Virus record (IMG/VR): IMGVR_UViG_3300021961_000037
Location: 32,001-96,000 of that record
Direction: 5' to 3' (one strand)
DNA length: 64,000 nt
From: a virus
In this document: positions 1 to 64,000 of the stretch, piece after piece
How positions within the stretch are numbered: the first letter of the stretch is position 1
How the letters are laid out: every line of letters begins with the position of its first letter
The notes under the pieces: model-generated
The model's input: only the letters and a program-made list of their open reading frames with translations
What the model was told of the DNA's origin: nothing
Databases searched by the model: none
Position numbers and translations under genes: made by a program

Positions 1-938
1 CGCCGTCTCCTCGGCGGGCGAGGTGGTGTTTCTCTATCTTCTGGAACATCGATTTCTTGTTGCCGTTGCGGTGCGACACGACGAACAGGACCAACACGAA
101 GCGGACCATCTTCGCCGAATACCTGCGCTAAACGACCCCTCCTGCGTCCGCCAGTTGTTGGTTCTGCAACGCCATCACCTTCAAGACGTTCTGCGATACC
201 ACGCAATCCACGCTCAACACGTCCACCAGCGCCAGCATCTCGCCGGAGTCTGCTAGCCATTCTTTCATTTCTGCGATTTACTCGCCGACCACGACGACCG
301 TCGTCAATGTTTTCCAATCGTTCGCCAATGTTGGTTATTGCATTTGCAATCCGTCGTGCTACACCCCATCCACAGTTACGACCAAAGCGGTCAGTTATTT
401 GACCACCGTATCGTGTACCTACCGGGCACCTCCAACCGCCACGGCGATTTGTTCCTGGGATTGCCAAATTGGGATCCCATAGCGCACGGACACGCTTAAC
501 CTCATAGTTGAATGTTGTTTTGGTTTGGTCAGCGATAAAGGCGAGCGCTTTGTATTCAATGATGTTGTGGCGAATTTCGCTTGGGAAGTCATCAATTACG
601 CGGTCGGCAACATCTGATGAATATACGGTTTTTGAAATCATTGCTGGCGGCTTTGTTCCGCTTTCATATTGCGGAATGTTTGCTTCCTCTAGAAATGATG
701 CAATCCGTGTTCGTGTTTCCCTATTGACTTGCAATGGACCCTCTATGCTCAGGTCATCATCAAGCGCCCCATCAAGTTCGTTTTTCTTTATCGGCTTGTT
801 TTTGTAGGCTTCATCAAGCGCATTTGTGACATCGTCGGCATCTTCGGAAAGTGGCTGAAAGTCTGTTGACCCAGCAGAAACCGTTACGAGGATATACGGA
901 CGGTTGTCTCGTGTGCGGATGAAGTAAACGGATTTCAT
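1..938 (-). CDS. Putative head-cargo protein, runs off the window edge (not in ORF track)
   Basis: ATG at 938 overlaps the TGA of the upstream gene (ATGA). The frame stays open to the window edge: MKSVYFIRTRDNRP...YEVKRVRALWDPNLAIPGTNRRGGWRCPVGTRYGGQITDRFGRNCGWG..., then an Arg-rich segment. Confidence 0.8.
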   Translation of the reverse strand, partial: MKSVYFIRTRDNRPYILVTVSAGSTDFQPLSEDADDVTNALDEAYKNKPIKKNELDGALDDDLSIEGPLQVNRETRTRIASFLEEANIPQYESGTKPPAMISKTVYSSDVADRVIDDFPSEIRHNIIEYKALAFIADQTKTTFNYEVKRVRALWDPNLAIPGTNRRGGWRCPVGTRYGGQITDRFGRNCGWGVARRIANAITNIGERLENIDDGRRGRRVNRRNERMASRLRRDAGAGGRVERGLRGIAERLEGDGVAEPTTGGRRRGRLAQVFGEDGPLRVGPVRRVAPQRQQEIDVPEDRETPPRPPRRR

Positions 939-2221
939 TTCTTTGCTTTTGCCTTAAGTGATTCCTTGATGAAAGCCTCATAAACCCATTTGCGCACTGT
1001 TCGCTCAACACCATCCGGACCAGTAAATGTCACTAGTTCAAGCGGTTCTGGGACATTGCCGAAGTCTTCTGTGTATTTGAATGCGCCTTTTGTTGCGTCC
1101 GCAAATTCTTTTATGTTTGCGCCGACATCATATGGATTCTTATTCACTGCACTGTTTAGTTGTCGCCCAAATTTCCGGCGTTCACCAACGGTCAGTGGTC
1201 GCTGTCTTTCAATGCTGATAGAAGCACCATTGGGTGCAACAAACGCAATCCTACTCATTGATGGGCCAGCGAGAAGCGCAAGATCATCGGAGGATATTGC
1301 TTGTGGCGTTCTTGCTGCGCGAATCATTGCTCCATCCAGCATGTCTTTGTTTCCGCTGAACTGGCGGAGAACAGACGATGGAACAACTGGACGAAGAACG
1401 ATTCCGTCACGACGAATCATCCGACCTTCACCATCCTCTGCGCTCTTCAGCACTTTGATTGCATCAAGAACCGACTTGTTGAAAGCCTTCCTATTCGGGG
1501 CGGCATTTCTTGGTATTTTTGCAAGACGCTGAATTTGAAGAGTTCTCTCACGCGTGTTTTGTCCCTGCACAACTTCAGAAAGACTTTCTGCGCGTGCAGT
1601 TGGTGGCTTATTGTTTGCACGTCGGATTGCTCGTGCAATCAAAGCCAAGGGTCCTGGGATGTCAAACAATTGGGCTCCACATGTTGAGAATTGGTTGTCT
1701 GTGAATCTGCCACCAAACTCAAATCCTGCAGGGCATCGTGAAATCTTGTCATTGACATTAGGGATGAAGCGACGAACCCCGCCACCACCACCTGGAGTGA
1801 GGGCGCGATAAATACCCGAACGTATCGGGTTCCTTGCCGGAGATACGTTTCCAGGTGTTACATATGAACCAATGCCTTGAATAGTCCTTCCAATTGTTGA
1901 ACCAGAACTAACAAGTCCTACTTTTTCGTTAATTGGGTCACCGCCAACAACTCCCCTGCTGATTGTTGAGCCAAGGCGTGACATTCTTTGACGAAGATAA
2001 AGATGTGCTTTAAGATTCAGCAAATCCCTGTTCCCGTTAAGTGGGGTTGAACGAATGTTGGAATGACTGGTTGCAAGTTGTTTAGATTCGTTGATTTTTA
2101 TGGTCATTTCCGTTCCGAGCGGGATGATTGTCCGTTTCACTGAACTTCCAGTACGGCATCGACTCTTCACCCTGCGTGTCCGCAGAAAGCGGTCAATTGT
2201 TTGATTTATGAAACTGCTCAT
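935..2221 (-). CDS. Hypothetical head-associated protein with RCP..C motif (true start may be later, e.g. MTIKINE)
   Basis: 428-aa ORF in the head operon; contains RCPAGFEFGGRFTDNQFSTC. Confidence 0.75.
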   Translation of the reverse strand: MSSFINQTIDRFLRTRRVKSRCRTGSSVKRTIIPLGTEMTIKINESKQLATSHSNIRSTPLNGNRDLLNLKAHLYLRQRMSRLGSTISRGVVGGDPINEKVGLVSSGSTIGRTIQGIGSYVTPGNVSPARNPIRSGIYRALTPGGGGGVRRFIPNVNDKISRCPAGFEFGGRFTDNQFSTCGAQLFDIPGPLALIARAIRRANNKPPTARAESLSEVVQGQNTRERTLQIQRLAKIPRNAAPNRKAFNKSVLDAIKVLKSAEDGEGRMIRRDGIVLRPVVPSSVLRQFSGNKDMLDGAMIRAARTPQAISSDDLALLAGPSMSRIAFVAPNGASISIERQRPLTVGERRKFGRQLNSAVNKNPYDVGANIKEFADATKGAFKYTEDFGNVPEPLELVTFTGPDGVERTVRKWVYEAFIKESLKAKAKK

Positions 2222-2281
2222 CGGTGCCCTTTATTAGGTCGCAACTTATTTGAGGCTGAAATAATTGTACATTACTGAATA

Positions 2282-2533
2282 TCACTCCGATTCCTTCGGT
2301 TTGTCACCAATTCCGACGGATTCACGCCACTGTTCAATGTTTTTGTCGTTGATAACGACTTTGCCGTTTCTTGGCCGAGTACTCAGCATTACATCAATAT
2401 CCGTCGGCATTACGGATTCAGTAACAATTGTATACCAGATTTCCCCGTCGTATCCATGAACATAGGTTGCGCCAAGAAAACTGGTGACCCTTTCGCCACT
2501 GTGCCCGGTGTAGTCAGGTACTTTTAACGCCAT
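2282..2533 (-). CDS. Small hypothetical protein
   Basis: 83 aa, start overlaps the stop of the upstream peptidase-like gene. Confidence 0.65.
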   Translation of the reverse strand: MALKVPDYTGHSGERVTSFLGATYVHGYDGEIWYTIVTESVMPTDIDVMLSTRPRNGKVVINDKNIEQWRESVGIGDKPKESE

Positions 2534-4818
2534 CAGAAAATAACCTCTTCCTTTGGAAGGTCTGGCATCCGACCAGAAACCGCTCTCAATTTACGAACCC
2601 ATGCTTTCGCTTCTGGGGTCATGATAGTTGAACTGACCTGAGAATTTTGCGGAACAATCAAACGTGTCATCCGACTAATATCATCAATAACCTTGTCATC
2701 AATTACATTGGCATCAGGGAAATGTTGCACATATTTGCTAATCGTGATTCCCTCTGCAACGGACTCCCAAATGTTGGTTCTTGCGTAGTCGGACGATTGC
2801 CCAAGGTTCGGCAAAACATCCCTAAATGTTTGACCTTTGCTTTGTATGCGCATTGAGTCAAATCCAAGAACACCACTGAATGCCTGACGGCCTTCCTCCA
2901 TGAAATCCTCAATACTTTGTCCGTCAAGCGCTGTCTCAATGACTCGTCTGATGCCGTCAATTTCTTTGAAATCTTCAACATCATCTGTTTTGTAACCAAA
3001 CATCTTATTTCGGTTAGAGCCAACAGAATCCAGCGCCTGATAAAGGATGTTGTCCTTATCCCTCAATACTGTCTCTTTCGGAGAATAAAACTGGTTCAAG
3101 TTTTGAAGAGCATTTGAATCACTGTCAACCGCAAAACTGTGAAGAGTTCTAGTCGTGTAGTTACCAAAATATTCATCAAGATTCTTTGCTCCGGTGTAAC
3201 CGAAGTTTACTCGTCTTTCTTTTTCATCAGTAAAAAGTTTCGTAATATCAGACCATTTGGCATCAGGGTCAATACCGTGGTCAAGTGCAAAACGTGAGCC
3301 AAGATATGTGTCTCCAACATTTTCACCTTTGGAAATAATCTGTTGAAGCGCCGGCTTTGCGCTCGCATCCGGGTCAATGCCAACAGACCTTAGGATTTCA
3401 ACATAGTGCGATGCGTGAGCAACTTCGTGGATAGCGAGATTCACCTGATTATCGTCTGCGCCAATAATTCTCACCGTATGATCCAGCATGTCTCCTGCCC
3501 TGCCGACATCATCACTCAGTTTGGAATTATCCATCACCAAAGAATCTGGCACGATGCGCACAGCAGGAATTACTTTTCCATCACTATGAGCGGCCATCCA
3601 TGCGTAACCACCAGCACCGTCCAAACCCCTATCGCTTGAACGATGTACCTCAAAGGTGAATGTTCCTCTTAAGGATGGGTTATCGGCAAGAGAAATCTCG
3701 ACACCGACAAGAGACTCAATTATTCCTTTGGCAACCTCATTGCGGACGGCATTTTTGCCTTCTTCGGTTTGCATAATGTCAATGATTTTCTGTAATTGAC
3801 CTGCAAGTTCCTTGCGTCTTGCATCTCTTTGCGGCTCAAGCCCGTCAATTGCTTCAGTTATGAGAGCAATTCGCTTAGCGCCATCTTTTTCAAGATAGTC
3901 AAGTGAATCATCAATCATTTCCTTTGCACTTCTTGACTGTGGTATCCCCATCTTCAGCATCAATTCGTCGCCAAATTCTTCAAAACTTCTTTCCCCACGG
4001 TCTGGGACATATTTTGCGAGGAGTTTCTCCGACTTCGCCTCAAGTTCGGTATTGAAAGAATCGGCATCAAATGTGACTTTTGCGAGTAGCGGGCTACGAT
4101 CAGAATCTGCTGGTGGTGAAGCATCAGCCAAATCCATCTGCGGGGTTTCAAGTCTCCTATTTTCTTTTCTGTTCTTTTTTCGGATTGACGCAAGTACGCC
4201 AGTTGAATACCTTGCGGTACCAAAAAGATTGAGTCTGTCAATAAGTTCATTGGCCTCTGACCGCTGTTCTGCTGTCAGTTTCCCACTCTTCTCCAAACGA
4301 TTAAGCGCTAGTTCAGCCACATCTCGTCCTGCAGAACGAACCAAATCAACACCAAGAAGAGTCATTGCGGAAAGCGTCCCAGAACCGTCAACATTCAAGT
4401 AATCCAAAGCGTCAAGAGTTGCGAGCGAAGCCATTACTGCAACACGTGCAGCACCGCGAACTTCTTTCTTATCTAGGACTGCTTTTGCTTGAGAAAGCAG
4501 TTGACCAACTTCTCTCCTGCTAGCACGAACCGCACGTTTTGCGAGCGCCAAGCCAGGAACCATGCAGTTGGACATCTGCATGTCGGTAAACTGATTGGCG
4601 TTTGGCGTACCCGGCGGGCAACGAAGTTTCCCCAACTCGTCAACAATCACTCCAGCGGCACGCGCAGCACGAGAGCCAACAGATGAAATGTTTGGGTTGT
4701 CCCTCAGCGAAGGACCAAGAAAGCCCTTGAACAAAAGGACATTTTCGTGAACAGAAGATACAGATTTTCTGTATGCCTCCACCCTCTCGTTTGCATCCCA
4801 AGCAAGAGACGACTTCAT
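2533..4818 (-). CDS. Head-associated protein with zincin metallopeptidase domain and N-terminal RCP..C motif
   Basis: HExxH (IHEVAHASH) plus downstream YARTNIWESVAE; RCPPGTPNANQFTDMQMSNC near the N-terminus. Confidence 0.7.
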   Translation of the reverse strand: MKSSLAWDANERVEAYRKSVSSVHENVLLFKGFLGPSLRDNPNISSVGSRAARAAGVIVDELGKLRCPPGTPNANQFTDMQMSNCMVPGLALAKRAVRASRREVGQLLSQAKAVLDKKEVRGAARVAVMASLATLDALDYLNVDGSGTLSAMTLLGVDLVRSAGRDVAELALNRLEKSGKLTAEQRSEANELIDRLNLFGTARYSTGVLASIRKKNRKENRRLETPQMDLADASPPADSDRSPLLAKVTFDADSFNTELEAKSEKLLAKYVPDRGERSFEEFGDELMLKMGIPQSRSAKEMIDDSLDYLEKDGAKRIALITEAIDGLEPQRDARRKELAGQLQKIIDIMQTEEGKNAVRNEVAKGIIESLVGVEISLADNPSLRGTFTFEVHRSSDRGLDGAGGYAWMAAHSDGKVIPAVRIVPDSLVMDNSKLSDDVGRAGDMLDHTVRIIGADDNQVNLAIHEVAHASHYVEILRSVGIDPDASAKPALQQIISKGENVGDTYLGSRFALDHGIDPDAKWSDITKLFTDEKERRVNFGYTGAKNLDEYFGNYTTRTLHSFAVDSDSNALQNLNQFYSPKETVLRDKDNILYQALDSVGSNRNKMFGYKTDDVEDFKEIDGIRRVIETALDGQSIEDFMEEGRQAFSGVLGFDSMRIQSKGQTFRDVLPNLGQSSDYARTNIWESVAEGITISKYVQHFPDANVIDDKVIDDISRMTRLIVPQNSQVSSTIMTPEAKAWVRKLRAVSGRMPDLPKEEVIF

Positions 4819-4830
4819 CGTCTCACCTAC

Positions 4831-5061
4831 TTAGAACGATTCGGCTTCGGCAGGCTTCTCTTCTGTTGACTCAACCACCGCTTCTGTCACATCGGACTCG
4901 GCAACCGGCTCAGCAACGACTGCTTCTGCTTCATGTGCAACGGACTCTTCAGCCTTCTTTGATGAACGCTTCTTTGGTTTTGGCTGGGCGGAATCCTTCA
5001 CTTCTGAAGATTCTGCTCCGCCGATAAATCCAGCGCTGTTGGGTTGACGAACTTTCTTCAC
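4831..5061 (-). CDS. Small acidic/low-complexity protein
   Basis: 76 aa, ATGA overlap with the upstream gene; basic then Glu/Ala-rich. Confidence 0.6.
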   Translation of the reverse strand: MKKVRQPNSAGFIGGAESSEVKDSAQPKPKKRSSKKAEESVAHEAEAVVAEPVAESDVTEAVVESTEEKPAEAESF

Positions 5062-6569
5062 TTTGTTTCTCCATCTTGCTCAATTTCCAATGCGAGCATC
5101 TCAAACTCCATCAGGGAACCGATGAGATTCTTTGCTTCGTCGTCAGAAAGTTTCTCTTCATCTGTTTCGACCAGAGACTTCTCTCCGTCCATCCAGTTTT
5201 CAGGAATCATTTCTTCCTTGCCAAGGTCGCGGGCACGCTTCATGATGTGCTTCTTTGCCGCTTCCTTATCGCCTGCGCGACCGAAAGCCTGAATTGCGTT
5301 CTGCAAGTCCGCCTCATCAACGATTGGGAATGATCCGTCTGGAAGAGCCATGCCTTCTTTGGCAAGTTCTTCACGGCGGTCGTCGCTATACATGCGCTTC
5401 AGGGCAAGGTCAGCAACTTCCTCATCAATATCCGATGCTTCTTCGGCATCGTACTCGTCATATCCGAGTACTTCTCCGTCAACACCAACGAAGACATCGT
5501 AAGACTTGCCGTCCGTGCCCTCAATTTCAACGGCGTATGCGTCGTAGCCCTCGAACATGTCTGCATCAACGGCAACAACTTCGCCCTCAATGGACTTCGT
5601 TGCAATTGACGCTGCTTCGTCAAACGAGATGACTTTCTCGCCAGGGACTGTGGCAACTTCGCCAATCAAATCCTCATTCAGGAGGTGCCATCCCATGCAC
5701 TCGCCGGTAGTTCCGTCAAAGTAAGCCTCAATCGGCTTTCCATCTTTGCGCTGAACATCAACAACGAAGATATCCGTCTTGTCTGCGTATCCAGAGTCAA
5801 GGATTTTTCCGCTGAACATATCTTCGGCGATACCTTCAACTTCAAGAAGTGTCGGCATATTTTCGTGTGGTTCGCATCCGCCAGGGCAGTTTGCGCAAAT
5901 GTCACTTCCACCAGGGTACATTTTGCGCTCAATCGCGCAAACGAACGCCTGCTCGTCACCATCGAACTGCTCGCTCTTCACGCCCATGCTTTCCATGCGC
6001 TTCTTGCGTGCATTCTTGCGGTTCTTGAGCATTTCCTCAAGTTGACCCCACATCTTTTCTTCTTCTTCGTCGTCCATTTGGTCGTCGCCATCAACTGCTG
6101 TGACAGCGTCTTCCTTCATGTCGTCTTCTTCTTCGTCGTCCTCTTCGTCGGCGACTGCTGCGGCCATTACTTCCATCGGGGAAGTTGGCTTGGCTGCTGA
6201 CGCCTTCTCTTCAACATCCTCAACATTCTCTGTTGTCTCAGTTGTTGAGTCTTCAACCCAGTCGGACTCAAATTCATCATCCTTGACTGCGACGGCGGTA
6301 GCACCGCACTTGCCGCAGACTTTTGCGCCTGGCTTGTATCCGCACTCAGAGATATCAAGACCCTTTGCGCACTTAATATCGCCGTTGGCGAGAAGTTGGA
6401 CTGTCGGTGTATCTGCCATGTCTTCTGACTCCTTGTATTGCATCGTCTTCACGATGCAACCCGCTGGATTGGTACAACCACTACATGGCGTAAGGCGTTT
6501 AACGCCCGAAACCATGCAGTGATATTTTGCTGATTTTTCTGGTAAACCTGTATTAGAAGTATAACCCAT
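5058..6569 (-). CDS. Multidomain acidic head protein (Cys clusters, PepSY-like domains, DUF6582-like domain); possible scaffold
   Basis: Three 4-Cys clusters; ISFDEAASIA...YAVEI..DGKSYDVFV..DGEVL (PepSY-like); ALPDGSFPIVDEADLQNAIQAFGRA; directly downstream of the protease. Confidence 0.6.
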   Translation of the reverse strand: MGYTSNTGLPEKSAKYHCMVSGVKRLTPCSGCTNPAGCIVKTMQYKESEDMADTPTVQLLANGDIKCAKGLDISECGYKPGAKVCGKCGATAVAVKDDEFESDWVEDSTTETTENVEDVEEKASAAKPTSPMEVMAAAVADEEDDEEEDDMKEDAVTAVDGDDQMDDEEEEKMWGQLEEMLKNRKNARKKRMESMGVKSEQFDGDEQAFVCAIERKMYPGGSDICANCPGGCEPHENMPTLLEVEGIAEDMFSGKILDSGYADKTDIFVVDVQRKDGKPIEAYFDGTTGECMGWHLLNEDLIGEVATVPGEKVISFDEAASIATKSIEGEVVAVDADMFEGYDAYAVEIEGTDGKSYDVFVGVDGEVLGYDEYDAEEASDIDEEVADLALKRMYSDDRREELAKEGMALPDGSFPIVDEADLQNAIQAFGRAGDKEAAKKHIMKRARDLGKEEMIPENWMDGEKSLVETDEEKLSDDEAKNLIGSLMEFEMLALEIEQDGETK

Positions 6570-6613
6570 AATAGTGTTTGCTTTCTGTTAGCAACGCGAC
6601 ATCATGCAAGTTG

Positions 6614-9130
6614 CTACTTTTTGCTTTCAATATTTTGGATTACATTGGTGAGAGCATCATATGCATCGCTAGGAATATCTGCGATGTCAAATATTTCAAC
6701 ACCAAATTCATTTGCTTCTGACTTGATTCCGTAGTGTTCAAGAACGGGGTCAAGTATTTCCTTAATGCCAAAGACGCTCTGTGTCTTGGCTTTCACGAGG
6801 AAACTTCCGCTTTTGAGTTCAAGTTCATTGACCCCTCCAGCGAGAAGAACTTCCTGCATCAACTTGTATGCGTCACGCAATTTCTGCATATTTCGTGCAT
6901 TTATTACGCGACCAGCCTTAACTTCAACATCTTCCTCAAGTTCTTTGACCATCTCAGCAAGCGCTGCGGCTAGGGCAGCAATCATTTCCCTGCCCCCACC
7001 ACCACAACTTCCGCCACAACCGCAACCACCACCAGGCTTTGACATGAGAGGCATCTCAATGGTTTGCCCATCTTCGTCTTCACCCTCAATAACCCAGTTG
7101 TCGTCACCAGTCATCTGCGAGATGAACTCTGGTTCTGCGTTCATGAACTCACGAAGAGCCTCGTATGCCTGCTTGTTTGCGTCCTCTTCGTCATCTGTCT
7201 CAAAGTCCGGCAAGGAACCAACAGCCATCCGTTCTGCTACTTCTTCCATCATCATTGCGTTCTTTTCCTCAGTTCCCTGATCTCCAAAAACCTCAATAAT
7301 GTCTTCCACCGTGAACGAGCCATCATCTTTGCGCCCTGCCAAGCGACGAAGTCGGTCATTCCACTCTGAGTCATTCCAAATTGAGCCGTTGGCGATTCCA
7401 CGAATCTTCTTGCGGCAATTCTTCATCCCAGGATGATGGCATCCTTCGTTCGGCCAGAGACCAGTCGTTTCGTGGTGAAGCCATGCACAGATGTTGTTCA
7501 ATGGGTACAACTCTGGATGGTTAGCAAGAATCACTCGGCATCTGCGGAATCCACCTGGCTTACGCATGATTGGACGCCAGTAGCGGAGCAAGCGCTCAAG
7601 GTTGCCTCGACGAGGACCGTACCCACGGAAACGAGCAGTGACCACTTCCTGCGGAATCAAGCCGCCAAGCGGGTCAGCCTTTTCTGGCGACTTCGGCTTC
7701 ACACCAACGGGAACCTGCGGGTCTTCATCCATGTCGTAGCGGTCTTCAAAACGACGTTCTTCGTCTGTGGTGGAAGGACCTTCGTCGCCGTTCATATTGA
7801 GAAATACCAACTTTGGCTTGACCCGTGTCGGGTCGCCGAACATGAACTTGCCGTCTTCGTAGTGGTAGGAAACGCGGAGTGTGGTGACACCCTGCTCGCC
7901 ACGGTGGTCAAAGATGACCTGGTTGGCGTCTGATTCACGAACACGAACAGCACCACCAAACCGTTTTGCAAGCGCACTTGCGAGGTTCGCCGCACGACCT
8001 AGTTCTGGCTTTGTTGCTGGAACGCTGTCGTCGTTTTCCTCGTCTGATTCTTTTTCTTTTGCTTGTTCCATCAGTCGGCTAATCATTTCCATAACGCGGC
8101 GCTTCTTAAACTGCTCCATTGCGCGGGCACGCATCATCCGCTCCACTTCGGAGCGATTCATCGCCTTCGGTGTCGGCTCCATACCCTTTGACCGGAGTTC
8201 GGCGTAGACAAACTGCTGGCATTCCTTTTTGAAAGACGGATCTGATGTCACAGCCTCAATTGCTTTGGCTTGTATGTCACCAATTTCTTCAGTCTTCTTG
8301 GAGTTTTGATAACGCTCCAGCAGCCTTCTGCCTTTTGCGGCAAGTTTGGATGCATCTTCCATGTTCTGGGGAACAGGTTCACCCCAAGCGGCTGCCGACA
8401 GTGCGAGACGTGTCGGTTTGCCGTTGTCGTCCTTCATTGGACCACTTGGGTTTGTAAAGAAACGAGTAAGGAATGAGCCCTTGCGACGCATCTTTTCTGG
8501 TGTGTCGGCGGGTCCCTTTACCCCGGGCTTGAGGTTTGAGCCCTGCGTGCGATTGAAGTGTCGTCGACCAGCGGCGGTCAAACCACCCTTGGGGTCTTTG
8601 AGTGGCTGGTCTTGCTTGATGCTGATTGTTCCCGTGAGTTGGTTTGCGCCATGCAAAACGGGTGAAACTTCGTAAAGTTCAACTTTCTTGAGAATGTTTG
8701 CTTGCCGTGCTGGGTCAAAGTCTGCCTCAAGTGTTTTGTAGCCAATTGACCATTCTTGTTCTTCCCCAAAGAACGAAACATCTGCAAATGCTTGACGTCC
8801 ACGCTCTGACTTGAGGTTGAACTGAACTCGGGCGTACATTCCGCCGATTCCAGCATTTTTCATTTTTGCTGGCAGTCTCGGGTCGGACTTCGGAACCTCG
8901 TAGATTTCTAGAACTTTTCCAATCGGTTCATTCCAGTTGTGGCCCCAAACTACGCGAGGCTTACGGCGCTTAAGGCTTTCCGTGAATGCGCCAGAGATAA
9001 TGATGTCCCCGACTGAGTCTTTGTTGCCGATACCCGCTACAAAGGCTTCAACAATTCCTTGGGCTTCGTCAACATTTACTTGCCCTTGGACTGCCTTATA
9101 TTCCGTAAGTTCGATTGCTGTGTTTGGCAT
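6614..9130 (-). CDS. HK97-family prohead protease with long multidomain C-terminal extension
   Basis: N-terminal ~170 aa: GNKDSVGDII, WGHNWNEPIG, WSIGY, ELYEVSPVLHGAN; follows the portal. Confidence 0.9.
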   Translation of the reverse strand: MPNTAIELTEYKAVQGQVNVDEAQGIVEAFVAGIGNKDSVGDIIISGAFTESLKRRKPRVVWGHNWNEPIGKVLEIYEVPKSDPRLPAKMKNAGIGGMYARVQFNLKSERGRQAFADVSFFGEEQEWSIGYKTLEADFDPARQANILKKVELYEVSPVLHGANQLTGTISIKQDQPLKDPKGGLTAAGRRHFNRTQGSNLKPGVKGPADTPEKMRRKGSFLTRFFTNPSGPMKDDNGKPTRLALSAAAWGEPVPQNMEDASKLAAKGRRLLERYQNSKKTEEIGDIQAKAIEAVTSDPSFKKECQQFVYAELRSKGMEPTPKAMNRSEVERMMRARAMEQFKKRRVMEMISRLMEQAKEKESDEENDDSVPATKPELGRAANLASALAKRFGGAVRVRESDANQVIFDHRGEQGVTTLRVSYHYEDGKFMFGDPTRVKPKLVFLNMNGDEGPSTTDEERRFEDRYDMDEDPQVPVGVKPKSPEKADPLGGLIPQEVVTARFRGYGPRRGNLERLLRYWRPIMRKPGGFRRCRVILANHPELYPLNNICAWLHHETTGLWPNEGCHHPGMKNCRKKIRGIANGSIWNDSEWNDRLRRLAGRKDDGSFTVEDIIEVFGDQGTEEKNAMMMEEVAERMAVGSLPDFETDDEEDANKQAYEALREFMNAEPEFISQMTGDDNWVIEGEDEDGQTIEMPLMSKPGGGCGCGGSCGGGGREMIAALAAALAEMVKELEEDVEVKAGRVINARNMQKLRDAYKLMQEVLLAGGVNELELKSGSFLVKAKTQSVFGIKEILDPVLEHYGIKSEANEFGVEIFDIADIPSDAYDALTNVIQNIESKK

Positions 9131-9185
9131 GAGTCTCTCCTGTGCTCATACCACAATAAACTATTTAGGTCTTCAAAAATGCAAC

Positions 9186-9219
9186 ACTTTCAGTAAAGTG
9201 TCTTTGGTTTACTGAAAGT
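9186..9219. repeat. Perfect 12-bp inverted repeat ACTTTCAGTAAA-N10-TTTACTGAAAGT
   Basis: Read directly in the portal-protease intergenic region; operator or RNA hairpin. Confidence 0.7.
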
Positions 9220-11441
9220 CAGTCAAACCTGAAGCGCAAACGGCATCTGCAGTTGTATGTAAGTGACGGCGGAGCAAGTGGGTCGCCAGGGAAGCGAAGC
9301 ATTGTTCCACCGACAGCGAAGCCTTCACCAAAGTCAACTGTCTTGCCCTCAAGGAACTGGTGAGCGGTCCTGACCTTGGAATCTTTGCGTGTGATCCATG
9401 TCTTGGTTAAACCACCAGATTCTTTTCCGGAAAGGTAGACACCAGCATTGAATGCGCTCTGTGCTTCGTGTTCCGCCATTGCGCGGCGGCGCTTGCGTAG
9501 GAGATTAATGAAAATGGCAGCCAAAGCCAGTCGTAGCAATTGCGATTTGTCTTCATCATCCCCAGATGCAAGAGCCACGAGAACCGCTGCCGCAATTTCC
9601 TCAAAAGTTGACTGATTCGCCTGTTGCATTCGCTCAATCTGCTGTTCGGCGAGTTTTTCCAGTTCTTCTTGGTCAATATTCACCGGCATGTTTGTTTTTG
9701 ATGACACATAGTCTTTTGCTTCGTTGCAGATGGCGATAATGACTGGCTTCACATCATCCGACAGTTGCTTGTTCCATACGTCAATGTCAAAGAACATGTC
9801 TGCGGTTAGAACGCCAGAAGAAAGTGCTTTGAGTGACTTCTTCCCAAATGCTTTTTCTACAACTACTCGTTGCTGTCGCTCAAAGAGACGCTCAAGTGTG
9901 CGGTCAAGAATTTCCGTCCACCTATCGGTGTCTGTGTCTGCTTTTGTTTCAACTTCTTCCATGAACTTTTGGTGGAGTTGAGATTGGATTTCCTCAAAAG
10001 CGCTGAGTTGCTGTTCTGCTGGTAGTGCGCCAGTTTCCATCGGTTGTTCTGCGCCAGTTGCGGGAGCCTCTCCTTCTGGTGCTGGAATTGGTGCTGGCGG
10101 TGCCGGCTGTGGCATTTCCGCTGCTCCGTCTTGTGGTGGTAATCCAGCCACGGGAGCATTTTGCTCGGTTCCGACCATGTCAACTGGTTGCTGTTGCTCT
10201 GGTTTGAACGCCTTCTCGGTATTTGCAATCGGAGTAAGGTTCGGATTGGAGAGAAGAGAATCCGCAAGTTCCGACTCAACTTTTTTGCGACCAGTTGACG
10301 ATCGGTACTCGTTGACAGAAATCAAACCTTGCTGGAATTCATCCATCGTGTACCGCTCTCGTTCCTGCTTCGCAAGAATGAGAATCGGAATATCCGCCGT
10401 GTCAAAGTCAACATAGTAATTGTCATCAAGTTCATCTAGCGCACGACTCAATGTATGCAGATGGGGAACCATTGTTTCCATCCAGAAAACACGAAGTTCT
10501 TCTGAGGCATTGCTGAATGTTCTTCCAGCAGCATTTCCTATAACAGACTCTGGAACTCCGAATGCTGAGAGGATTTCTTCTTTCTGGATTTGACGCAACT
10601 GAATGTACGCAGCGTCTCTCGGAGAAGCAGAAGTATCCACATAGTCAACGCCGTCTGTTGACGCAATGACACTTGTGTATCCGACACGGGAAAGATTTCC
10701 GCGGAAACGAGCCTTTAATTCTTGCTTGTCGTCTTCTTCCATGTCGCCACGAACAACGATGAGACCGCCTGGTCTGCCGTCGTTCAACAGATAGTTGCGG
10801 TTGTACAACTTCGCAAGGTTCTCAAGTTCAATTGCGATTCCCGCCGATTCCATTGGCGTGATTGACAGATATGGGTCAAGCGGATGTGGTCGTCGAACCC
10901 AACAAACATCTTCTGGCTTGAGGGTTACCTTTGTTCCGTTGCGCATATCAACTTCATAGCCAGAAACAAATTTCCTGGGGTCTGGAATTGGTGCTGTGTG
11001 TTGTGGGGGGAGGAGATGGAGACCAATGATGCGACCATCACGTCCCCGAACTTTTTCTATGAAGGCACCCCTACTGCTCATGAGCAGTTGCGATGAAAGT
11101 CTGTATCTAAAGACGAACGAGTTTTCGCCCATGTTTGTTTTTGAGTTCAGTAGTTCAACAATTGTTTCGTCTGTTGTGACTATTTCTCCACGCTGATCAT
11201 TGTCTTTGCGAAGCATGACTGGCAGGCGAGCCTGATTGCCGGCGATTGCATCAATACAGCGGAAAACCCATGTGACTTTTTGGATTCCCTCTCGGTATGC
11301 ACGCTCGATATCCCAGCCATCCCGATACGGCTTTCCAGCACGACCAGCATCAAATGCGATTGGGGCACCAGCGTTCAAAATTGATTTTTCTTCAATTCCG
11401 CTACGGATGTCCTTATTGGCGAACCCACTATTCCATGCCAT
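9219..11441 (-). CDS. HK97-family portal protein fused to C-terminal MuF (head morphogenesis) domain
   Basis: Portal motifs VFRCIDAIAGNQARLP, EILSAFGVPESVIG, ISVNEYR; Pro/Gln linker; MuF-type KTWITRKDSKVRTAH...FPGDP...NCRC. Confidence 0.9.
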   Translation of the reverse strand: MAWNSGFANKDIRSGIEEKSILNAGAPIAFDAGRAGKPYRDGWDIERAYREGIQKVTWVFRCIDAIAGNQARLPVMLRKDNDQRGEIVTTDETIVELLNSKTNMGENSFVFRYRLSSQLLMSSRGAFIEKVRGRDGRIIGLHLLPPQHTAPIPDPRKFVSGYEVDMRNGTKVTLKPEDVCWVRRPHPLDPYLSITPMESAGIAIELENLAKLYNRNYLLNDGRPGGLIVVRGDMEEDDKQELKARFRGNLSRVGYTSVIASTDGVDYVDTSASPRDAAYIQLRQIQKEEILSAFGVPESVIGNAAGRTFSNASEELRVFWMETMVPHLHTLSRALDELDDNYYVDFDTADIPILILAKQERERYTMDEFQQGLISVNEYRSSTGRKKVESELADSLLSNPNLTPIANTEKAFKPEQQQPVDMVGTEQNAPVAGLPPQDGAAEMPQPAPPAPIPAPEGEAPATGAEQPMETGALPAEQQLSAFEEIQSQLHQKFMEEVETKADTDTDRWTEILDRTLERLFERQQRVVVEKAFGKKSLKALSSGVLTADMFFDIDVWNKQLSDDVKPVIIAICNEAKDYVSSKTNMPVNIDQEELEKLAEQQIERMQQANQSTFEEIAAAVLVALASGDDEDKSQLLRLALAAIFINLLRKRRRAMAEHEAQSAFNAGVYLSGKESGGLTKTWITRKDSKVRTAHQFLEGKTVDFGEGFAVGGTMLRFPGDPLAPPSLTYNCRCRLRFRFD

Positions 11442-11617
11442 TATTCAGACCCCAACAAATATCCGAAAATTCCGCAAGTGACCCCTCCAACTATGAAGCC
11501 CGCTGGTGGGAAAATTAGAAATGAACCGACTGTCGTCCCACCAACAAATAAAACCATTAGACCATTTGCTGCGGATGAGCGGGTCAAGTACTTCCCGAGT
11601 TTTGATAATTTGTCCAT
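11441..11617 (-). CDS. Small membrane protein preceding portal (not in ORF track)
   Basis: 58 aa MDKLSKLGKYLTRSSAANGLMVLFVGGTTVGSFLIFPPAGFIVGGVTCGIFGYLLGSE; TAATG overlap with the portal start; two hydrophobic segments. Confidence 0.75.
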   Translation of the reverse strand: MDKLSKLGKYLTRSSAANGLMVLFVGGTTVGSFLIFPPAGFIVGGVTCGIFGYLLGSE

Positions 11618-11690
11618 CTAGACCGTCACCCTAGCAAAAGTAAGACTCAAACCATAGTACATTATTGGTGTTCACGAGATTGCGGAAACC

Positions 11691-12995
11691 ATGACAGACT
11701 GGAAATCAATTTTAGAATACCTCCAGCCCAAAGAACCGTCATTCTGCCCTGAGCAACCTTCCATAACTCAAAAAGTGTTTTTGAGAACATACGCATTGGA
11801 AGCATTGTTCGGTGGTGCTGCCGGTGGAGGTAAATCTTCTGCGTTGTTGATGGCTGCGTTGCAATATGTCGATGTGCCTGGCTATTCGGCGATTCTTTTC
11901 CGCCGTACTTACGCAGACCTCGCCCTTCCGGGAGCGTTGATGGATCGTTTCAGGTCGTGGATTTCGCAATATGACGATGTCCACTGGAATGCAAACAGTT
12001 ATGTTGCGACATTCCCATCTGGTGCACGTATTTCGTTTGGCTACTTGAACAATCAAAATGACTTTCTTCGTTATAAAGGTTCAGAATTTCAGTTCGTTGG
12101 CATGGATGAGGTGACGGAAATTCGTGAATCTGATTACAGGTATTTGTTCTCTCGGCTCCGCCGTCCTGCCAGTGGCGAACTTTCCAAAGTCCCCCTACGG
12201 ATGAGGGCGGCGTCAAACCCAGCCCCCAACTGGGTGAGGCAACGGTTTATCGTTGAGGGCAAGCAAGAAAGTAGAATTTTTGTACCTTCCTTCCTTACTG
12301 ATAACCCTGGAATTGATGCAGAGTCATATCGTCAGGCGCTTTCTGCTCTAGATCCGATTGAACGGCGAAGGCTTGAAATGGGTGACTGGTGGGCTACAAC
12401 GCTCGGAACCCTATTTGACAGAGCCAATTTCCCGATAATTGATTACACGGAGTTGCCCCAGATGACCAGTTCCACACGGGTGGTCAGGTACTGGGATTTG
12501 GCTTCAACTGAGCCATCAAGCAGTAATCCTGACCCCGACTGGACGGTTGGGACGATGATGCTGTTTGATAATGGAATTGCTTATGTCTTGGATGTCCGTA
12601 AAATTCGGGCAAAAGCAGACAAAGTTGAGGCATTTATTGCAAGAACAGCGGAAGAAGATGGCAAAACAGTGGCGATTCGCATGGAACAGGAGCCTGGTTC
12701 TTCGGGCAAGGCTTTGGTTGACCAGTACGCCAGATATGTGGTTCCGGGCTGGGATTTGCAGGGGGTCAGGCCGACTGGTGACAAGGTGACGAGAGCAAGA
12801 CCTTTCGCTGCCGCCGTAGCCAACGGTAATGTTCGACTGGTTAGGGGTCCGTGGATTACCGACTGGTTGGATGAGTTTTCCTCCTTTCCCGAGGCATCCA
12901 GCCATGACGACCAAGTTGACTCCGCTGTTGGGGCATTCGTATTTTTAACGGGATTGGGGTTGCCACAAAGGGGACGCGTCAGTATCATCGTCTAG
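11691..12995 (+). CDS. terL: Terminase large subunit
   Basis: Walker A GGAAGGGKS, Walker B VGMDE, nuclease motifs YWDLA, EQEPGSSGK, HDDQVD. Confidence 0.95.
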   Translation: MTDWKSILEYLQPKEPSFCPEQPSITQKVFLRTYALEALFGGAAGGGKSSALLMAALQYVDVPGYSAILFRRTYADLALPGALMDRFRSWISQYDDVHWNANSYVATFPSGARISFGYLNNQNDFLRYKGSEFQFVGMDEVTEIRESDYRYLFSRLRRPASGELSKVPLRMRAASNPAPNWVRQRFIVEGKQESRIFVPSFLTDNPGIDAESYRQALSALDPIERRRLEMGDWWATTLGTLFDRANFPIIDYTELPQMTSSTRVVRYWDLASTEPSSSNPDPDWTVGTMMLFDNGIAYVLDVRKIRAKADKVEAFIARTAEEDGKTVAIRMEQEPGSSGKALVDQYARYVVPGWDLQGVRPTGDKVTRARPFAAAVANGNVRLVRGPWITDWLDEFSSFPEASSHDDQVDSAVGAFVFLTGLGLPQRGRVSIIV

Positions 12996-13035
12996 CGAGT
13001 ACCAATGTTGCCCGAAAGGGCAGAAAGGCTAGAAG

Positions 13036-13290
13036 ATGAAAATCAAGAAAGTATCCAAGACGCAACTACGCAAAGCGTCAGAAAATAGCAGTGCTGTTAT
13101 TGCAAATTGGTTGCGAACAAATCGCCTGAAGGCTGACTTGTCGCAGGCCCAACTTGCAGACCTTGCTGGAATTGACAGGAAGACTGTCAATCGTATTGAG
13201 AACGGTCATTTTTCTCCGAACATTGACACGATGACACGCGTCGCTGTAGTCTTGGGCAAGAAAACACCATCCATCCCACTACATATCTAG
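13036..13290 (+). CDS. XRE-family HTH regulator
   Basis: LSQAQLADLAGIDRKTVNRIENGHFSP. Confidence 0.9.
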   Translation: MKIKKVSKTQLRKASENSSAVIANWLRTNRLKADLSQAQLADLAGIDRKTVNRIENGHFSPNIDTMTRVAVVLGKKTPSIPLHI

Positions 13291-13306
13291 ACCAAGCGAG
13301 GCAACT

Positions 13307-13825
13307 ATGACTATTGAACCGTGGGAACAGTCTGACGCAACAGCGCCACTGACTGACTTCCGTCGGGCAATCATGGACTTGGGTGACCATGTGCGGAAAA
13401 TTGCTGACAGCGACAACGAGAACGATGTTATTGATGTTCTCGTGTTGCTTCATGCAATCAAAGCGGAAATCGGATTTGTTTTTTCTGAGTACCAAACATT
13501 GGTGACAGACAAAATTCCAGATTCTTCTATGGTTCGTGCCTCGAACGGTCAGACGATTGAAAAGAAGATTGGCAATGACCGCCGTTCATGGGAACATGAA
13601 AAACTTACTAGCGAAGTTTTGCGTCGTCTAAACGAAATGTCTATTGACATGGATACCGGCGAGGTAGTCATGTCCTCACAGCAAATAGCACTCAAACTGC
13701 TTGACTATCTGCAACCTTCGTATTGGCGAGTTAAGGAACTGGCAAAACTCGGAATTAACGCAGACCAATACTGTGAACTTGGAGAACTCAAGAGCAGCAT
13801 CATCATCAGAAAGGTTGATAAGTAA
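13307..13825 (+). CDS. Hypothetical protein
   Basis: 172 aa, SD GAGG upstream, stop overlaps the start of the next gene. Confidence 0.75.
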   Translation: MTIEPWEQSDATAPLTDFRRAIMDLGDHVRKIADSDNENDVIDVLVLLHAIKAEIGFVFSEYQTLVTDKIPDSSMVRASNGQTIEKKIGNDRRSWEHEKLTSEVLRRLNEMSIDMDTGEVVMSSQQIALKLLDYLQPSYWRVKELAKLGINADQYCELGELKSSIIIRKVDK

Positions 13826-14514
13826 TGAGTAACCTATACCAGCAACTTTCCGAGGCATTTCCTCAGGAAATGGAAAAGACCGTAAATAAGAGCGGTACGG
13901 TTTTGACATATGTGCCAGTTAGCGAAATCATTAATCGACTAAACAAAGTTCTCGGTGTTGATAAGTGGTCATTCACCATCGTCCGTTGCGAGCGTGATGC
14001 AAACGACCCAGACTTTGTCGTTGCACATGTCCGCATTGACTGGTACCAAACCGAGTCCGCCTGCGTGTCTCGTGATGGTTTCGGTGGACAGAAAATCAAG
14101 CGCAAGAAGGATGGAACCATTATTGATCTTGGTGACGAGTTCAAGGGCGCCATCTCTGATGCATTGAAGAAGTCAGCACAAACACTCGGTGTCGGTTTGT
14201 ACCTTGCCAGAAGCGAGGATGCAATGGAAATTGAGCAGGCTATTGAGGCAAGCGCCCAAGCACAAAAAGAAACTGGGTCGCCAAAGTATTTCCAAGTAAA
14301 GGAAATGTTTGATGGTTTGAGCGAGGAAAAGAAACGAGACGTCAAAAAGTTCTGGTCCGATTACAGCGGTGGAACATCAAAGCCGTTGTCCAAAATGGTT
14401 GACGATGAACTTGATGTAATTCTGTCTGAAATAGTCCGATTGCAGTTTGACGGAGCAACCCGCATTGACCCAGCGAATGGTGCAGGCACGGACGAAAAAG
14501 CAAACGACGACTGA
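13825..14514 (+). CDS. Rad52/Sak-family single-strand annealing protein
   Basis: LTYVPVSEIINRLNKVLGVDKWS...KGAISDALKKSAQTLGVGLYL. Confidence 0.88.
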   Translation: MSNLYQQLSEAFPQEMEKTVNKSGTVLTYVPVSEIINRLNKVLGVDKWSFTIVRCERDANDPDFVVAHVRIDWYQTESACVSRDGFGGQKIKRKKDGTIIDLGDEFKGAISDALKKSAQTLGVGLYLARSEDAMEIEQAIEASAQAQKETGSPKYFQVKEMFDGLSEEKKRDVKKFWSDYSGGTSKPLSKMVDDELDVILSEIVRLQFDGATRIDPANGAGTDEKANDD

Positions 14515-14515
14515 C

Positions 14516-15271
14516 GTGCTGACTGCTCCGGATTACCTATCGCCTAGTTCTATTTCAACATTTCATCAATGCCCACTGAAGTACAAGTACTCACGGATTG
14601 ACGGGATAAAGGAGCCGCCGACAGAAGCGACGCTTATGGGCACATTTGTCCACGAAGTATTGGAGGGTTTTTATTCACTTGCTCCGAGTGATAGAACCGT
14701 CCACTCCGCCAGAACGCTTGCGTCATCGGCATGGCAGAACTACGAGAAGGATGCATCAATAGTTCTTCGTGGCAATGTTGATTCCATCAGGGCTATGCGG
14801 TGGAGGGCATGGTGGTGTATTGAGAAGTTGATGGCGATGGAAGATGTCGCCGAGGTTCATTTTGATGGGATTGAAACTGAACTAAACGCCGAAATTGATG
14901 GAGTCAAAATCAAGGGTTTTGTTGACCGCTGGCATTTTGATGGGGATTCGATTGTCATTGGGGATTATAAAACTGGGAAAGTTCCCCGAGAACCGTACAG
15001 AGATGACAAGTTTGACCAATTGTTGATTTACGGAATTATTTTGAGTGAATCAATGGGTAAGGAGTTGAAGTCCGTTGAACTTCTGTACATAGGGCATGGT
15101 CAGAAACTTTCCAAAACCCCAACCGGCGAAGATATCGCAAGAGTTAAAAAAATGATTGTTGATACACGGGCAGAGATTGACAAACGGTGCCAAACGGAGG
15201 TATTTGAGGCTCGTCCGAGTATGCTGTGCAACTGGTGTTATTTTAAAAAAACATGTCCTGAGTGGAGTTAG
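14516..15271 (+). CDS. RecB/Cas4-like PD-(D/E)XK exonuclease with 4-Cys cluster
   Basis: LSPSSISTFHQCP, GTFVHEVLE, GFVDR, DYKTG, CNWCYFKKTC; GTG at 14516 preferred over 14447. Confidence 0.9.
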   Translation: MLTAPDYLSPSSISTFHQCPLKYKYSRIDGIKEPPTEATLMGTFVHEVLEGFYSLAPSDRTVHSARTLASSAWQNYEKDASIVLRGNVDSIRAMRWRAWWCIEKLMAMEDVAEVHFDGIETELNAEIDGVKIKGFVDRWHFDGDSIVIGDYKTGKVPREPYRDDKFDQLLIYGIILSESMGKELKSVELLYIGHGQKLSKTPTGEDIARVKKMIVDTRAEIDKRCQTEVFEARPSMLCNWCYFKKTCPEWS

Positions 15272-15278
15272 TTAAAAA

Positions 15279-15803
15279 ATGAATGATGATGCATTTGCGC
15301 GTTTGGTCGCTGATGAGGTCAAAAACAAAGCAACCGGTGAGGAAGTTGCCTATCTGTTGTTGCCAGAGAACTGGTCTAGGTGGCAACGTGCGCTTAAATC
15401 ACTTATTGACAATCTGAACTCGCAGCGAAATTCCATTATTGAAAGCGAACGCTCAGCAATCAATAAATACAAGCACCTTGGAGATGAGGGCGTTGTCATC
15501 ATTTCTGAACTGAACGCAAACTTTGAAGATCGCCGCAGGAAGATTGAGCGCTTTACTTTCTTCGTTGAGCAAAAATACGATGAAGTAACCCGAAAGATTG
15601 CCACAAATACTGAAGAGATTGATAAGCGTGTCGGTATGGTCGGTTTCTATCGCCGAGCAATAGAGAAGCATCGAGAGTTGATGAAAGAGTACGAACTTGA
15701 CTCAACGGACATTGATGATGCTCTTTGGGCTGCGCTTGATGGACGCTGGGAATTTGACGACATTACAGAAGAAAGCGCATACGAATCCCTAGACAGGGAC
15801 TAA
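15279..15803 (+). CDS. Hypothetical coiled-coil protein
   Basis: 174-aa ORF in operon. Confidence 0.75.
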   Translation: MNDDAFARLVADEVKNKATGEEVAYLLLPENWSRWQRALKSLIDNLNSQRNSIIESERSAINKYKHLGDEGVVIISELNANFEDRRRKIERFTFFVEQKYDEVTRKIATNTEEIDKRVGMVGFYRRAIEKHRELMKEYELDSTDIDDALWAALDGRWEFDDITEESAYESLDRD

Positions 15804-15812
15804 TGTTTCTTC

Positions 15813-16946
15813 GTGACACGTCAACGACTATTCCTTGACATTTCATGTGTTGATGCGGCAAGGCAACGGATTCGCCATGTTTACGACACATTTGACACTG
15901 TTTGTGTTCAGTTTTCTGGCGGTAAAGATTCGACTGCCATTCTTTATCTGGCGAAAGAAGTTCACGAAGAACGAAATCTGGGTCCTGTAAAAGTTATTTT
16001 TCGTGACGAAGAGATGGTCAGTCCGTCGGTTGTTCGTTTCGTTGAGAAGGTAAAGAATTATGACTGGGTTGATATGGAGTGGTATTGCCTTCCGTCCGGT
16101 CAGGAGGTGTGGGTTCTTGGTCGCCGTGAGTACGCGATGCTCTGGTCTCAGGCACGGAAAGAAGACGGTCGGCTAGTAAGAGATATGCCCGAGTGGGCTA
16201 TCAGGGCTGAGCATTTCGGTTTGGATCCAGCAAAACCCTCGCCAAAACTTGTTGACCATTACACGATGCAGGGGAAGAAGGGGAGGACGGCGTTTATTAC
16301 TGGTGTGCGCGCCAATGAGTCAATGGTTCGCTACAGGTCGTGTGTTCAAAAGTTGCATGAGAACTATATAGTCGCACCGTTCATGATGCCGAAATCAATT
16401 CCCCTGAGGTTTGCAAAAGTTATTTACGACTGGACAACCGAAGATGTTATGAAGTTTCTGATTCACGAACATAACGCCGAGTACTGCGAATACTACGACC
16501 TTGCCGAAATGACTGGAAGTAATTCTCGTGTTGGCATTCCACTTCACTCTGTCGCTATTAGGAGGATTGGGGATGTTGTCGCCACGGAGCCAGAATTTTA
16601 CGATGACCTTGTCAGGTGTTTCCCGCAAATTGATGCGCAGAGGAGATATTGGAAGTATTTTGACATTGAGAGTTTGATTGCGAACTATGCGTCAAACGGA
16701 TGGGACGGAGTGCGTGATTGCATTGAAGATAACATGTTGACTCCGGGGCTGAAGCAGGATGCTATGAAGTTTGCTTCTGATTTTAGGAAGAAGCGCGCAG
16801 TTGACCCGTTTGGTTTTCCGCTTGAGTATTTGATTCGAACACTTTTGTTGAATGAGTTTCATCAATCAACCCCTACGCCAGTAGGTCCGAAAACAAGGGC
16901 ACACACAATGAGAATGAAGGCAATTGAGTCTGGGGAGGACTATTAG
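15813..16946 (+). CDS. PAPS-reductase-family PP-loop protein (IbrA-like)
   Basis: FSGGKDS PP-loop, DEE, WYCLP, GVRANESMVR, IYDW. Confidence 0.85.
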   Translation: MTRQRLFLDISCVDAARQRIRHVYDTFDTVCVQFSGGKDSTAILYLAKEVHEERNLGPVKVIFRDEEMVSPSVVRFVEKVKNYDWVDMEWYCLPSGQEVWVLGRREYAMLWSQARKEDGRLVRDMPEWAIRAEHFGLDPAKPSPKLVDHYTMQGKKGRTAFITGVRANESMVRYRSCVQKLHENYIVAPFMMPKSIPLRFAKVIYDWTTEDVMKFLIHEHNAEYCEYYDLAEMTGSNSRVGIPLHSVAIRRIGDVVATEPEFYDDLVRCFPQIDAQRRYWKYFDIESLIANYASNGWDGVRDCIEDNMLTPGLKQDAMKFASDFRKKRAVDPFGFPLEYLIRTLLLNEFHQSTPTPVGPKTRAHTMRMKAIESGEDY

Positions 16947-17494
16947 TGAATGTCGTAACTGTTCCGCTTAGTTCGTTGAGGGCACCGAGTTGGGGGTCAA
17001 CATATCTTCTTCGTCCTGACAAAACGCTTCTTCGTATATCGCTCGTTGAATCTGGGTGGTTACAACCTTTGGTTGTGCGACTTGATGACCAGACAATAAT
17101 TGATGGAACGAAAAGGTGGGATATTGCCTGCTCGGACGACAAGTTTTTGTCCAAGTTTGGTTCCGATGTCCCCGTTGTTTACCATGATGTTGACGAGATT
17201 GATGCGATGATTCTTCATGTGCGCCTGAATAGGGCTAGGGGGAATGTTCACCCGGTCGGTCTTAGCGCAATCATGAAGAAGATTGTTTACTCAGGGAAAT
17301 ACGACGATAAAGATTTGTCAAATATCTTCGTAATGGGTGATGACGAGGTTGACCTTTTGCTTTCAAGCGGTTTGCTCAAGAATAAGAACTGGGCAAAGTA
17401 TGAGTATTCCCGAGCATGGGTTCCGATTGAGGTTCCGAAGGGGGCTGATGCTGGAACATCGTTTATAGAGCGACCACCTAATCCCGATAGGTAG
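16946..17494 (+). CDS. ParB/Srx-like protein (IbrB-like)
   Basis: GWLQPLVV, IIDGTKRW, RLNRARG; overlaps the IbrA-like gene. Confidence 0.8.
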   Translation: MNVVTVPLSSLRAPSWGSTYLLRPDKTLLRISLVESGWLQPLVVRLDDQTIIDGTKRWDIACSDDKFLSKFGSDVPVVYHDVDEIDAMILHVRLNRARGNVHPVGLSAIMKKIVYSGKYDDKDLSNIFVMGDDEVDLLLSSGLLKNKNWAKYEYSRAWVPIEVPKGADAGTSFIERPPNPDR

Positions 17495-17516
17495 TTTTAG
17501 ACCCACTTTCTTGAAA

Positions 17517-17527
17517 TGTGGTAAAGT
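17517..17527 (+). promoter_or_regulatory. Extended -10 promoter TGTGG-TAAAGT upstream of the Arg-rich/neck operon
   Basis: Matches TRTGn-TAnnnT in an intergenic gap. Confidence 0.45.
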
Positions 17528-17554
17528 CGTTGTAGTTTCTTTTCAGGGGTGAGT

Positions 17555-17935
17555 ATGCCACGACCGCGTTTCACGGAAGATATTGAATTCCGCACAGATG
17601 TCAATACGGCTGGTGATGTAATTCGTCGTGCCCGGTTTGTTGCGCGTCCTAGGCGTGTTGGCGGAAGGACTGTTCCTGGAAATGCGCGATACTACCGCCG
17701 ACGACAGCAGGAACTGTTGGCTGGCCGTCGTGCCGCCCAACGAGCAGCAAGGGGTGCAAGACGGACACGTGCGACTGCACAAAGGGCTGGGCGTCGCGCT
17801 GGTAATCCTCGTGCCGCTGGTGGTGGTCGTCGCACTGTTACGCCTCGTGGTCGGGGTGGTGTGCGTGGAGCGCTGGCTCGTGTTGCTCGGGGTATTGCCA
17901 ACCGTCTTGAGAGACGCCGTACCCGCCGTCGTTGA
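17555..17935 (+). CDS. Arg-rich, Lys-free protamine-like protein
   Basis: 39 Arg and 0 Lys in 126 aa; SD GGGGTGA before ATG; heads the neck operon. Confidence 0.7.
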   Translation: MPRPRFTEDIEFRTDVNTAGDVIRRARFVARPRRVGGRTVPGNARYYRRRQQELLAGRRAAQRAARGARRTRATAQRAGRRAGNPRAAGGGRRTVTPRGRGGVRGALARVARGIANRLERRRTRRR

Positions 17936-17949
17936 TCGGGAGGTGAACC

Positions 17950-18576
17950 GTGCTGGTTACGGTTTCTGAGTTACAAAAATATATGGACATCCGGTTTTCA
18001 AGCCGTCAGGAAGAGGCTGCCGAGTATGTCATAGAAGGCTTGCAAAGTGAGTTAGAGGCATATTTGCGTCGACCAGTTGAAGTTAACAACTATGTCGAAA
18101 CATATGTGATGGACAACAATCATGTTGGTGTTCCAATGTCATCTTTCCTTTACAACTATGACGATGTCGGAACGCATGAAATGATGAATGTTGCCCAACC
18201 GCCAGTGACTGTTTATTTGGACAACTCTCCAGTTGCATCTGTTAACTCGGTTAAAATTGTGCACCCGAACGATGCAACCGAAATAACACAGGTTGAAGGT
18301 CGTGACTACATTGTCCGTAAATACGGGATTGATTTGTATACCGCTTTTTCGAACGACAAAGTTATTGTTGATTATGAGGCTGGTCTTGATGGGGAAAACA
18401 TCAAGATGTTCAAGTTGATGATTCTGCGTGCTGGGACACGAGAGATGCAAAATATGCATGACGATGTTGTCGGAGTGAAAGACCTTGAAACACGAAATGT
18501 TGCTCCACTTGAAACGGGATTTTTGGAAAAAGAACTTCTCGCAGTTAAGCGGTGGCGTCGAAACAGAATAGCCTGA
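17950..18576 (+). CDS. Head-tail adaptor (gp6-like)
   Basis: LVTVSELQKYM...LEAYLRRP...VDYEAG; position before neck genes. Confidence 0.75.
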   Translation: MLVTVSELQKYMDIRFSSRQEEAAEYVIEGLQSELEAYLRRPVEVNNYVETYVMDNNHVGVPMSSFLYNYDDVGTHEMMNVAQPPVTVYLDNSPVASVNSVKIVHPNDATEITQVEGRDYIVRKYGIDLYTAFSNDKVIVDYEAGLDGENIKMFKLMILRAGTREMQNMHDDVVGVKDLETRNVAPLETGFLEKELLAVKRWRRNRIA

Positions 18577-18577
18577 C

Positions 18578-19036
18578 ATGACTGTTGAAGTGCGTGTACG
18601 AGTTTTTGCTGAAGCGGCTATCCGGCGTATGCGCGATATGGAGCGCAGGTCTAAGGATTTCAGACCAGTTCTCAGATGGGCGAAGCGTGAAATTGAAAAA
18701 GCAAACGCCCGAAACTTTGCTGCCAGCGGACTTCCTGTTGGTGGGTGGGCACCGCTTGATGCAAGGTACGCAGCGTGGAAAGCAACAAACTTTCCTGGAC
18801 GCCCAATCATGGAAGTGAACGGCAGGTTGGCGGACAGTCTTACGAGGCTGGATGGTCCGGTGAACAAAATACGGTTGAAGTCGGCAGAGTTTGGCACCGA
18901 TGTGGAATACGCAAAGTTTCATCAGTACGGAACAAGCAGGATGCCGAAGCGTCAAATTGTTTATGAGCCAAAGGGTTTTGCGAGGACATTGGCAGAGCAC
19001 ACTGGCGAGTATGTTGTTTATGGGCGGTTCCGATGA
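18578..19036 (+). CDS. Virion morphogenesis / neck protein (Mu gpG-like)
   Basis: WAPL, GRLADSL, FGTDVEYAKFHQYGTSRMPKRQ. Confidence 0.85.
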   Translation: MTVEVRVRVFAEAAIRRMRDMERRSKDFRPVLRWAKREIEKANARNFAASGLPVGGWAPLDARYAAWKATNFPGRPIMEVNGRLADSLTRLDGPVNKIRLKSAEFGTDVEYAKFHQYGTSRMPKRQIVYEPKGFARTLAEHTGEYVVYGRFR

Positions 19037-19620
19037 CAGAGTTAATGCAGGGCGCACAATTCGCCAAAGCGTATGTAAATAATTACCTAAACGCTGACTT
19101 ACCGTCTCGTTTAGTTAAGTATCGCAGCGGGTGGAATCTTGACGACCGTGAACTGCCGAATCCAGAACTTTTCCTCACATACGAGCCGATTGCTTTGGAT
19201 CACTGGCCGACGGTAATAACTGTCGCTATTTCAACGAATCGCTTTGAGAGGTTGATGCTTGGCGCGGAGGGCGACCCCCTTTACAGAGTTAATTACAACA
19301 TGAGGACATATATCTGGACGAAAACAGAGGGTTCAGAAGAAGTGACCCTTATGCGAGACAGATTGACAACCGTACTTCGTTCGGCATTGCTTGACAGACC
19401 CTCTCTTAATCGTCATGACGCGACATATGGATGTGATGCCCAGATTGATGAAGAAAGTCTCACCGAAGAATTTTCCGACTTGACCCTAATCAAGGGCGAC
19501 CGCGTCTTGGCGGGAGCATATTTAGGGTATGATTTAATGTTGACAGAAGTTATTTATAGAGACCAAGTTGGTAGTCTCTCGGAAATCAGTACAGAAGTAT
19601 ATAACCTTCGTGGAGAGTAG
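19033..19620 (+). CDS. Putative tail terminator/completion protein
   Basis: Position between neck and sheath; 195 aa. Confidence 0.55.
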   Translation: MTELMQGAQFAKAYVNNYLNADLPSRLVKYRSGWNLDDRELPNPELFLTYEPIALDHWPTVITVAISTNRFERLMLGAEGDPLYRVNYNMRTYIWTKTEGSEEVTLMRDRLTTVLRSALLDRPSLNRHDATYGCDAQIDEESLTEEFSDLTLIKGDRVLAGAYLGYDLMLTEVIYRDQVGSLSEISTEVYNLRGE

Positions 19621-19626
19621 TTTCAG

Positions 19627-20055
19627 ATGCGTGTTATAACGGATAAAACATTTGGTGGTGAAGACGGGATGGTTCGTATTTGGAACCAGACTGCTGGCCT
19701 CGTACAAGTTACGCCAGATGGTCATCTGTTGGGCGCCCATCAGTCTGCTTGGGTTGACGACAATGAGACTGTTCAGCACCTGATTGAAATCAACCATGTC
19801 GTAGTTACTGCTGGGACATCAAAGAAAACCGCAAAAAAAAATACAAAAGCCAAAGCAAAGCCGATAGACCAGCCCCAGAAAGATACCTCAGAGGTTCTTC
19901 CTGTTGTCCTGGAGCAAGACCCTGAGGTAACTCAGGTTAATGAAACACAGCAAGAAACAGCAACAACTGATAATACTGCAATACTTGACAGTTTTGTTTT
20001 GGATAGTTCGCCTATCGCAGACAATACTGAAAGTGTTTCAGTCGAGAACATCTAA
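19627..20055 (+). CDS. Hypothetical protein with low-complexity C-terminus
   Basis: ORF directly before the sheath gene. Confidence 0.6.
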   Translation: MRVITDKTFGGEDGMVRIWNQTAGLVQVTPDGHLLGAHQSAWVDDNETVQHLIEINHVVVTAGTSKKTAKKNTKAKAKPIDQPQKDTSEVLPVVLEQDPEVTQVNETQQETATTDNTAILDSFVLDSSPIADNTESVSVENI

Positions 20056-20117
20056 CTAATGTATACTCGCTGTAAGCAATATTTCCTGAGTTGCATCAAG
20101 ACGACGGAGGATGCCGG

Positions 20118-21578
20118 ATGCCCGGAGTAACAATTTCCACAGCAGTTCGCACAGGTGCGGTTAATACAGGTGTGGCGCCAGCCGCTACCTTCTTCGTCGT
20201 CGGTGAGACGACACGAGGAATCGACACTGAAGCAGTTCTCGTTACATCACTTGAGGATTACGAGACCAAGTTTGGCGCTCATACCACTGGTCAATACACC
20301 TGGTACTCACTCCGAACATTCTTTGAAGAGGGCGGTGTCAACGCCTATGTTGGCCGCGCAACAGCAAGCGATGCGGTTGCTGCAAGTGCAGCCCTTCTTG
20401 ACAGCACATCTGGTGCTGGTCTGACGTTGACAGCGGTCGGCGATGGATCATGGGGAAATGACCTCGAAGCCGTCGTTACTGTTGACGGTTCTGAGTTCAC
20501 ACTAACTGTCTCATACGAAGGTAGTGAAATTTTCTCTGGCACATACACAAGTCTTTCGGGTGCGCTTACGGGAATCAACTTCTCAAGCGGTGCAGCAAAC
20601 TATTTCACCGCTGCTTACACGGTTGGTGCAGACCCGACTGAAACACTTGAAGCAAATGCTGGCGAGGCGTTCACATCTGGCGACAACGGAACAATTGCGA
20701 AGTCGGACTTTGTTTCTGCTCTTGATTTGTTCAGCGCCGAACTTGGCTCTGGCTGTGTTGCGGCACCTGGTGTCGTGACTGGTTCGTCGGACGACTCTGT
20801 GTACACGGGATTGCGTGAGCACGCAGTGGCAATGAACCGAATTGCGCTTTGCAGTTTCTCAACTGGGACATCGCTTTCTGGCGCACGTTCCGCTTCGGAG
20901 GCATACACCGGAACAGAGGGTCATGAGCACATGGCTTTCTATCACCCGTGGGTAGTGATTCCTTCTGGAACTGTTACCGTCAGCATTCCGCCCGAGGGCT
21001 ATGTCGCTGGCGCACGTTCGCGCTCGCACAACCAAGTTGGTCCGTGGCGAGCATTCGCTGGCGTGAACTCTGAGGCTCAGTTTGTCTCTGGTCTCGACAT
21101 GTCTGTCAGCCGATCCGAGGGAGACCTCATGGAGGCAGCACGTGTCAATCCGCTCCGTGTAATCAACGGACGCGTTCGTATCTACGGCGCACGGTCACAT
21201 TCAACTGTCACCGAGCAGTGGCGTTTCATCACTGCACGAGACACAATCAACTACATTGTTGTTGAGGCTGAGAAGCGTCTTGAGGATCTCGTGTTCTCCA
21301 CAATTGACGGACGTCAAACACTGTTTGCAAACATCATCAATGCTTGCCAAGCAGTTCTTGAGCCGGTTCGCATCAACGGTGGATTGTACGAGGGCTTTAC
21401 CGCCGATGGTCGCCGAATTGACTACGGATACACGGTCAAGTGTGATTCTTCAATCAACCCGCTTTCGCAACTTGAGGCTGGCACGGTGAGGTGCCGTGTT
21501 GGTGTACGAGTTTCGAGCGTCGGTGACAAGATTGAAGTTGAACTCATCAAGTCAAACCTCACAACAGCATTGGCATAA
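20118..21578 (+). CDS. Contractile tail sheath protein
   Basis: MPGV start, FFEEGG, FYHPW, PPEGYVAG, VNPLR...IYGARS; SD GGAGG before 20118. Confidence 0.93.
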   Translation: MPGVTISTAVRTGAVNTGVAPAATFFVVGETTRGIDTEAVLVTSLEDYETKFGAHTTGQYTWYSLRTFFEEGGVNAYVGRATASDAVAASAALLDSTSGAGLTLTAVGDGSWGNDLEAVVTVDGSEFTLTVSYEGSEIFSGTYTSLSGALTGINFSSGAANYFTAAYTVGADPTETLEANAGEAFTSGDNGTIAKSDFVSALDLFSAELGSGCVAAPGVVTGSSDDSVYTGLREHAVAMNRIALCSFSTGTSLSGARSASEAYTGTEGHEHMAFYHPWVVIPSGTVTVSIPPEGYVAGARSRSHNQVGPWRAFAGVNSEAQFVSGLDMSVSRSEGDLMEAARVNPLRVINGRVRIYGARSHSTVTEQWRFITARDTINYIVVEAEKRLEDLVFSTIDGRQTLFANIINACQAVLEPVRINGGLYEGFTADGRRIDYGYTVKCDSSINPLSQLEAGTVRCRVGVRVSSVGDKIEVELIKSNLTTALA

Positions 21579-21590
21579 CGGAGGAAGTAA

Positions 21591-22076
21591 ATGGCACGCC
21601 CAGTTCTTTTTAAGAACCTCGCTACACAGCGTCAGGTTGTCGCAAAGATTACACCGAGCAACGCTGGTGGTGACCTTCCGACGTTCCCCGACTACTTCAC
21701 ACAGGTGAGTGGTGGTGAAATCACAGCCGCTGTTGAAAAGGTTTACCACGGTGGCGACATTTTCCCAGAGACCCTGTGCGCTCCTTCGGAAATTGGTGAC
21801 GTAACACTTACTGGCTACCTGTCCGCAGATGCCGATTTCTTGAGCCGTCTCCAGCAGTTGCGCCAGATGGTCGGTCGTGTCCGCTACAACATTGATGTCC
21901 ATGTGTTTGACTGCGATATTGCTGTTCCTGGCGCTGACCGCTCTTACACGAATGCGCTTCTGGTTGGTTTGACAGAGCCCGACGGTGATGCCACCTCGGG
22001 AACCCCTGCAACCTTTGCGATGACTTTCAGCATCTCAACGGTTTCGGTGGCTCGTAACCCGCTCGCCGCTGGCTGA
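21591..22076 (+). CDS. Tail tube protein
   Basis: 161 aa directly after sheath; FTQVSGGE, IGDVTL, PDGDATS. Confidence 0.8.
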   Translation: MARPVLFKNLATQRQVVAKITPSNAGGDLPTFPDYFTQVSGGEITAAVEKVYHGGDIFPETLCAPSEIGDVTLTGYLSADADFLSRLQQLRQMVGRVRYNIDVHVFDCDIAVPGADRSYTNALLVGLTEPDGDATSGTPATFAMTFSISTVSVARNPLAAG

Positions 22077-22132
22077 TAAACCCCCTTTCGGGGTTCCATT
22101 TTTGATGGCATGGCTGTGTTAGTGTTGCCCGC

Positions 22133-22642
22133 ATGAGCAACGACTTTACTTTCACAAGCGGAAATAATGCTGATGCCGAGGCTGCGGATAGCAATGTCCT
22201 GAATCAGTTGAAGGCGGTTATTCAGAAGACCACGAAGCGTGAGGATATCTTCATTCAGGTTCCTGAGCGTGACGGTGTTCTTGTCCGGGTTTCACCGAAT
22301 ATCACGCAGAACCAGTTGCGTGCATGGCGTCGTAACGCTGGAGATGACACGAAGAAGGGTTTGGATACCCTGAAGTTTTCGTGCAACGTTATTGCTGCCA
22401 CGTGCACTGGCATCATGATTAACGATGAGATTGTCACCAACGACATGGGTGTTGAGGTGACTTTTGCTTCTCAGGAAATCATGCAGATGACTGGTACTTC
22501 GCGTCCGCACCCAGATTGTGTTCAAGCATTTTTTGGTTTGGAGCCACACATTGAGGCGGCGGCTGTCGCCATCATTGAGGCTTCTGGATATGGTGACGCA
22601 GTTGAGGCTGTGGACCCTACGAAGAGGTCTTCGGAGAACTAG
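22133..22642 (+). CDS. Tail assembly chaperone (gpG-like)
   Basis: Between tube and tape measure; ends VDPTKRSSEN. Confidence 0.8.
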   Translation: MSNDFTFTSGNNADAEAADSNVLNQLKAVIQKTTKREDIFIQVPERDGVLVRVSPNITQNQLRAWRRNAGDDTKKGLDTLKFSCNVIAATCTGIMINDEIVTNDMGVEVTFASQEIMQMTGTSRPHPDCVQAFFGLEPHIEAAAVAIIEASGYGDAVEAVDPTKRSSEN

Positions 22643-22818
22643 TCAGCGACGACCGCATCAAAATTGCGGCTCGGCTCGGAGACCTCTTTCATTGCGACCC
22701 GATTAAGTTGCTTGACTGTGATATTGATGAATGGCTGATTCGCCTTGCCTGTGCTAAAGTTATAGAGCAGGATAGAGAAAAACAGGAAGCAGAAGCAAAG
22801 CGTCAATCCAAACGCTGA
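22615..22818 (+). CDS. -1 frame extension of the chaperone (gpGT-like; not in ORF track)
   Basis: Frame without an ATG/GTG start, PYEEVFGELVSDDRIKIAARLGDLFHCDPIKLL...KR*, entered at GAC-CCT-ACG. Confidence 0.75.
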   Translation, partial: PYEEVFGELVSDDRIKIAARLGDLFHCDPIKLLDCDIDEWLIRLACAKVIEQDREKQEAEAKRQSKR

Positions 22819-22862
22819 TTCCGCTGGAGCGCTCAATATCCGTCTAATCAACGGAGATATGT

Positions 22863-25800
22863 ATGGCACGAGAGCGCGTAGTTATCAATATCGAGGTCAA
22901 CTCGGATATTGCGACGATTGAGGCTACCCGTGCGGCTTTGGAGCGTCTTACTAAACAAAACCGTGACCTTAACGACGAGTATGACCGTCATAAGAAACGC
23001 ATCACGGAAGTAACTAAAGAGAACAAGCGCCTTAACCGTGATAGTGACATGGTTGGCAATTCGTTGCGCAATCTTGGTAAGCATACGGCGACATCCAGTA
23101 GGCGGTTTGCCGGTTTGCGTAAGTCTGTTTTGAGTTTGCGTAAGGATATTGGAACACTAATTAGCGCTTTTGGTGGAATGATTGGGGTTGTAAACAAACT
23201 TTCTTTGATTGAGATTCCTCTTCTCGCTCTCGGCATGGCTGGCATAACGTCCTTGTTTAAGAGTGGTACAGGGTTTGTGAACCTTTATAGAGCGGCGATG
23301 AGTTCGCTTGCGTACACCGCTGCTGGCGTCGGTGTTGCTGTCACCACGGTTATATCTGCATTGCGTGAGTTCCAGTCAGTTCAATTTGCGCCAATGTACG
23401 TGGATGGTGCGATAAATACCGAGGATCGTTTTGCTGCTGCGTCTGGGGCGATGCGAATGTTTGTTGATAATACGAGACTTGCTGTTGTTGGGTCCGAGTC
23501 GCTTCAGAAGGCTTTCGGTACTTTGAGTAAACAGAAGCCAGTGACTGGTGGAACTGTTGCTGCGTTTGAGGGCTTGATGAATATTGTCGCCGGTAGCGGT
23601 GGGGATATTGGGAAGGGAAGCGAGAAACTTGCAACATTTTTGGCGCAGGTTCAAAAGGGTGGACTCGGGAGTGCCGCTTCAGCAGCCAAAGACCTTGGTC
23701 CTGACTTTGAGAAAATCATTAAAGAAGCGCAAGCGCTTGGTTTAAAGACATCTGACGAGTTTTTTAAGGCGGCTGCTGACGGTGCTCTTGGTGAGACTTT
23801 TCAGAAGAAATATGCGGGCCAGTTGGATGCTCTTAACGACACCCTGATTGGTCGTTTTAAGACTGCTTTACAGAGCACAAAAAATCTTTTGGGCGATATT
23901 GGTGACCAGTTTCTGCAGCCTACTGGTGAAGCGGTAATCAAGATTCAGAGGATTATTGAGCGGACGATACTGCAACTTACTCCCATGTTGCGTCAGTTCG
24001 GAACCGACACATTTTTGGGTGATGTCGTTAATCTGATTGACAAGGTATCTGTCAAGTTTGTTGGTTTGATGAATAAATATCTTGGTACCACTCCAGGTTT
24101 GTTTGAAAAACTTGGCGAATACATGGATGCGATTGGTAAAAGGTTTGAGAAGGTTCAGGATTGGGCTCGACAGTTTGTTGATGCTGGTCAGTTAATTACA
24201 GACAATTTTATTAAACCGATTTTTGAAGGTTTGATGGACAAGTTTGGTGGAGGAATGAATGTTCTCGCTAGTTTGGTTGAGGCTAATGCGCCGTTGCTGA
24301 GGTCTCTCGCTGACAGCATTGTTGATGTTATTGCTGCAATTGGTGAGTACGGGAACATGCTTAAAGAGGCGTTTATTGCGGTCATTCCGCTTCTCAATGT
24401 TTTCTTGAAGGTCACTGAAAAGATTTTTTCTATTTGGACGAAAATAAGTAAAGGTTTGTTGAGTGTTTTCGGTGGTATCGGTGGTGGTATCGGTAAGGCT
24501 CTTGCTGCTGTTCCTGTTCTATATGGCTCACTTATTCTTTTCAGTCGTTTTTTCAAAGTTTTTGGCGGAATGTTCGGGAAAGATATGAGCATTAAGGCGA
24601 ACAATGTTTTCGTCAACGGTAGAGGTATTGGTGGTGGGCCGATGGGTGGACCTATGGGTGGCCCAGGCGGAAGGCCTATGGGTGGACCTGGGATACGAGG
24701 TCGAATGGGGTACTCATACAACCTTGCACGTAACAGTGGTGTGGGGATAGCGAGGTCTGCTCAGGCGGGTTTGCGATCTGGTTACGCTGGCGTAAAAGGT
24801 CTTGGTGGTTCTGGGGCATTCAACCAGTTGTACGGCTTGGGGAATATGGGTTTGATGCTCGGTGGAACTGCCTTGATGGGTGCTGGTCAAAAAATGGGTG
24901 GGACATCAACTGCTGGTGGAGCAGCGCTCACTGGTTTGGGTGCGGCAGCAAATCTTGGCGCAGCGGGTTCAATGCTTGGTTTGGGGGAATTGACATTTGG
25001 TACTGGAAGTGCAGTCGGTACCGGCGCAATTCTTGGTGGCGCTGCCGCTATCGGCGGAGGTTATGCGGCTGGCTCGTATATTGGTTCTAAATTCACAGAT
25101 GATTCCGTTAGGTCGCGCGCAATGTCAGCAGCGACATCAGCGGCAGTTGGCGCTGCAATCGGAAGTGTTGTTCCTGGAATCGGAACTGCGGTTGGTGCTG
25201 GATTGGGTGCTGTTGTCGGTGGTGCTGTTGGGTATTGGAAGGCTGGCGCGGCGCGTAGAGATGCACGCAAAGCAGCAAAAGGCGTCATGGACAACTTTTT
25301 CATGGAAACAGAAGACGCATTCGCGGCTGGAGATGTTGAGAAACTGAAGGCCCAACTTGAAGGATTGAACGCCGAAATCGCCAAAGCAGCAACTGGCGAT
25401 ATTGACTACTACAACAAAAAGATTGACGAGCAACGCAAAAAGATTGACGAAACAGCAAAACAGATTGATAACTATTCAAGGAACGCTGATCTTGCTGAAA
25501 GAATGTTTGGGAAGAGCACCGATGCGTTGAACAAACTAGCCGAAGAAGCCGGCATCAATGTGCGCGACAAGGTTCTTAATTTCACTGAAATGCTGAAACT
25601 TGTTGGGAAAACTTCCGAGGAGCAGACTCGACTGGTTAAGCAATTTTGGGGAACTCTCGGCGGTCAGGCTCTTGGTGGTGCGCTCGGAAAACTTGACAAA
25701 ATCAGGGAGCGTCGAGATACACAAAACGCTCTGGATGCTTCACAGGCGTCGCTTTTGGGTGGAAATGTTTCTGGCGAGAATCTTCTTTCTTTCGTTGAAA

Positions 25801-26342
25801 ATCAAATCAAGTTCTCTACGGCGGAGTACGGAGAATTGGGTGGTTTGGCTAATGCCTATGAATCAATCATTGCTGGTTTGTCTGGTGAAACCTTGGGCAA
25901 ACTTGATGATAAAACAAAAGAAAAGTTGATGGCGCTTGCCAACGACATACTTGACCCAACAGCGTTGGTCAAATCAATGGATCAGGAAATGCTTGCGACA
26001 ATGGTCGGCGGTGCGAGTGCGCTTGCTGGTATGTCTTCGTCAGACATACTTTCTTTGGTTAATCAAAAGATGAAGACAGATCCGAACTTCCTTGCGAATT
26101 TCGGCGCATATCAAAGTCGAAATAACATGACTCAAATGAATGCAATGATTACTGGTCAGGGTGGCATTGTTGGCGCTTCGTCTCCGTATGGTTTTATGCC
26201 TCAGATTACGGTGAATGTCAATGCTCCGGTAATTGACCCAGAAGTTGTTCGTCAGATTCGCCTAGAACTTGAAGCATCGTTGCGCACGGCAAGGGAAAAG
26301 GGTGGCACCTTCACTGGTGGTGCAGGGACGTTTAGGCGTTAA
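22863..26342 (+). CDS. Tape measure protein
   Basis: 1159 aa, helical Ala/Gly-rich with glycine-zipper segments, after the chaperone. Confidence 0.9.
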   Translation: MARERVVINIEVNSDIATIEATRAALERLTKQNRDLNDEYDRHKKRITEVTKENKRLNRDSDMVGNSLRNLGKHTATSSRRFAGLRKSVLSLRKDIGTLISAFGGMIGVVNKLSLIEIPLLALGMAGITSLFKSGTGFVNLYRAAMSSLAYTAAGVGVAVTTVISALREFQSVQFAPMYVDGAINTEDRFAAASGAMRMFVDNTRLAVVGSESLQKAFGTLSKQKPVTGGTVAAFEGLMNIVAGSGGDIGKGSEKLATFLAQVQKGGLGSAASAAKDLGPDFEKIIKEAQALGLKTSDEFFKAAADGALGETFQKKYAGQLDALNDTLIGRFKTALQSTKNLLGDIGDQFLQPTGEAVIKIQRIIERTILQLTPMLRQFGTDTFLGDVVNLIDKVSVKFVGLMNKYLGTTPGLFEKLGEYMDAIGKRFEKVQDWARQFVDAGQLITDNFIKPIFEGLMDKFGGGMNVLASLVEANAPLLRSLADSIVDVIAAIGEYGNMLKEAFIAVIPLLNVFLKVTEKIFSIWTKISKGLLSVFGGIGGGIGKALAAVPVLYGSLILFSRFFKVFGGMFGKDMSIKANNVFVNGRGIGGGPMGGPMGGPGGRPMGGPGIRGRMGYSYNLARNSGVGIARSAQAGLRSGYAGVKGLGGSGAFNQLYGLGNMGLMLGGTALMGAGQKMGGTSTAGGAALTGLGAAANLGAAGSMLGLGELTFGTGSAVGTGAILGGAAAIGGGYAAGSYIGSKFTDDSVRSRAMSAATSAAVGAAIGSVVPGIGTAVGAGLGAVVGGAVGYWKAGAARRDARKAAKGVMDNFFMETEDAFAAGDVEKLKAQLEGLNAEIAKAATGDIDYYNKKIDEQRKKIDETAKQIDNYSRNADLAERMFGKSTDALNKLAEEAGINVRDKVLNFTEMLKLVGKTSEEQTRLVKQFWGTLGGQALGGALGKLDKIRERRDTQNALDASQASLLGGNVSGENLLSFVENQIKFSTAEYGELGGLANAYESIIAGLSGETLGKLDDKTKEKLMALANDILDPTALVKSMDQEMLATMVGGASALAGMSSSDILSLVNQKMKTDPNFLANFGAYQSRNNMTQMNAMITGQGGIVGASSPYGFMPQITVNVNAPVIDPEVVRQIRLELEASLRTAREKGGTFTGGAGTFRR

Positions 26343-26344
26343 TT

Positions 26345-27136
26345 ATGGCTACTACTGTAACTGCGTGGGTCCGCATAAACCCTGCCCTGACAAATGCTTC
26401 AGCATTAACACAAAATGATTCAGTGCAGAATGTTGTCCCACTTATTATTCGTCTTCTTCCAGCAACACCAGACCAAATTGCAGAAGATTTCCAACTTCCA
26501 TACAACCCGTTGCAGGTTACTTACGGTGATCTATCTGATGAGGTTACGCAAATTGCGCGACCTGGAACTACACCGATTATTGCTTTCAAGTCACATCGGT
26601 TGATGACTGTTGACTTTTCGTTCATAGTTGCGCAACCAGGCGACGGGCTTGCCACGAGTGTTGATAGTTCTTTGCAGAATTTGCGTAAATTTGCTGCGAG
26701 CAGTAATAGGGTTATTTCTTTACTCAATTTTGATTCGTTGACAAACACGCCTTTTGTTTTCCGTAATTCCACTCAGGAACGTCTTACTGATGGACTGTTT
26801 TTCAATATTGTTTCTCTTGAAATTCAGAGTGTCAGAAGGAACAAAAACAATGAGATAACTCAGGCGAATGTCAACATTAGTCTCGTTGAAAACAGGAACC
26901 CGCTGATTAATGTTGCGTTCATTCCGCCACTGAAGTACACAAAAAAACCAGAAAAATGTTCCAATAAAAAGTATCGGCGGAATAATCCGGGGAAATGCCC
27001 CAAGAAGACCGAGAAGGTTACCTCTCCTTCGCAGTCCGAATTGTCAAGAGCGACGGCTGCAAATAATGCCTATGCGCAAAAAGATGGATTTACGCGATGC
27101 TTCTTTAACGCAGATGGATCAATGGTCTGTTCCTGA
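26345..27136 (+). CDS. Putative tube initiator / baseplate protein
   Basis: Position after TMP; LPYNP..VT, QANVNISLVE. Confidence 0.6.
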   Translation: MATTVTAWVRINPALTNASALTQNDSVQNVVPLIIRLLPATPDQIAEDFQLPYNPLQVTYGDLSDEVTQIARPGTTPIIAFKSHRLMTVDFSFIVAQPGDGLATSVDSSLQNLRKFAASSNRVISLLNFDSLTNTPFVFRNSTQERLTDGLFFNIVSLEIQSVRRNKNNEITQANVNISLVENRNPLINVAFIPPLKYTKKPEKCSNKKYRRNNPGKCPKKTEKVTSPSQSELSRATAANNAYAQKDGFTRCFFNADGSMVCS

Positions 27137-28122
27137 TGATTACTTCCGATGTTCTTTCAATACAAAACCACGATACTTTGCAGAAAGTGGAATTCGCACA
27201 AGCGGTGACTGAATTGCGTGTAAATTATGACATCAATGGGTGTTCGCAGTTAACCGTGAACGTCGCTGATTACAAAATGCGAATGTGGGATAACAACTAT
27301 TTCCAAGTGAGCACACCAGTTTTGTTTAAGGGTGAACGATTTCGCATAGCATCAACCGAAATTTCGCAGGCTGATGGTGAATATGTAAATGTTAAACTGG
27401 AAATTCGCACTGAGGCTGTGCAAAAAATGAAAGAAGACAAGACGCCACAGTCCTACAGATCGTCAACTGGTTTCGAATTTGCAAGAAAGGTAGCGAACAA
27501 GTTCGGACTTGAGCCGATAATTCAGGAGGTCGCTGGTGTAAAACAGGCGACAATCAAAGTAAAAGAAAAAAACAATAAAGAGTCTGTTTGGGATGTCCTG
27601 CAAAGATCAGCGCAAGATATCCAATTCATGTGCTTCGTTGCGGATGGAAGATTGTTTTATGCTTCACCGCAGTGGCTTCTCGGAAGATGGGGTTTGGAGT
27701 CAACGCCTGGGGCAACATTCGAGGTGTATAGGGGAAAAACGGAAAAACGAACTCTTCTGTATATTCCGTTGATTTATCCAGCAGACCCAAAGTTGAACTT
27801 TTTCTTGTTGCAAATGCCAAACATGCGAAGGTCTGAAGACTCGCCGAAGGAGTCGGAGGGGACAGCGCAATTGTGGGCTGGTGACCGCTACGAGGAGGGA
27901 ATTGGGAGCGCCTATAATATTCGTGCTGGGATGACAGTTGTTGTGTATGGGGTTAGTGGATTTAATCAAGCATATTTAGTTACTTCGGTTGATTATCAGT
28001 ATGGGCTTTCGGAACCTGTTGAGGTTGCTTTTGCTACTGTGGCTAAGTTGGCTCCCGCCGATAAAGCGAAGATTGATGAAAAGGTTTCTGAGGTAACTGT
28101 GATTTCGGGAACTGGAGGATGA
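27136..28122 (+). CDS. Baseplate hub (gpD/gp27-like)
   Basis: ESVWDVLQR, FVADGRLFY, IRAGMTVVVYGV...YLVTSV. Confidence 0.75.
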   Translation: MITSDVLSIQNHDTLQKVEFAQAVTELRVNYDINGCSQLTVNVADYKMRMWDNNYFQVSTPVLFKGERFRIASTEISQADGEYVNVKLEIRTEAVQKMKEDKTPQSYRSSTGFEFARKVANKFGLEPIIQEVAGVKQATIKVKEKNNKESVWDVLQRSAQDIQFMCFVADGRLFYASPQWLLGRWGLESTPGATFEVYRGKTEKRTLLYIPLIYPADPKLNFFLLQMPNMRRSEDSPKESEGTAQLWAGDRYEEGIGSAYNIRAGMTVVVYGVSGFNQAYLVTSVDYQYGLSEPVEVAFATVAKLAPADKAKIDEKVSEVTVISGTGG

Positions 28123-28123
28123 T

Positions 28124-28537
28124 GTGGTTGTAAATTTAAATGACGGTTTTGAAAACTTCCAGCGTGCAGATTCGCTTCAGAGAATTGATATTGATTTTTC
28201 GTCTATACACATCGGCGTCGTGACCGCTGTTGGGTCAGCCACGAACACTGTTTTTGTGAAGATTCCGGCAATCAACGAGAATGCCGAATTGGGTCCTTTT
28301 AAGTGTCTTCAACCTTTTACAAATGTTGTTGAAACACCAGTCCAGCAAACATTGACGACCACATCTGGCTCCGACCCTGATGGCGGAACATTTCTTACGA
28401 GTGCAAGTTTAAGTTCAACCACAACAGACATTCAGGGTGTCTACGGTACTCTTAATTTGCCGAGTGTGGGCAACCGTGTTTTGGTCGTATTAATGAATAA
28501 TTCGTTTGATGAAGGTGCGGTGATTGGGAAACTATGA
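28124..28537 (+). CDS. Baseplate spike (gpV-like OB fold)
   Basis: HIGVVT...VKIP...LPSVGNRVLV...VIG. Confidence 0.7.
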   Translation: MVVNLNDGFENFQRADSLQRIDIDFSSIHIGVVTAVGSATNTVFVKIPAINENAELGPFKCLQPFTNVVETPVQQTLTTTSGSDPDGGTFLTSASLSSTTTDIQGVYGTLNLPSVGNRVLVVLMNNSFDEGAVIGKL

Positions 28538-28836
28538 ACACTTTAAGACTCCCCATCCGTTTTAAGACAAATTATTCAATGGAAACCATTTCTGATGCCA
28601 CCGACGAATATTATGCAAAACTGTTGGCAGATTCGCTCCGCATTGAGCCTGGTGAACTCCCGATTAGTACATCATTCGGTGTTCTTGACCCGTCCTTTGA
28701 ATACCAGACACCGCTAAAAGCGGTTCAGAACGCTGCCCGCCATATCCCAGAAATTTCTGTAACAAATGTTTCGTCTAAACTGGATGATACGGGGAAAATC
28801 CTGCTCAAAGTTGATTTTACGATTAAGGAATCCTGA
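28534..28836 (+). CDS. Baseplate wedge gp25/gpW-like
   Basis: PGELP...FG...IPEI. Confidence 0.75.
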   Translation: MNTLRLPIRFKTNYSMETISDATDEYYAKLLADSLRIEPGELPISTSFGVLDPSFEYQTPLKAVQNAARHIPEISVTNVSSKLDDTGKILLKVDFTIKES

Positions 28837-30011
28837 TGGCTTCACCAGATTTTTCAGACTACGTTGACCTAACGCTTTTTGATACGACGGCGAACACTAT
28901 CTACAATGAGGCGATTGAGTACGCAAAGACAGCGTTCCCAGAGTTTTCTCCACGTGTCGGAACCGTTGAAAATGCAATTCTTGAAGCGTTTGCTCATGCT
29001 TCGTTCAATTTGACGACAACCATAAACAGGCTTCCTGATGGTTTGATGGAAGGTCTACTCAAACTCATGGGATTCTCCCGGATTGAAGCAACTCCAGCGG
29101 CTGGCGTAGTCAGTATTGAGGTGACGATAAATACTGGTGTAACAATTTCTGCTGGAACAATCGTTTCGTTTGATGTTTTTGACACTGGTGGCGTACTCAC
29201 ACAGTACCTATTTGAAACAACCGAGGATTTGATAATTTCATCCGGAAATACCAGTGGAACGGTAAATGTTGTCGCCGTTTCAGCAGAGGAATATCCGGAT
29301 ATACCAGTTCCCCAGGCGCTTACACTCGTTTCGACTACGCCATATATTTTTCAAGTTGAATTGCAAAGCGTGAGTACGGTCGGAACAAATACGGAATCAG
29401 ATGAAGAATATTTTAATCGTGCCTCCAGATACCTTGCATCGCTGTCAAGTGCTCTAGTTACAGCAAATCAGATGACCAACTACATTTCCACAATGTACCC
29501 AACGGTTTCACGATTCAAAGTGTACGACCTTACGGAATCTGTGGACATGGATTTCAGCGCTGCGGACGCCGCTGGAGAGGTCACCGTGGCAATGTGTGAC
29601 AGTATTGGCGACCCGATTGATAGTGCTCAAAAAACAATCATCCAAGACGATCTTGAATCAAAAGTTATTGCAGGTCTCAATGTGGGTCTGTATGACATGC
29701 AAATATTTGATGTTGATGTCGTAGCAGAGGTTGTTGTTGAGACAAATTATTCAACTGCAACAGTTTCTCTTGCCGTGTCCGCAGCAATCGAAAGTTATCT
29801 TTCAATCGCTGGTTGGGATTGGCAGGAAGGCGTTGCATCTAACAGACTTTCTGCTATCGCTGCCCGTGTTCCTGGTGTCAAGTATGTCGTTTCAATGTCG
29901 TCTACTTTGCCTACTTCCGTGCCTAGCCTTGCCTCTGAGTCGGCTGGAGAAATCACCATAATCGAAAAGGGAGCAATCCCAATAGGCTCGTGCACAACAA
30001 CAGCGGTTTAA
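28836..30011 (+). CDS. Baseplate J-like wedge protein
   Basis: GTNTESDEEYFNR, VPGVKYV; position. Confidence 0.85.
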   Translation: MASPDFSDYVDLTLFDTTANTIYNEAIEYAKTAFPEFSPRVGTVENAILEAFAHASFNLTTTINRLPDGLMEGLLKLMGFSRIEATPAAGVVSIEVTINTGVTISAGTIVSFDVFDTGGVLTQYLFETTEDLIISSGNTSGTVNVVAVSAEEYPDIPVPQALTLVSTTPYIFQVELQSVSTVGTNTESDEEYFNRASRYLASLSSALVTANQMTNYISTMYPTVSRFKVYDLTESVDMDFSAADAAGEVTVAMCDSIGDPIDSAQKTIIQDDLESKVIAGLNVGLYDMQIFDVDVVAEVVVETNYSTATVSLAVSAAIESYLSIAGWDWQEGVASNRLSAIAARVPGVKYVVSMSSTLPTSVPSLASESAGEITIIEKGAIPIGSCTTTAV

Positions 30012-30012
30012 T

Positions 30013-31299
30013 ATGCTCCCAACAGTAAACTATATTGATGAATCTGAGCGCAGATTTGTTGAGTCAGCGTACTTTGCAACGCTTTTGGGCGGAATATGGA
30101 AATCAGATGCGACTATTACCGAGGATCCGTTAACATATCAAGATTTTGCTTTTGGGTCAATTTTTGTTGACGCAGTTGCCGAATCGGAAACAACCTACAA
30201 CATCTGGTCAAACCCGTCAACAGATGTGCCGTCACAGTATGCAATCACAACAGACATAGAAAACACAGATTATATTGAGGCGTTTTGCTGGGTTCGTCCG
30301 ACAAAAAATTGCACAGTAAATATCAACACTCAGTTGACGGAGGTGTACCTTGATGAACCAACAAACAATTTCATGCTTTCATCTGACACAAACGATGTTT
30401 TTGAGGGCAATGTTGGTTCTCACATAATTGCTGTTGGTGGCGCCGACGAACCAATATGGCATTTGGTTAGAGCAAAACTGATTCAAATCCCGTCCGGTGA
30501 CGCGCAATATTCAATTGGTTTGAAAATAAATGTCGTATTTGATGATGATGCATCGCCTGGTGAATTGAACATTTCAAGGCCAACGATTATCAGAACTCAT
30601 GCCATCTTTGAAAACGAGGCACTACAGGAAACATATCTATTCATACCAGATGTGTTTTTGGAGCAAGACACCGCAGATTTCACCTCCAACGAGGTCACAT
30701 ATCCGCTAATGCGTTTAATTGACGTCGCCTCTGACACTGCGCATGATGTTGCACAAAAAATTGATGAAATCAAATATATGGATATTGAATCAGGGTTTGA
30801 CAGTACAGATACCGAAACATATAGCACCTTGATTAATCCTCTGTATTCGGATGTTCCGACACTCGGGTGGCTTTCTCAATTCCGAGGAAGAAATCTTGTC
30901 GTCACATATGAGCCATCTACCGATGGAGAAGAGTGGGAACAGTTTATTCTGGATTCATCAACTCTTGACGGAACTGATGTTATGGCAACATCATCAATTT
31001 CAACCTCTGGGATTTCGGGTGGAGTTGAAGAATATTTTCGCTGGCAGGTAGACACTGGGTATTACGGTCACAATGCCGGAACCATTTCATCAATGCTTTC
31101 AGCAATCCAACTATTTCTTACTGGCGATAAAACAATCAATTATGTAGCCACGCCAACAAGCATCCATTTTCAAACAAGTATCACAGAAACGTACGGATCA
31201 GATGCTTTGGCAATTGGTGACCCGAACCCGTACATTCTTGCGGTTATTGAACCAGCAAGACCACTTGGAATGATTGCGACCCACGAATTAGTTGCCTAG
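30013..31299 (+). CDS. Baseplate wedge (gpI-like) protein
   Basis: LGWLSQFRG, AGT, RPLG; follows baseplate J. Confidence 0.6.
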   Translation: MLPTVNYIDESERRFVESAYFATLLGGIWKSDATITEDPLTYQDFAFGSIFVDAVAESETTYNIWSNPSTDVPSQYAITTDIENTDYIEAFCWVRPTKNCTVNINTQLTEVYLDEPTNNFMLSSDTNDVFEGNVGSHIIAVGGADEPIWHLVRAKLIQIPSGDAQYSIGLKINVVFDDDASPGELNISRPTIIRTHAIFENEALQETYLFIPDVFLEQDTADFTSNEVTYPLMRLIDVASDTAHDVAQKIDEIKYMDIESGFDSTDTETYSTLINPLYSDVPTLGWLSQFRGRNLVVTYEPSTDGEEWEQFILDSSTLDGTDVMATSSISTSGISGGVEEYFRWQVDTGYYGHNAGTISSMLSAIQLFLTGDKTINYVATPTSIHFQTSITETYGSDALAIGDPNPYILAVIEPARPLGMIATHELVA

Positions 31300-31366
31300 A
31301 TATTTACTTTCATATTTGGTTGGCATAAAAAGGTAAACTTGTAGTATCCCTAAAGACGGGAGAAAT

Positions 31367-31633
31367 ATGGACGATCAAGAAAACATTGACGATCCAGCAA
31401 TCGTTGAAGTTGACACCGAAATGGATGAATTGCGCAAGGTATTGCGTAATACCATGTCGGAAAAACTCATAACGAATTTCGTCATTATTGCCGAAGTTAC
31501 CGATGAGGATGGTCAATCGCTGTCCCTGTCCGTATCTGACAGCATTACGCCATGGCTGGCGTATGGGATGATTAACAGCGCTCTGGCGATGCTAGGGTCT
31601 GGAGAATACCAATTCCCTTCAACGGAAGAATGA
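31367..31633 (+). CDS. Hypothetical protein
   Basis: 88 aa with SD GGAG. Confidence 0.65.
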   Translation: MDDQENIDDPAIVEVDTEMDELRKVLRNTMSEKLITNFVIIAEVTDEDGQSLSLSVSDSITPWLAYGMINSALAMLGSGEYQFPSTEE

Positions 31634-31878
31634 GGCTAATAATGGATAAAAACATCAAAATGAACCTTGGCGACCAGGCGGTTAAGGGTGCAGTTCTCGG
31701 CGCTCTTGCGTACTTTGGCGACGCTTTCGGTTTGGATGCCACGCAGGTTGCGGTCGCCATGCCGGTTGCACTGACAATCCTCGCTTGGGTTTCTACGAAG
31801 ATTGGTGACAAGGGCACGACAGTCTTGTTCCGTGTTGTCAAGCAAGCGGCAGCAGCACAGGCAAAGAAAAGCAAGTAG
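31630..31878 (+). CDS. Small membrane protein, holin-like
   Basis: Two hydrophobic segments, basic C-terminus. Confidence 0.5.
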   Translation: MRLIMDKNIKMNLGDQAVKGAVLGALAYFGDAFGLDATQVAVAMPVALTILAWVSTKIGDKGTTVLFRVVKQAAAAQAKKSK

Positions 31879-31952
31879 TTTCAAGCCACGCGCATTTGCT
31901 ACCTTATACTTGTAGACGACACAAAATGTCGTCTCCGAGTGTGGGGTAGTAA

Positions 31953-32303
31953 ATGCTTGCTGGAAGGTACAACATAGTCTGTGACCAAGGGTCAACCTTT
32001 CAAAGGGTCATAGAGATTAAAGGTTTAGACAATTCTATTCTCAACCTTTCTGGATACACAGCCAGAATGCAGGTTCGTCGAGAAATTGACTCAACAACTA
32101 CGCTGATTGAACTGACCACAGAAAACGGTCGAATCACCATTTACCCATCCCTTGGAACGATTGAACTCAATCTCACCTCAACCGAAACTGCGGAACTGGC
32201 ACGGGGCGGCTATTACGACTTGGAGATAATTGACACCTCCAGTGGGGATGTCCAGAAAGTACTTCGTGGAGAGTTCAGGCTTGAAAAAGAGGTCACCCGA
32301 TGA
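31953..32303 (+). CDS. Fibre attachment / baseplate-upper-type Ig-like protein
   Basis: DQGSTF, NLSGYTARMQVR, YYDLEI, LRGEF. Confidence 0.65.
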   Translation: MLAGRYNIVCDQGSTFQRVIEIKGLDNSILNLSGYTARMQVRREIDSTTTLIELTTENGRITIYPSLGTIELNLTSTETAELARGGYYDLEIIDTSSGDVQKVLRGEFRLEKEVTR

Positions 32304-32509
32304 CCACTCCAACACCCATCACTATTGGCGTGACTCTCCCTGATGGAAATTTTAATGCTGTAGTTGAAGATCAGAGAAACATTGTAACCATAAACGAAGA
32401 AACCCCCAATACGGTTATTGTTACCGTGCCAGGGATAAACGCCTCAATTTATAGTGCTTCTATTGTTTACGGTAGCGGTGCGCCTTGGACTATTGAGGTT
32501 GAAATCTAA
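32300..32509 (+). CDS. Small structural protein
   Basis: 69 aa, overlapping neighbours on both sides. Confidence 0.6.
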   Translation: MTTPTPITIGVTLPDGNFNAVVEDQRNIVTINEETPNTVIVTVPGINASIYSASIVYGSGAPWTIEVEI

Positions 32510-32859
32510 TGCCCACATACATTCCGTCCGATTACGGCAATATCGGAGATATTTACATTGATGTTGAGACCGGAGATTTCTACGGTCCGAAGACTGAGAG
32601 TGGTTGGCCAGATACACCATTTTTTACGGCTTTAACATCTGTAACTGTTGATGCGGCGGTTCTAAATGACCGACATGTACATAGCCAACCAGTGGCGAGT
32701 GCTACTTGGGTGATTACCCATGCACTCGGAGGACGGCCATCAGTAACGGTCGTTGACTCTGGTTTGACGAAAGTATACGGGGAAATAGTGTATGATAGTG
32801 ACACACAAGTAAGAGTTATTTTTTCGGCTCCTTTCAGCGGTTTCGCGTATTTAACGTGA
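32509..32859 (+). CDS. Small fibre-associated protein
   Basis: GDIYID..TGDFYGPK motif; WVITHALG.RPSVTVVD. Confidence 0.65.
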   Translation: MPTYIPSDYGNIGDIYIDVETGDFYGPKTESGWPDTPFFTALTSVTVDAAVLNDRHVHSQPVASATWVITHALGGRPSVTVVDSGLTKVYGEIVYDSDTQVRVIFSAPFSGFAYLT

Positions 32860-32867
32860 GGTAAATA

Positions 32868-34160
32868 ATGGCGCAAAAGTTCCTAACAAACCTTGATCTT
32901 AACCAGAACCAACTGGTTAATGCAACATTTGAGGTTCTTGCAACCGACCCCAGCAGTGGGAACTTTGAGGGTCGCCTTATTTACAACTCCACCGAAGACA
33001 CAATCAAGGTTTATTCGGGTTCAGCATGGCGGAAAATGCTCCATGACGTCGTTGCTGGTGGCTCTTATACTGATGCGCTCACGATTTCTGAATCCAATGG
33101 GCAGATAACACTCACCCTAAACCTTGCTGACACCGACAGCGCTGGTCTTCTTTCAAGCACATTCTGGAATGACCTCAATGATGCGACCTCTGCTGCTACG
33201 GCAAGCAAACTCGTCAAGCGCGACGCCAATGGAAATATCAGCGTTGCCGACCCGACATCTGATTCGCATGCCGCAACCAAGGGCTATGTTGATGCCGCTC
33301 GTTCTGGTCTGGATGTTAAGCAGTCTGTTCGTGTTGCGACAACGAGCGCAATCAATATTGCGACAGATTTGGAAGACGGCGACACCATTGACGGTGTCAC
33401 CCTTGCGACTGGTGATCGAGTCCTTGTCAAGAACCAGAGCACTGCCTCAGAAAACGGCATCTATGTTGTCGTCGCTTCTGGTGCGGCAAGCCGCTCAACG
33501 GATGCAGACAGCAATGCTGAAGTCACGGCAGGAATGTTCACCTTCGTTTCTGAAGGTTCAACCAATGCTGATTCGGGATGGGTTCTTACTACCAATGACA
33601 CAATCACGCTTGGGAGCACCTCTCTTGACTTTGCACAGTTCTCTGGTGCTGGTCAAGTAACAGCAGGTGACGGTCTAACTAAGACCGGCAACACCCTTGA
33701 TGTTGTTGGAACAACCGACAGAATCACAGTAAATGCTGACAGTGTTGATATTGCATCTACTTATGTTGGTCAATCAAGCATCACCACGCTCGGCACAATT
33801 TCCACGGGAACATGGGAAGCCACGGATGTTGGTGTCGCACATGGTGGTACTGGCGCCTCCACTGAATCTGGTGCCAGAACAAATTTGGCTTCTGCGTCGT
33901 CGGAAGCATCAGGTCGAACAACGAGCACACCGACACTTTCTCGTGTTTCCAAGCAGGGTTGTGCTGCGAGCGTGGGCGGTGTTTCAACAACGACCGTAAC
34001 CCACAACTTCAACACTGTTGATGTCGTTGTTCAAGTTTACGAAGTTGCAACTGGCGCCACGGTAATCGGTGATGTAACACGAGCAAACTCAAATACGGTG
34101 TCAGTTGTTCTTAACGGAACTATTAGCGCGAACGACTACACCATCGTCGTCACGGGCTAA
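32868..34160 (+). CDS. Tail fibre protein
   Basis: AATKGYVD, DVKQSVRVATT, GDRVLVKNQ...ENGIY fibre motifs. Confidence 0.8.
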   Translation: MAQKFLTNLDLNQNQLVNATFEVLATDPSSGNFEGRLIYNSTEDTIKVYSGSAWRKMLHDVVAGGSYTDALTISESNGQITLTLNLADTDSAGLLSSTFWNDLNDATSAATASKLVKRDANGNISVADPTSDSHAATKGYVDAARSGLDVKQSVRVATTSAINIATDLEDGDTIDGVTLATGDRVLVKNQSTASENGIYVVVASGAASRSTDADSNAEVTAGMFTFVSEGSTNADSGWVLTTNDTITLGSTSLDFAQFSGAGQVTAGDGLTKTGNTLDVVGTTDRITVNADSVDIASTYVGQSSITTLGTISTGTWEATDVGVAHGGTGASTESGARTNLASASSEASGRTTSTPTLSRVSKQGCAASVGGVSTTTVTHNFNTVDVVVQVYEVATGATVIGDVTRANSNTVSVVLNGTISANDYTIVVTG

Positions 34161-34166
34161 TATCAA

Positions 34167-34188
34167 CATTGGCTTCGAGGAGCCAATG
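34167..34188 (+). other. Intergenic RNA hairpin CATTGGCT-TCGAGG-AGCCAATG
   Basis: 8-bp perfect stem between the two fibre genes; no U-tract. Confidence 0.55.
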
Positions 34189-34215
34189 ACAATATAACCG
34201 AAAGCGATTGAGGTC

Positions 34216-37200
34216 GTGGCGCAAAAATTTACTGTACCTATCACTATCAAGCAGTTGGCGTCTGCTGGCTCAGATGCGCTCACGGTTTTTGTAAACGGTG
34301 AAGTTTACGGTCGCGTAAAAATTGAGGCTGGCGGTCGCTTATCGTGGAGCGACGGCACTGGTGTCTATGACACAAATCTTTATCGTGATGGCGCAAATAC
34401 GCTCGCCACTGACGACATCTTCAAGGCGCTCACGGCACTGGTTTCTCCGACAACCAATGGTGCTCCGTCGGTAAGCGTCCCAGATGGAGCGATTGCGGTT
34501 GATAACACAAACAACCGCCTATATTTCAGGTCAAACTCAACATGGCGTGTTGTTGAGGGTGGGGCAACGGTTTCCGCAACTGCTCCAAGCAACCCACTCG
34601 AAGGCGCTCTGTGGTTTGACACTAGCGATGACACGCTTTATATCCGTCAGGGAAGCGCATGGGTTGTCGCTGGAGGTGGCGGTGCTTCGGTAGAGGTTGG
34701 AGCAACTGCCCCTTCTTCCCCCAGTGAGGGGGATATGTGGTGGGATTCCAACCTTCTTGAACTTTTCATTTACTACTCGTCAGCCTGGGTTCAGGTAACA
34801 CCAAGTAGTGAATATTTTGACCTAGCAGACCTTGGCGACGTTTCCAGCACACCGCCAACAAATGGTCAAGTCCTCGTATTCAATAATTCAACTGGTGAGT
34901 ATGAGCCGACAACTTTATCCACTAGCAGTTCACTTGATGGGCTAACCGACACAACATTAACCAGCCCAACATCTGGGGAATTCCTTAAGTACAACGGAAG
35001 CGCATGGGTTAATGATGCAATTGACCTTGGAACAGACACAACAGGTAATTATGTTTCCGATGTAAGCGGAGGAACAGGTGTCACGGTTACCCACACACCA
35101 GGAGAAGGATCAACGCCATCGGTGGCGATTGGTCAGGATGTTGGGACAACCGCGGACGTAACTTTCAATACGGTCACCGCAGACCTCACGGGGAATGCTG
35201 ATACGGCAACTGCTCTACAGACTTCCAGGACGATTGAACTTACTGGTGATGTAACCGGTTCTGCATCGTTTGACGGAACAGCAAATGCGACATTGAGTGT
35301 CACGATTTCGTCCGACTCTGTCGCCCTCGGCACAGACACGACAGGTGACTATGTTCAGAACCTCGTCGCGGGTACTGGTGTCACGCTTGGTGCAAACTCG
35401 GGTGAAGGCGCAACACCAAGCATCGCCATCGGTCAAGATGTCGGAACAACAGCCGACGTCACGTTCAACACCGTAACTGCCGACCTTACGGGTGACGTGA
35501 CTGGAAATGCCGATACAGCCACATCGCTGGAGACCGCCAGAACAATCTCTCTTGGGGGTGACCTCTCTGGTTCGGCATCGTTCAATGGAACCGCCGATGT
35601 AACGATTACCGCAACGGTGCAGCCGGACTCGATTGCCCTTGGTACGGACACCACTGGCAACTACATGTCGGGTGTTACGGCTGGAACTGGAATCAGTGTC
35701 ACCCACACACCAGGTGAAGGCTCAAATGCGACGATTGCACTTGATGCTGACCTGAGCAGTTTGGGTGACATAACCGTTACGAGTCCTGAACAATATCAGA
35801 CATTGGTGTATGACGGTTCTGAGTTCATTAACGAATATCCGACAACAGTAAGCAATGTACAAAACGCAGAAACAACCACCCTCACTGTTGGAACTGTTGT
35901 CTATCTGTTTGGCGGAACTGGTGACCGCGCATCGGTAAAGAGGGCAGACAATTCATCTGACACAACGTCGTCAAAGACTGTTGGAGTCGTTGCTTCTTCT
36001 ATCAATTCTAGTGCCAACGGTCCAGTTGTCACTCGCGGATATGTGAATGGCATAAACCTAAGCAGTGGATATGCGGCAGGCGATATTCTTTGGCTTGGCT
36101 CAAACGGTCAATTCACTGCAACGAAGCCATCCACCCCCGACCATCTTGTCTTTGTCGGCGTTGTTGTTCGAGCAACAAACAATGGAATTGTATATGTAGC
36201 AACACAGAACGGCTACGAACTTGAAGAACTCCATGATGTAAAAGTTAGTAGCCTCGCCAATAAAGACGTATTGGTGTGGAACAGCGCATCGGCTGTTTGG
36301 GTCAACGGACAAATTAACCTCGGAACAGACACAGTTGGTGACTACGTTCAGAACCTTGTTGCCGGAACTGGCGTAACCATAACAGATAACTCTGGCGAAG
36401 GAACAACGCCAACAGTTGCTATAGGTCAAGACGTTTCAACAAGCGCTTCTGTGTTGTTTGCAGAAGTAGAGACAACTGGAGATTTTACCGTTGGCGGCGA
36501 CCTGTTCGTCACTGGAACACTTACAACTGTCAACGAAACAAACCTTGCGATTGAAGATACGTTCATATATCTCAACGATGGTTCGACAGTCACCAACCCG
36601 GATTTGGGAATCGTTGGCAACTACAACGACGGAACCTACGCACACTCTGGTGTGTTCCGTGACGCAACCGATGGTAAGTGGAAGTTCTTTGACTCGTACA
36701 CCCCGGAGCCAACGGACCCGATTAACACTGGGCATGCCTCTTATGCTCCTGCGCCAGTCGTAGCCGAAACATTTGAGAGCACGGTATCCACTGGCACCGC
36801 ACCGTTCACCGTTTCCTCAACGACTGAAGTAACAAACCTTCATGCTGATACTGCAAGTTCGCTGCACACAGCCCGCAACATTTCGCTTGGTGGAGATATT
36901 GCTGGCTCAGCCTCGTTTGACGGGTCTGGCGATGTCACCATCACCGCAACCGTTCAAGCGAACTCCGTTGCGCTCGGCACCGATACAACTGGCAACTACA
37001 TGGTTGACATCGCTGAGGGAACAGGTGTCACCATCACCCACACACCGGGTGAGGCGTCAACTGGAACAATCGCAATTGGTCAAGACGTTGGAACAACTGC
37101 GGACGTTACTTTCAATACCGTCACGGCAGATGTAACCGGCGACCTGACGGGAAATGTCACGGGCAACGCCGACACTGCCACTACACTGCAAACTTCCCGA

Positions 37201-40011
37201 ACTATCTCGTTGGGTGGAGACCTTTCGGGTTCTGCTTCCTTCAATGGTTCTGCGGACGTAACCATCACCGCAACGATTGGTGCCGACTCGGTTGCCCTTG
37301 GAACTGACACCACTGGCAATTACGTTCAGAATCTTGTCGCTGGTACGGGAATAACACTCACCAACAACACCGGTGAAGGTGCAACCCCAACGGTTGCTGT
37401 CACCGCAAACACATACGAAGCATTCGGTGCAGTTGCCACCCACGAATCAGACACAACCAACATTCACGGTATAACGGACACTGCCGCCCTTGTCACTTTG
37501 GCTGGGACACAGACCCTCACCAACAAGACGCTTACCAGTCCAGTCATCACTGGTGTGTCTCCGCAAATAACCCTTGCTGGAGATTTGACTGGCTCAGTAA
37601 CCCTGACCGACCTTGGCAACGGAACGCTTACGGCAACGATTGCCGCCAACTCCGTTGCTCTCGGCACAGACACAACGGGCAACTATGTAAACGATGTAAC
37701 GGCAGGTACGGGCGTCACAGTCACTCATACACCAGGTGAAGGCTCCAGCCCAACAATTGCAATTGGTCAGGCAGTTGGAACAACAAGCGACGTTACCTTC
37801 AACACAGTTACAGCCGACTTGACGGGTGATGTAACTGGAAATGCAGATACCGCAACGACCCTTGCCGCTGCGCGGACGATTTCACTTGGTGGTGACCTGA
37901 GTGGCTCGGCATCCTTTAACGGCTCGTCGGATGTAACAATCACGGCGACCATTGGTGCAGACTCCGTAACCCTCGGCACAGACACCACAGGAAACTACGT
38001 CAACGACGTAACGGCTGGCACTGGCGTAACTGTTACTCACACCCCAGGAGAAGGTTCGAGCCCGACCGTGGCAATCGGTCAGGCAGTGGCCACATCGGAC
38101 AGCCCAACATTTGCAGGTGCAACTCTTGATGCAGTCCAAATTGGAATCACTGCTGCTGGAGAGATTGACACATCTTCTGGCAATCTCACAATTGACTCTG
38201 CTGGCGGAACCGTAACGGTTGACGACAACCTGATTGTTTCTGGCGACCTCACCGTTTCTGGAACTACAACGACGGTAAATACCGAGACAATCAATTTGGC
38301 TGACAACATCATCACGCTCAACAGCAATGAAACTGGCACCCCAAGCCAAAACGCTGGTCTTGAGGTTGAGCGTGGCACCTCAACAAATGTGCAACTACGT
38401 TGGAATGAGACCAGCGACAAGTGGGAACTTTCCGAAGACGGTTCTAATTACTATGACATCGCTACCGAGGCATATGTTGATGGACAGACAATCACATCGC
38501 TGGATGACGTAGGTGATGTAACAATCACCTCTGCCACATCTGGGGATTTCCTAAAGTGGAACGGTACGGCATGGGTCAATGACCCAGTGAACTTGGGTAC
38601 GGATACGACTGGAGACTATGTCGGTTCGCTCGTCGCTGGCACTGGTGTTACCCTCACGAATAACTCCGGAGAAGGCGCAACACCGACCGTAGCAATCGGT
38701 CAAGCGGTTGGCACGACAGACAACGTCACATTCAACAGCGTTACCGCCAGTCTCACGGGCAATGCAGATACTGCAACCACGCTGGCAACTTCACGAACGA
38801 TTGCCCTCGGCGGAGATTTGTCTGGTTCGGCATCGTTTGACGGCTCGGCAAACATCACCATCACTGCAACGATTGGTGCAGATTCAGTTGCCCTCGGAAC
38901 GGACACCACCGGGAACTACATGGAGGATGTCTCGGCTGGAACGGGCATCTCGGTCACCCACACGCCAAGTGAGGGTTCCACGGCAACGGTTGCACTCAAC
39001 GCAACGTTGGACAACCTGAGCAATGTAAACGCCCCCGCACCTTCGGATGGTCAGTTCCTCAAGTACGTCTCTGCCTCGTCCGAATGGCAACCAGCGGCAA
39101 TCCCCACCATCAACAACCTTGACGATGTCGGCGATGTAAACATCACGTCCGCAACATCGGGCGATTTCTTGAAGTGGAACGGGTCTGCGTGGGTTAACGA
39201 CCCAGTAAACCTTGGAACCGATACAACAGGCGATTATGTGCAATCACTGGTCGCTGGAACCGGTATCTCTCTTGCGAATAACTCTGGCGAAGGTGCGACA
39301 CCGACGGTAACGCTGAACGCAGCGATTGATGACCTTTCCGATGTGTCTGCGGCAGCCCCAACGAGCGGAGATGTTCTTTCGTGGAACGGGTCAGCATGGG
39401 TGTCGTCTGCACCATCAAGCGGCGCATCACTCACGGTTTCTGCGACAGCACCGTCGTCACCGTCCGAAGGGGACATGTGGTTTGAGTCCGATACGGGTCG
39501 CACGTACGTGTACTACGACAGCGCATGGGTGGAAATCGGAGCCATTTCCGCAGGGTCGCGTGTCTCTATTTCTGCAAATGCACCGTCCAACCCGACGGCT
39601 GGAGACACATGGTTTGACTCAGATACTGCCCAAACCTTCATCTATTACGACAGCCAGTGGATTGAAATTGGTGCCTCGGCAATGGCTGCCACCATTGCCG
39701 GAACCGCCCCAAGCAATGCGATTGGCGGTCAAATATGGTTTGACTCCAACACAGGCGGCACCTATGTCTATTTCAACTCCACATGGGTGGAGGTTGGCGC
39801 ATCTGCCCTTGACACGCTCCTCAACACGATTGAGGCAAAGGGCGACATCCTCGTTGGAACTGCAGACAATGCGGTAGACAACCTGACGGTTGGCTCCAAC
39901 GGGCAGATTCTCGTGGCAGACTCGGCAGAGGCAACTGGTCTAAAATGGGAAACGCCAAACTACGCGTCAACAGGTAAAGCCATCGCAATGGCAATCGTCT
40001 TCGGAGGATAA
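34216..40011 (+). CDS. Giant repetitive tail fibre / scaffold (1931 aa)
   Basis: 11 LGTDT(T/V)G repeats, LDDVGDV..FLKWNG repeats, five APSxPxxGxxW domains, C-terminus GKAIAMAIVFGG. Confidence 0.85.
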   Translation: MAQKFTVPITIKQLASAGSDALTVFVNGEVYGRVKIEAGGRLSWSDGTGVYDTNLYRDGANTLATDDIFKALTALVSPTTNGAPSVSVPDGAIAVDNTNNRLYFRSNSTWRVVEGGATVSATAPSNPLEGALWFDTSDDTLYIRQGSAWVVAGGGGASVEVGATAPSSPSEGDMWWDSNLLELFIYYSSAWVQVTPSSEYFDLADLGDVSSTPPTNGQVLVFNNSTGEYEPTTLSTSSSLDGLTDTTLTSPTSGEFLKYNGSAWVNDAIDLGTDTTGNYVSDVSGGTGVTVTHTPGEGSTPSVAIGQDVGTTADVTFNTVTADLTGNADTATALQTSRTIELTGDVTGSASFDGTANATLSVTISSDSVALGTDTTGDYVQNLVAGTGVTLGANSGEGATPSIAIGQDVGTTADVTFNTVTADLTGDVTGNADTATSLETARTISLGGDLSGSASFNGTADVTITATVQPDSIALGTDTTGNYMSGVTAGTGISVTHTPGEGSNATIALDADLSSLGDITVTSPEQYQTLVYDGSEFINEYPTTVSNVQNAETTTLTVGTVVYLFGGTGDRASVKRADNSSDTTSSKTVGVVASSINSSANGPVVTRGYVNGINLSSGYAAGDILWLGSNGQFTATKPSTPDHLVFVGVVVRATNNGIVYVATQNGYELEELHDVKVSSLANKDVLVWNSASAVWVNGQINLGTDTVGDYVQNLVAGTGVTITDNSGEGTTPTVAIGQDVSTSASVLFAEVETTGDFTVGGDLFVTGTLTTVNETNLAIEDTFIYLNDGSTVTNPDLGIVGNYNDGTYAHSGVFRDATDGKWKFFDSYTPEPTDPINTGHASYAPAPVVAETFESTVSTGTAPFTVSSTTEVTNLHADTASSLHTARNISLGGDIAGSASFDGSGDVTITATVQANSVALGTDTTGNYMVDIAEGTGVTITHTPGEASTGTIAIGQDVGTTADVTFNTVTADVTGDLTGNVTGNADTATTLQTSRTISLGGDLSGSASFNGSADVTITATIGADSVALGTDTTGNYVQNLVAGTGITLTNNTGEGATPTVAVTANTYEAFGAVATHESDTTNIHGITDTAALVTLAGTQTLTNKTLTSPVITGVSPQITLAGDLTGSVTLTDLGNGTLTATIAANSVALGTDTTGNYVNDVTAGTGVTVTHTPGEGSSPTIAIGQAVGTTSDVTFNTVTADLTGDVTGNADTATTLAAARTISLGGDLSGSASFNGSSDVTITATIGADSVTLGTDTTGNYVNDVTAGTGVTVTHTPGEGSSPTVAIGQAVATSDSPTFAGATLDAVQIGITAAGEIDTSSGNLTIDSAGGTVTVDDNLIVSGDLTVSGTTTTVNTETINLADNIITLNSNETGTPSQNAGLEVERGTSTNVQLRWNETSDKWELSEDGSNYYDIATEAYVDGQTITSLDDVGDVTITSATSGDFLKWNGTAWVNDPVNLGTDTTGDYVGSLVAGTGVTLTNNSGEGATPTVAIGQAVGTTDNVTFNSVTASLTGNADTATTLATSRTIALGGDLSGSASFDGSANITITATIGADSVALGTDTTGNYMEDVSAGTGISVTHTPSEGSTATVALNATLDNLSNVNAPAPSDGQFLKYVSASSEWQPAAIPTINNLDDVGDVNITSATSGDFLKWNGSAWVNDPVNLGTDTTGDYVQSLVAGTGISLANNSGEGATPTVTLNAAIDDLSDVSAAAPTSGDVLSWNGSAWVSSAPSSGASLTVSATAPSSPSEGDMWFESDTGRTYVYYDSAWVEIGAISAGSRVSISANAPSNPTAGDTWFDSDTAQTFIYYDSQWIEIGASAMAATIAGTAPSNAIGGQIWFDSNTGGTYVYFNSTWVEVGASALDTLLNTIEAKGDILVGTADNAVDNLTVGSNGQILVADSAEATGLKWETPNYASTGKAIAMAIVFGG
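35026..39318 (+). repeat. Coding ~100-aa repeat array (GTDTTG...GEG...AIGQ...GNADTAT...SASF)
   Basis: Repeats visible in translation; DNA copies diverged at synonymous sites. Confidence 0.85.
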
Positions 40012-40014
40012 TTT

Positions 40015-40368
40015 ATGACAGCACCAAACATCGTCGGAGTCACGACCATAACGGGAAAGACGGCAGTCCTTGTCGTCACCACGAGTGCGACGGCTATTGT
40101 GGAGAACACAGCATCAAGCGGCAAAGTGTTCAAGGTGAACGCTTTGTATGTTTCCAACGTCGACGGAACGAATGCAGCAGATGTGAATGTTGATATTTAC
40201 CGTTCTTCTACGGCATACCACATCGCCAAGACGGTTTCAGTTCCCGCAGATGCAACATTGGATGTGATTGCCAAGTCCATTTACCTTGAGGAAGGTGATG
40301 CCCTGCGCCTCACGGCAAACGCAAACTCCGACCTTGAGGCGGTCTGCTCTTACGAAGAGATTAGTTAG
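40015..40368 (+). CDS. ~115-aa beta-rich adaptor (cassette 1)
   Basis: Same size, pattern and position as 41959, 45970, 50380, 55590. Confidence 0.7.
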   Translation: MTAPNIVGVTTITGKTAVLVVTTSATAIVENTASSGKVFKVNALYVSNVDGTNAADVNVDIYRSSTAYHIAKTVSVPADATLDVIAKSIYLEEGDALRLTANANSDLEAVCSYEEIS

Positions 40369-40370
40369 TC

Positions 40371-41240
40371 ATGGCGCAAATAGGCGGGATTATCGGTCCG
40401 AAGAAATCAGTAAGCATTTCTGAAGCATCCGGTGTTTGGAGCCTGGGTTTTGCCCAAAAAGAGCGAGGCGCTTCAAACTGGCCCACCTTTATTCCACAAA
40501 TCAATGTTGAGTATTTAGTTATTGCTGGAGGTGGCAGCGGCGGACCAGGCGGTGGTGGAGAACGTGGTGGTGGAGGCGCTGGTGGTTACAGAAATTCGGT
40601 TAGCGGTGAATTATCTGGTAGAAACTCGGCTGCGGAATCGCCACTAACTTTTGGTGCTGGAACATACACAGTCACGATTGGTGCTGGTGGTGCTGGTGGA
40701 AGCGGTATTCATAATAACGGAAACAATTCCGTTTTCCATACAATAACCTCCATTGGCGGTGGAAGAGGTGACTCTGGTGGCGGTGGACAAAACGTTGGAA
40801 GCGGTGGCTCAGGAGGAGGTGGTGGCGGTGCGGGGACTGCTGGACAAGGATTCAATGGAGGCACATCAATAAACAACTCTTCTGGCGGTGGTGGTGGCGG
40901 CGCAGGTGGCGCTGGAGGAAATGCCCCATCTGGAGTTGGTGGAGCAGGCTTGGCATCTTCAATAACTGGAACTTCTGTTGGTAGGGCAGGTGGAGGTGGT
41001 GCTGGAAATCCCAACTCTAATGGAGGAGGAAGTGGTGGTGGAAATGGCAATGTCAGCGGAACCGCCAATACAGGCGGAGGCGGAGGCGGCGCTGGTGGAA
41101 GCGGCGGCTCTGGAATCGTTATTGTTAGGTATTTGACCTCGGAAGCATCATGGGCATCGGTGACTGGTGGGACTGTAACTACTTCAGGCTCCTACACAGT
41201 TCACACATTCACCACCAGCGGCACGCTAAGCATTTCGTAG
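40371..41240 (+). CDS. Glycine-rich (polyglycine-II type) adhesin-like protein
   Basis: VEYLVIAGGG...GGSGIVIVRY...HTFTTSG. Confidence 0.8.
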   Translation: MAQIGGIIGPKKSVSISEASGVWSLGFAQKERGASNWPTFIPQINVEYLVIAGGGSGGPGGGGERGGGGAGGYRNSVSGELSGRNSAAESPLTFGAGTYTVTIGAGGAGGSGIHNNGNNSVFHTITSIGGGRGDSGGGGQNVGSGGSGGGGGGAGTAGQGFNGGTSINNSSGGGGGGAGGAGGNAPSGVGGAGLASSITGTSVGRAGGGGAGNPNSNGGGSGGGNGNVSGTANTGGGGGGAGGSGGSGIVIVRYLTSEASWASVTGGTVTTSGSYTVHTFTTSGTLSIS

Positions 41241-41294
41241 GTTTTAGTACTATGTTCTATAATGTAAGCACAAACATCACAGGAGAGTAAAGAA

Positions 41295-41663
41295 ATGGCT
41301 CATTTTGCCCAAATCAACGCCGACAACGTGGTGACACAGGTAATCGTCGTTTCCAACGATGATTGCGCTGGTGGCGACTATCCGACAAGCGACGCACCAG
41401 GTGCGGCATTCTGCAACAACCTGCTCGGCGGCACGTGGAAACAAACCTCGTATAACGGGAACTTCCGCAAGCGCTATGCAGGAATCGGTTACACATTCAA
41501 TGCCGACCTTGATGCATTCATTGCCCCACAGCCCTACCCCTCTTGGACGCTGAACGAAGAAACTGCCGACTGGGAAGCACCTGTTGCACGACCAGCAGAA
41601 GGCATGTGGACGTGGAATGAAGCAAATCAGGAGTGGGATGAAGTCGCATCGACAGGGGTGTAA
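41295..41663 (+). CDS. Small partner of Gly-rich protein (MAHFAQ family)
   Basis: Homologous to 51693 (APQPYPSW, W.APV.RP); TATAAT at 41258 upstream. Confidence 0.75.
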   Translation: MAHFAQINADNVVTQVIVVSNDDCAGGDYPTSDAPGAAFCNNLLGGTWKQTSYNGNFRKRYAGIGYTFNADLDAFIAPQPYPSWTLNEETADWEAPVARPAEGMWTWNEANQEWDEVASTGV

Positions 41664-41666
41664 CCC

Positions 41667-41936
41667 ATGGCGCTTTCGTTCCCTGCTAATCCTTCGGTAA
41701 ACGACACATACACGGAGGGAAGCCGTTCCTGGAAATGGAACGGCACAAAGTGGGAACTTGTTATCAGCACACTTGTTGCTGGTTCGGTATCTACTGCTGA
41801 GATAAACAACGGCGCTGTTACTACGGCAAAACTCGCCGATGGTGCTGTGACCGCAGTCAAACTTGGTCCTGGTATTGGTGGCGGTCTTGACACCGAGGCT
41901 GAGGGTGCGATTTCAATAATGGATATAGGTTCATAA
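41667..41936 (+). CDS. Short stalk with N-terminal FPxxP domain (cassette 2)
   Basis: MALSFPANP...WKWNGTKW; C-terminus GAISIMDIGS. Confidence 0.7.
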   Translation: MALSFPANPSVNDTYTEGSRSWKWNGTKWELVISTLVAGSVSTAEINNGAVTTAKLADGAVTAVKLGPGIGGGLDTEAEGAISIMDIGS

Positions 41937-41958
41937 TTAAGAGAGCGGAGTAGATGTT

Positions 41959-42294
41959 ATGGCGATTTCAAGAACAGAAACAAGACTGGGCGGTCCTACT
42001 TCGCTCGGTACCTCTACGACCGCAATTTGTTCTGCCAGTGCAGGCGTAACGGAGGTCATCAAGCAGTTGCTCATCTGCAATACGGATACTGTTGAGCGCA
42101 CTTTTAGTCTCGCCATCGGTACTGCGGCGACGGCTACGAACCGTTTCTTTTCCGCCATGCCGATTGGCGCGAATGACACGATTGTTTTGGATACTGCGAT
42201 AGTTCTTGCTCCAACGGAAACACTTGAGGGTTTGGCTGATACGGCAAGCAAGGTCGTTGTTACTGCTCTTGGCTGGGAAAAGACGACTACCTGA
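41959..42294 (+). CDS. ~115-aa adaptor (cassette 2)
   Basis: Close paralog of 45970 (RTETRLGGPT). Confidence 0.75.
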   Translation: MAISRTETRLGGPTSLGTSTTAICSASAGVTEVIKQLLICNTDTVERTFSLAIGTAATATNRFFSAMPIGANDTIVLDTAIVLAPTETLEGLADTASKVVVTALGWEKTTT

Positions 42295-43325
42295 TGGCTC
42301 TTTCTGCTGGTCTCGGCGCAGGCGGTAATCGACCTGGTGTTTGCACTAGCAGTACTCGCCCTGCTTCGCCCTATCTCGGGCAGACAATTTTTGAGACTGA
42401 CACCAACAAAATGAAAGTTTGGTTAGGTTCAAATTGGTCATCTGGTACTGCACATACCACACCATTCGCAGTTGAATACCTTGTGGTTGCTGGCGGTGCT
42501 GGCGGTGGCTACACCCATGGTGGTGGTGGCGGTGCTGGCGGTTATAGGTCGTCGGTTTCTGGTGAGTCATCTGGTGGAGGTGGTTCAGCAGAAACAACAT
42601 TGGCTTTAGATTTGGGAACATACACCGTCACCGTAGGTGCTGGCGGAGCGGCTGGAACAACCTCCAATGCGACTGGTGTAAATGGTTCTAATTCGGTTTT
42701 TTCCTCTATTACTTCTACTGGTGGTGGTTACGGAAACAGTTACAACAACAGCCCTGCAAATGGAAACTCTGGTGGTTCTGGCGGTGGCGGTGCTGGTGCC
42801 AATACCGCTGGCAACGGTGGTGCAGGAACGTCAAGCCAGGGCTATGCAGGTGGTAACGCAAGTTCTAATGGTACGGCAGGTAACGGCGGCGGTGGTGGTG
42901 GTGCTGGTGCTGTTGGTGCTAATGCTACTGGTGCTATAGGGACGGGTTCTGCTGGTAATGGTGGTGATGGTGTGAGTTCTTCCATCAACGGTACGGCTAC
43001 CACTCGTGCTGGTGGTGGTGGTGGTGGTAGATGGAGTTCAGGAACTTTTGGTTCTGGTGGTTCTGGCGGTGGCGGGCGTGGAGGGTATCCATCGAATGTT
43101 GCAACTGCTGGAACGGCAAATACGGGTAGCGGTGGCGGTGGCGGTGGTGACGGCGATACGCCTGTCGGCGGTGCGGGTGGTTCTGGAATCGTTATTATTC
43201 GCTATTTGACTGCCGATGCAAGCGGCTACACAGTCACAGGCGGAACAAAAGTGGTTGGTCCAACTGGAGCAACCTCTTACACCGTTCACACATTCACATC
43301 TAGTGGAAGTTTGGTGATTGCATGA
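42294..43325 (+). CDS. Gly-rich adhesin-like protein with PGVCTS N-terminal domain
   Basis: RPGVCTSSTRPASPYLGQTIFETDT followed by Gly-rich domain. Confidence 0.8.
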   Translation: MALSAGLGAGGNRPGVCTSSTRPASPYLGQTIFETDTNKMKVWLGSNWSSGTAHTTPFAVEYLVVAGGAGGGYTHGGGGGAGGYRSSVSGESSGGGGSAETTLALDLGTYTVTVGAGGAAGTTSNATGVNGSNSVFSSITSTGGGYGNSYNNSPANGNSGGSGGGGAGANTAGNGGAGTSSQGYAGGNASSNGTAGNGGGGGGAGAVGANATGAIGTGSAGNGGDGVSSSINGTATTRAGGGGGGRWSSGTFGSGGSGGGGRGGYPSNVATAGTANTGSGGGGGGDGDTPVGGAGGSGIVIIRYLTADASGYTVTGGTKVVGPTGATSYTVHTFTSSGSLVIA

Positions 43326-43984
43326 CCGTCTCAGCAACAAGCAACGGTCTCCGTCCAGGAGTATGCACCTCAACTAATCGTCCGTCTACGCCGTTCGACG
43401 GAATGGTTATTTATGAGACGGATACGGATTTGGTGAAGGCGTATAACGGTTCGTCATGGGAAACCGTCGGACCTACTACGGCTAGCGGACTTTCCTATCT
43501 CACGGGTGCATCATTTAGCGCGGTGTCGACCGTCAGTTTTGCATCGGGCGTATTCACATCGACGTACCAGAACTATGTAGTGACGCTAAATCTGACGGCA
43601 TCAAGCACAGACCAAGATATTTCAATTCGCGTCAATAACGCTGGTACACCGCGAACCGCCGCAAACTATTACGGTTCCAAAACGACTATCACCGGCCCGG
43701 GTACGTCAACAAATACCGGAACCAATGGCGGAACGTCCCATAACGCTATGCGAACATTAAGCGCATACATAACATTGGGCGCAACTATTCAGGTTTATTC
43801 ACCATTGGCAACGGGAACCAATACGTCGTGGACGGTTCAGGCGTTCGGCGCGGAATCAGTTAGCAGCGCAAACATTGTTAGCGGTTGTACGTACAACGCA
43901 CTAGAGGCGCATGATGGTCTAACTTTCGTTGTTGGTGGCACGATTACCGGCAATTACCGCGTGTACGGTATTGCGAACAGTTAG
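43322..43984 (+). CDS. Beta-rich tip protein with PGVCTS N-terminal domain
   Basis: Paralog of 49063 (GVFTS.Y.NY ... ITG.Y..YG). Confidence 0.7.
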   Translation: MTVSATSNGLRPGVCTSTNRPSTPFDGMVIYETDTDLVKAYNGSSWETVGPTTASGLSYLTGASFSAVSTVSFASGVFTSTYQNYVVTLNLTASSTDQDISIRVNNAGTPRTAANYYGSKTTITGPGTSTNTGTNGGTSHNAMRTLSAYITLGATIQVYSPLATGTNTSWTVQAFGAESVSSANIVSGCTYNALEAHDGLTFVVGGTITGNYRVYGIANS

Positions 43985-43992
43985 GAGTCATC

Positions 43993-44199
43993 ATGTCTAA
44001 ACCACTAATCCAAATTGGCGACGAGGTTCGCGAGATGAACGACGCAGAAGTCGCGCAACGGCAACTTGACATTCAGACCGCCGAAGCAGTGAAAGCAGAA
44101 GCAGAAGCGGCAGCCGCTATTCGCCAGTCAGCACTTGCCAAACTTGCCGCTATCGGTCTAACCGACGACGAAATCAACGCAATCGTTGGGGGTGTCTAA
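43993..44199 (+). CDS. Small partner protein (REM...LGLTDDE family)
   Basis: Paralog of 49725. Confidence 0.7.
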   Translation: MSKPLIQIGDEVREMNDAEVAQRQLDIQTAEAVKAEAEAAAAIRQSALAKLAAIGLTDDEINAIVGGV

Positions 44200-45407
44200 T
44201 GCCGTTATCTAATGTAATCGGTGCCTCATCCATCCTGAAGCCAGGTGTCTGCACGTCGTCAACTCGCCCTGCCTCCCCGTATGACGGGCAAGTTATTTAC
44301 GAGACAGACACGAACCTGACGCTTGTGTATGAGGGCTCAGAGTGGGCGGTATTGAATCAACAGGTTTTTGGCAGTCGCAACGTGGTTATCAATGGCGCGA
44401 TGCAGGTGGCACAACGAGGAACAAGTACGGCGGGCATCACGACAAGCGGCTATTTCACGGCGGATAGGTGGCGAGTGAACTACTCGTCGCTTGGGACATG
44501 GACTCAAAGCGTTGAGAATGATGCGCCGACTGGTTCGGGTCTGCGCCAATCGCTAAAAATGCTTTGTACTACGGCTAATGCCGCACCTGCGGCAGGTGAT
44601 GTTCTATTTATGCAGTACCGATTTGAGGGTCAAAATGTGCAACAGTTTCTCAAAGGAACTGCGTCAGCCAAATCTTTCATGCTGACGTTCTGGGTCAAAT
44701 CAAATGTGACGGGAACTTTTATTGCTGAGGTTGCCGACGTTGACAACACTCGCCAAGTTTCCAAGTCATACACGATTTCGGCTTCGGAAACTTGGGAAAA
44801 GAAAACCATTGATTTCGGCGCAGACACAACGGGTGTGTTTGATAACGATAATGCTGGTTCGCTGTTTCTGAACTTTCACATGGGCGCAGGAACCAATTAC
44901 ACATCAGGAACACTAAACACGAATTGGGCAACAACCGTTACCGCAAACCGTGTTATCGGTCAAGTCAATGTCGCCGCCGCCACGAACAATTATTTCCAAA
45001 TCACTGGTGTTCAGTTGGAAGCAGGTTCGGTGGCGACACCGTTTGAGTTTGAGGACTACGGAACGACACTTGCCAAATGCCAGCGGTACTACTGGCGACT
45101 TGTTGAAGGTTCAGGAGCCGAAAGAATCTCTGTTGCCGCAGCGCACAGTTCGTCTGATGCGAGAGCCGTAATAACATTTCCAACCACTATGCGAACGAGT
45201 CCCACCCTAGAAATCGCAACTGGTGCCTACTATTCGTTTGAAAGAAACAATGCAGACGACGACATTACGAGCCTCACAATAGCCCAGGCTTCAAAAAGCA
45301 GTTGTTTGATTTACAACAACACGGAAATATCCTCAACCGCAGGACACGCTGGTAATTTTCGTGCAACCAGCGCATCTGCAAGACTATCGTTTACTGCGGA
45401 ACTGTGA
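44199..45407 (+). CDS. Tip protein with PGVCTS domain and carbohydrate-binding-like domain
   Basis: RNVVINGAMQVAQRG...DRW...GVQLEAGSVATPFE...CQRYY. Confidence 0.75.
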   Translation: MPLSNVIGASSILKPGVCTSSTRPASPYDGQVIYETDTNLTLVYEGSEWAVLNQQVFGSRNVVINGAMQVAQRGTSTAGITTSGYFTADRWRVNYSSLGTWTQSVENDAPTGSGLRQSLKMLCTTANAAPAAGDVLFMQYRFEGQNVQQFLKGTASAKSFMLTFWVKSNVTGTFIAEVADVDNTRQVSKSYTISASETWEKKTIDFGADTTGVFDNDNAGSLFLNFHMGAGTNYTSGTLNTNWATTVTANRVIGQVNVAAATNNYFQITGVQLEAGSVATPFEFEDYGTTLAKCQRYYWRLVEGSGAERISVAAAHSSSDARAVITFPTTMRTSPTLEIATGAYYSFERNNADDDITSLTIAQASKSSCLIYNNTEISSTAGHAGNFRATSASARLSFTAEL

Positions 45408-45589
45408 TGAGAAAATATTACAAACAATCCATTATTGGCGGAGTATGGTCAATTTGGTATGAGGAAAACGGTTTTCGTTACTCTTTCACCGAAACAAATT
45501 CCGAAAACGCCGACTATCAGGCGTACCTTGCGTGGGTTGCTGAAGGCAACACCGCAGAAGAATGGCAACCAGACGGCGGAGGTGAATAA
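45404..45589 (+). CDS. Small partner protein
   Basis: NADYQAYLAWVAEGN; overlaps neighbours on both sides. Confidence 0.7.
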   Translation: MMRKYYKQSIIGGVWSIWYEENGFRYSFTETNSENADYQAYLAWVAEGNTAEEWQPDGGGE

Positions 45590-45966
45590 TGGCTATTGAT
45601 TTCCCCAACTCCCCCACGAACGGTGACCTGTTCTCTGCTGGTGGAAAGAACTGGCAGTACAACGGAACCGCTTGGGTTCTTCTAGGCATCATCCCCAACG
45701 TAAGACTTCTTGACGACGTAGGTGACGTAACAATCACCTCAGCAACATCTGGGGACTTCCTCAAATGGAACGGCTCTGCATGGGTCAATGACACTATTCC
45801 GACCATCAACAACTTGAACGACGTGGGTGACGTAACGATTACATCTGCCGCTTCCGGAGAGTTTCTCAAATGGAACGGAAGCGCATGGGTCAATGCCGTC
45901 GCTTCCACGGATGTCATGACAGACACCAAGAATGCGGCAATAATCACCATGGATATAGGAGCGTAA
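45589..45966 (+). CDS. Short stalk with N-terminal FPxxP domain (cassette 3)
   Basis: MAIDFPNSPTNGD...WQYNGTAW; two DVGDVTITS repeats; ends AAIITMDIGA. Confidence 0.75.
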   Translation: MAIDFPNSPTNGDLFSAGGKNWQYNGTAWVLLGIIPNVRLLDDVGDVTITSATSGDFLKWNGSAWVNDTIPTINNLNDVGDVTITSAASGEFLKWNGSAWVNAVASTDVMTDTKNAAIITMDIGA

Positions 45967-45969
45967 GTT

Positions 45970-46308
45970 ATGGCAGTTGGCGACAGGACAGAGACACGGC
46001 TTGGCGGACCCACACAGTTGGGTACGTCGACCACGACGGTTTGCACGGCTGCGTCAGGTTACGCAGAAATAATCAAGCAAATCATCATCACGAACACTGA
46101 CACGGTGGACCGCACGTTCAGTCTTGCCATTGGCTCGGCTGCAACGGCGGCAAACAGAATCATTTCTCAGTTGCCCATTGGCGCCAACGACATAATGGTC
46201 TTGGACACTGCTTTGGTGTTGAATGCCACGGAAACCCTTGAGGGTCTTGCTGATGCTGCGAGCGTCGTGAATGTCACGGCGATTGGCTGGGAAAAGCAGG
46301 TTTCGTAA
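45970..46308 (+). CDS. ~115-aa adaptor (cassette 3)
   Basis: Close paralog of 41959. Confidence 0.75.
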   Translation: MAVGDRTETRLGGPTQLGTSTTTVCTAASGYAEIIKQIIITNTDTVDRTFSLAIGSAATAANRIISQLPIGANDIMVLDTALVLNATETLEGLADAASVVNVTAIGWEKQVS

Positions 46309-46311
46309 ACC

Positions 46312-47262
46312 ATGGGCGTTTCCACACCGTATGGCATTCAAGGGCTGAAGAACTATGTAAGGGTCACCACGCCTACGAGCATTGAATATCTGCTTGTTGG
46401 CGGTGGTGGAGCAAGTAGTGCTTCAAATGGTGGTGGCGGAGGTGGTGGCGGTGTTCTGTCTGGAACTACATCTGTTACTGGCGGTTCTGAATACACAATA
46501 ACTGTTGGTGGTGGCGGGTCTGGTGCTGGTTCAACTGGAGTAAATAATGTCAAAGGCAATAACGGGTCAGACACGGTCGCTTTTTCTTTGACTGCTGGTG
46601 GCGGTGGTGCAGGCAACAGCCTAAACAACAGCGCTGGTGGTTCAAATGGACGAGCAAGCAATGGTTCTGGTGGCGGTGGGTCGGTGACAAACGCCGGTAT
46701 AACGGCTGCTCATAATGCTGGTTCTGGAAACGGAACAGGGAAAAACGGAGGCGCTGGGCTTGGCGACATTGCTTCGGGTGGCGGAGGCGGTGCTGGTGCT
46801 GCTGGAACTGCCGGAACATCAACAAATGGCGGTACGGGTGGAAACGGTGTTCAAAATTCAATAAATGGAACAAACTTGTATTGGGCTGGCGGCGGCGGTG
46901 GAACAAGTAATGGAACTGCGGGGAATGGCGGTCTTGGTGGTGGAGGTGGCGGAGCAACCAATACTGGAACACCTGGTCAAGGCGGTGGGTCGGCACTTAA
47001 CTCTGGCGGCAATGGTGGTACTGGTACTGGGAATGATGGCGGAAATGGCGGCGACAATACTGGTGGCGGTGGTGGCGGTTCTGGTTGTCAACAGAATCAA
47101 GTAGCATCGGCAGTCGGTGCAAACGGTGGCTCTGGTGTAGTCATTATTAAATATCCAGATATTTACAGCGCTGCAACCTCTACGACTGGTTCTGTATCGC
47201 TGAGCACGGTAAACGGATACAAAATATATACATTCACCACTAGCGGAAGCATCACCTTCTAA
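46312..47262 (+). CDS. Gly-rich adhesin-like protein
   Basis: IEYLLVGGGG...GGSGVVIIKYP. Confidence 0.8.
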   Translation: MGVSTPYGIQGLKNYVRVTTPTSIEYLLVGGGGASSASNGGGGGGGGVLSGTTSVTGGSEYTITVGGGGSGAGSTGVNNVKGNNGSDTVAFSLTAGGGGAGNSLNNSAGGSNGRASNGSGGGGSVTNAGITAAHNAGSGNGTGKNGGAGLGDIASGGGGGAGAAGTAGTSTNGGTGGNGVQNSINGTNLYWAGGGGGTSNGTAGNGGLGGGGGGATNTGTPGQGGGSALNSGGNGGTGTGNDGGNGGDNTGGGGGGSGCQQNQVASAVGANGGSGVVIIKYPDIYSAATSTTGSVSLSTVNGYKIYTFTTSGSITF

Positions 47263-49034
47263 TGAGTATCTCAGGCGCACGTAAACCAAGACTCGCTACA
47301 GAGTACGGTATTGCATCTGGCGGTACTGAATCAGATATAACCGTTTCAGGTGTCTCATACAAACTTCATACATTTGCGGCAACAGGTACGCTTTCGGTTA
47401 CTCAACCCGGTTGGTTTGATGTGCTTACCATCGCTGGTGGCGGTGGAGGCGGTGGAAGCAATGGGAGCGACTTCCATGGCGGAGGCGGTGGCGGTGGCGG
47501 AGCCCAACTAACGACAATGTACCTATCCTCCAACGCAACAGTGACGGTCGGTGCTGGAGGAAATGGTGGTGCAATAGGTGGAGGAACAAAACCCTCAGAT
47601 GGAACATCATCATCTGTCGGCGGTGCTGTTCTTTCAAATGGAGTTGCTGCTGCTGGTGGTGGTGCTGGCGCTGACGGTTGGGGTAACAAGAATTCCAATG
47701 GTGGTTCAGGTGGCGGTGGAGGAATGGAGGCATCAAGTACAAAAGGTTTTGGTATCCCAACACAAGGTAATGATGGTGGTGCAGGATTTAATAGCAGGGG
47801 TCCAGGAAACGGCGCTGGCGGTGGTGGTGGTGCGGGTGGAGTCGGTGGAGCCGGCACTTCGTCTGCTGGTGGCGCTGGTGGCGATGGCGTTGACATATCT
47901 TCGTGGCTTGGAAGTGGAGCCCCTTCGTCTCCGTACTACATGGCGGCTGGGGGAGGTGGAGCAAGATACAGCGGAAGTAGCGGTGCTGGCGGTTCCTCTA
48001 TTGGCGGCAATGGTGGCTCCAATACGACAGGAAGCGCAGCGACTGCAAGCAGGGCTTCTGGTGGCGGTGGTGCTTCTGGTGCTGGATACAACTCTGGAGG
48101 AAACGGTTCTGGAGGAATCGTCTATATCCGTAGAAGAGTCTCTGGATCTGCTGTAGGAACGCTGACGTATCTCCCGGTTTTGAATAATGTCGAGTATTTG
48201 ATTATCGGTGGCGGTGGCGGTGGGGGAGGACGTCATGGTGGTGGCGGTGGTGCTGGTGGTTACCGTTCATCGGTGAGCGGAGAATCCTCTGGCGGTGGCG
48301 CATCCGCCGAAGACAAATTATTATTTACTGCTGGAAGCACATACTCAATCACTGTTGGCGCTGGCGGTCCAGGTGGTACTGCAAACAATAACGGAACGCT
48401 CCCAAGAGCAACATCGGGTAGCAATAGTTCTGCTTTTGGTATTACATCAACTGGTGGCGGCGCGGGTGGAAACGGGAATGTTGCTGGTGAAGCAAATGGA
48501 ATTGCTGGCGGTTCTGGTGGTGGCAGTGTTCCTTCTGGTACTGGTGGCGCTGGTACTGCAAATCAGGGGTATGCCGGAGGAAATGGCGGCAGTACTTATC
48601 TTGGTGGCGGTGGAGGTGGTGCATCTGCTGCTGGTTCAAATTACTCTGGTTCGACTGCAGGCAATGGTGGCAATGGACTTGCGTCAAGCATCACTGGCTC
48701 CTCCATAACCCGTGCTGGAGGTGGCGGAGGTGGTGGATGGACTGGCAACACTGCTGGAACTGGCGGTTCCGGTGGAGGCGGTGCTGGTGTCGCCAACTCT
48801 GGAACAAAAGCAACAAGTGGCACTGCCAACACTGGTAGCGGTGGCGGAGGTGGAGGCACTGACTCTGCCCCAAATGCTGGTGGTGGTGACGGTGGTGCAG
48901 GTGTCGTCATCGTTCGTTACCCGACAGCAAACGCCACTGGTCTATCGGTAACTGGCGGAACTATTACAACATCGGGCAGTTACACCATTCATACATTCAA
49001 CGCAACTGGAACCTTCACGGTGGCACGGGCATGA
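47262..49034 (+). CDS. Tandem two-domain Gly-rich adhesin-like protein
   Basis: Two complete Gly-rich domains (DVLTIAGGG...IVYIR; VEYLIIGGG...VVIVRY). Confidence 0.8.
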   Translation: MSISGARKPRLATEYGIASGGTESDITVSGVSYKLHTFAATGTLSVTQPGWFDVLTIAGGGGGGGSNGSDFHGGGGGGGGAQLTTMYLSSNATVTVGAGGNGGAIGGGTKPSDGTSSSVGGAVLSNGVAAAGGGAGADGWGNKNSNGGSGGGGGMEASSTKGFGIPTQGNDGGAGFNSRGPGNGAGGGGGAGGVGGAGTSSAGGAGGDGVDISSWLGSGAPSSPYYMAAGGGGARYSGSSGAGGSSIGGNGGSNTTGSAATASRASGGGGASGAGYNSGGNGSGGIVYIRRRVSGSAVGTLTYLPVLNNVEYLIIGGGGGGGGRHGGGGGAGGYRSSVSGESSGGGASAEDKLLFTAGSTYSITVGAGGPGGTANNNGTLPRATSGSNSSAFGITSTGGGAGGNGNVAGEANGIAGGSGGGSVPSGTGGAGTANQGYAGGNGGSTYLGGGGGGASAAGSNYSGSTAGNGGNGLASSITGSSITRAGGGGGGGWTGNTAGTGGSGGGGAGVANSGTKATSGTANTGSGGGGGGTDSAPNAGGGDGGAGVVIVRYPTANATGLSVTGGTITTSGSYTIHTFNATGTFTVARA

Positions 49035-49062
49035 AATCGTTTATCATTGAGGTGAGGTAATC

Positions 49063-49722
49063 ATGCCGTTTTCTTCAGTTTTAGGTGCATCTTCGGTCAT
49101 CAAGCCTGGTGTCTGCACGTCCTCAACCCGCCCAACGGTTCCCTATGAGGGGCAGTTGATTTATGAGACGGATACAGACAGGGTTGCTTCTTGGAACGGC
49201 TCTGCTTGGGTATATACGGCGACTGGAGGGCTAATCACAGTAAAGGGGGAGACGGCATTCTCCAATGTCGCAAATGTGACCGCTGACGGCGTATTCACTA
49301 GCGCATACACGAACTACCGAATGATTATTCGTTTTCAGATAAGTGTTGGGCAACTCTCGTTTCAGTTACGTGCCGCAACGGTTGACGCAACAACGAATTA
49401 TTCAACGCAAAGCATAGTCGCAAACGGTGCAACGCTATCAGGAGCACGTACAACAAGCACATCAAACGCAAACATCGGAAACAATGGTAACGGAGCGTTT
49501 TGGGGATTGGCAGTTGTGGAATTGAGCGGTCCACAACTAGCCGAGCCGACGCTTTACCAATCGCAATTTTTGCGACAAGACGGAAACTACACAACGGCTA
49601 CAGTAATTCAAAACTACTACGGTAATCATTCAGATTCAACAAGTTATGACGGCATAAAATTATTGGGTACTAGCGCCAACATTACGGGCAGTTACACCAT
49701 CTATGGATACGCAAAGGTCTAA
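49063..49722 (+). CDS. Beta-rich tip protein with PGVCTS domain
   Basis: Paralog of 43322. Confidence 0.7.
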   Translation: MPFSSVLGASSVIKPGVCTSSTRPTVPYEGQLIYETDTDRVASWNGSAWVYTATGGLITVKGETAFSNVANVTADGVFTSAYTNYRMIIRFQISVGQLSFQLRAATVDATTNYSTQSIVANGATLSGARTTSTSNANIGNNGNGAFWGLAVVELSGPQLAEPTLYQSQFLRQDGNYTTATVIQNYYGNHSDSTSYDGIKLLGTSANITGSYTIYGYAKV

Positions 49723-49724
49723 CC

Positions 49725-49934
49725 ATGAGAACCAACGACAACGGAATTGACCGAGAAATGACAGCAGAAGAAGCCGCAGCACATACTGCTTGGATGACAG
49801 TAGCGGCACAAGAAGCAGAAGAACTCGCCCAAGCCGAAGCCGCTCGCATCGCCGCCAAGGAATCCGCCAAAGCCAAACTCGCAGCCCTTGGTCTAACTGA
49901 TGACGAAATCAACGCAATCATTGGAGGTGTGTGA
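49725..49934 (+). CDS. Small partner protein (REM...LGLTDDE family)
   Basis: Paralog of 43993. Confidence 0.7.
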   Translation: MRTNDNGIDREMTAEEAAAHTAWMTVAAQEAEELAQAEAARIAAKESAKAKLAALGLTDDEINAIIGGV

Positions 49935-50122
49935 TGCCTATTGACTTTCCTGGCTCCCCATCCACTGGTGACCACTACTCCTACGACGAGCGCACATGGA
50001 GATGGGATGGCTCTACATGGCGATTAGTGGTCAGTGGTACCATTGACTACAACATCGACGGGGGTGGAGCCGCCACTGTTTATGGTGGACAAAGTGTTAT
50101 TGACGGAGGAGGCGTAGCGTAA
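49931..50122 (+). CDS. FPxxP + (I/Y)DGG linker protein (cassette 4)
   Basis: IDFPGSPSTGD...WRWDGSTW...IDGG...IDGG. Confidence 0.7.
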   Translation: MMPIDFPGSPSTGDHYSYDERTWRWDGSTWRLVVSGTIDYNIDGGGAATVYGGQSVIDGGGVA

Positions 50123-50371
50123 ATGGCTGTAAGAATTCAGTTCAGGCGAGGCACTGCCTCTGAGTGGACCTCTGCCAACCCGACCCTTGCACAGGGCGAG
50201 TTTGCCCTAGAGACGGACACCGGCTACTACAAGGTCGGTGACGGTTCCACGGCATGGACTTCTCTCTCTTATGGGGGGACAACCGGTCAGCCAGGTACAA
50301 ACGGAACAAATGGTCTTGATGCGGTATACGATACTGATCAAGCAGTAATAAGTGCACGAGTTTTTAGTTAG
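50123..50371 (+). CDS. Short stalk with Mtd-type N-terminal domain
   Basis: RIQFRRGTASEWTSANPTLAQGEFALETDT..KVGDG; short GXY run; ends AVISARVFS. Confidence 0.75.
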   Translation: MAVRIQFRRGTASEWTSANPTLAQGEFALETDTGYYKVGDGSTAWTSLSYGGTTGQPGTNGTNGLDAVYDTDQAVISARVFS

Positions 50372-50379
50372 GGGAAAAT

Positions 50380-50739
50380 ATGGCTACATTTGCAAAAACT
50401 ATTCTGAGTGGTTCAACGGATGGAAAACTCATCAAGGTTGTTCAGACGGCAACTGCTGGAACCACAATCCATACTGGTCCGACTGACACCTCGCATTTCC
50501 ACGAAGTATGGCTGTACGCAGTCAATAGTGATACGACCGATCGCAAGTTGACGATTGAGTGGGGTGGCACTACGTCGCCCGACGATTTAATCGAGTACAC
50601 AGTCAAAGCAGAAAACGGTCTATATTTGATTGTTCCTGGATTTATTCTTAAAGGTAATGCCACACCTCTTGTTGTGCGAGCATTCTGCGCTTCGGCAAAC
50701 GTGGTGTCTGTGGGCGGATACGTTAACACGATTACCTGA
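50380..50739 (+). CDS. ~115-aa adaptor (cassette 4)
   Basis: Size, beta pattern (N.DT..R.LTI) and position. Confidence 0.65.
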   Translation: MATFAKTILSGSTDGKLIKVVQTATAGTTIHTGPTDTSHFHEVWLYAVNSDTTDRKLTIEWGGTTSPDDLIEYTVKAENGLYLIVPGFILKGNATPLVVRAFCASANVVSVGGYVNTIT

Positions 50740-50757
50740 TTGGGAGGGTGATTAGTT

Positions 50758-51696
50758 TTGCCAGGTCAATCACGGAACACGCAGGGCGGAAAATCGCTTG
50801 CAACGCAGTTGAGTCCTCGCAATATGCGGACTGGAACTGGTCAAGTGAACGCATTGTGGCAGGGTCAAGGTCCACCGTTTCTTGCTACTGGTGGTACTGG
50901 AACAACGCTGAACGGATTTAGGTATTTGGTATTCACAAGCAGCAGCACTCTTACCGTTACTGACGGTGGGACCGCAGAGGTTCTTGTTGTCGCTGGTGGC
51001 GGCGGTGGCGCATCAAACAACGGTGCTGGTGGTGGTGGAGGCGGTATCCGCACTAGTACTGGGCTTACTTATCAAAGTTTGGAATTCTCGTCCGGAACCT
51101 ATTCCGTGACGGTCGGGAGTGGCGGCACAGCACCTGGCGATGGAGTCGTAGGCAATGGAGGCAAGGGCGGTAATAGCAGCATTGTTCACAGCGGTGGCAC
51201 TCTTTCTGCAACTGGTGGCGGAGCAGGAGTTTACGTTGGCGATGGTGGTGATGGTGGTTCGGGTGGTGGCAGAAACCAATACAATGGTGGCAGTCGTGGC
51301 GGTTTAGGCAACCAAGGTGGCTACACGCCGTCAGAAGGAAATAATGGTTCTGCTGGCGGCTCACCGAATGGTATCGGTGGCGGAGGTGGTTTCAATGCTG
51401 CAACCAGTACCGGTCACGGAGCACAAGGTTTGACAGTAAATAACCTTGATTCCAACTTGTCAACGATTCTCGGTTATACGGTTATTTCGTCTGGTGGTGG
51501 TGGTTCTGGTAACTGCAACGCTGGTGGAACAAACGGCGCTGGTGGAACAGGTGCAGGAGGAGGCGGATACGGCAATAATGCTGGTGCTGGTGTTTCCTAT
51601 GGTTCTGGCGGAGGTGGAGGAAATAACTGTTTCGGCTCCGTCTATCACGGCGGTGTTGGAAAATCAGGTGTCGTTGTGGTGAGGTTCCCAGCGTGA
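50758..51696 (+). CDS. Gly-rich adhesin-like protein
   Basis: EVLVVAGGGG...GKSGVVVVRF. Confidence 0.8.
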   Translation: MPGQSRNTQGGKSLATQLSPRNMRTGTGQVNALWQGQGPPFLATGGTGTTLNGFRYLVFTSSSTLTVTDGGTAEVLVVAGGGGGASNNGAGGGGGGIRTSTGLTYQSLEFSSGTYSVTVGSGGTAPGDGVVGNGGKGGNSSIVHSGGTLSATGGGAGVYVGDGGDGGSGGGRNQYNGGSRGGLGNQGGYTPSEGNNGSAGGSPNGIGGGGGFNAATSTGHGAQGLTVNNLDSNLSTILGYTVISSGGGGSGNCNAGGTNGAGGTGAGGGGYGNNAGAGVSYGSGGGGGNNCFGSVYHGGVGKSGVVVVRFPA

Positions 51697-51989
51697 GCAA
51701 AATGTATGCCGAACTAGAAGGCTCTGTTGTTGTCAACATCATCGTTGCCGATGAATCATTTGTGAATAGTCAAGAAAATCCAGAACGATTTGTTGAATAC
51801 ACGGAGCAAAATCCAGCATTCATAGACGGAGATTATGTTGGAGGCTACTTCTATGCGCCACAGCCGTATCCGTCGTGGAGCAGGAACGGCGCTGGGTTGT
51901 GGGTTGCTCCAGTTGAACGTCCTCAGTATGCCGATTACTGGGATGAGGAAAATCAGCAGTGGGTTTTGTTAACTGAACTTCCCGACTAA
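51693..51989 (+). CDS. Small partner of Gly-rich protein (homolog of 41295)
   Basis: APQPYPSW, WVAPVERP, WDEENQQW. Confidence 0.75.
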   Translation: MSKMYAELEGSVVVNIIVADESFVNSQENPERFVEYTEQNPAFIDGDYVGGYFYAPQPYPSWSRNGAGLWVAPVERPQYADYWDEENQQWVLLTELPD

Positions 51990-51998
51990 CATGTATTT

Positions 51999-52532
51999 GT
52001 GCTTCAATTATTCGAAGACCTATTAGACCCGGATTATGCAAAAACTATTGAAAAAACAATGCTGTCAAACGCATTCCCATACTATTTCTTCGCCGACATT
52101 GATTATGGGAAAGGCAATGATGTTTATAACTTTGGATTTTCCCACACATTCGTTGACCAGTTTGCCGAATCACGAAGTGATTTTTTAGAACTTGTTTTGC
52201 CTGTTGCTTTTGCAATCGGTGATGCACTTGATCTGAAACTTACGCAACTTATACGAATTCGTGGGGTTATGTTGACACCAATTGGCATCGGATACAACCA
52301 TGTCCGACATACGGACTTGGCCAGTGACCCAGACTCATTGACTGCCGTGTACTATGTGAACGATTCGGATGGGGCGACCACCATATACAACGGAGAAGAT
52401 GTAGTGAGTGTCAATCCAAAGCAAAACAGTGCTGTCGTATTTGATACACATATGGAACATCATGGTGCAAAACCCGTAAAAACAGCATCACGGGTGGTTT
52501 TGAATATAAACTTCAGAGGTGAACCACAATGA
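51999..52532 (+). CDS. 2OG-Fe(II) oxygenase
   Basis: HTD, YYVNDSDG, distal H, RVVLNIN. Confidence 0.85.
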   Translation: MLQLFEDLLDPDYAKTIEKTMLSNAFPYYFFADIDYGKGNDVYNFGFSHTFVDQFAESRSDFLELVLPVAFAIGDALDLKLTQLIRIRGVMLTPIGIGYNHVRHTDLASDPDSLTAVYYVNDSDGATTIYNGEDVVSVNPKQNSAVVFDTHMEHHGAKPVKTASRVVLNINFRGEPQ

Positions 52533-53143
52533 CTTCCAAACCCATTATTGAGCAGTGGTTCCCTAAACCTTTATATATTGTGAATGACTTCATGGTCGAT
52601 GAGTTGGTGATGTATAAAAAATGGTTATACGAACTGTTTTCTTTAAATGATGACATGAAGAGGACGGAAGAATTAAATGTAAATAGCACGCATAACATGA
52701 CAACTCTTCATACGCAGGATATTTTCAGGAACTTGTCAAACGAGATAACGAAGAATGCAACTCAATTCGTGAGAATGCTCGGGTATTCTGGCGACCTTTT
52801 CATTAACAACATGTGGGCTAATCATGTTGTCAAGGGTGAATACTTATTCCCCCACAACCATCCGAACAGCATGTTGAGCGGCGCCTACTATGTTGAGTCT
52901 GACCACCCCGAAGATGTAATCAAATTTTACGATAATCCCATGAACATGCTTCCTGCGCCAGACGAGTACACATCACTTAGTTACGATTATTGTGCATACA
53001 GATGCCAGCCTGGAAGACTGATTCTCTTTAAGAGCGATTTCATTCATGGCTGCCCTGCCCTAAAAGGGGAAAGCAAAATTGTGATGTCTTTCAATATTGG
53101 GTTTGTCGGTTCTTTTGATTTTGAGGTCACCAAACCCGCATAA
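52529..53143 (+). CDS. 2OG-Fe(II) oxygenase (TIGR02466-like)
   Basis: WAN, HNHPNSMLSGAYY, HG, MSFN. Confidence 0.85.
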   Translation: MTSKPIIEQWFPKPLYIVNDFMVDELVMYKKWLYELFSLNDDMKRTEELNVNSTHNMTTLHTQDIFRNLSNEITKNATQFVRMLGYSGDLFINNMWANHVVKGEYLFPHNHPNSMLSGAYYVESDHPEDVIKFYDNPMNMLPAPDEYTSLSYDYCAYRCQPGRLILFKSDFIHGCPALKGESKIVMSFNIGFVGSFDFEVTKPA

Positions 53144-53251
53144 AACTCAATGAGTATTTGCCCCAAATCACCTTAACTGCTAGTTTATTTCAAATCAAAT
53201 ACATCTAAATGGTGTAAAATTAGGTAACTTCTGATTTGTTTGGAGACCCAG

Positions 53252-53428
53252 TTGAGTATCGCATTTCCGAGCGCCCCTTCCAACGACCAAGAATTCATTG
53301 CCGCGGGGAAAGCATGGACATGGAACGGCTCACGGTGGCTCAGGTCTGAATACTCCATAATTGATGGTGGCAATTCGGGAAGTGAACAGAATACCGCAAA
53401 ATATATTTACGACGGTGGGACGGCATAA
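53252..53428 (+). CDS. FPxxP + (I/Y)DGG linker protein (cassette 5)
   Basis: IAFPSAP...WTWNGSRW...IDGG...YDGG; TTG start after GGAG. Confidence 0.7.
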   Translation: MSIAFPSAPSNDQEFIAAGKAWTWNGSRWLRSEYSIIDGGNSGSEQNTAKYIYDGGTA

Positions 53429-53431
53429 CTT

Positions 53432-55588
53432 ATGACAGTTCGCAGAATACGACTAAGACGAGATACTGCTTCGGCGTGGACCTCTGCTAACCCAACCCTT
53501 GCGCTTGGTGAAATTGCATGGGAGTCGGACACATCCAAGATAAAAATAGGTGACGGTACTACTGCATGGACTTCCCTTGCCTATTACAATGCCTCACTCA
53601 ACAGCATTGGCGATGTTACGATTACTGACGTAGCCAACGGCGACTTTTTGCGTTGGAACGGTTCGGCATGGATTAATGACGCCGTAAACCTGTCAACGGA
53701 CACGGTCGGCGATTTTGTCCAATCCCTTGTGGCGGGTACTGGTGTTACCGTTTCCAATAACAGTGGAGAAGCAGCCACACCAACAATTCAAATTGGGCAA
53801 GCCGTCGGCACGACAGACAATGTAACTTTCAATACCGTCACCGCCGATCTCACCGGTGATGTAACCGGAAATGCAGACACCGCAACAACTCTAGAGACGG
53901 CAAGAACAATCTCGCTCGGCGGGGACCTGAGCGGCTCAGCATCGTTTGACGGTTCAGCAGACATAACGATTACCGCCACGATAAGTGCCGACTCAACAGT
54001 CCTTGGCACTGATACAACTGGAGATTACGTTGAGTCACTTGTCGCAGGTACTGGCGTAACTCTCACAAACAACACAGGCGAGGGGGCAACCCCTACGGTT
54101 GCAATCGGCCAAGCAGTCGAAACCACAAGCGATGTCACATTCAATACCGTCACCGCCGACTTGACGGGCAACGCCGACACTGCGACGACCCTTGAGACTG
54201 CTCGCACCATCTCGCTTGGTGGAGATTTGTCGGGCTCAGCATCATTTGATGGCTCGTCCGACGTCACAATAACTGCAACCATCGGTGCTGACTCTGTTGC
54301 CCTGGGTACCGACACGACTGGAAACTATGTTTCCGATGTAACTGGCGGAACAGGCGTAACGGTAACACATACTCCGGGTGAAGGTTCGAGCCCGTCAGTT
54401 GCCATTGGTCAGGCTGTTGGAACTGCAGATGATGTCACATTCAATACGGTGACTGCAGATTTGACTGGCGATGTCACAGGCAATGCTGACACAGCAACCA
54501 CACTTGAAACCGCCAGAACAATTTCTCTCGGTGGTGACCTTTCGGGGTCTGCCTCGTTTAACGGTTCTGCAGATGTCACAATCACGGCGACGATTGGCGC
54601 TGACTCGGTTGCACTTGGCACTGACACAACTGGCGACTACGTTGGTTCGCTCGTTGCTGGCACGGGTGTCACCTTGTCCAACAACTCTGGTGAGGGAGCC
54701 ACACCAACGGTCGCCATCGGTCAGTCGGTAGGAACATCCGATAGCCCAACCTTTGCTGGAGCGACATTGGATGCAGTACAAGTTGGAATCACGGCAGCGG
54801 GAGAGATTGACACCGCCTCGGGCAACTTGACCATTGACTCTGCTGGTGGCACGGTAACCGTTGACGACAATTTGGTTGTAACAGGAGATTTGACGGTTTC
54901 GGGAACGACCACAACGGTCAACACCGAAACTATCAACCTTGCCGACAATATCATCACCCTAAACAGCAATGAAACTGGTACTCCGAGTCAGAATGCCGGT
55001 CTTGAAGTAGAGCGTGGAACATCGGCAAATGTTGAGTTGCGCTGGAACGAGACAAGCGATAAATGGGAATTGACAGAAGATGGAAGCACCTATTACGACA
55101 TTGCGACAGAATCCTATGTTGATGCGCAGTCCATTGCTTCACTTGATGATGTCGGCGATGTCACGATTACCTCTGCGGCTTCGGGCGAGTTCCTCAAGTG
55201 GAACGGCTCGGCGTGGGTAAATGATTCAATTCCAACAATCAACACGCTTGATGATGTCGGCGACGTCACGATTACCTCGGCGGCTTCGGGTGAGTTCCTT
55301 AAGTGGAACGGTAGTGCATGGGTAAACGATTCAATTCCGACAATCAACACGCTTGATGACGTCGGCGACGTAACGATTACATCGGCAGCGTCTGGCGACT
55401 TTCTCAAGTGGAATGGTTCTGCGTGGGTCAATGACCCAATTAACCTCGGCACGGACACCACTGGCAACTATATGGTCAATGTTTCTGCCGGAGACGGAAT
55501 AAATGTTTCACACACACAGGGTGAGGGTTCAACAGCAACAATATCCGCAAGGGATACTTTGGTAAGGTTCTACATGGAGGTCATCTGA
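53432..55588 (+). CDS. Long stalk fibre: Mtd-type N-domain + same repeats as giant fibre
   Basis: RIRLRRDTASAWTSANPTLALGE; five TDT(T/V)G repeats; ends TLVRFYMEVI. Confidence 0.85.
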   Translation: MTVRRIRLRRDTASAWTSANPTLALGEIAWESDTSKIKIGDGTTAWTSLAYYNASLNSIGDVTITDVANGDFLRWNGSAWINDAVNLSTDTVGDFVQSLVAGTGVTVSNNSGEAATPTIQIGQAVGTTDNVTFNTVTADLTGDVTGNADTATTLETARTISLGGDLSGSASFDGSADITITATISADSTVLGTDTTGDYVESLVAGTGVTLTNNTGEGATPTVAIGQAVETTSDVTFNTVTADLTGNADTATTLETARTISLGGDLSGSASFDGSSDVTITATIGADSVALGTDTTGNYVSDVTGGTGVTVTHTPGEGSSPSVAIGQAVGTADDVTFNTVTADLTGDVTGNADTATTLETARTISLGGDLSGSASFNGSADVTITATIGADSVALGTDTTGDYVGSLVAGTGVTLSNNSGEGATPTVAIGQSVGTSDSPTFAGATLDAVQVGITAAGEIDTASGNLTIDSAGGTVTVDDNLVVTGDLTVSGTTTTVNTETINLADNIITLNSNETGTPSQNAGLEVERGTSANVELRWNETSDKWELTEDGSTYYDIATESYVDAQSIASLDDVGDVTITSAASGEFLKWNGSAWVNDSIPTINTLDDVGDVTITSAASGEFLKWNGSAWVNDSIPTINTLDDVGDVTITSAASGDFLKWNGSAWVNDPINLGTDTTGNYMVNVSAGDGINVSHTQGEGSTATISARDTLVRFYMEVI
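55142..55435 (+). repeat. Coding tandem repeat, ~3 x 105 bp (LDDVGDVTITSAASG.FLKWNGSAWVND..)
   Basis: Copies at 55142, 55247 and 55352 with high DNA identity. Confidence 0.85.
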
Positions 55589-55589
55589 T

Positions 55590-55952
55590 ATGTCATTGAC
55601 ACAAAAACGACTGGTTGGTCCAACCCAACTCACGACGACGACAAGCACGGTCCTATACACCGTGCCGCAAAGCACGACGACCATCGTGAAGCAGATTATC
55701 CTCTGCAACACGACTGGTTCTGCAGTAACCGTGACGCTGGTTTGCAAGCCGTTGAACGTCGCTCAGGCTTCTTCGCAGAACTTCTTCAACACCCTGTCGG
55801 TTGGGGCAAACGAAACATTGACCTTCCAAACCAACTTGGTTCTGACAAACAACGGAAGCACAGCAAACGCAACGAACAGTGACCAAATCATTGGTTCCGC
55901 AAGTGCAAACACCGCCATCAACATCATCATGAACGGAGTCGAAGAAGCGTAA
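55590..55952 (+). CDS. ~115-aa adaptor (cassette 5)
   Basis: RLVGPTQL, IVKQIILCN, GAN shared with 41959/45970. Confidence 0.75.
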   Translation: MSLTQKRLVGPTQLTTTTSTVLYTVPQSTTTIVKQIILCNTTGSAVTVTLVCKPLNVAQASSQNFFNTLSVGANETLTFQTNLVLTNNGSTANATNSDQIIGSASANTAINIIMNGVEEA

Positions 55953-56689
55953 TGGTCGCTAGTTTTGTTCGCCTGAACAACTCGTCACTTTCGACAGCAG
56001 AGTCAACATCAAGCATTTCTGGCTCGCTGGTGAATTTGGCAAGTTATCTGAACCTTCCAGACCCTGTCTATGGGACTGGAGCGGATGGCGACGCAACCAT
56101 TTCGGCTGACACCACGCTGACAAGCGACAAGTTCTACAAGAACCTCACGATTAACGCCAACATAAAACTAAACCCAGGCGGGTACAGAATATTCGTACAG
56201 AATGTTTTGACCCTAAACAGCGGTTCGGAGATTGGCTACACCACTGGATTTTCCACGGCTGGGACTCTCGCTCAAGGCGGAGCAACAAATACGGCAGTTA
56301 CGCACAGCCTTGGTGGTTCTAGTGGCGCACAGACGGCGACTGCGCCAACGGCCGCCCTTGGTGGTTCTGCGTACTACCAGCAGCCCCTACAAGCGATTCG
56401 TGGCTGGGCGGTAACAGCAGCCTCAACTACTCCGACGTTCTTGCGTGGTGGTGCTGGCGGCTCGTCTGGCGCTGGTGGCGGAGTTGTTCTTATTTCGGCT
56501 CGCTATATCACCGTTTCTTCGGGTACTGCGTATTTCAAGGCGCCTGGAACTGCTGGTTCCGGTGGCGGTGGTGGCGGGGTCATTCTTGTTGTTTCCTCTG
56601 CGTCGGTACTTAATGCAAGTGTTTCCACTGATGTAACTGGAGGAACTGGCGCATCGGCTGGCACGGTGAACTACATGCAGGTGGCGTGA
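55952..56689 (+). CDS. Gly-rich tip protein, second type
   Basis: YGTGADGDATIS..TTL..DKFY.NLT...IFV; paralog of the next gene. Confidence 0.7.
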   Translation: MVASFVRLNNSSLSTAESTSSISGSLVNLASYLNLPDPVYGTGADGDATISADTTLTSDKFYKNLTINANIKLNPGGYRIFVQNVLTLNSGSEIGYTTGFSTAGTLAQGGATNTAVTHSLGGSSGAQTATAPTAALGGSAYYQQPLQAIRGWAVTAASTTPTFLRGGAGGSSGAGGGVVLISARYITVSSGTAYFKAPGTAGSGGGGGGVILVVSSASVLNASVSTDVTGGTGASAGTVNYMQVA

Positions 56690-56690
56690 C

Positions 56691-57767
56691 ATGGCATTTG
56701 AGAGGCTTGGAGCAGACAGGAATCCCGTACAGAAGACGGGAACCGACAAATTGTTCGGTGCTGGCAGCGACGGAACAGTAACCATCTCCACGAACACGTC
56801 GCTTTCACGCGACATGTATTACGCCAACCTCACTGTGAACTCTGGAATCACGCTTTTTACCAACGGATTCAAGATTTTTGTTAGCGGGAACTTGGTAAAC
56901 GACGGCACAATAGGAATGCCTACTGGAACAGCACAGACGACTTCGGTCATGGCAGGAACGACCATGACGAGAATTGACGGTAATGCTGGGTATGTTTCGG
57001 GCGATGCCTTGTCGGGAACAATGACGATTGCCGAGGTCCGTGACATTGAAGCGCTTGTCACGGGCGTAATGCAAAAAGGTGCCACGCGAAGGGTGTGGTG
57101 GTCTGGTGCTACTGGAACTGCTGGCACTAGCGGAACCGCAAACCCCGGTGGTGGCGGAAATGCAACTGCTGGTACTGCGGGAACTGGTGGTTCGGCAGGT
57201 CAGGGCGGTGGCTCCGTTGTCGTTCTCGCCAAGTCAATTAGTGGGTCTGGAACATTTGTGAGCGAAGGAACTGCTGGAACTTCGGGAAATCCAGGAACCG
57301 CTGGAAGCAACGCACCGGGAAACCCAGGGCATAACCCCGGCGGGCATGCTGGCGCACATAATCCTGGCGGTCATGCACAAGGACATAACCCCGGCGGAAC
57401 TGGCCATAACCCACCCGGTCACTTCCATCACCCCGGTCACCATCAGGCGCCGAATTGCGGAGTCCATGAAGTTTGGGGCTGCTCGCATCATCACCCCGGT
57501 CACCACAACCCCGCGCACCAACACACAAACCCTGGAAACTCCTTCTCACATCCAGGAAACCCATTCCACTACTCACATCCAGGAAACCCATTCCATTACA
57601 GTCACCCCGGCAACCCGTTCCACAACCCATCTTATTCTGGTGGCACTGCCAACCCAGGAAATGCAGGAAACCCAGGAAATGCTGGAAGTCTCGTTGTTTT
57701 GACCCGAGGAATCACTACCCATGTCGCAACCTCCAACTTGACATACGTGGAGGACCTAGATGACTAA
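56691..57767 (+). CDS. Gly-rich tip protein with His/Pro/Asn/Gly hairpin insert
   Basis: FGAGSDGTVTIS..L.RDMYY.NLT; 25 His within 57321-57629. Confidence 0.8.
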   Translation: MAFERLGADRNPVQKTGTDKLFGAGSDGTVTISTNTSLSRDMYYANLTVNSGITLFTNGFKIFVSGNLVNDGTIGMPTGTAQTTSVMAGTTMTRIDGNAGYVSGDALSGTMTIAEVRDIEALVTGVMQKGATRRVWWSGATGTAGTSGTANPGGGGNATAGTAGTGGSAGQGGGSVVVLAKSISGSGTFVSEGTAGTSGNPGTAGSNAPGNPGHNPGGHAGAHNPGGHAQGHNPGGTGHNPPGHFHHPGHHQAPNCGVHEVWGCSHHHPGHHNPAHQHTNPGNSFSHPGNPFHYSHPGNPFHYSHPGNPFHNPSYSGGTANPGNAGNPGNAGSLVVLTRGITTHVATSNLTYVEDLDD

Positions 57768-58068
57768 TATCGACTATAATGGTAATGTCAACAGTGCAGT
57801 AACAAACGCAAGTTATTGGAGGATACCTAGGATGCCATACGATTTTTCAAGCCTTTCAGCAGATGACGTTGCACAGGCAAAAGCCCGTGTAAAAAAGGAA
57901 CTTGAGCGACAGATGTACGAGGCAACCCTCAAACTGGAACTCAACCCCGCGACATATGACTACGATGCCCACACCATTCCGGAAGACGAGTTTGCGCCGG
58001 GATATGCGTACAAACTGCAGATTTCTGCATGTTTGAGCCAAATTGCCTTCATTAATGGCATGGAGTAA
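57760..58068 (+). CDS. Small partner protein
   Basis: Overlaps the end of the His-rich gene. Confidence 0.6.
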   Translation: MTNIDYNGNVNSAVTNASYWRIPRMPYDFSSLSADDVAQAKARVKKELERQMYEATLKLELNPATYDYDAHTIPEDEFAPGYAYKLQISACLSQIAFINGME

Positions 58069-58078
58069 ACCTCTGGTT

Positions 58079-58087
58079 TGCTAGTCT
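58079..58087 (+). promoter_or_regulatory. Extended -10 TGC-TAGTCT, probable leaderless promoter of the enzyme operon
   Basis: TGn-TAnnnT ending 6 nt before ATG 58094; no SD. Confidence 0.4.
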
Positions 58088-58093
58088 TTTTGC

Positions 58094-58696
58094 ATGGACC
58101 ATACAGAACTAGCGCCTTGCCTTGTCTTGTTCGAGGACGTTTTCAAGCCCGGTAACTTCATTGAGTTGCTTGAGGCTGAATGTCAACAGCAGTGGGGGTA
58201 TCTGTCGTGGTACCTCACAACCGTTGGGCAGGGTCAAACACGGGTTGAGTACAGGTCATCTCTTGCGTGTGAACTTGGGGCATTGGGTCAACCGCTAAAT
58301 GAAATAGCGGAACCGCGAATAATGCCGCTAGCAGAAAAATGGCACGACATTCACAATGACCTGCAAAAGTGTATATGGTCGTATAGAAACATGTACGACA
58401 TTGACGTAAAAGAAGACGAAGGAATGACGGTGCTCAAGTACAGCAAGGGTGCAGAGTACCGAGGACATGTTGACCACGCTCCGTCAAACCAAAGAGTTTT
58501 TAGCATCGTTGCGTTCGCAAATGACAACTTTGACGGAGGTGAATTGACATTCCCGATATTTGATGTGACAGTAAAGCCAAAGGCTGGAAGTGCGGTTTTG
58601 TTTCCTTCAAACTTCCCGTATTTCCACTACGCGCAGGCTGTCGGTTCAACGAACAACACAGACACCAAGTACTCATTTGTAACTTGGTTTAGGTAG
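58094..58696 (+). CDS. 2OG-Fe(II) oxygenase, prolyl-4-hydroxylase-like
   Basis: LKY..G.EY..HVD, FDGGEL.F, FPS...FH, KYSFVTW. Confidence 0.9.
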   Translation: MDHTELAPCLVLFEDVFKPGNFIELLEAECQQQWGYLSWYLTTVGQGQTRVEYRSSLACELGALGQPLNEIAEPRIMPLAEKWHDIHNDLQKCIWSYRNMYDIDVKEDEGMTVLKYSKGAEYRGHVDHAPSNQRVFSIVAFANDNFDGGELTFPIFDVTVKPKAGSAVLFPSNFPYFHYAQAVGSTNNTDTKYSFVTWFR

Positions 58697-58700
58697 ACCG

Positions 58701-60164
58701 ATGCTGCCGAGGGTATGCATTGTAGGTTCTGGAACCTCCGGATTGGTTACCGCCTTGATGTTGAGGGCGTTTTTCCCCAACATCAAGGTGACGGTTATAT
58801 CTTCCAAAGACATCGGGATAATTGGTGTCGGCGAGGGTTCTACTGAGCACTGGCGTCATTTTTTTCAGCAGCCATGCGATATAGACGCTGGAGAGATGGT
58901 TGCCCGGTGCGCCGCCACCCATAAATACGGAATCAAATTTGAGGGCTGGACTACACACACTCCAATCTATTACCACAGCATTAGCGGAGAGGGTCACGGA
59001 CCAAATAACTTTAACGCTGTTTACTCTTTCGCCCACTTCAACGACTGGTTGCTAACGCCATCAATGATTCCACACCTGGATAATGACATGGTTGTAGATG
59101 ACGTCAAGCAACCCCATGGCACCACAAATCAGTTTCACTTTGACACTCATAAACTAAACAACTTTTTGACGTATCTTGCCGAAAAACGTGGCGTAACATT
59201 TGGCGACGGGAAGATTGTAAAAATTGACAGGAATTCAGAAACGGGTTTTATTGAGTCGGTAACAACTGACACAAACATTAAGTGCGAGGCAGATTTCTTC
59301 GTTGATGCAAGCGGATTTGCAAGAGTGCTGATGAGTAAACTTGTTGAAAACGATGAGTTTGTCAGTTACAGAAAATACCTGCCGTGCGACTCAGCAGCCG
59401 TGTTCCAGACGGAATCTGACCCATCTGGGAAAATCCACCCATATACGAGGGCTCGCGCGATGCCGCATGGCTGGATGTGGGAAATACCGACACAGGAGCG
59501 CAGAGGAAACGGCTATGTATTTGCCTCAGATTTCTGCTCCGACGAGCAGGCAGTCAAGGAACTGTCCGAGGCTCATGGTAGGGACATAGAGCCGGCAAGA
59601 ATAATTAGATTCAAGTCTGGCTACTACAAGCACGGTATTGCATTTAACTGTGCGGCTGTCGGTCTTTCTAGTTCATTTGTGGAACCGCTTGAGGCGACCG
59701 CAATAAGCACCAGCATTCAGCAATCACGCATGATTGCGGCAATTTTGCCGACCTTCATGCGTGGCAATAAGGCACAAACAAAGAACTATCAGCAACGCTA
59801 CGAAAGTTTGCTTGAAAATATTGTCACGATGATTTCTCTCCACTACATCTCGGATAGAAATGATTCAGAGATGTGGAAGGCGCAACAACATGCCGAACTT
59901 CCGGAAACACTGAAGGTGCTCCTCGAATTGTGGAAGGAGAGAATGCCCGAAAAATACGATGTTCCGCATTTCGGGTATGAACTGTTTCTTTCAGAGCATC
60001 TTTGGCATGTTGCACAGGGTCAAGGAGTTCTTGATAAGTCTGTTGCCCTGGACCAATTAAACGCCTACTGCTCACATGACCCGTGTGCAAAAATTTTCTC
60101 CTCCAAAAAACTGCAGGCAGCAGCAACAAGGAAAATTGACCATGCGCTTCTCTATAAGGCGTAA
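58701..60164 (+). CDS. Flavin-dependent (tryptophan) halogenase
   Basis: GSGTSG, GVGEGS, ATHKYGI (catalytic Lys), HFD, WMWEIP, FVEPLEAT. Confidence 0.92.
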   Translation: MLPRVCIVGSGTSGLVTALMLRAFFPNIKVTVISSKDIGIIGVGEGSTEHWRHFFQQPCDIDAGEMVARCAATHKYGIKFEGWTTHTPIYYHSISGEGHGPNNFNAVYSFAHFNDWLLTPSMIPHLDNDMVVDDVKQPHGTTNQFHFDTHKLNNFLTYLAEKRGVTFGDGKIVKIDRNSETGFIESVTTDTNIKCEADFFVDASGFARVLMSKLVENDEFVSYRKYLPCDSAAVFQTESDPSGKIHPYTRARAMPHGWMWEIPTQERRGNGYVFASDFCSDEQAVKELSEAHGRDIEPARIIRFKSGYYKHGIAFNCAAVGLSSSFVEPLEATAISTSIQQSRMIAAILPTFMRGNKAQTKNYQQRYESLLENIVTMISLHYISDRNDSEMWKAQQHAELPETLKVLLELWKERMPEKYDVPHFGYELFLSEHLWHVAQGQGVLDKSVALDQLNAYCSHDPCAKIFSSKKLQAAATRKIDHALLYKA

Positions 60165-61002
60165 ATCGCCAACGGTTAAGCCTGGAATCTGGGAAAACCT
60201 TCCAGTCCCAAAACCAAACCAGTTATTTGCCGCCCCTGTTGACAATCGTTTGTGGCATCCGAAATTGGCGATTAGACCATCTCGCTCCAAAACACCTGAA
60301 TGGTTTAAGGATATTCCGCAAGGCGAGGCGAGCCTCAAGCGATGCTACGGGGTTGCAGACTATCTAAGAACTGGATACGTGGTTCCGATGTGGGCGACGT
60401 TGGACGTAAGAATGCCCCTAAATAAATTGGATAAAAGATGGGAAGCACGTTTTGATATACCAGCGTCCCATCTATTTACCGCAGAGATAGCAACCGACCT
60501 TTCCGAGCAAGACAATAACTACTACTTTAGTTATGAATCATTGATGCGAAATCAATTTCCGATTCACCAAACGGGGAGTGAGTGCCCGGTTGCAAAACAA
60601 AAAAACCGCGAGTCTTCATACCTAAAATTACCAAGTCCCTGGGTGGTGAGAACTGCGCCCGGATGGTCCTCCCTCTTCCTGCCAACCCTCTGGGAGCCAA
60701 ATGATGACTATGAGGTTCTTGGAGCCGTGGTGCATACGGATTACTATCCGAACGCCAACTGTGTAATAAACATAAAGACAAACAGACCGCTAAGGATTGA
60801 GGAGGGAACAATCATGCAACACATAATCCCCTTCAAGCGAGACGCATCAATCTTGGAGACAGAGGTAATACGAGGAGACCAAACCGCCCATACACTGTTG
60901 AGGGATACTGGATTCGGTCCAGTTTTCACAACAAAAGAAGACACGCACGGCGGGTACAAAAAAGAACAACGCAGAATGGATGGATTGGTTTCTGATGTAT
61001 AG
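60142..61002 (+). CDS. Hypothetical protein (DUF6065-like)
   Basis: KRC.GV.D...GYVVP, TAPGWSSLF, VVHTD, IEEGT..Q.IPFKR. Confidence 0.65.
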   Translation: MRFSIRRKSPTVKPGIWENLPVPKPNQLFAAPVDNRLWHPKLAIRPSRSKTPEWFKDIPQGEASLKRCYGVADYLRTGYVVPMWATLDVRMPLNKLDKRWEARFDIPASHLFTAEIATDLSEQDNNYYFSYESLMRNQFPIHQTGSECPVAKQKNRESSYLKLPSPWVVRTAPGWSSLFLPTLWEPNDDYEVLGAVVHTDYYPNANCVINIKTNRPLRIEEGTIMQHIIPFKRDASILETEVIRGDQTAHTLLRDTGFGPVFTTKEDTHGGYKKEQRRMDGLVSDV

Positions 61003-61447
61003 AGTCATATTTTGCCCTCAAGAAAAACCAGTTGAAGATGCCTACGACATGGCAAAAGAGTGGGGGTTGTCCATACAGCACGGTGACTCGGCGCGCACCG
61101 AGGACATGGAGTTTGACAGGACGGAAGTGCAAGTTCTCTCCATTCCAATTCAGCGCGGATTTGATGCGGAAAGAATTGAGTGTTTGGTCAATATGCCGGT
61201 GTCGGTAAAGTACTCAAACGATTGGGACGACGTTTCTGATTACACATTTCTACTGCGCCCAACTGGTATGCGTGTCGGCAAAACCAACTGGGGTGTCCCA
61301 TCGATACTTATGGACAAACATAGGGCGGTAATGAACATTGCCGTTAGTTTCCCTGGCTCATACGAACTTGTCTCTGTCAAGGATGGAGTAGATAGAGAAA
61401 TATCCGAGTTTATAGCGATGGAGCGCGAAGGGGAATATCCAGAGTGA
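60995..61447 (+). CDS. Hypothetical protein
   Basis: ORF overlapping both neighbours in the enzyme operon. Confidence 0.65.
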   Translation: MYRVIFCPQEKPVEDAYDMAKEWGLSIQHGDSARTEDMEFDRTEVQVLSIPIQRGFDAERIECLVNMPVSVKYSNDWDDVSDYTFLLRPTGMRVGKTNWGVPSILMDKHRAVMNIAVSFPGSYELVSVKDGVDREISEFIAMEREGEYPE

Positions 61448-62151
61448 TTGAATTTATCGGTCACAAATCAACACACATAGCAGTAGTCCCAGACATAATT
61501 CCTCCTGACTTGTGCAATGGCTTGATTGATGCATGCAAGCGCGACTGGAATTCTTTGTTTTACCAAGGCCCGACACTTTCTGGTGTGGATACATCAATTA
61601 AGTACACGATGGATTTTGACTTCAGCGGGAAACAAGCACAGGAAAAAGGTTGTGATTACGACCTTTACAAAAATTACGAAGACAGAATCACGCAATGCCT
61701 GTGGACCGCAGTATCTCTTTACGTTGAGGCGTATTCAGAAATGCGGGCTGCCCCAGGATTGTGGGATACCGGATATCGTCTTCAGACCTACAAGCAAGGA
61801 ACTGGATATTATCGGTCGCACCACGACGGCGCGCCTTGGGACCCAGAACCGACAAGTCTTCGCGTGTTGGGTGTAGTGATGTATTTGAATACTGTTGAGC
61901 GTGGAGGAGAAACCGGCTTCCCTATCCACGACCTCAAAGTAAAGGCTAATGCTGGCTCAATAGCCCTTTTCCCAGCATCTTGGACACATCCTCATCAGTC
62001 ATGTGTTCCTGTTTCTTGCGACAAATGGATAATTAGCACCTTCATCGTATCTAATCGACGCCAGCCGACAATTAACGAACCAAGCCAACAAGTTCCAGTT
62101 ACGGTCATTGACACCAATCCAGAGAATCAGGGAAATGAGGAGGGAACATGA
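61444..62151 (+). CDS. 2OG-Fe(II) oxygenase, P4H-like
   Basis: HHD, YLN...GGETGF, FPASWTHPH, KWII. Confidence 0.9.
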   Translation: MIEFIGHKSTHIAVVPDIIPPDLCNGLIDACKRDWNSLFYQGPTLSGVDTSIKYTMDFDFSGKQAQEKGCDYDLYKNYEDRITQCLWTAVSLYVEAYSEMRAAPGLWDTGYRLQTYKQGTGYYRSHHDGAPWDPEPTSLRVLGVVMYLNTVERGGETGFPIHDLKVKANAGSIALFPASWTHPHQSCVPVSCDKWIISTFIVSNRRQPTINEPSQQVPVTVIDTNPENQGNEEGT

Positions 62152-62798
62152 AATCCAAGTTCCCCCTAGTCATAAAGCAACTTGTTCCAAGCGCTGAAGT
62201 CCGAAAATTCATATCCGACACACAAGGCAGTCAAAGAACAGTCAAAAGCACTGGGTGGGGTCGTGCCACCAATGACATACCGATAATAAAAGACATGTCA
62301 ACCCAAACTATTGGTGGTTCGTTTTGGGACATTATGTATTCTTGCGCCAAGGAGCACTTTGGTGAAACGGCGCTCCCTTCATACTGGAAGTGGTCTCGCT
62401 ATTCGCCAAAATACGGGGCGCCGAATATTCCACCACACATTGACATAAATGCGTGTACTTACACAATTGATTTGCAGTTGATGGGGGATGTTGAGTGGGA
62501 GATATTTGTTGAAGGGACACCATACACAATGCAAGACGGTGACGCCCTTTTATACCTTGGCTCTGAGCAAATGCATTGGCGACCCAAATACCCGAATCGC
62601 AACTATAAATCATTCTTGGAAATGTGTTTTATTCATTTTGTTGAACCCGGGCACTGGTATCACGAAAATGGTCCAAAGTGGATAGATTCAGATGATGTGA
62701 GATTGCCGTGGAGAGAGAAAATGATGCATTTGCTGCCAAAATATAAGTGCGACACATATCAGCCATTTGAGGACCCAACTGAATTTCCCGGGTACTAG
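62148..62798 (+). CDS. 2OG-Fe(II) oxygenase
   Basis: PPHID..CTY, GDALLYLG...HWR, FIHF. Confidence 0.85.
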   Translation: MKSKFPLVIKQLVPSAEVRKFISDTQGSQRTVKSTGWGRATNDIPIIKDMSTQTIGGSFWDIMYSCAKEHFGETALPSYWKWSRYSPKYGAPNIPPHIDINACTYTIDLQLMGDVEWEIFVEGTPYTMQDGDALLYLGSEQMHWRPKYPNRNYKSFLEMCFIHFVEPGHWYHENGPKWIDSDDVRLPWREKMMHLLPKYKCDTYQPFEDPTEFPGY

Positions 62799-62807
62799 GA
62801 TTACCAG

Positions 62808-63560
62808 ATGGCAAATAACAAAATCACTGTTTACTGGTCCCCATCACACGCACTGGGAAGCCAGTATGAGTACAATCACCTCTACCCGTTCCCTGACTCT
62901 CTATATCAGGAGTTGGCACCGCTCAAGGCTGACCTAAAAGAAAACCGGGATGATTTTCTGAGGTGTCCAGCAGTAGGCAACAAAATGAAGAAAACATTTG
63001 TGTTTAGGTCCTCCACAGATACGCATGTGAAGATTGTTGACGGACAGTACGTATCGTATTGGGTCAACTCGGAAGACGACAAACGGCGTCATCAAACCAC
63101 GGTTGAACTGCTTCATTCCCCAACTCTTTTGAATCATTTTTTGTTGAACTACCTACATCCGGTTATTTTTTTTACGGATGTTGATTCATTGATTATGTCT
63201 CTTACTCCGCCGTATTTTCACAAAACAACCCATTCGCAATACGGTGCAATCGTTCCTGGGGAGTTTGACATTGCTTCATGGTTTCGACCAATAAATTTTG
63301 AATTTCAACTATGGGAGGGAGTTGACGAACTAATCGTTCCTGCTGGCGAGCCGTTGGGGTATGTGGATTTCCATACGAGCAGTCAGGTTGAATTGCGCAG
63401 GTTTAACATGACTCAAAATTTAAAGAAGATATCAAGTTCGCTTGTTCACGTCTCGCCTCACCGAAGGTATGCAAAGTTGTCTGAGAAGTACAAGTTGTTC
63501 CGCAATGCCCGCATATCCCAAGGAATCCTCAGAGAGATACGCGACAACCTTGTTGGCTAG
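62808..63560 (+). CDS. Hypothetical protein (distantly similar to 60142)
   Basis: CPAV, PGEFDIASWFRP.N, GEPL.Y. Confidence 0.65.
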   Translation: MANNKITVYWSPSHALGSQYEYNHLYPFPDSLYQELAPLKADLKENRDDFLRCPAVGNKMKKTFVFRSSTDTHVKIVDGQYVSYWVNSEDDKRRHQTTVELLHSPTLLNHFLLNYLHPVIFFTDVDSLIMSLTPPYFHKTTHSQYGAIVPGEFDIASWFRPINFEFQLWEGVDELIVPAGEPLGYVDFHTSSQVELRRFNMTQNLKKISSSLVHVSPHRRYAKLSEKYKLFRNARISQGILREIRDNLVG

Positions 63561-63581
63561 CGCAACATTGCTGAAATTGCA

Positions 63582-63740
63582 CTACCACTTACCGATGGGG
63601 CATTTTGCATCTGGCAGTCGAGTTTTTATTTTCATAAAACATCCGCATTCCTTGCATTGAACTGTGGGCTTAAAAAGCCTGGGACATTGGTTACAAATCA
63701 TCAGTCTTTTCATGTGGATTGGGGTGTTGTTTTGTTCCAC
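63582..63740 (-). CDS. Small Cys-rich protein (DUF6171-like; not in ORF track)
   Basis: MEQNNTPIHMKRLMICNQCPRLFKPTVQCKECGCFMKIKTRLPDAKCPIGKW. Confidence 0.8.
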   Translation of the reverse strand: MEQNNTPIHMKRLMICNQCPRLFKPTVQCKECGCFMKIKTRLPDAKCPIGKW

Positions 63741-63767
63741 TGGTTTGCCTTCTTGTTGTAAATGTTT

Positions 63768-64000
63768 TTAGCACTCGCCAAACGGGATTTTTGCGCTTTG
63801 CCGTATTCTTGAAATAACAGGTTCTACGGTGTTCCATTTAATGTTAGTCCCCCATGTTGAAGATATTGTGTATCTCGTGCATCCACCTATTTGGGTGACG
63901 CCGTGCAAGTGGTTGTTATCGGGGTCGTGCGCAAAAACCTTGCCTTTTTGGGGAATCATTGATTTTTCAAAAAATGGGTAAAATGTTTCTCCCCCAGAGT
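63768..64000 (-). CDS. C-terminal part of a 2OG-Fe(II) oxygenase (start outside window)
   Basis: SGGETFYP...HLHGVT...RYTISS.W. Confidence 0.8.
   Translation of the reverse strand, partial: SGGETFYPFFEKSMIPQKGKVFAHDPDNNHLHGVTQIGGCTRYTISSTWGTNIKWNTVEPVISRIRQSAKIPFGEC

Follow-up and report, generated by a model that had tools for sequence, protein, structure and literature searches.

Branched tailspike complexes in phages CBA120 and G7C are related to the anchor-branch system of KP32 and K11, which are podophages of Klebsiella. In KP32/K11, RBP1 carries a T4gp10-like branching domain, RBP2 bears a conserved N-terminal peptide of ~35 aa, and binding of the branch to the trunk has been demonstrated experimentally (PMC13579863). 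The region analysed here, in which an uncultured marine myophage encodes its tail fibres in several cassettes, resembles this system in having a short, conserved and strictly N-terminal module on proteins whose C-terminal parts are exchangeable, a trunk protein encoded upstream, and a branching that is proposed to carry several host-binding tips. It differs from it in that no T4gp10-like domain was matched on the trunk (by Pfam and PHROGs, and with the C-terminal 197 residues folded), and in that the module proposed as docking site, of ~40 aa, is itself a homologue of the head. Here the phages are myophages rather than podophages, with up to 7–10 heads per genome, and whereas binding in KP32/K11 is experimental, the joint here is a proposed one. 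A second comparison is the long tail fibre of T4, in which gp34, gp35, gp36 and gp37 are assembled end to end; its joints use other domains and the fibre is unbranched. As in T4, serial gene products would here be joined non-covalently into one fibre.

The window (the whole stretch of 64,000 nucleotides analysed) is part of a phage genome of 114,094 bp, and both were scanned in all six frames. The giant trunk fibre P0001 (34216..40011, +; 1,931 aa), recognised from its ORF translation and from PHROG tail-fibre families, consists of an N-terminal domain (residues 1–120), modules S0–S2, a long repeat shaft, modules S3–S5 and a C-terminal tail that ends in ...KAIAMAIVFGG. The modules S1–S5, referred to as sockets, all lie on the plus strand: S1 at 34573..34680 (residues 120–155; socket HMM 65.7 bits), S2 at 34699..34806 (162–197; 71.1 bits), S3 at 39439..39546 (1742–1777; 76.4 bits), S4 at 39571..39678 (1786–1821; 72.2 bits) and S5 at 39697..39804 (1828–1863; 68.9 bits). 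S3 is a four-strand mini-domain in its AlphaFold2 (AF2) model, S4 was modelled as well, and S5, the final module ahead of a conserved C-terminal block, has its best match (65% identity) in the last of the four sockets of the related genome G033. S0 (34462..34554, +; residues ~83–113) is a degenerate socket-like module with a weak score of 4–12 bits (i-E-value 0.09–3.9). The place of S1 after the N-domain is the same in all root-protein homologues; the N-domain and first socket are kept in 25 distinct homologous ORFs of related contigs, and this root architecture is conserved in every lineage compared. When the 5' end of the trunk gene was compared by megablast with the phages in GenBank, no match was returned. 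Upstream of the trunk, a 430-aa protein (32868..34160, +) carries a socket-family module of the C-type at residues ~26–57, with an E-value of 6e-10 for the iterated socket profile and 1e-9 for the iterated C-type profile, and relatives also have it in synteny with the trunk. Still further upstream, 30013–31299 and its neighbours are taken to encode baseplate proteins.

Downstream, four proteins begin with a module that we call the plug, and these four are the sole plug-class modules of the whole genome. Plug protein 1 (41667..41936, +; 89 aa; plug HMM 75.6 bits) has its head at residues 1–36 and a tail ...GAISIMDIGS, which is followed by an adaptor gene; its N-terminus resembles annotated cyanophage tail-fibre proteins and matches the N-termini of PHROG 17970 and 3449. 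In plug protein 2 (45589..45966, +; 125 aa; 73.8 bits), two short SGDFLKWNGSAWV modules lie between the plug head and the tail ...AAIITMDIGA. In plug protein 3 (49931..50122, +; 63 aa; 77.8 bits), placed by its junction sequence and by the DGG-tail rule described below, the head is followed by a tail ...VYGGQSVIDGGGVA, a TAA stop and directly by a gene with an Mtd_N head. Plug protein 4 (53252..53428, +; 73.1 bits) is 58 aa long from TTG 53252, a start that is better placed than 53240, and consists of the plug head and a tail ...KYIYDGGTA; a 718-aa Mtd_N fibre comes next. Stop-codon read-through, by which plug ORFs 3 and 4 would be fused to the Mtd_N ORFs in the same frame, was rejected because both stops are TAA and because relatives conserve small plug-only ORFs.

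The remaining fibre genes of the locus include putative adaptors and tips. Four candidate tips have C-type heads (GVCTSSTRP...): a Gly-rich one at 42294..43325 (+), one of 220 aa at 43322..43984 (+), one of 402 aa at 44199..45407 (+), whose C-terminal part matches the tail-fibre family PHROG 4492, and one of 219 aa at 49063..49722 (+). The two Mtd_N-headed genes encode an 82-aa protein after plug protein 3 (50123..50371, +; Pfam PF18454, 61.3 bits) and the 718-aa fibre after plug protein 4 (53432..55588, +; PF18454, 45.8 bits), the latter also matching PHROG tail-fibre families. Five paralogous genes, whose translations are ~111–120 aa long, are putative adaptors (40015..40368, +; 41959–42294, 45970–46308, 50380–50739 and 55590–55952). 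The gene before each of them encodes a fibre protein whose C-terminal tail is hydrophobic, and relatives searched with an adaptor HMM have these genes arranged alike.

The original prediction held that four sockets on the giant fibre, beside more divergent copies near 34450–34670, match exactly four plugs, as a cohesin/dockerin-like pair that attaches four side branches, and allowed that the match might be coincidental. Strict regular expressions reproduced its counts and coordinates: four sockets (34708, 39448, 39580 and 39706, i.e., S2–S5), all within ORF 34216–40011, and four plugs (41679, 45601, 49946 and 53264), each at an ORF start. The four matches of each pattern were identical in the window and in the whole genome, and chance matches are not an issue, as the HMM domain scores are 66–78 bits. 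The equality of the counts, however, is a product of pattern strictness. S1 scores like the other four and was missed solely because it reads ...LYIRQGSAW rather than ...YY.S.W, and with the degenerate sixth (~34462) the fibre has five to six sockets. The socket profile also matches, over its full length, the N-terminal modules of the proteins that start at 42294, 43322, 44199, 49063 and 32868, which are five more socket-family heads outside the fibre. These C-type modules (GVCTSSTRPxxPxxGQxIYETDT...W.GS.W) merge with the sockets after one profile iteration on related loci (339 of 343 domains in common; hhalign 99.7%), and the locus therefore holds 10–11 socket-family modules instead of four.

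Plugs and sockets are also not complementary folds. Their profiles align over the full length (hhalign 87–92%, E 4e-6 to 7e-7) and their AF2 models have the same strand pattern, all-beta with three to four strands. By these profiles and predicted structures, plug and socket are two subfamilies of one beta-meander module of ~35–40 aa, with the pattern xPxSP, G/N-D, aromatic strand 1, turn, aromatic strand 2, G/S-x-x-W and strand 3. The socket is the internal, strongly acidic version; the C-type, a close relative, is found mostly at the protein head or directly after a plug; and the plug (M-A/P-I-D-F-P...) occurs only at the extreme N-terminus. This N-terminal position holds in 45 of 45 aligned relatives, with the Met three to four residues ahead of FP. 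Because an xPxSP leader stands at the equivalent position in every socket as well, the FPxxP motif is not a free peptide ligand. The C-terminal parts of plug-headed proteins are unrelated and vary in size between tails of 20 aa and fibres of 1,000 aa, so that plugs combine the conserved extreme N-terminal module and variable C-terminal part by which anchor-branch proteins are recognised. Charge matching was considered as well: the net charge averages −4.6 per socket module and −1.2 per plug, in which a single Lys is conserved; as the plugs are not basic, charge complementarity would be weak.

Known cohesins are nine-stranded beta-sandwiches of ~140 aa, and dockerins are duplicated calcium-binding loop-helices of ~70 aa. 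Unlike these, the modules here are 35–40 aa long and all-beta, the two partners are versions of the same fold, and neither Pfam nor NCBIfam gave a match to cohesin, dockerin or any other family for the trunk or the plug proteins. It is thus very improbable that four specific sockets each bind one FPxxP plug, cohesin/dockerin-like, to carry four branches. This proposal has in its favour the four-to-four result of the strict patterns and the relatives G033, G034 and L006/L010, in which a trunk of four sockets is accompanied by four plug genes. It is opposed by the fifth socket of equal score and the degenerate sixth, by the homology of the would-be partners, by the lack of a Pfam or NCBIfam match, and by other relatives, as the close relative G001 has five trunk sockets and seven plugs and G028 has one socket on a root stub and five plugs.

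Searches for described relatives of the modules gave remote candidates. Plugs and sockets had no significant family in Pfam, NCBIfam or PDB sequence searches, Foldseek against the PDB returned nothing at E ≤ 1e-3, and a limited literature search found no description of these modules. Folding and structure searches of the trunk covered its C-terminal 197 residues. The structural matches given by VIA are all below Z 6 and are taken as analogy only. Mtd_N (PF18454) is the N-terminal domain of the major tropism determinant of Bordetella phage BPP-1 (PDB 1YU0), and it also heads hyaluronidase-type tail fibres. Like the modules here, it is a small N-terminal beta module that heads trimeric fibre proteins, and both have the pattern G-E/D...E/D-T/S-D-T...G...W. 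In the window, true Mtd_N heads, scoring above the Pfam gathering threshold, occupy the equivalent position only in the genes at 50123 and 53432, and the Pfam model had no match at E ≤ 0.1 to the plug proteins, the trunk or the C-type-headed proteins. The hhalign matches of a local Mtd_N alignment are weak (71% with the C-type, 49.5% with sockets and 0.3% with plugs), as are the VIA matches to residues 5–49 of 1YU0 (Z 3.0–3.6), and Mtd_N may be a remote relative of the C-type. For DUF2793, found in the receptor-binding protein gp54 of JBD30 (PDB 8RK3), there was no Pfam match, a weak PDB profile match (E 0.41), a Foldseek E of 0.017 with probability 0.47, and a VIA Z of 3.0–3.7. The best structural match, to a socket with its linker, was the trimerisation domain of the multiplexins, collagen XV/XVIII (PDB 3N3F and 9BNB), a beta unit of ~50 residues (Z 5.6 and 5.0, and 4.4 and 4.6 in a second search). 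Collagen-like repeats often come after the plug–socket head in phages. The domain itself is unrelated to the modules in sequence, and the Z-scores lie below the level of fold identity, so that this too is an analogy.

All these fibre proteins are presumably trimers, and the best structural look-alikes, none of which has a high Z, come from units that form trimers, namely the collagen XV/XVIII domain (Z 5.6, 5.0 and 4.6), residues 5–49 of Mtd, and the neck and N-terminal layers of trimeric tailspikes. The sockets could accordingly be structural knots for trimerisation or registration of the shaft, with their conserved aromatics buried in the trimer core. Plug, C-type and Mtd_N caps would then nucleate trimers and anchor each fibre on the baseplate or on some protein other than a socket, and plug and socket counts would co-vary only as variants of one repeat in the same lineages. 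The modules have about nine hydrophobic or aromatic residues each, which would be too many for a 40-residue monomer. Plug–socket heads in BFVD stand in front of proteins of the collagen-like, C1q and Gly-rich kinds; in many proteins a socket stands right after the plug within one chain; and the trunk C-terminus of relatives carries one to seven socket copies, like a length-variable repeat. This explanation is nearly as likely as the docking that we propose below. The composition of the modules has also been weighed as a sign of ligand binding, with the socket arrays, notably the distal S3–S5, binding cations or surface glycans of the host, much as hairpin repeats bind choline or cell walls, instead of serving as assembly sites. 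The arrays are tandem, distal, rich in conserved Trp and Tyr and strongly acidic (net −4.6 per module), and choline-binding repeat proteins appear among the weak Foldseek rows; these rows, however, have a probability ≤ 0.1. The module is also found proximally (S1 and S2) and at many N-termini, where receptor binding is unexpected, and the true distal end of the trunk is formed by another conserved block and a tail, after which come genes for adaptors and tips. We regard ligand binding by the arrays as very improbable.

To compare the modules across genomes, we counted them in 27 phage genomes, including cultured Kyanoviridae, which are not independent of one another in their phylogeny. Across the 27, the number of plugs varies with that of sockets (Spearman 0.91). 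Of the cultured carriers, P-SSM2 has four plugs and four sockets, and S-N03 and MA01 have 9–10 plugs. Plugs and sockets are found together or not at all: 20 genomes carry plugs, and three of the seven plug-free genomes have one weak socket-like match each. Sockets are at least as numerous as plugs in all 27 genomes. Exact equality was rejected as a rule because it varies with the score cut-off (6 of the 20 plug-bearing genomes at E ≤ 1e-5, 10 of 20 at ≥45 bits). Counts of Mtd_N do not track those of plugs. Trunk sockets keep their positional identity between genomes: for 42 of 50, the closest neighbour belongs to a different genome.

In G028, two proteins make up the trunk, a 188-aa stub and a plug-headed protein of 904 aa. 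The stub is 63% identical to residues 1–156 of the giant fibre and retains the N-domain and first socket, and the plug-headed protein matches residues 250–480 and 1597–1931, so that a plug head there takes the place of the covalent link. We rejected the idea that the plug stands in for S2, as the BLAST alignment starts at residue 250 of the giant fibre, the site of the first short SGEFLKYNGSAWV module of the trunk. Loci of the L024 type have the order stub, then plug–socket–socket–socket, then plug. A further regularity concerns proteins that consist of a module and a DGG tail: all 16 distinct ones precede a gene with a head module, a plug in seven and Mtd_N in nine, an order that resembles the serial joints of the T4 fibre. 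If sockets were only knots of the shaft, three observations would be left unexplained: that sockets equal or outnumber plugs in every genome and no genome has plugs without sockets, that a stub of N-domain and S1 is retained beside a plug-headed fibre body, and that socket proteins with a DGG tail always stand before head-bearing genes.

These sequence comparisons suggest, together with the full-length homology and the strictly N-terminal plug, that plug heads may mount short fibres on the socket-bearing trunk through packing of paralogous modules, a reading that we hold to be plausible but somewhat short of probable. The original docking idea is not supported in its cohesin/dockerin-like form; a looser form has support from the N-terminal plugs, the co-varying counts and the split trunk. 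In this looser form, the trunk would be joined to the baseplate through its conserved N-domain, and the four short plug-headed proteins would be mounted on it because their N-terminal modules pack against socket modules of the same family. The joint would be one of paralogous domains packed together, not a lock-and-key of unrelated folds, and each branch would bear its own adaptor and tips via C-terminal tails. Equal numbers are not required, as the trunk has five to six sockets for four heads. Several points argue against docking. Two variants descended from one repeat would also be expected to co-occur; C-type modules of the socket family also act as N-terminal heads, and the roles are therefore not cleanly divided; and placing a trimer side-on upon a trimer is geometrically awkward. 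The natural plug–socket didomain within one chain was not confidently packed in AF2 (pTM 0.43). In the window, none of the plug genes is preceded by a socket protein with a DGG tail, and the joint type best supported in relatives is therefore absent here. The weak charge complementarity and the cut-off dependence of equal counts also speak against docking.

If plugs do seat on sockets, one could predict from gene sequence alone how complex phage fibres branch and in what order they assemble, in a large group of ocean phages that includes the cyanophages controlling Prochlorococcus and Synechococcus. It would then be possible to assign many 'hypothetical' genes of fibre loci to trunk, branch, adaptor or tip, and docking by paralogues would be a second, unrelated solution beside the branching domain and conserved peptide of the Klebsiella phages. 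If the modules are structural knots instead, a widespread fibre module of ~40 residues, for which Pfam and NCBIfam have no model, would be defined, and an attractive numerical coincidence would be explained away.

More tentatively, and rather doubtfully as yet, marine myophages may build multi-level branched or daisy-chained tail fibres by a joint code that may be readable from sequence. In its first part, an N-terminal head (plug or Mtd_N) would pack onto a paralogous module of the preceding protein, either internal or C-terminal, the receiving module being a socket, or a plug with a DGG tail. In its second, hydrophobic tails of the AIAM/MDIG type would recruit the ~115-aa adaptors and their tips. 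In its third, trunks would have sockets only, branches plugs and sockets, and leaves plugs only. The myophages for which the code is meant include the cultured T4-like cyanophages P-SSM2, S-N03 and MA01.

The window covers bases 32001–96000 of a single virus contig (114,094 bp, 78% complete by CheckV). The large terminase, tail sheath, tape-measure-like protein and baseplate J-like wedge that it encodes mark the virus as a myophage. No close relative was present in the GenBank phage collection; IMG/VR contigs and marine T4-like cyanophages carry the fibre modules too. The plugs and sockets considered here lie within a long plus-strand run of fibre genes (~32.9–57.8 kb). Elsewhere, a 377-aa protein among the structural genes (15813–16946) matches PHROG 2302 (phosphoadenosine phosphosulfate reductase, E 4e-78). 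An 838-aa ORF on the minus strand (6614–9130) has head-maturation protease matches at residues 10–189 and a weaker major-head-protein match, and may be a protease-scaffold-capsid fusion.

The original prediction was that four sockets on the 1,931-aa trunk fibre (34216–40011) bind the N-terminal FPxxP heads, or plugs, of four proteins and so attach four side branches. Six-frame regex searches of the window and the whole genome recovered exactly four plugs (41667, 45589, 49931 and 53252), and the genome has no other plug-class module. The strict socket regex likewise gave exactly four trunk matches (about 34699, 39439, 39571 and 39697), but an HMM built from the copies found a fifth at 34573 (65.7 bits, versus 69–76 for the other four) and a degenerate sixth near 34462, so that the 4:4 match holds for the strict motifs and is not exact. 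The N-terminal GVCTSSTRP...ETDT...W.GS.W (C-type) module of the proteins at 42294, 43322, 44199, 49063 and 32868, the last directly upstream of the trunk, also matched the socket HMM end to end. Socket and C-type classes fused after one profile iteration on 65 related loci (339 of 343 domains in common; 99.7% in profile-profile comparison). As the C-type heads and extra trunk sockets belong to the socket family, the locus contains 10–11 socket-family modules, and the count of four is a product of pattern strictness.

We aligned 45 plugs and 60 sockets from the window and related contigs. The two alignments matched over their full length with a single 2-residue indel (hhalign 87%, E 3.9e-6; 92%, E 6.9e-7 with larger sets), and share the pattern x-P-x-S-P-x-x-[GN]-[DQ], aromatic strand, turn, aromatic strand, [GS]-x-x-W, last strand. 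Since an xPxSP leader is present in every socket as well, FPxxP is no special free peptide. AlphaFold2 predicted three separate 4-strand mini-domains joined by flexible linkers in the last 197 trunk residues (pLDDT 79.6, pTM 0.31), and a 3-strand meander followed by a 4-strand socket in a natural plug-socket didomain of a relative (pLDDT 78, pTM 0.43). In these models the topologies are the same, except that the plug lacks the first strand. Plug and socket are paralogous versions of one module. Neither has a model in Pfam or NCBIfam. As the partners are paralogous and match neither cohesin nor dockerin families, the proposed cohesin/dockerin analogy fails. A 240-aa ORF on the minus strand of the same contig (98838–98924), apart from the fibre locus and ~2.8 kb beyond the window end, carries a further socket-family module (E 7.5e-6 with the socket alignment, 1e-3 with the plug alignment).

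In 45/45 aligned plugs, FP sits 3–4 residues after the start codon, and the head is found on anything from 58-aa mini-proteins to fibres of 1,000 aa. In BFVD, plug-socket heads precede collagen-like, C1q, Gly-rich and annotated tail-fibre proteins. Heads that stay constant while the bodies vary are a classic mark of attachment modules in phage receptor-binding proteins, which argues that plugs are docking heads. The KP32/K11 system provides an example of such proteins (PMC13579863).

The trunk N-domain and first socket (residues ~121–135) were kept in every lineage found, in ORFs of 172–1,937 aa. In the related contig G028 (100% complete) the trunk is divided. A 188-aa stub, 63% identical to trunk residues 1–156, ends shortly past the first socket; a plug-headed 904-aa protein lies 13 kb downstream and matches trunk residues 250–480 and 1597–1931, including the C-terminal socket array and an identical ...KAIAMAIVFGG tail, with the same adaptor and Gly-rich genes following. 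In another group of contigs (L024-type), a stub with N-domain and first socket is followed by a protein with a plug and three sockets and then by plug-headed proteins in a row. The plug head thus takes the place of a covalent link with the root that bears the socket, which by Rosetta-stone reasoning suggests, short of proof, that proteins with a plug head bind this root. A shorter module, S/T-x-x-S-G-D/E-F-L-K-W-N-G-S-A-W-V-N, resembles a plug minus one hairpin and occurs in ten copies (34975–35007, 38542–38574, 39160–39192, 39367–39399, 45751–45888, 53639–53671 and 55184–55426); the plug of the 904-aa fibre aligns by BLAST with the first of these on the trunk (residues ~250–275).

Plugs and sockets were counted, each with its own alignment, at E ≤ 1e-5 in 27 whole records, comprising 15 IMG/VR contigs (11 with a completeness of 90% or more) and 12 genomes of cultured cyanophages. 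In this check, proposed with the original prediction, the counts co-vary (Spearman rho 0.91, n = 27; 0.80 among the 20 plug-bearing genomes), with the caveat that the genomes lack independence and that joint occurrence would in any case be expected of two variants of a single repeat. Sockets equalled or outnumbered plugs in 27/27 genomes, none of which had plugs without sockets; S-PM2, Syn9 and S-TIM5 had neither and P-SSM2 had four of each. Equality of the counts hinges on the cut-off, being found in 6 of the 20 plug-bearing genomes, or 10 when sockets scoring below 45 bits were excluded. Plugs and sockets therefore travel together in rough proportion, at ~1.6 socket-family modules per plug and not strictly 1:1. 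As a control, Mtd_N heads (PF18454) did not track plugs (nine plugs and no Mtd_N in MA01, no plugs and one Mtd_N in Syn9).

The nearest neighbour of a trunk socket came from another genome in 42/50 cases, so positional identity is kept between genomes, which fits specific partners and specific structural contexts alike. The trunk C-terminus carries one to seven sockets among relatives. Sockets are strongly acidic (mean charge −4.6) and plugs nearly neutral with one conserved Lys (−1.2), making charge complementarity weak. The single likeliest reading, which we hold tentatively, is that short fibres are held on the socket-bearing trunk by their plug heads, through the packing of related modules. 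Ranked close behind, and also rather doubtful, is that the sockets are structural knots, in favour of which the structures most like the modules are small beta units that form trimers, namely the collagen XV/XVIII trimerisation domain (Z 4.4–5.6) and tailspike necks, all below the level for claiming fold identity. Mtd residues 5–49 also matched (Z 3.0–3.6), and a local Mtd_N alignment reached 71% with C-type modules and 49.5% with sockets, which makes remote kinship with Mtd_N possible, not established.

A (Y/F)GG....DGG(G/S) tail ends 16 distinct module-bearing proteins, and in 16/16 the directly following gene is headed by a plug (7) or by Mtd_N (9); seven have a socket before the tail and a plug as the next head. 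In the window, such ...YGG....DGGG tails end the mini plug ORFs at 49931 and 53252, each of which stops at TAA, and an Mtd_N-headed ORF begins in the same frame 0 or 1 codon later (at 50123 and 53432; 49931–50371 and 53252–55588 overall). Since these tails precede Mtd_N proteins, the type of joint with most support in the window is plug-protein tail to Mtd_N head. In P-SSM2 (NC_006883.2, ~19.3–25.2 and 218.8–220.7 kb), 4/4 plug-headed genes lie immediately 3' of a socket-containing gene and a single protein combines the two; the gene order resembles a chain.

Five fibre proteins in the window have short hydrophobic C-terminal tails: ...AIAMAIVFGG (39970–40011), ...ISIMDIGS (41900–41936), ...IITMDIGA (45930–45966), ...VISARVFS (50340–50371) and ...RFYMEVI (55560–55588). 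In every case one of five paralogous 111–120-aa adaptor genes comes next, with a Gly_rich_2 protein after it, and the tail-then-adaptor order recurs in four related contigs or loci (G028, G033, L010 and G002). Fibre cassettes 4 and 5 are separated by two ORFs of 177 and 204 aa (51999–53143). Two small acidic Trp-rich proteins (41295–41663 and 51693–51989; PHROG 7759, ...WDEE.Q.W...) may be assembly factors; homologues of the first also lie immediately upstream of plug-headed genes in G028 and G033.

What the first reader, a model, noticed from the sequence alone, without database searches (positions are those of the whole stretch)
57321..57629. Mirror-symmetric His-rich hairpin with a Cys-bounded Trp loop in a tip protein
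Seen: a 103-aa insert with 25 His. Pro spacing on the outgoing arm is 9,9,7,7 (HNPGGHAGA, HNPGGHAQG, HNPGGTG, HNPPGHF). Then comes the loop CGVHEVWGC (57456-57482), and on the return arm the spacing is 7,7,9,9 (NPAHQHT, NPGNSFS, HPGNPFHYS x2). The two arms differ in sequence but mirror each other in period, and the paralog at 55952 lacks the insert. Established: the T4 gp37 needle is an out-and-back structure whose HxH motifs bind Fe. Inference: an antiparallel, metal-stitched needle whose arms expand in register and present a disulfide-closed tip; it may bind Fe/Cu/Zn or target a metal-uptake receptor.
Basis: partly seen in the sequence, partly recalled or inferred. Interest (0 to 1): 0.85.

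Follow-up and report, generated by a model that had tools for sequence, protein, structure and literature searches.

The report
Fold-back histidine ladder on phage fibre protein
A tail-fibre-module protein of an uncultured lake phage carries a histidine-rich insert whose two halves have kept exactly matched, mirror-ordered repeat lengths through many changes, so the chain almost certainly runs out and folds back on itself as a two-armed stalk with a fast-changing tip.

Summary
ORF 56691-57767 (358 aa) holds a 103-aa insert with 25 His, against 1 His in the other 255 residues. Its repeat units read 9,9,7,7, then a centre with the loop C-GVHEVWG-C, then 7,7,9,9.

In two subfamilies of homologues, about 36 of 37 distinct proteins (19 of 20 repeat architectures) have outgoing and returning arms with identical unit lengths in mirror order. 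Arm length ranges from 19 to 66 residues. The two arms use different peptide motifs, and there is no DNA palindrome.

The loop is hypervariable, but its Cys and Trp are not conserved. The scaffold looks like a beta-solenoid/Gly-rich domain (weak fold matches, including monomeric gp38 adhesins), not T4 gp37. His-x-His motifs are absent from the arms. AlphaFold2 gives no confident structure for the insert. Trimer state and metal binding could not be tested.

Two WhiB genes point to an actinobacterial host, which weakens the idea of a metal-uptake receptor target.

Verdict: a real fold-back paired-rung stalk. Metal stapling is plausible but unproven. The scan found the same design before on other DNA (e1-6021341, e1-5977840).

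The parts
56691..57767 (+). Gene of the His-insert protein (358 aa plus stop)
   Evidence: ORF list. There are 168 homologues with E<=1e-3 in metagenomes and 156 related viral loci. No Pfam or PHROG family matches.
56691..57320 (+). Scaffold, N-terminal part (residues 1-210): widely shared ~55-aa motif (residues 20-76), beta strands, Gly-rich G-X-Y-like runs
   Evidence: AF2 pLDDT is about 90 for residues 20-210. The best fold matches are beta-solenoid types at Z 5-6.5, with gp38 adhesins at Z 4.8 and 4.0. The motif matches 1174 representative clusters.
57330..57425 (+). Outgoing arm, residues 214-245: units of 9,9,7,7 with core H-N-P-G-G
   Evidence: Parsed. Positions 1 (His) and 5 (Gly) are invariant in all 90 units of 19 proteins, and position 3 is Pro in 88 of 90. 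The unit cores differ from each other mostly at synonymous sites (13 synonymous vs 3 non-synonymous codon differences).
57426..57527 (+). Centre or 'knob', residues 246-279: HHPGHH ... Cys loop ... HHPGHH-NPAHQHT
   Evidence: Holds 12 of the 25 His. An exact 17-nt direct repeat (coding HHPGHH) at 57426 and 57489 brackets the loop. AF2 places short strands at 244-247 and 276-279, at low confidence.
57456..57482 (+). Loop C-GVHEVWG-C (residues 256-264)
   Evidence: Translation. In relatives the loop is 6-10 residues of unrelated sequence. The Cys pair is absent in P0010, P0015 and P0016, and Trp occurs only here.
57528..57623 (+). Returning arm, residues 280-311: units of 7,9,9 plus a constant last unit of 7, core H-P-G-N-P-F
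   Evidence: Parsed. Its 32 residues equal the length of the outgoing arm. Phe6 is invariant in all 7- and 9-residue units; His7 and Ser9 are invariant in all 9-residue units. Codon differences between unit cores: 12 synonymous vs 6 non-synonymous.
57624..57764 (+). Scaffold, C-terminal part (residues 312-358): Gly-Asn-Pro run, then two beta strands
   Evidence: AF2 pLDDT is 84-95 for residues 311-340, with strands 333-341 and 351-355. This part is conserved in all close homologues.
55952..56689 (+). Paralog without the insert (245 aa)
   Evidence: BLASTP gives 46% identity over the N-terminal motif. It sits directly upstream of the His-insert gene in about 75 of the 80 related viral loci.

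Best explanation
The gene encodes a tail-fibre-module protein of an uncultured lake myovirus that probably infects actinobacteria. Its compact scaffold, made of beta strands and glycine-rich segments, is interrupted by an excursion that runs out, forms a His-rich knob with a hypervariable loop, and runs back.

The two arms lie side by side, antiparallel, as a ladder of paired 'rungs'. Each outgoing unit (core HNPGG plus 0, 2, 4 ... residues) pairs with a returning unit of exactly the same length (core HPGNP plus 0, 2, 4 ...). Adding or removing rungs changes how far the knob is held from the scaffold.

What is shown: matched, mirror-ordered unit lengths across relatives, and strong peptide-level constraint on the units.

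What is inferred:
- The extensions are short beta-type strand pairs, because unit sizes step by two residues.
- The invariant His residues at every rung bind divalent metal ions that staple the arms.
- The knob and loop contact the host surface.
For: 1. Arm lengths are equal in 15 of 16 proteins over 19-49 residues.
2. In subfamily A, the unit-by-unit parse gives 19 proteins in 12 architectures, 11 of them exactly mirrored. None of 200,000 shuffles reaches 11. Nine non-palindromic architectures fit mirror order and exclude direct order.
3. Metagenome loci add the architectures [7,5,7,7,9,9] and [7,5,9,9,5], both mirrored. The second is the balanced twin of the only exception.
4. In subfamily B, which has a different centre and units of 5, 9, 10, 13 and 15, all 15 proteins in 6 architectures are mirrored.
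5. L005 has new 16-residue units at mirrored positions.
6. Sister proteins on the scaffold tree differ in architecture (P0016/P0015, P0013/P0010, P0006/P0004), so matched changes arose repeatedly.
7. No DNA inverted repeat exists that could couple the arms, and the arms use different peptide motifs.
8. Unit positions are near-invariant: His1 and Gly5 in all 90 outgoing units and Pro3 in 88 of 90, Phe6/His7/Ser9 in returning units. Unit cores differ mostly synonymously, so this is a constrained structure and not a disordered linker.
9. More distant relatives with other chemistries also show balanced arms: L033 has 8/8 units with identical spacing and almost no His; L049 has 8/8 with mirrored spacing; L010 has 4/4.
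10. The scaffold on both sides of the insert is modelled with pLDDT about 90.
11. Fibre context: the gene follows a 718-aa fibre with an Mtd_N domain. In the related loci compared (for example L003, L007, L009), the His-insert protein is less conserved than the upstream p120 and paralog genes.
Against: AlphaFold2 gives no confident structure for the insert, either here (pLDDT 35-56) or in a short-armed relative (pLDDT about 40). No coordinates could be inspected.

One protein, P0007, has unbalanced arms (35 vs 26 residues). This may be an assembly collapse of a near-identical 27-nt repeat, but that was not checked.

Metal binding is pure inference. Relatives such as L033 build balanced arms almost without His, so His or metal is not required for the architecture itself.

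Neither virion location nor receptor binding is shown.
Confidence: 0.6

Rival explanations
1. T4 gp37-type needle. The protein is a homotrimer, the six arms form a six-stranded antiparallel needle, and axial Fe(II) ions are each bound octahedrally by His from three chains.
For: The out-and-back topology is supported by co-variation. The gp37 needle is an out-and-back structure with seven His-coordinated iron ions (PMC6957217; PMC11705849). Some relatives have alternating H-x-H-x-H extensions, for example the 13- and 15-residue units of subfamily B and P0014 with 6 HxH in its outgoing arm.
Against: There is no sequence similarity to gp37 or to any solved chain and no Pfam hit even at E<=10. The arms of this protein and of most close relatives contain no HxH motif; His spacings are 4-7 residues. 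The scaffold resembles single-chain beta-solenoids and, weakly, monomeric gp38 adhesins (gp38 is monomeric per PMC12032242).
Confidence: 0.15
2. The insert is mainly a substrate or display region for the neighbouring enzymes (a P4H-like 2OG oxygenase, a flavin halogenase and further oxygenases). Hydroxylation, halogenation or cross-linking of its X-Pro-Gly/His/Asn/aromatic repeats, rather than metal ions, gives the arms their stability or adhesive chemistry. This is compatible with the fold-back topology.
For: The order p120, paralog, His-insert protein, P4H-like gene, halogenase, further ORFs is kept in most of the 80 related viral loci. It holds even where the His-insert protein is only 30-40% identical. 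The arms hold many X-Pro-Gly triplets. Tandem dioxygenase/halogenase clusters of unknown substrate are known from cyanophage Syn9 (PMC2938197).
Against: There is no direct evidence of modification. Trp in the loop is unique to this protein. Pro content varies widely among relatives, from 15 to 106 Pro. In some loci the enzymes lie upstream of the module or are separated from it (L030, L033, L053, L064).
Confidence: 0.25
3. A disordered, low-complexity His-rich spacer or 'metal sponge' without fixed pairing. On this view the symmetry is a by-product of repeat expansion.
For: AF2 confidence for the insert is low in two models. The composition is highly biased.
Against: Exact mirror-ordered matching of unit lengths in about 36 of 37 proteins, despite different motifs in the two arms and no DNA palindrome. 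Near-invariant residues inside units, and mostly synonymous divergence between units.
Confidence: 0.05

Closest known systems
Needle domain of the phage T4 long-tail-fibre tip, gp37 (Bartual et al. 2010, as described in PMC6957217 and PMC11705849)
   Same: A fibre-module protein in which the chain runs out to a small distal receptor-contacting part and returns. It is His-rich, and in gp37 the His residues bind metal along the needle.
   Different: There is no detectable sequence or profile similarity. The arms here lack regular His-x-His motifs. The base is a beta-solenoid/Gly-rich scaffold rather than an intertwined trimeric collar. The arms are built from modular 5+2n-residue rungs whose number varies between close relatives. 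Trimer state and iron binding are untested.
Gp38 adhesins of S16/T2-type phages: monomeric, with a beta-helix plus polyglycine-II sandwich whose Gly-rich motifs alternate with hypervariable loops (PMC12032242)
   Same: A small protein encoded after the fibre gene, with conserved Gly-rich segments flanking a hypervariable segment. Fold matches are weak: 6f45_D at Z 4.8 and 9v85_C at Z 4.0.
   Different: No Pfam GP38 hit. The Z scores lie in the range of chance-level common arrangements. In gp38 the variable segments are four-residue turns, whereas here one 'loop' is a 100-residue two-armed stalk (up to several hundred residues in relatives).
HxH iron-binding tail fibres and the 'Ferrojan/Trojan horse' idea (PMC11705849)
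   Same: His-rich phage fibre segments proposed to bind metal and possibly to exploit metal-uptake receptors.
   Different: The HxH motifs that define those sites are missing from the arms here. The likely host is an actinobacterium (two WhiB genes); from general knowledge, such hosts have no TonB-dependent outer-membrane receptors.
Dioxygenase/halogenase gene arrays of cyanophage Syn9 (Iyer et al. 2010, PMC2938197)
   Same: The gene lies directly upstream of a conserved array of 2OG oxygenases and a Trp-halogenase-type enzyme.
   Different: That paper proposes small-molecule products and names no protein substrate. Here the array is tightly linked to a fibre-module protein in dozens of contigs.

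Membership tests
T4 gp37 receptor-binding tip (collar-needle-head) | Sequence or profile similarity to gp37 C-terminal region | tested here: not met
   A profile of 76 homologues searched against all PDB chains gave a best E of 0.11 to an unrelated protein and no gp37 match. No Pfam family matched at E<=10.
T4 gp37 receptor-binding tip (collar-needle-head) | Out-and-back chain path with antiparallel arms | tested here: met
   Mirror-ordered, equal unit lengths in 19 of 20 architectures. This is an evolutionary inference, not a structure.
T4 gp37 receptor-binding tip (collar-needle-head) | Regularly spaced His-x-His motifs along the arms | tested here: not met
   This protein has 0 HxH in the outgoing arm, 0 in the returning arm and 2 in the centre. 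The same holds in most close relatives.
T4 gp37 receptor-binding tip (collar-needle-head) | Homotrimer with axial octahedral Fe(II) sites | not testable with these tools
Gp38 adhesin (PF05268; beta-helix + polyglycine-II sandwich) | Match to the Pfam GP38 model | tested here: not met
   No Pfam hit for the whole protein or for residues 1-210 at E<=10.
Gp38 adhesin (PF05268; beta-helix + polyglycine-II sandwich) | Fold similarity to solved gp38 | tested here: inconclusive
   VIA-align gives 6f45_D at Z 4.8 (119 residues aligned, rmsd 4.3) and 9v85_C at Z 4.0. Both are below generic beta-solenoid matches at Z 5-6.5.
Gp38 adhesin (PF05268; beta-helix + polyglycine-II sandwich) | Conserved Gly-rich motifs alternating with hypervariable segments | tested here: met
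   Invariant Gly columns flank a hypervariable insert in the alignment of 76 homologues. The inserts differ widely.
Collagen triple helix repeat (PF01391) | Pfam match or long G-X-Y runs | tested here: not met
   No hit for this protein, and only 4 of 76 relatives match. BFVD matches to collagen-like proteins have TM 0.2-0.4 and reflect composition.

The most novel reading that the evidence does not exclude
A previously undescribed protein architecture: a single-chain, metal-stapled 'rung ladder' in which each outgoing repeat unit must be matched by a returning unit of equal length. Phages would tune the reach of a hypervariable host-contact knob by adding or removing rung pairs, much as base pairs are kept matched in an RNA stem. 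The ladder may in addition be the natural substrate of the linked oxygenase/halogenase array.
Probability: 0.35. Interest if true: 0.8.

Novelty: new variant of a known kind. Interest (0 to 1): 0.68.

Why it matters
It gives sequence-only, near-single-residue evidence for how a large family of uncultured phage fibre proteins folds, in a region where structure prediction fails. The family has 168 homologues in metagenomes and 156 related viral loci.

It predicts a simple design rule, matched rungs of 5+2n residues, that can be tested by deleting rungs. If the His rungs bind metal, this would be a compact, length-programmable metal-binding beta ladder. Such a ladder would interest protein designers and those studying trace-metal binding by lake viruses.

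It also names a concrete candidate substrate for the phage dioxygenase/halogenase arrays, whose targets were left unidentified when they were described in 2010 (PMC2938197).

Tried and rejected
- Cultured-phage searches: megablast of 53000-60500 and tblastn of the His-insert protein and of its paralog against 50,697 phage records found nothing.
- Pfam and PHROGs gave no family for the protein.
- Foldseek against PDB gave nothing at E<=0.001.
- BFVD gave only composition-driven collagen-like matches.
- ESM Atlas gave only unnamed viral clusters.
- hhalign against the neighbouring Gly_rich_2 protein (50758-51696) showed no relation.
- AlphaFold2 with a 76-sequence alignment gave only low-confidence coil for the insert. 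So did a second run on the shortest-armed relative, P0016. No coordinates were available to measure arm contacts.
- DNA-level coupling of the arms was looked for and rejected: no inverted repeats.
- Residue-level compensatory changes between paired rungs were tabulated. The only pattern (SG with P versus HA with Q in 7-residue rungs) follows lineage, so it was not counted as evidence.
- A text search for the motifs HNPGG and HPGNPF found no relevant paper.
As a result, the trimer test, read-level validation of the repeats and a check of the exception P0007 were not possible.
- Simple regex counts of units in very distant relatives (L051, L072, L035, L064, L032) were inconclusive.

Full report
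WHAT IS THERE. The stretch 57321-57629 lies in ORF 56691-57767 (+), 358 aa. It has 25 His, 19 Gly, 18 Pro and 13 Asn in 103 residues, while the other 255 residues of the protein contain one His.

I cut the insert into three parts:
- An outgoing arm, residues 214-245, with units HNPGGHAGA / HNPGGHAQG / HNPGGTG / HNPPGHF.
- A centre, residues 246-279, with HHPGHH, the loop C-GVHEVWG-C at 57456-57482, HHPGHH again, then NPAHQHT.
- A returning arm, residues 280-311, with NPGNSFS / HPGNPFHYS x2 / HPGNPFH.

It omitted the last, constant HPGNPFH unit.

The upstream paralog (55952-56689) shares the N-terminal motif (46% identity over 63 aa). By eye it also shares the strand segments that flank the insert, but it has only a Gly run between them.

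CONTEXT. The window is part of a 114-kb IMG/VR viral contig, about 78% complete. It carries a tail sheath, a baseplate wedge, a portal and a terminase, so it is a myovirus. The portal is about 40% identical to portals of Streptomyces, Gordonia and Brevibacterium phages. The contig carries two WhiB genes. An actinobacterial host is therefore likely.

The gene follows a 718-aa fibre with an Mtd_N domain, a 120-aa protein and the paralog. It precedes a small overlapping ORF, a P4H-like 2OG oxygenase (PF13640) and a Trp-halogenase-type enzyme. No cultured phage in the 50,697-record collection has a detectable relative of the protein or of its paralog.

Metagenomes, by contrast, hold 168 homologues at E<=1e-3, and IMG/VR holds 156 related loci. 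In most of the 80 loci fetched, the order 120-aa protein, paralog, His-insert protein, P4H-like gene, halogenase, further ORFs is kept.

THE DECISIVE TEST: DO THE ARMS CO-VARY? Yes.

Subfamily A has HNPGG-type outgoing units and HPGNPF-type returning units. Here the arms have exactly the same length in 15 of 16 proteins, over a range of 19 to 49 residues.

A unit-by-unit parse of 19 distinct proteins gives 12 architectures. In 11 of them the list of returning unit lengths is the exact reverse of the outgoing list. Examples are [7,5,7], [7,9,9], [7,5,7,9], [7,5,9,9], [7,7,9,9] (this window), [7,5,7,7,7], [7,5,7,9,9], [7,5,9,9,5,5], [7,5,9,9,7,7], seven 7s, and [7,16,16,9,9,9]. None of 200,000 shuffles of the returning lists among architectures reaches 11 matches; the maximum was 7. 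Nine non-palindromic architectures fit mirror order and exclude direct order.

Metagenome loci add [7,5,7,7,9,9] and a balanced [7,5,9,9,5]. The latter is the balanced twin of the only exception, P0007, which lacks one 9-residue unit on the return arm.

Subfamily B has a different centre with vicinal Cys and units of 5, 9, 10, 13 and 15 residues. It gives 15 proteins in 6 architectures, all mirrored (the one 'no' there is a parsing artefact, checked by eye).

On a tree of the scaffold alone, sister proteins differ in architecture: P0016 vs P0015, P0013 vs P0010, and P0006 vs P0004. Matched changes therefore happened repeatedly.

There is no inverted repeat in the DNA, and the two arms use different peptide motifs. 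Each change therefore needed separate indels in two places, retained together by selection. This is the protein analogue of compensatory change in an RNA stem, and I take it as strong evidence that each outgoing unit lies beside its mirror unit.

IS IT A CONSTRAINED STRUCTURE? Within units the sequence is nearly fixed:
- Outgoing units: His1 and Gly5 in all 90 units, Pro3 in 88 of 90.
- Returning units: Pro2 and Gly3 almost always.
- Phe6 is present in all 7- and 9-residue returning units.
- His7 and Ser9 are present in all 9-residue returning units.

In this window the unit cores differ from each other mostly at synonymous sites: 13 vs 3 codon differences in the outgoing arm and 12 vs 6 in the returning arm. 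That argues against a disordered spacer.

Unit sizes are 5 + 2n (5, 7, 9, 13, 15; the 16 is 7+9). The extensions are often alternating (H-A-H-A..., S-H-S-H...). I read this as short beta-type strand pairs separated by Pro/Gly kinks. This step is inference.

WHAT THE SCAFFOLD IS. AlphaFold2 with 76 homologues models residues 20-210 and 311-358 at pLDDT about 90, and the insert at 35-56. A second run on the shortest-armed relative was no better.

Foldseek finds nothing in the PDB. The exhaustive aligner finds beta-solenoid proteins at Z 5-6.5 (bactofilin, Mtd, autotransporter passengers) and gp38 adhesins at Z 4.8 and 4.0. All of these are in the range where only a common arrangement is implied.

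No PDB sequence, Pfam family or PHROG matches. The ~55-residue N-terminal motif occurs in more than a thousand representative clusters, at varied positions, in proteins of up to 4356 aa. It is therefore a widespread module.

COMPARISON WITH KNOWN SYSTEMS. The T4 gp37 tip is an out-and-back needle with seven His-bound iron ions in a trimer (PMC6957217; PMC11705849). This insert works like it in topology. It fails the membership tests I could run:
- It has no sequence similarity to gp37.
- It has no regular His-x-His in the arms (0 in either arm here).
- It has a different base.

Gp38 adhesins are monomeric, with conserved Gly-rich motifs and hypervariable loops (PMC12032242). The general logic is similar (a Gly-rich frame around a hypervariable segment), but there is no sequence match and the 'loop' here is a 100-residue two-armed stalk.

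Relatives push this much further, with inserts of several hundred residues and up to 108 His. Some distant ones again show balanced arms: L033 has 8/8 units with identical spacing and almost no His; L049 has 8/8 with mirrored spacing; L010 has 4/4. The L033 case shows that the fold-back architecture does not depend on His.

WHAT REMAINS OPEN. Metal binding, oligomer state, disulfide formation, virion location and receptor binding are all untested.

The Cys pair and the Trp are not family features:
- The loop is 6-10 residues of unrelated sequence.
- Three relatives lack the Cys pair.
- Many relatives have a third Cys in the NPxHQH unit.
- Trp occurs only in this protein.

A disulfide-closed Trp tip is therefore at most a local variant, and Cys may equally serve as a metal ligand. 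A TonB-type metal-uptake receptor is an unlikely target in an actinobacterial host. The linked oxygenase/halogenase array resembles the Syn9 array, for which Iyer et al. (PMC2938197) named no protein substrate. Its tight linkage to this protein makes the insert a candidate substrate, but nothing here tests that.

EARLIER NOTES OF THIS SCAN. After reaching the co-variation result, I found that follow-ups on other genomes had reported the same design. One was in a relative of this family (e1-6021341) and one in T4-like phages (e1-5977840). My counts are independent of theirs.

VERDICT. The fold-back, register-matched arms are strongly supported. Metal stapling is plausible. Membership in the gp37 family, the disulfide/Trp tip as a general feature, and the metal-receptor idea are not supported. 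In the literature I could search, I found no description of this rung-matched His ladder.

Noticed in passing
window 55590-62800; loci L003-L082: The gene order 120-aa protein, insert-less paralog, His-insert protein, (small ORF), P4H-like oxygenase, Trp-halogenase-type enzyme, three or more further ORFs is kept in most of the 80 related viral loci. In the loci compared, the His-insert protein is less conserved than the upstream 120-aa protein and paralog.
   Followed up: partly
window 57426-57442 and 57489-57505: An exact 17-nt direct repeat (coding HHPGHH) brackets the Cys loop, 63 nt apart. It could mediate loss or exchange of the loop by slippage or recombination.
   Followed up: no
G000:C1:112304-112495 and G000:C1:10183-10386 (outside the window): Two WhiB-family genes lie on the same viral contig, both above the Pfam cut-off. 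Together with actinophage-like portal matches, they point to an actinobacterial host.
   Followed up: partly
window 57760-58068: A 102-aa ORF overlaps the end of the His-insert gene by 8 nt (start 57760, stop of the upstream gene 57767). It is detectable only next to the closer relatives (25-56% identity). It may be a dedicated assembly partner.
   Followed up: no
P0007 versus L089:330-1424: The only unbalanced relative, P0007 (outgoing 7,5,9,9,5; returning lacks one 9), has a balanced twin architecture in L089. The missing unit is one of two near-identical 27-nt repeats, so an assembly collapse is possible.
   Followed up: partly
L051:5001-5912 region, L049, L052, L057: Distant relatives carry extreme inserts: 108 His in 689 aa with HHHH-T-x-x-N units (L051), and proteins of over 1000 aa with about 100 His and about 100 Pro (L052, L057).
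   Followed up: no
window 56748-56918 (residues 20-76 of the protein): The N-terminal motif (G-x-G-x-DG ... D-x-Y-Y-x-N-L-T-V ... L-F-T-N-G-F-K-I-F-V) matches 1174 representative protein clusters. It is often internal, in proteins of up to 4356 aa. No Pfam model covers it.
   Followed up: no
window 9219-11441 (-): The 740-aa portal aligns over its whole length with a 'portal and MuF-like fusion protein' of Streptomyces phage Gilgamesh.
   Followed up: no

Follow-up and report, generated by a model that had tools for sequence, protein, structure and literature searches.

The gene of a His-rich, fibre-type tip protein is linked across related viruses with the genes of a flavin halogenase, a partner protein and a 2OG-Fe(II) oxygenase, and it is this linkage that is new, the enzyme core itself being a cyanophage cluster known since 2010. 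The best reading of the arrangement is virion tailoring, in which the enzymes would modify the loop of the tip protein and perhaps neighbouring fibre proteins; we hold it tentatively, at a little less than an even chance, with the tip as the presumed substrate. The locus was analysed in a stretch of 64,000 nucleotides (the window), positions 32,001-96,000 of the 114-kb IMG/VR record IMGVR_UViG_3300021961_000037.

From 53432 to 63560, each gene either overlaps the next or is separated from it by no more than 25 nt (Table 1). The tail-fibre gene is followed by an adaptor, a beta-helix protein (GLY), its paralogue with a His/Asn/Pro/Gly loop (TIP) and a small helical protein, and then by a P4H-type 2OG oxygenase, the flavin halogenase, its DUF6065-like partner, a 155-aa protein, two oxygenases and a second DUF6065-like protein. 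Promoter- and terminator-like sites across this module were not enriched over shuffled sequence. The initial annotation had correctly placed the His/Pro/Asn repeat gene one small gene ahead of a P4H-like oxygenase, and the Cys-rich mini-protein and oxygenase that it saw converging from the other strand are a DUF6171 and a PF13640 protein, respectively; its span omitted the two oxygenases upstream of the fibre gene. An FN3 protein that has 18 Cys and a Pro9 run is also encoded on the converging strand.

Table 1. Features of the module and its surroundings, in window coordinates
Feature	Position	Strand	Basis
2OG-Fe(II) oxygenase PF13640, 5' of fibre gene	51999..52532	+	Match G000 84287-84517, E 2e-11; HTD...H pattern
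2OG-Fe(II) oxygenase PF13759	52529..53143	+	PHROG 81
Tail-fibre protein, 718 aa, repeat-built	53432..55588	+	PHROG tail-fibre and minor-tail families, E down to 9e-36
Adaptor p120, 120 aa, in most related loci	55590..55952	+	PHROG 20100, HMM matches
GLY, 245-aa beta-helix protein without His-rich loop	55952..56689	+	Model pLDDT 84
TIP, 358-aa GLY paralogue with His/Asn/Pro/Gly loop	56691..57767	+	Sequence comparison
His-rich loop of TIP, residues about 214-311 (roughly 100 residues)	57330..57623	+	GLY comparison, model
Cys256...Cys264 loop inside the His-rich loop, lineage-specific	57456-57482	+	
Helical protein, c5 family, 102 aa	57760..58068	+	HMM comparison
P4H-type 2OG oxygenase PF13640	58094..58696	+	E 8e-13, 49.6 bits (cut-off 27)
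Flavin-dependent halogenase PF04820	58701..60164	+	E 6e-98
DUF6065-like / Syn9-gp43-like partner, conserved Cys68	60142..61002	+	Homology to Syn9 gp43
Core cassette protein p155 (155 aa as ORF 60980-61447)	60995..61447 (about 150 aa)	+	No family match
2OG oxygenase PF13640, H126-x-D128	61444..62151	+	E 2e-9, 38.6 bits
2OG-like protein, H97-x-D99...H143	62148..62798	+	PHROG 2954/3531; Syn9 gp54 homologue
Second, distant DUF6065-like protein	62808..63560	+	PHROG 17480/7084
Cys-rich DUF6171 protein, 52 aa	63582..63740	-	E 6e-7
PF13640 oxygenase, 251 aa	63768..64000 (3' part; extends to window-equivalent 64523)	-	E 5e-6, 27.8 bits

Five PF13640 genes, all of them amid fibre genes, lie at 52-67.5 kb (window coordinates, partly past the window end), and seven 2OG-type genes are interspersed with several fibre-type genes over the same interval. 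The position of the five favours virion tailoring in general, and the spread of the seven would fit a variant of it in which the main substrates are other proteins of the fibre region. Candidates are the FN3 protein, whose poly-Pro run resembles the classic substrate of viral and plant P4Hs, and the Gly-rich tips; the cluster of phage Syn9 likewise follows Gly-rich rather than His-rich proteins. We consider this variant quite improbable, given that the poly-Pro run and the FN3/structural-protein/DUF6171 unit are missing from most related loci, whereas nearly all have the His-rich tip.

The His-rich loop of TIP stands between the last beta-helix rungs, where GLY has a short Gly turn. TIP contains 26 His, 68 Gly, 25 Pro and 30 Asn, with 16 NP and 16 PG, and a His-rich region (20% His, 15% Gly, 9% Asn, 9% Pro) is present in all 74 distinct tips. 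Within the loops NP is enriched 2.6-fold and PP depleted to 0.28-fold, and (N/H)-P-(G/H/A) is the top enriched motif (53 dereplicated tips). TIP had no Pfam match, to collagen (PF01391, G-X-Y triplet repeats) or otherwise, and does not qualify as collagen-like; the tip of locus L047 scores 20.9 bits against this profile, below the cut-off of 27.2. GLY, which is 49-91% identical between loci, gave generic beta-helix matches in structure searches (Z about 8). Gene position and this generic fold are what suggests a virion location for both proteins. The adaptor has paralogues at 41959 and 45970, each upstream of a Gly-rich protein.

The halogenase 58701 covers positions 1-448 of the 458 in PF04820 (329 bits, cut-off 21). 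Its flavin-binding GxGxxG motif (GSGTSG at residue 9) is kept in 58 relatives, Lys75 aligns with the Lys of the TYKLA stretch of 6nsd (K79 of PrnA/RebH), and Glu328, within FVEPLE at 326, is the counterpart of E346, both residues being invariant in alignment A6. The WxWxIP motif reads GWMWEIP at 257; clade-wide only GW..EIP is kept and the second Trp is variable. By these motifs the enzyme looks catalytically intact, as had been annotated from the catalytic Lys and WxWxIP, and halogenating activity is predicted.

The tip-adjacent oxygenase 58094 carries an iron triad (H125-V-D127 and H178) and a basic K192, which are kept in 16 of 18 aligned relatives. When a profile of 58094 and its relatives was compared with the PDB, all 8 matches were prolyl 4-hydroxylases (E 5e-11 to 1e-4), along the catalytic core only (about 70 residues), and this restriction to protein-acting P4Hs argues, at the level of sequence, for tailoring. 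The HxD...H triad and distal Lys are shared with P4Hs of Bacillus anthracis (3itq/5hv0), PBCV-1 (5c5t), Chlamydomonas (2jig) and human C-P4H (7zsc), and on the substrate side the tip loop is rich in X-Pro-Gly; unlike these systems, 58094 has no peptide-binding domain, and its candidate substrate is neither a G-X-Y collagen repeat nor poly-Pro. Hydroxylation of NPG/HPG-type motifs is plausible, as a P4H-type enzyme is predicted beside the tip and no motif is more enriched in the loops than (N/H)-P-(G/H/A). Of the two further oxygenases proposed downstream, 61444 is confirmed by PF13640, and 62148 is assigned as 2OG-like by PHROG 2954/3531 and its HxD...H pattern only.

The partner ORF spans 60076-61002, but its true start is most likely 60142, where it overlaps the halogenase stop by 23 nt. 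Against DUF6065 (PF19541) this ORF scores 13.6 bits (E 0.048), below the cut-off of 26.6, and its link to the family runs only via a distant relative (P0025, 28% identical, which has PF19541) and PHROG 7084. The second protein first annotated as DUF6065-like (62808-63560) also matches PHROG 7084. The partner is related to DUF6065 and at most a putative member. Its fold model (pLDDT 62) has weak dUTPase-like matches. The intervening p155 is neither DUF6065-like nor an oxygenase.

Viral contigs were chosen by the beta-helix gene alone; where 7 kb or more of sequence follows that gene, the halogenase, partner and oxygenase were found within 12 kb in 30 of 30 lineages after dereplication at 95%, and in 16 of 16 at 80%. 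Conversely, among contigs chosen by the partner gene alone, the halogenase was present in 43 of 43 lineages (adjoining the partner in 41), the beta-helix gene in 41 and a long, His-rich protein (300 aa or more, 5% His or more) in 39. The set stays together in at least eight gene orders, and the linkage outlasts an inversion, upstream placement of enzymes and varied internal orders (L131, L088, L084, L147, L039, L091). A search of 185,579 species genomes gave only 3 matches, all of them MAG contigs with the whole cassette. The cassette halogenases form one clade, and no enzymes of this kind lie within 10 kb of the remote Gly-rich relatives that lack His loops; as sequence comparisons, both would favour tailoring.

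The sampled loci may nevertheless all come from a single broad group of viruses whose structural modules would be syntenic in any case, and synteny of this kind within viral families would suit a purely historical or regulatory linkage, in which late auxiliaries, for example in nucleic-acid repair or in 2-oxoglutarate or nitrogen signalling, hitch-hike in the structural module. Cyanophage 2OG oxygenases have indeed been proposed to act on 2-oxoglutarate levels or in DNA repair. Nonetheless, halogenase and P4H-type enzymes suit neither signalling nor repair, the core is constant while the cassette flanks vary freely, and the linkage has been kept through the rearrangements described above, so that we regard hitch-hiking as highly improbable. 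Since the co-occurrence holds in both directions and through these rearrangements, the operon is tight and scaffold genes are absent, the enzymes appear to belong with the adjacent His-rich protein. This part of the initial annotation, that they are not free-standing auxiliaries, has strong comparative support; its Trp target and RiPP analogy do not.

The enzyme core corresponds to the Syn9/Syn10-type dioxygenase-halogenase cluster (gp41-gp54, gp60) that Iyer, Abhiman, de Souza and Aravind read in 2010 as secondary metabolism (PMC2938197), as did a 2021 jumbo-phage survey for such arrays (PMC7824862). As in Syn9, a Trp-halogenase-family gene precedes a gp43-type protein, accompanied by several tandem 2OG dioxygenases; gp43 is homologous to the partner (HMM E 4e-17; hhalign 97.7%), gp50 to 58094 and gp54 to 62148, and the Syn9 cluster starts directly after fibre and Gly-rich genes (gp32-gp39). 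The Syn9 halogenase, however, is only 29% identical and falls outside the cassette clade, the proteins upstream are Gly-rich with only 2-4% His, no GLY or tip homologue was detected at that cluster, and the published interpretation made no fibre link. Syn9 gp49 is JmjC/MINA-type, and no JmjC match was found by Pfam among the window genes scanned.

Small-molecule chemistry, yielding a halogenated, hydroxylated metabolite or an altered host compound with the fibre genes as mere neighbours, is thus the published view. It gains from VirX1 of cyanophage Syn10 (PDB 6qgm), a distant relative of 58701 in the same family (phmmer E 6e-33, same catalytic motifs), which has no known natural substrate, a preference for iodination and a large, open active site, and halogenates many free aromatics in vitro. 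Typical tailoring enzymes, a P450 or a GT1 glycosyltransferase, also occur at some related loci, and in P-SSM2 and S-H38 related halogenases (35-37% identical) stand alone, away from tip genes. Halogenases without tip genes thus exist, but never in the cassette clade among the lineages sampled. Moreover, in line with what was first annotated for the window, the 114-kb record has no NRPS/PKS scaffold gene (neither an NRPS condensation domain nor a ketosynthase was found, nor a flavin reductase), the enzymes sit in a structural operon rather than a variable auxiliary-gene region, and the solved structures closest to 58094 all come from protein hydroxylases. Overall, we consider a small-molecule role unlikely.

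Under virion tailoring, the locus would form a single tail-fibre module of an uncultured myovirus, transcribed late and as one unit. Its last structural gene, TIP, would be inherited together with the genes of the P4H-type oxygenase, the halogenase, the fixed gp43/DUF6065-like partner of the halogenase and further oxygenases. Modification would take place in the infected cell ahead of assembly, on the loop and perhaps on fibre proteins nearby. Prolines in (N/H)-P-(G/H/A) motifs would be hydroxylated by the P4H-type enzyme. The halogenase, together with its partner and using reduced flavin from a reductase of the host, would target an exposed side chain that is aromatic or an imidazole, probably Tyr or His rather than Trp. 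The Trp of the Cys-bounded loop (CGVHEVWGC), initially suggested as the halogenated residue, is not supported: the loop is lineage-specific, of 4 close orthologues that retain the halogenase 3 have another residue in place of its Trp, 28 of 74 His-rich loops lack Trp, and 3 tip proteins have none at all. This lack of conservation counts against tailoring, as do the few tips with only 2.8-4.9% His, the Syn9 halogenase-gp43 pair behind Gly-rich proteins, the lone P-SSM2 and S-H38 halogenases, and the published metabolic reading of such clusters. We know of no flavin halogenase that acts on protein His.

MibH-type flavin halogenases provide a precedent for action on ribosomal peptides, and MibH itself (PDB 5uao) belongs to the same family as 58701 (E 2.5e-40). 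The RiPP-like manner first proposed nonetheless amounts to an analogy: the candidate substrate here is a 358-aa folded structural-type protein with a non-conserved Trp, and no leader, recognition element or leader protease and cleavage was found by Pfam and PHROG on the window genes, which places the module outside RiPP systems. A parallel is offered by bacterial operons in which beta-hydroxylase-type dioxygenases accompany tail-collar/collagen-like Gly-rich proteins, proposed as their substrates (Iyer et al. 2010, PMC2938197). Those operons also co-encode repetitive Gly-rich/fibre-type proteins with dioxygenases, but they are cellular, contain sulfotransferases and lack a halogenase.

The natural substrates of phage Trp-type halogenases (prnA-like genes, VirX1) and of the many phage 2OG oxygenases have been unknown for some twenty years, with published guesses ranging from antibiotics to 2-oxoglutarate signalling and DNA repair. 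Tying a halogenase, its partner and a P4H-type oxygenase to one unusual His-rich fibre-type protein, with no exception among the sampled lineages, provides a concrete candidate substrate and reduces the question to a simple co-expression and mass-spectrometry experiment. That a whole clade of uncultured aquatic myoviruses uses a dedicated P4H-type oxygenase and a halogenase with a gp43-like partner to hydroxylate and halogenate, after translation, a His-packed loop on the tail-fibre tip is doubtful. If true, it would give viral flavin halogenases their first natural substrate and virion proteins their first halogenated example, would add enzymatic halogenation and hydroxylation to the known means by which phages diversify receptor-binding structures, and would offer a source of protein-acting halogenases for biocatalysis. 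Polychaete jaws contain His/Gly-rich halogenated proteins, and by comparison the modification might adjust how the loop binds metal, how stiff it is or how it contacts a receptor.

Among the small cassette genes, the c5 family is often present twice in one cassette, and its protein may serve as a chaperone.

The source record, of which the window covers bases 32001-96000, is linear, 114,094 bp long and 78% complete according to CheckV, and its gene content identifies the virus as a myovirus, with a long series of fibre genes in the window. No GenBank phage matched the stretch by megablast. Positions 53432-63560 of the plus strand form a gap-free gene train, with overlaps or spacers of at most 25 nt, that runs from a fibre gene through the beta-helix protein GLY and its loop-bearing paralogue TIP into a set of enzyme genes. 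The genes lie as placed in the initial annotation, which required small corrections only. Two minus-strand genes converge on the train, one for a DUF6171 protein of 52 aa and one for a further PF13640 oxygenase, and the five PF13640 genes that the record contains all fall within 52-67.5 kb in window coordinates. Promoter and terminator scans stayed at chance level; their sole feature was a weak hairpin (58064-58082; 8 pairs, 3 of them G-C) with a T-run in the 25-nt spacer between 57760 and 58094, a possible attenuator of transcription at the junction of structural and enzyme genes.

Features of the window and organisation of the gene train (window coordinates)
Feature	Position	Strand	Remark
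Large terminase	11691		
Tail sheath	20091		
Baseplate wedge	28836		
Two further 2OG oxygenases, PF13640 (51999) and PF13759 (52529)	51999-53143		Between Gly-rich tip set 50758-51989 and next fibre gene
Fibre protein	53432	+	718 aa
Adaptor	55590	+	120 aa
GLY	55952	+	245 aa
TIP	56691	+	GLY paralogue, 358 aa
Helical protein	57760	+	102 aa
Oxygenase PF13640	58094	+	
Halogenase PF04820	58701	+	
DUF6065-like partner	60142-61002	+	Start 23 nt ahead of halogenase stop
~150-aa protein	60995-61447	+	
Second PF13640 oxygenase	61444	+	
2OG-like protein	62148	+	
Distant second DUF6065-like protein	62808	+	

GLY is confidently predicted to adopt a beta-helix (pLDDT 84). Its model had no Foldseek match at E <= 0.001 and aligned in VIA-align with bactofilin, adhesin passengers and tailspikes at Z about 8; since these are generic beta-helices, no specific family was assigned. 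TIP shares the N-terminal rungs and the C-terminal strands with GLY, and a His/Asn/Pro/Gly loop of about 100 residues replaces the short Gly turn that GLY carries between the last rungs. Both are candidate virion proteins, as inferred from gene position downstream of fibre and adaptor genes. The window encodes three paralogous adaptors of about 115 aa (41959, 45970 and 55590), each preceding a Gly-rich protein, a layout that fits the repeated fibre cassettes of the initial annotation; the proteins downstream of the first two (42294 and 46312) contain 31-34% Gly, and a His-rich protein follows only the adaptor at 55590. With two oxygenases between a tip set and the fibre gene that comes after it, more than one fibre cassette is flanked by oxygenases. 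That other fibre proteins are the enzymes' substrates we regard as quite unlikely. In remote Gly-rich beta-helix relatives that lack His loops (loci L009-L014), no enzyme of the set was found within 10 kb.

The association of tip and enzymes was followed across relatives by sampling from both ends. The whole block is kept in four viral contigs at 50-90% identity. Searching with the partner family returned 185 viral stretches, the best 80 loci of which (33-74% identity) were taken, and ORF clustering of these loci gave the core (adaptor)-GLY-TIP-small helical protein-(155-aa protein)-oxygenase-halogenase-partner with variable flanks. After 95% dereplication, this set comprised 43 lineages with at least 6 kb upstream, all of them with the halogenase, which adjoins the partner in 41; GLY was present in 41 and fused or split in the other two, and 39 encode a protein that is 300 aa or longer and contains 5% His or more. 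The reverse sampling, with GLY only, returned 356 stretches, and among its best 80 loci the halogenase, the partner and an oxygenase occurred within 12 kb in every lineage with at least 7 kb downstream (30/30 at 95% and 16/16 at 80%). The co-occurrence of the enzymes with the tip type across phages, raised in the initial annotation, is thus seen in both directions. At least eight arrangements, several internal gene orders among them, keep the cassette together: the enzyme block is inverted in L131-L135, the enzymes lie upstream of the tip in L076 and L088, and the halogenase is directly behind the tip in L084 and L145. That the enzymes are mere hitch-hikers beside the tip gene appears very unlikely to us. 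Among 185,579 species genomes, the partner was detected on three MAG contigs only, each with the whole cassette. With tblastn, GLY had no match in 50,697 GenBank phage records and the partner only weak ones (S-RIM4 and Halorubrum viruses), so that no cultured phage with the cassette was found. In one viral lineage, the complete GLY-TIP-oxygenase-halogenase set occurs twice in tandem (L085/L092, at about 5.6-10 kb and 15-20 kb), the second tip having 26% Gly and less His.

Functional coupling of the enzymes to the tip protein is the reading we prefer, tentatively, and the earlier proposal, which tied the enzymes to the adjacent tip, is partly supported; its Trp target and its RiPP-like label are not. 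A His-rich region, 82-764 residues long, was present in all 74 distinct tips; His makes up 20% of it, Gly 15%, and Asn and Pro 9% each. The dipeptide with the strongest enrichment in these loops is NP (2.6-fold), and PP is depleted; Asn or His usually stands before the loop Pro, and Gly, His or Ala after it. Loop length thus spans an about ten-fold range across the family, and the largest tip, of 1074 aa (L039:2984-6208), contains 103 His, 119 Asn and 93 Pro. The Trp of CGVHEVWGC, a Cys-bounded loop of TIP put forward as the halogenation site, is missing at that place in 3 of 4 close orthologues; moreover, 28 of the 74 loops have no Trp, and 3 tips have none at all. The Cys pair is likewise not a conserved feature (53/74 loops lack Cys). 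If the halogenase acts on TIP, the common target would therefore not be Trp. Tyr, which occurs in all but one of the 74 loops, or His would be a candidate residue, as judged from loop sequences, and we know of no flavin halogenase that acts on protein His. The small proteins of the 57760 type were also considered as RiPP-like precursors and discarded, being helical and devoid of conserved aromatic or Cys residues.

The halogenase at 58701 retains GxGxxG, Lys75, GWMWEIP and Glu328, and among solved structures it comes closest to Trp halogenases (6nsd, E 3e-59; VirX1, E 6e-33). In the PDB, a profile built from the oxygenase at 58094 and 17 relatives matched nothing but protein prolyl 4-hydroxylases (E 5e-11 to 1e-4), namely those of Bacillus anthracis, PBCV-1 and Chlamydomonas and human C-P4H; the iron triad and the distal Lys are conserved in this group, and the HxD/E...H pattern is present in all seven 2OG-type genes. 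For the partner, the DUF6065 score falls under the Pfam cut-off, and the label derives from a distant relative together with a shared PHROG. Its fold model (pLDDT 62) matched only dUTPase-type beta folds in Foldseek, at E about 1e-4 with low TM-scores, a weak lead towards a possible dUTPase-like fold, and the ESM Atlas was uninformative on the 155-aa protein. Some related cassettes add, directly behind the partner gene, a P450 (L051:11719-12966, E 1e-25) or a GT1 glycosyltransferase (L052:10995-12071, E 1e-16); by eye, P450 presence showed no pattern with the Tyr content of the tip.

In cyanophages such as Syn9, tandem dioxygenases and Trp halogenases form arrays that Iyer et al. 2010 called 'remarkable' and read as secondary-metabolite pathways (PMC2938197); metabolite, 2OG-signalling or DNA-repair roles were suggested again in later papers, and the natural substrate of VirX1 is still not established in the literature. 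That the enzymes of the cassette perform small-molecule chemistry seems unlikely to us. Neither an NRPS condensation domain nor a ketosynthase is present in the 114,094-bp record, which agrees with the initial annotation as to the lack of an NRPS/PKS scaffold gene, and a flavin reductase is likewise absent. Iyer et al. 2010 also suggested, for bacteria, that hydroxylases act on tail-collar or collagen-like proteins encoded alongside them (PMC2938197). As in the cassette, the Syn9 halogenases gp41 and gp42 are followed by a partner homologue, gp43 (HMM E 4e-17; hhalign 97.7%), homologues of 58094 (gp50) and 62148 (gp54) are present, and the cluster begins directly after fibre genes (gp32-gp39), but the upstream gp36, gp38 and gp39 contain 22-35% Gly and only 2-4% His. 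The shared halogenase, partner and oxygenase homologues indicate that the enzyme core is of a known kind; what is new is how strictly it is coupled to a fibre-type beta-helix protein rich in His, and our literature search found no paper linking such enzymes to a protein of this type. In a midpoint-rooted FastTree phylogeny, the cassette halogenases form one clade, and those of P-SSM2 and S-H38 appear as its sister, with the Syn9 pair further out; unlike the cassette, P-SSM2 and S-H38 have lone halogenases, with neither partner nor tip.

Elsewhere in the window, a PAPS-reductase-like gene (15813-16946; PHROG 2302, E 4e-78) is located past the terminase and ahead of the tail genes. Beyond the window end, in stretch L002, a VanY-type endolysin that carries a peptidoglycan-binding domain (9275-10165) and an S8 subtilase (11561-12979) are encoded downstream of a 1208-aa protein without a family match. 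On the minus strand, an FN3 protein (L002:3557-4276, equivalent to window positions 65651-66370) has a nine-Pro run and 18 Cys and belongs to a unit with a structural protein, DUF6171 proteins and two oxygenases; its relatives keep the Pro-rich linkers and many Cys, the poly-Pro run being variable in length or absent.
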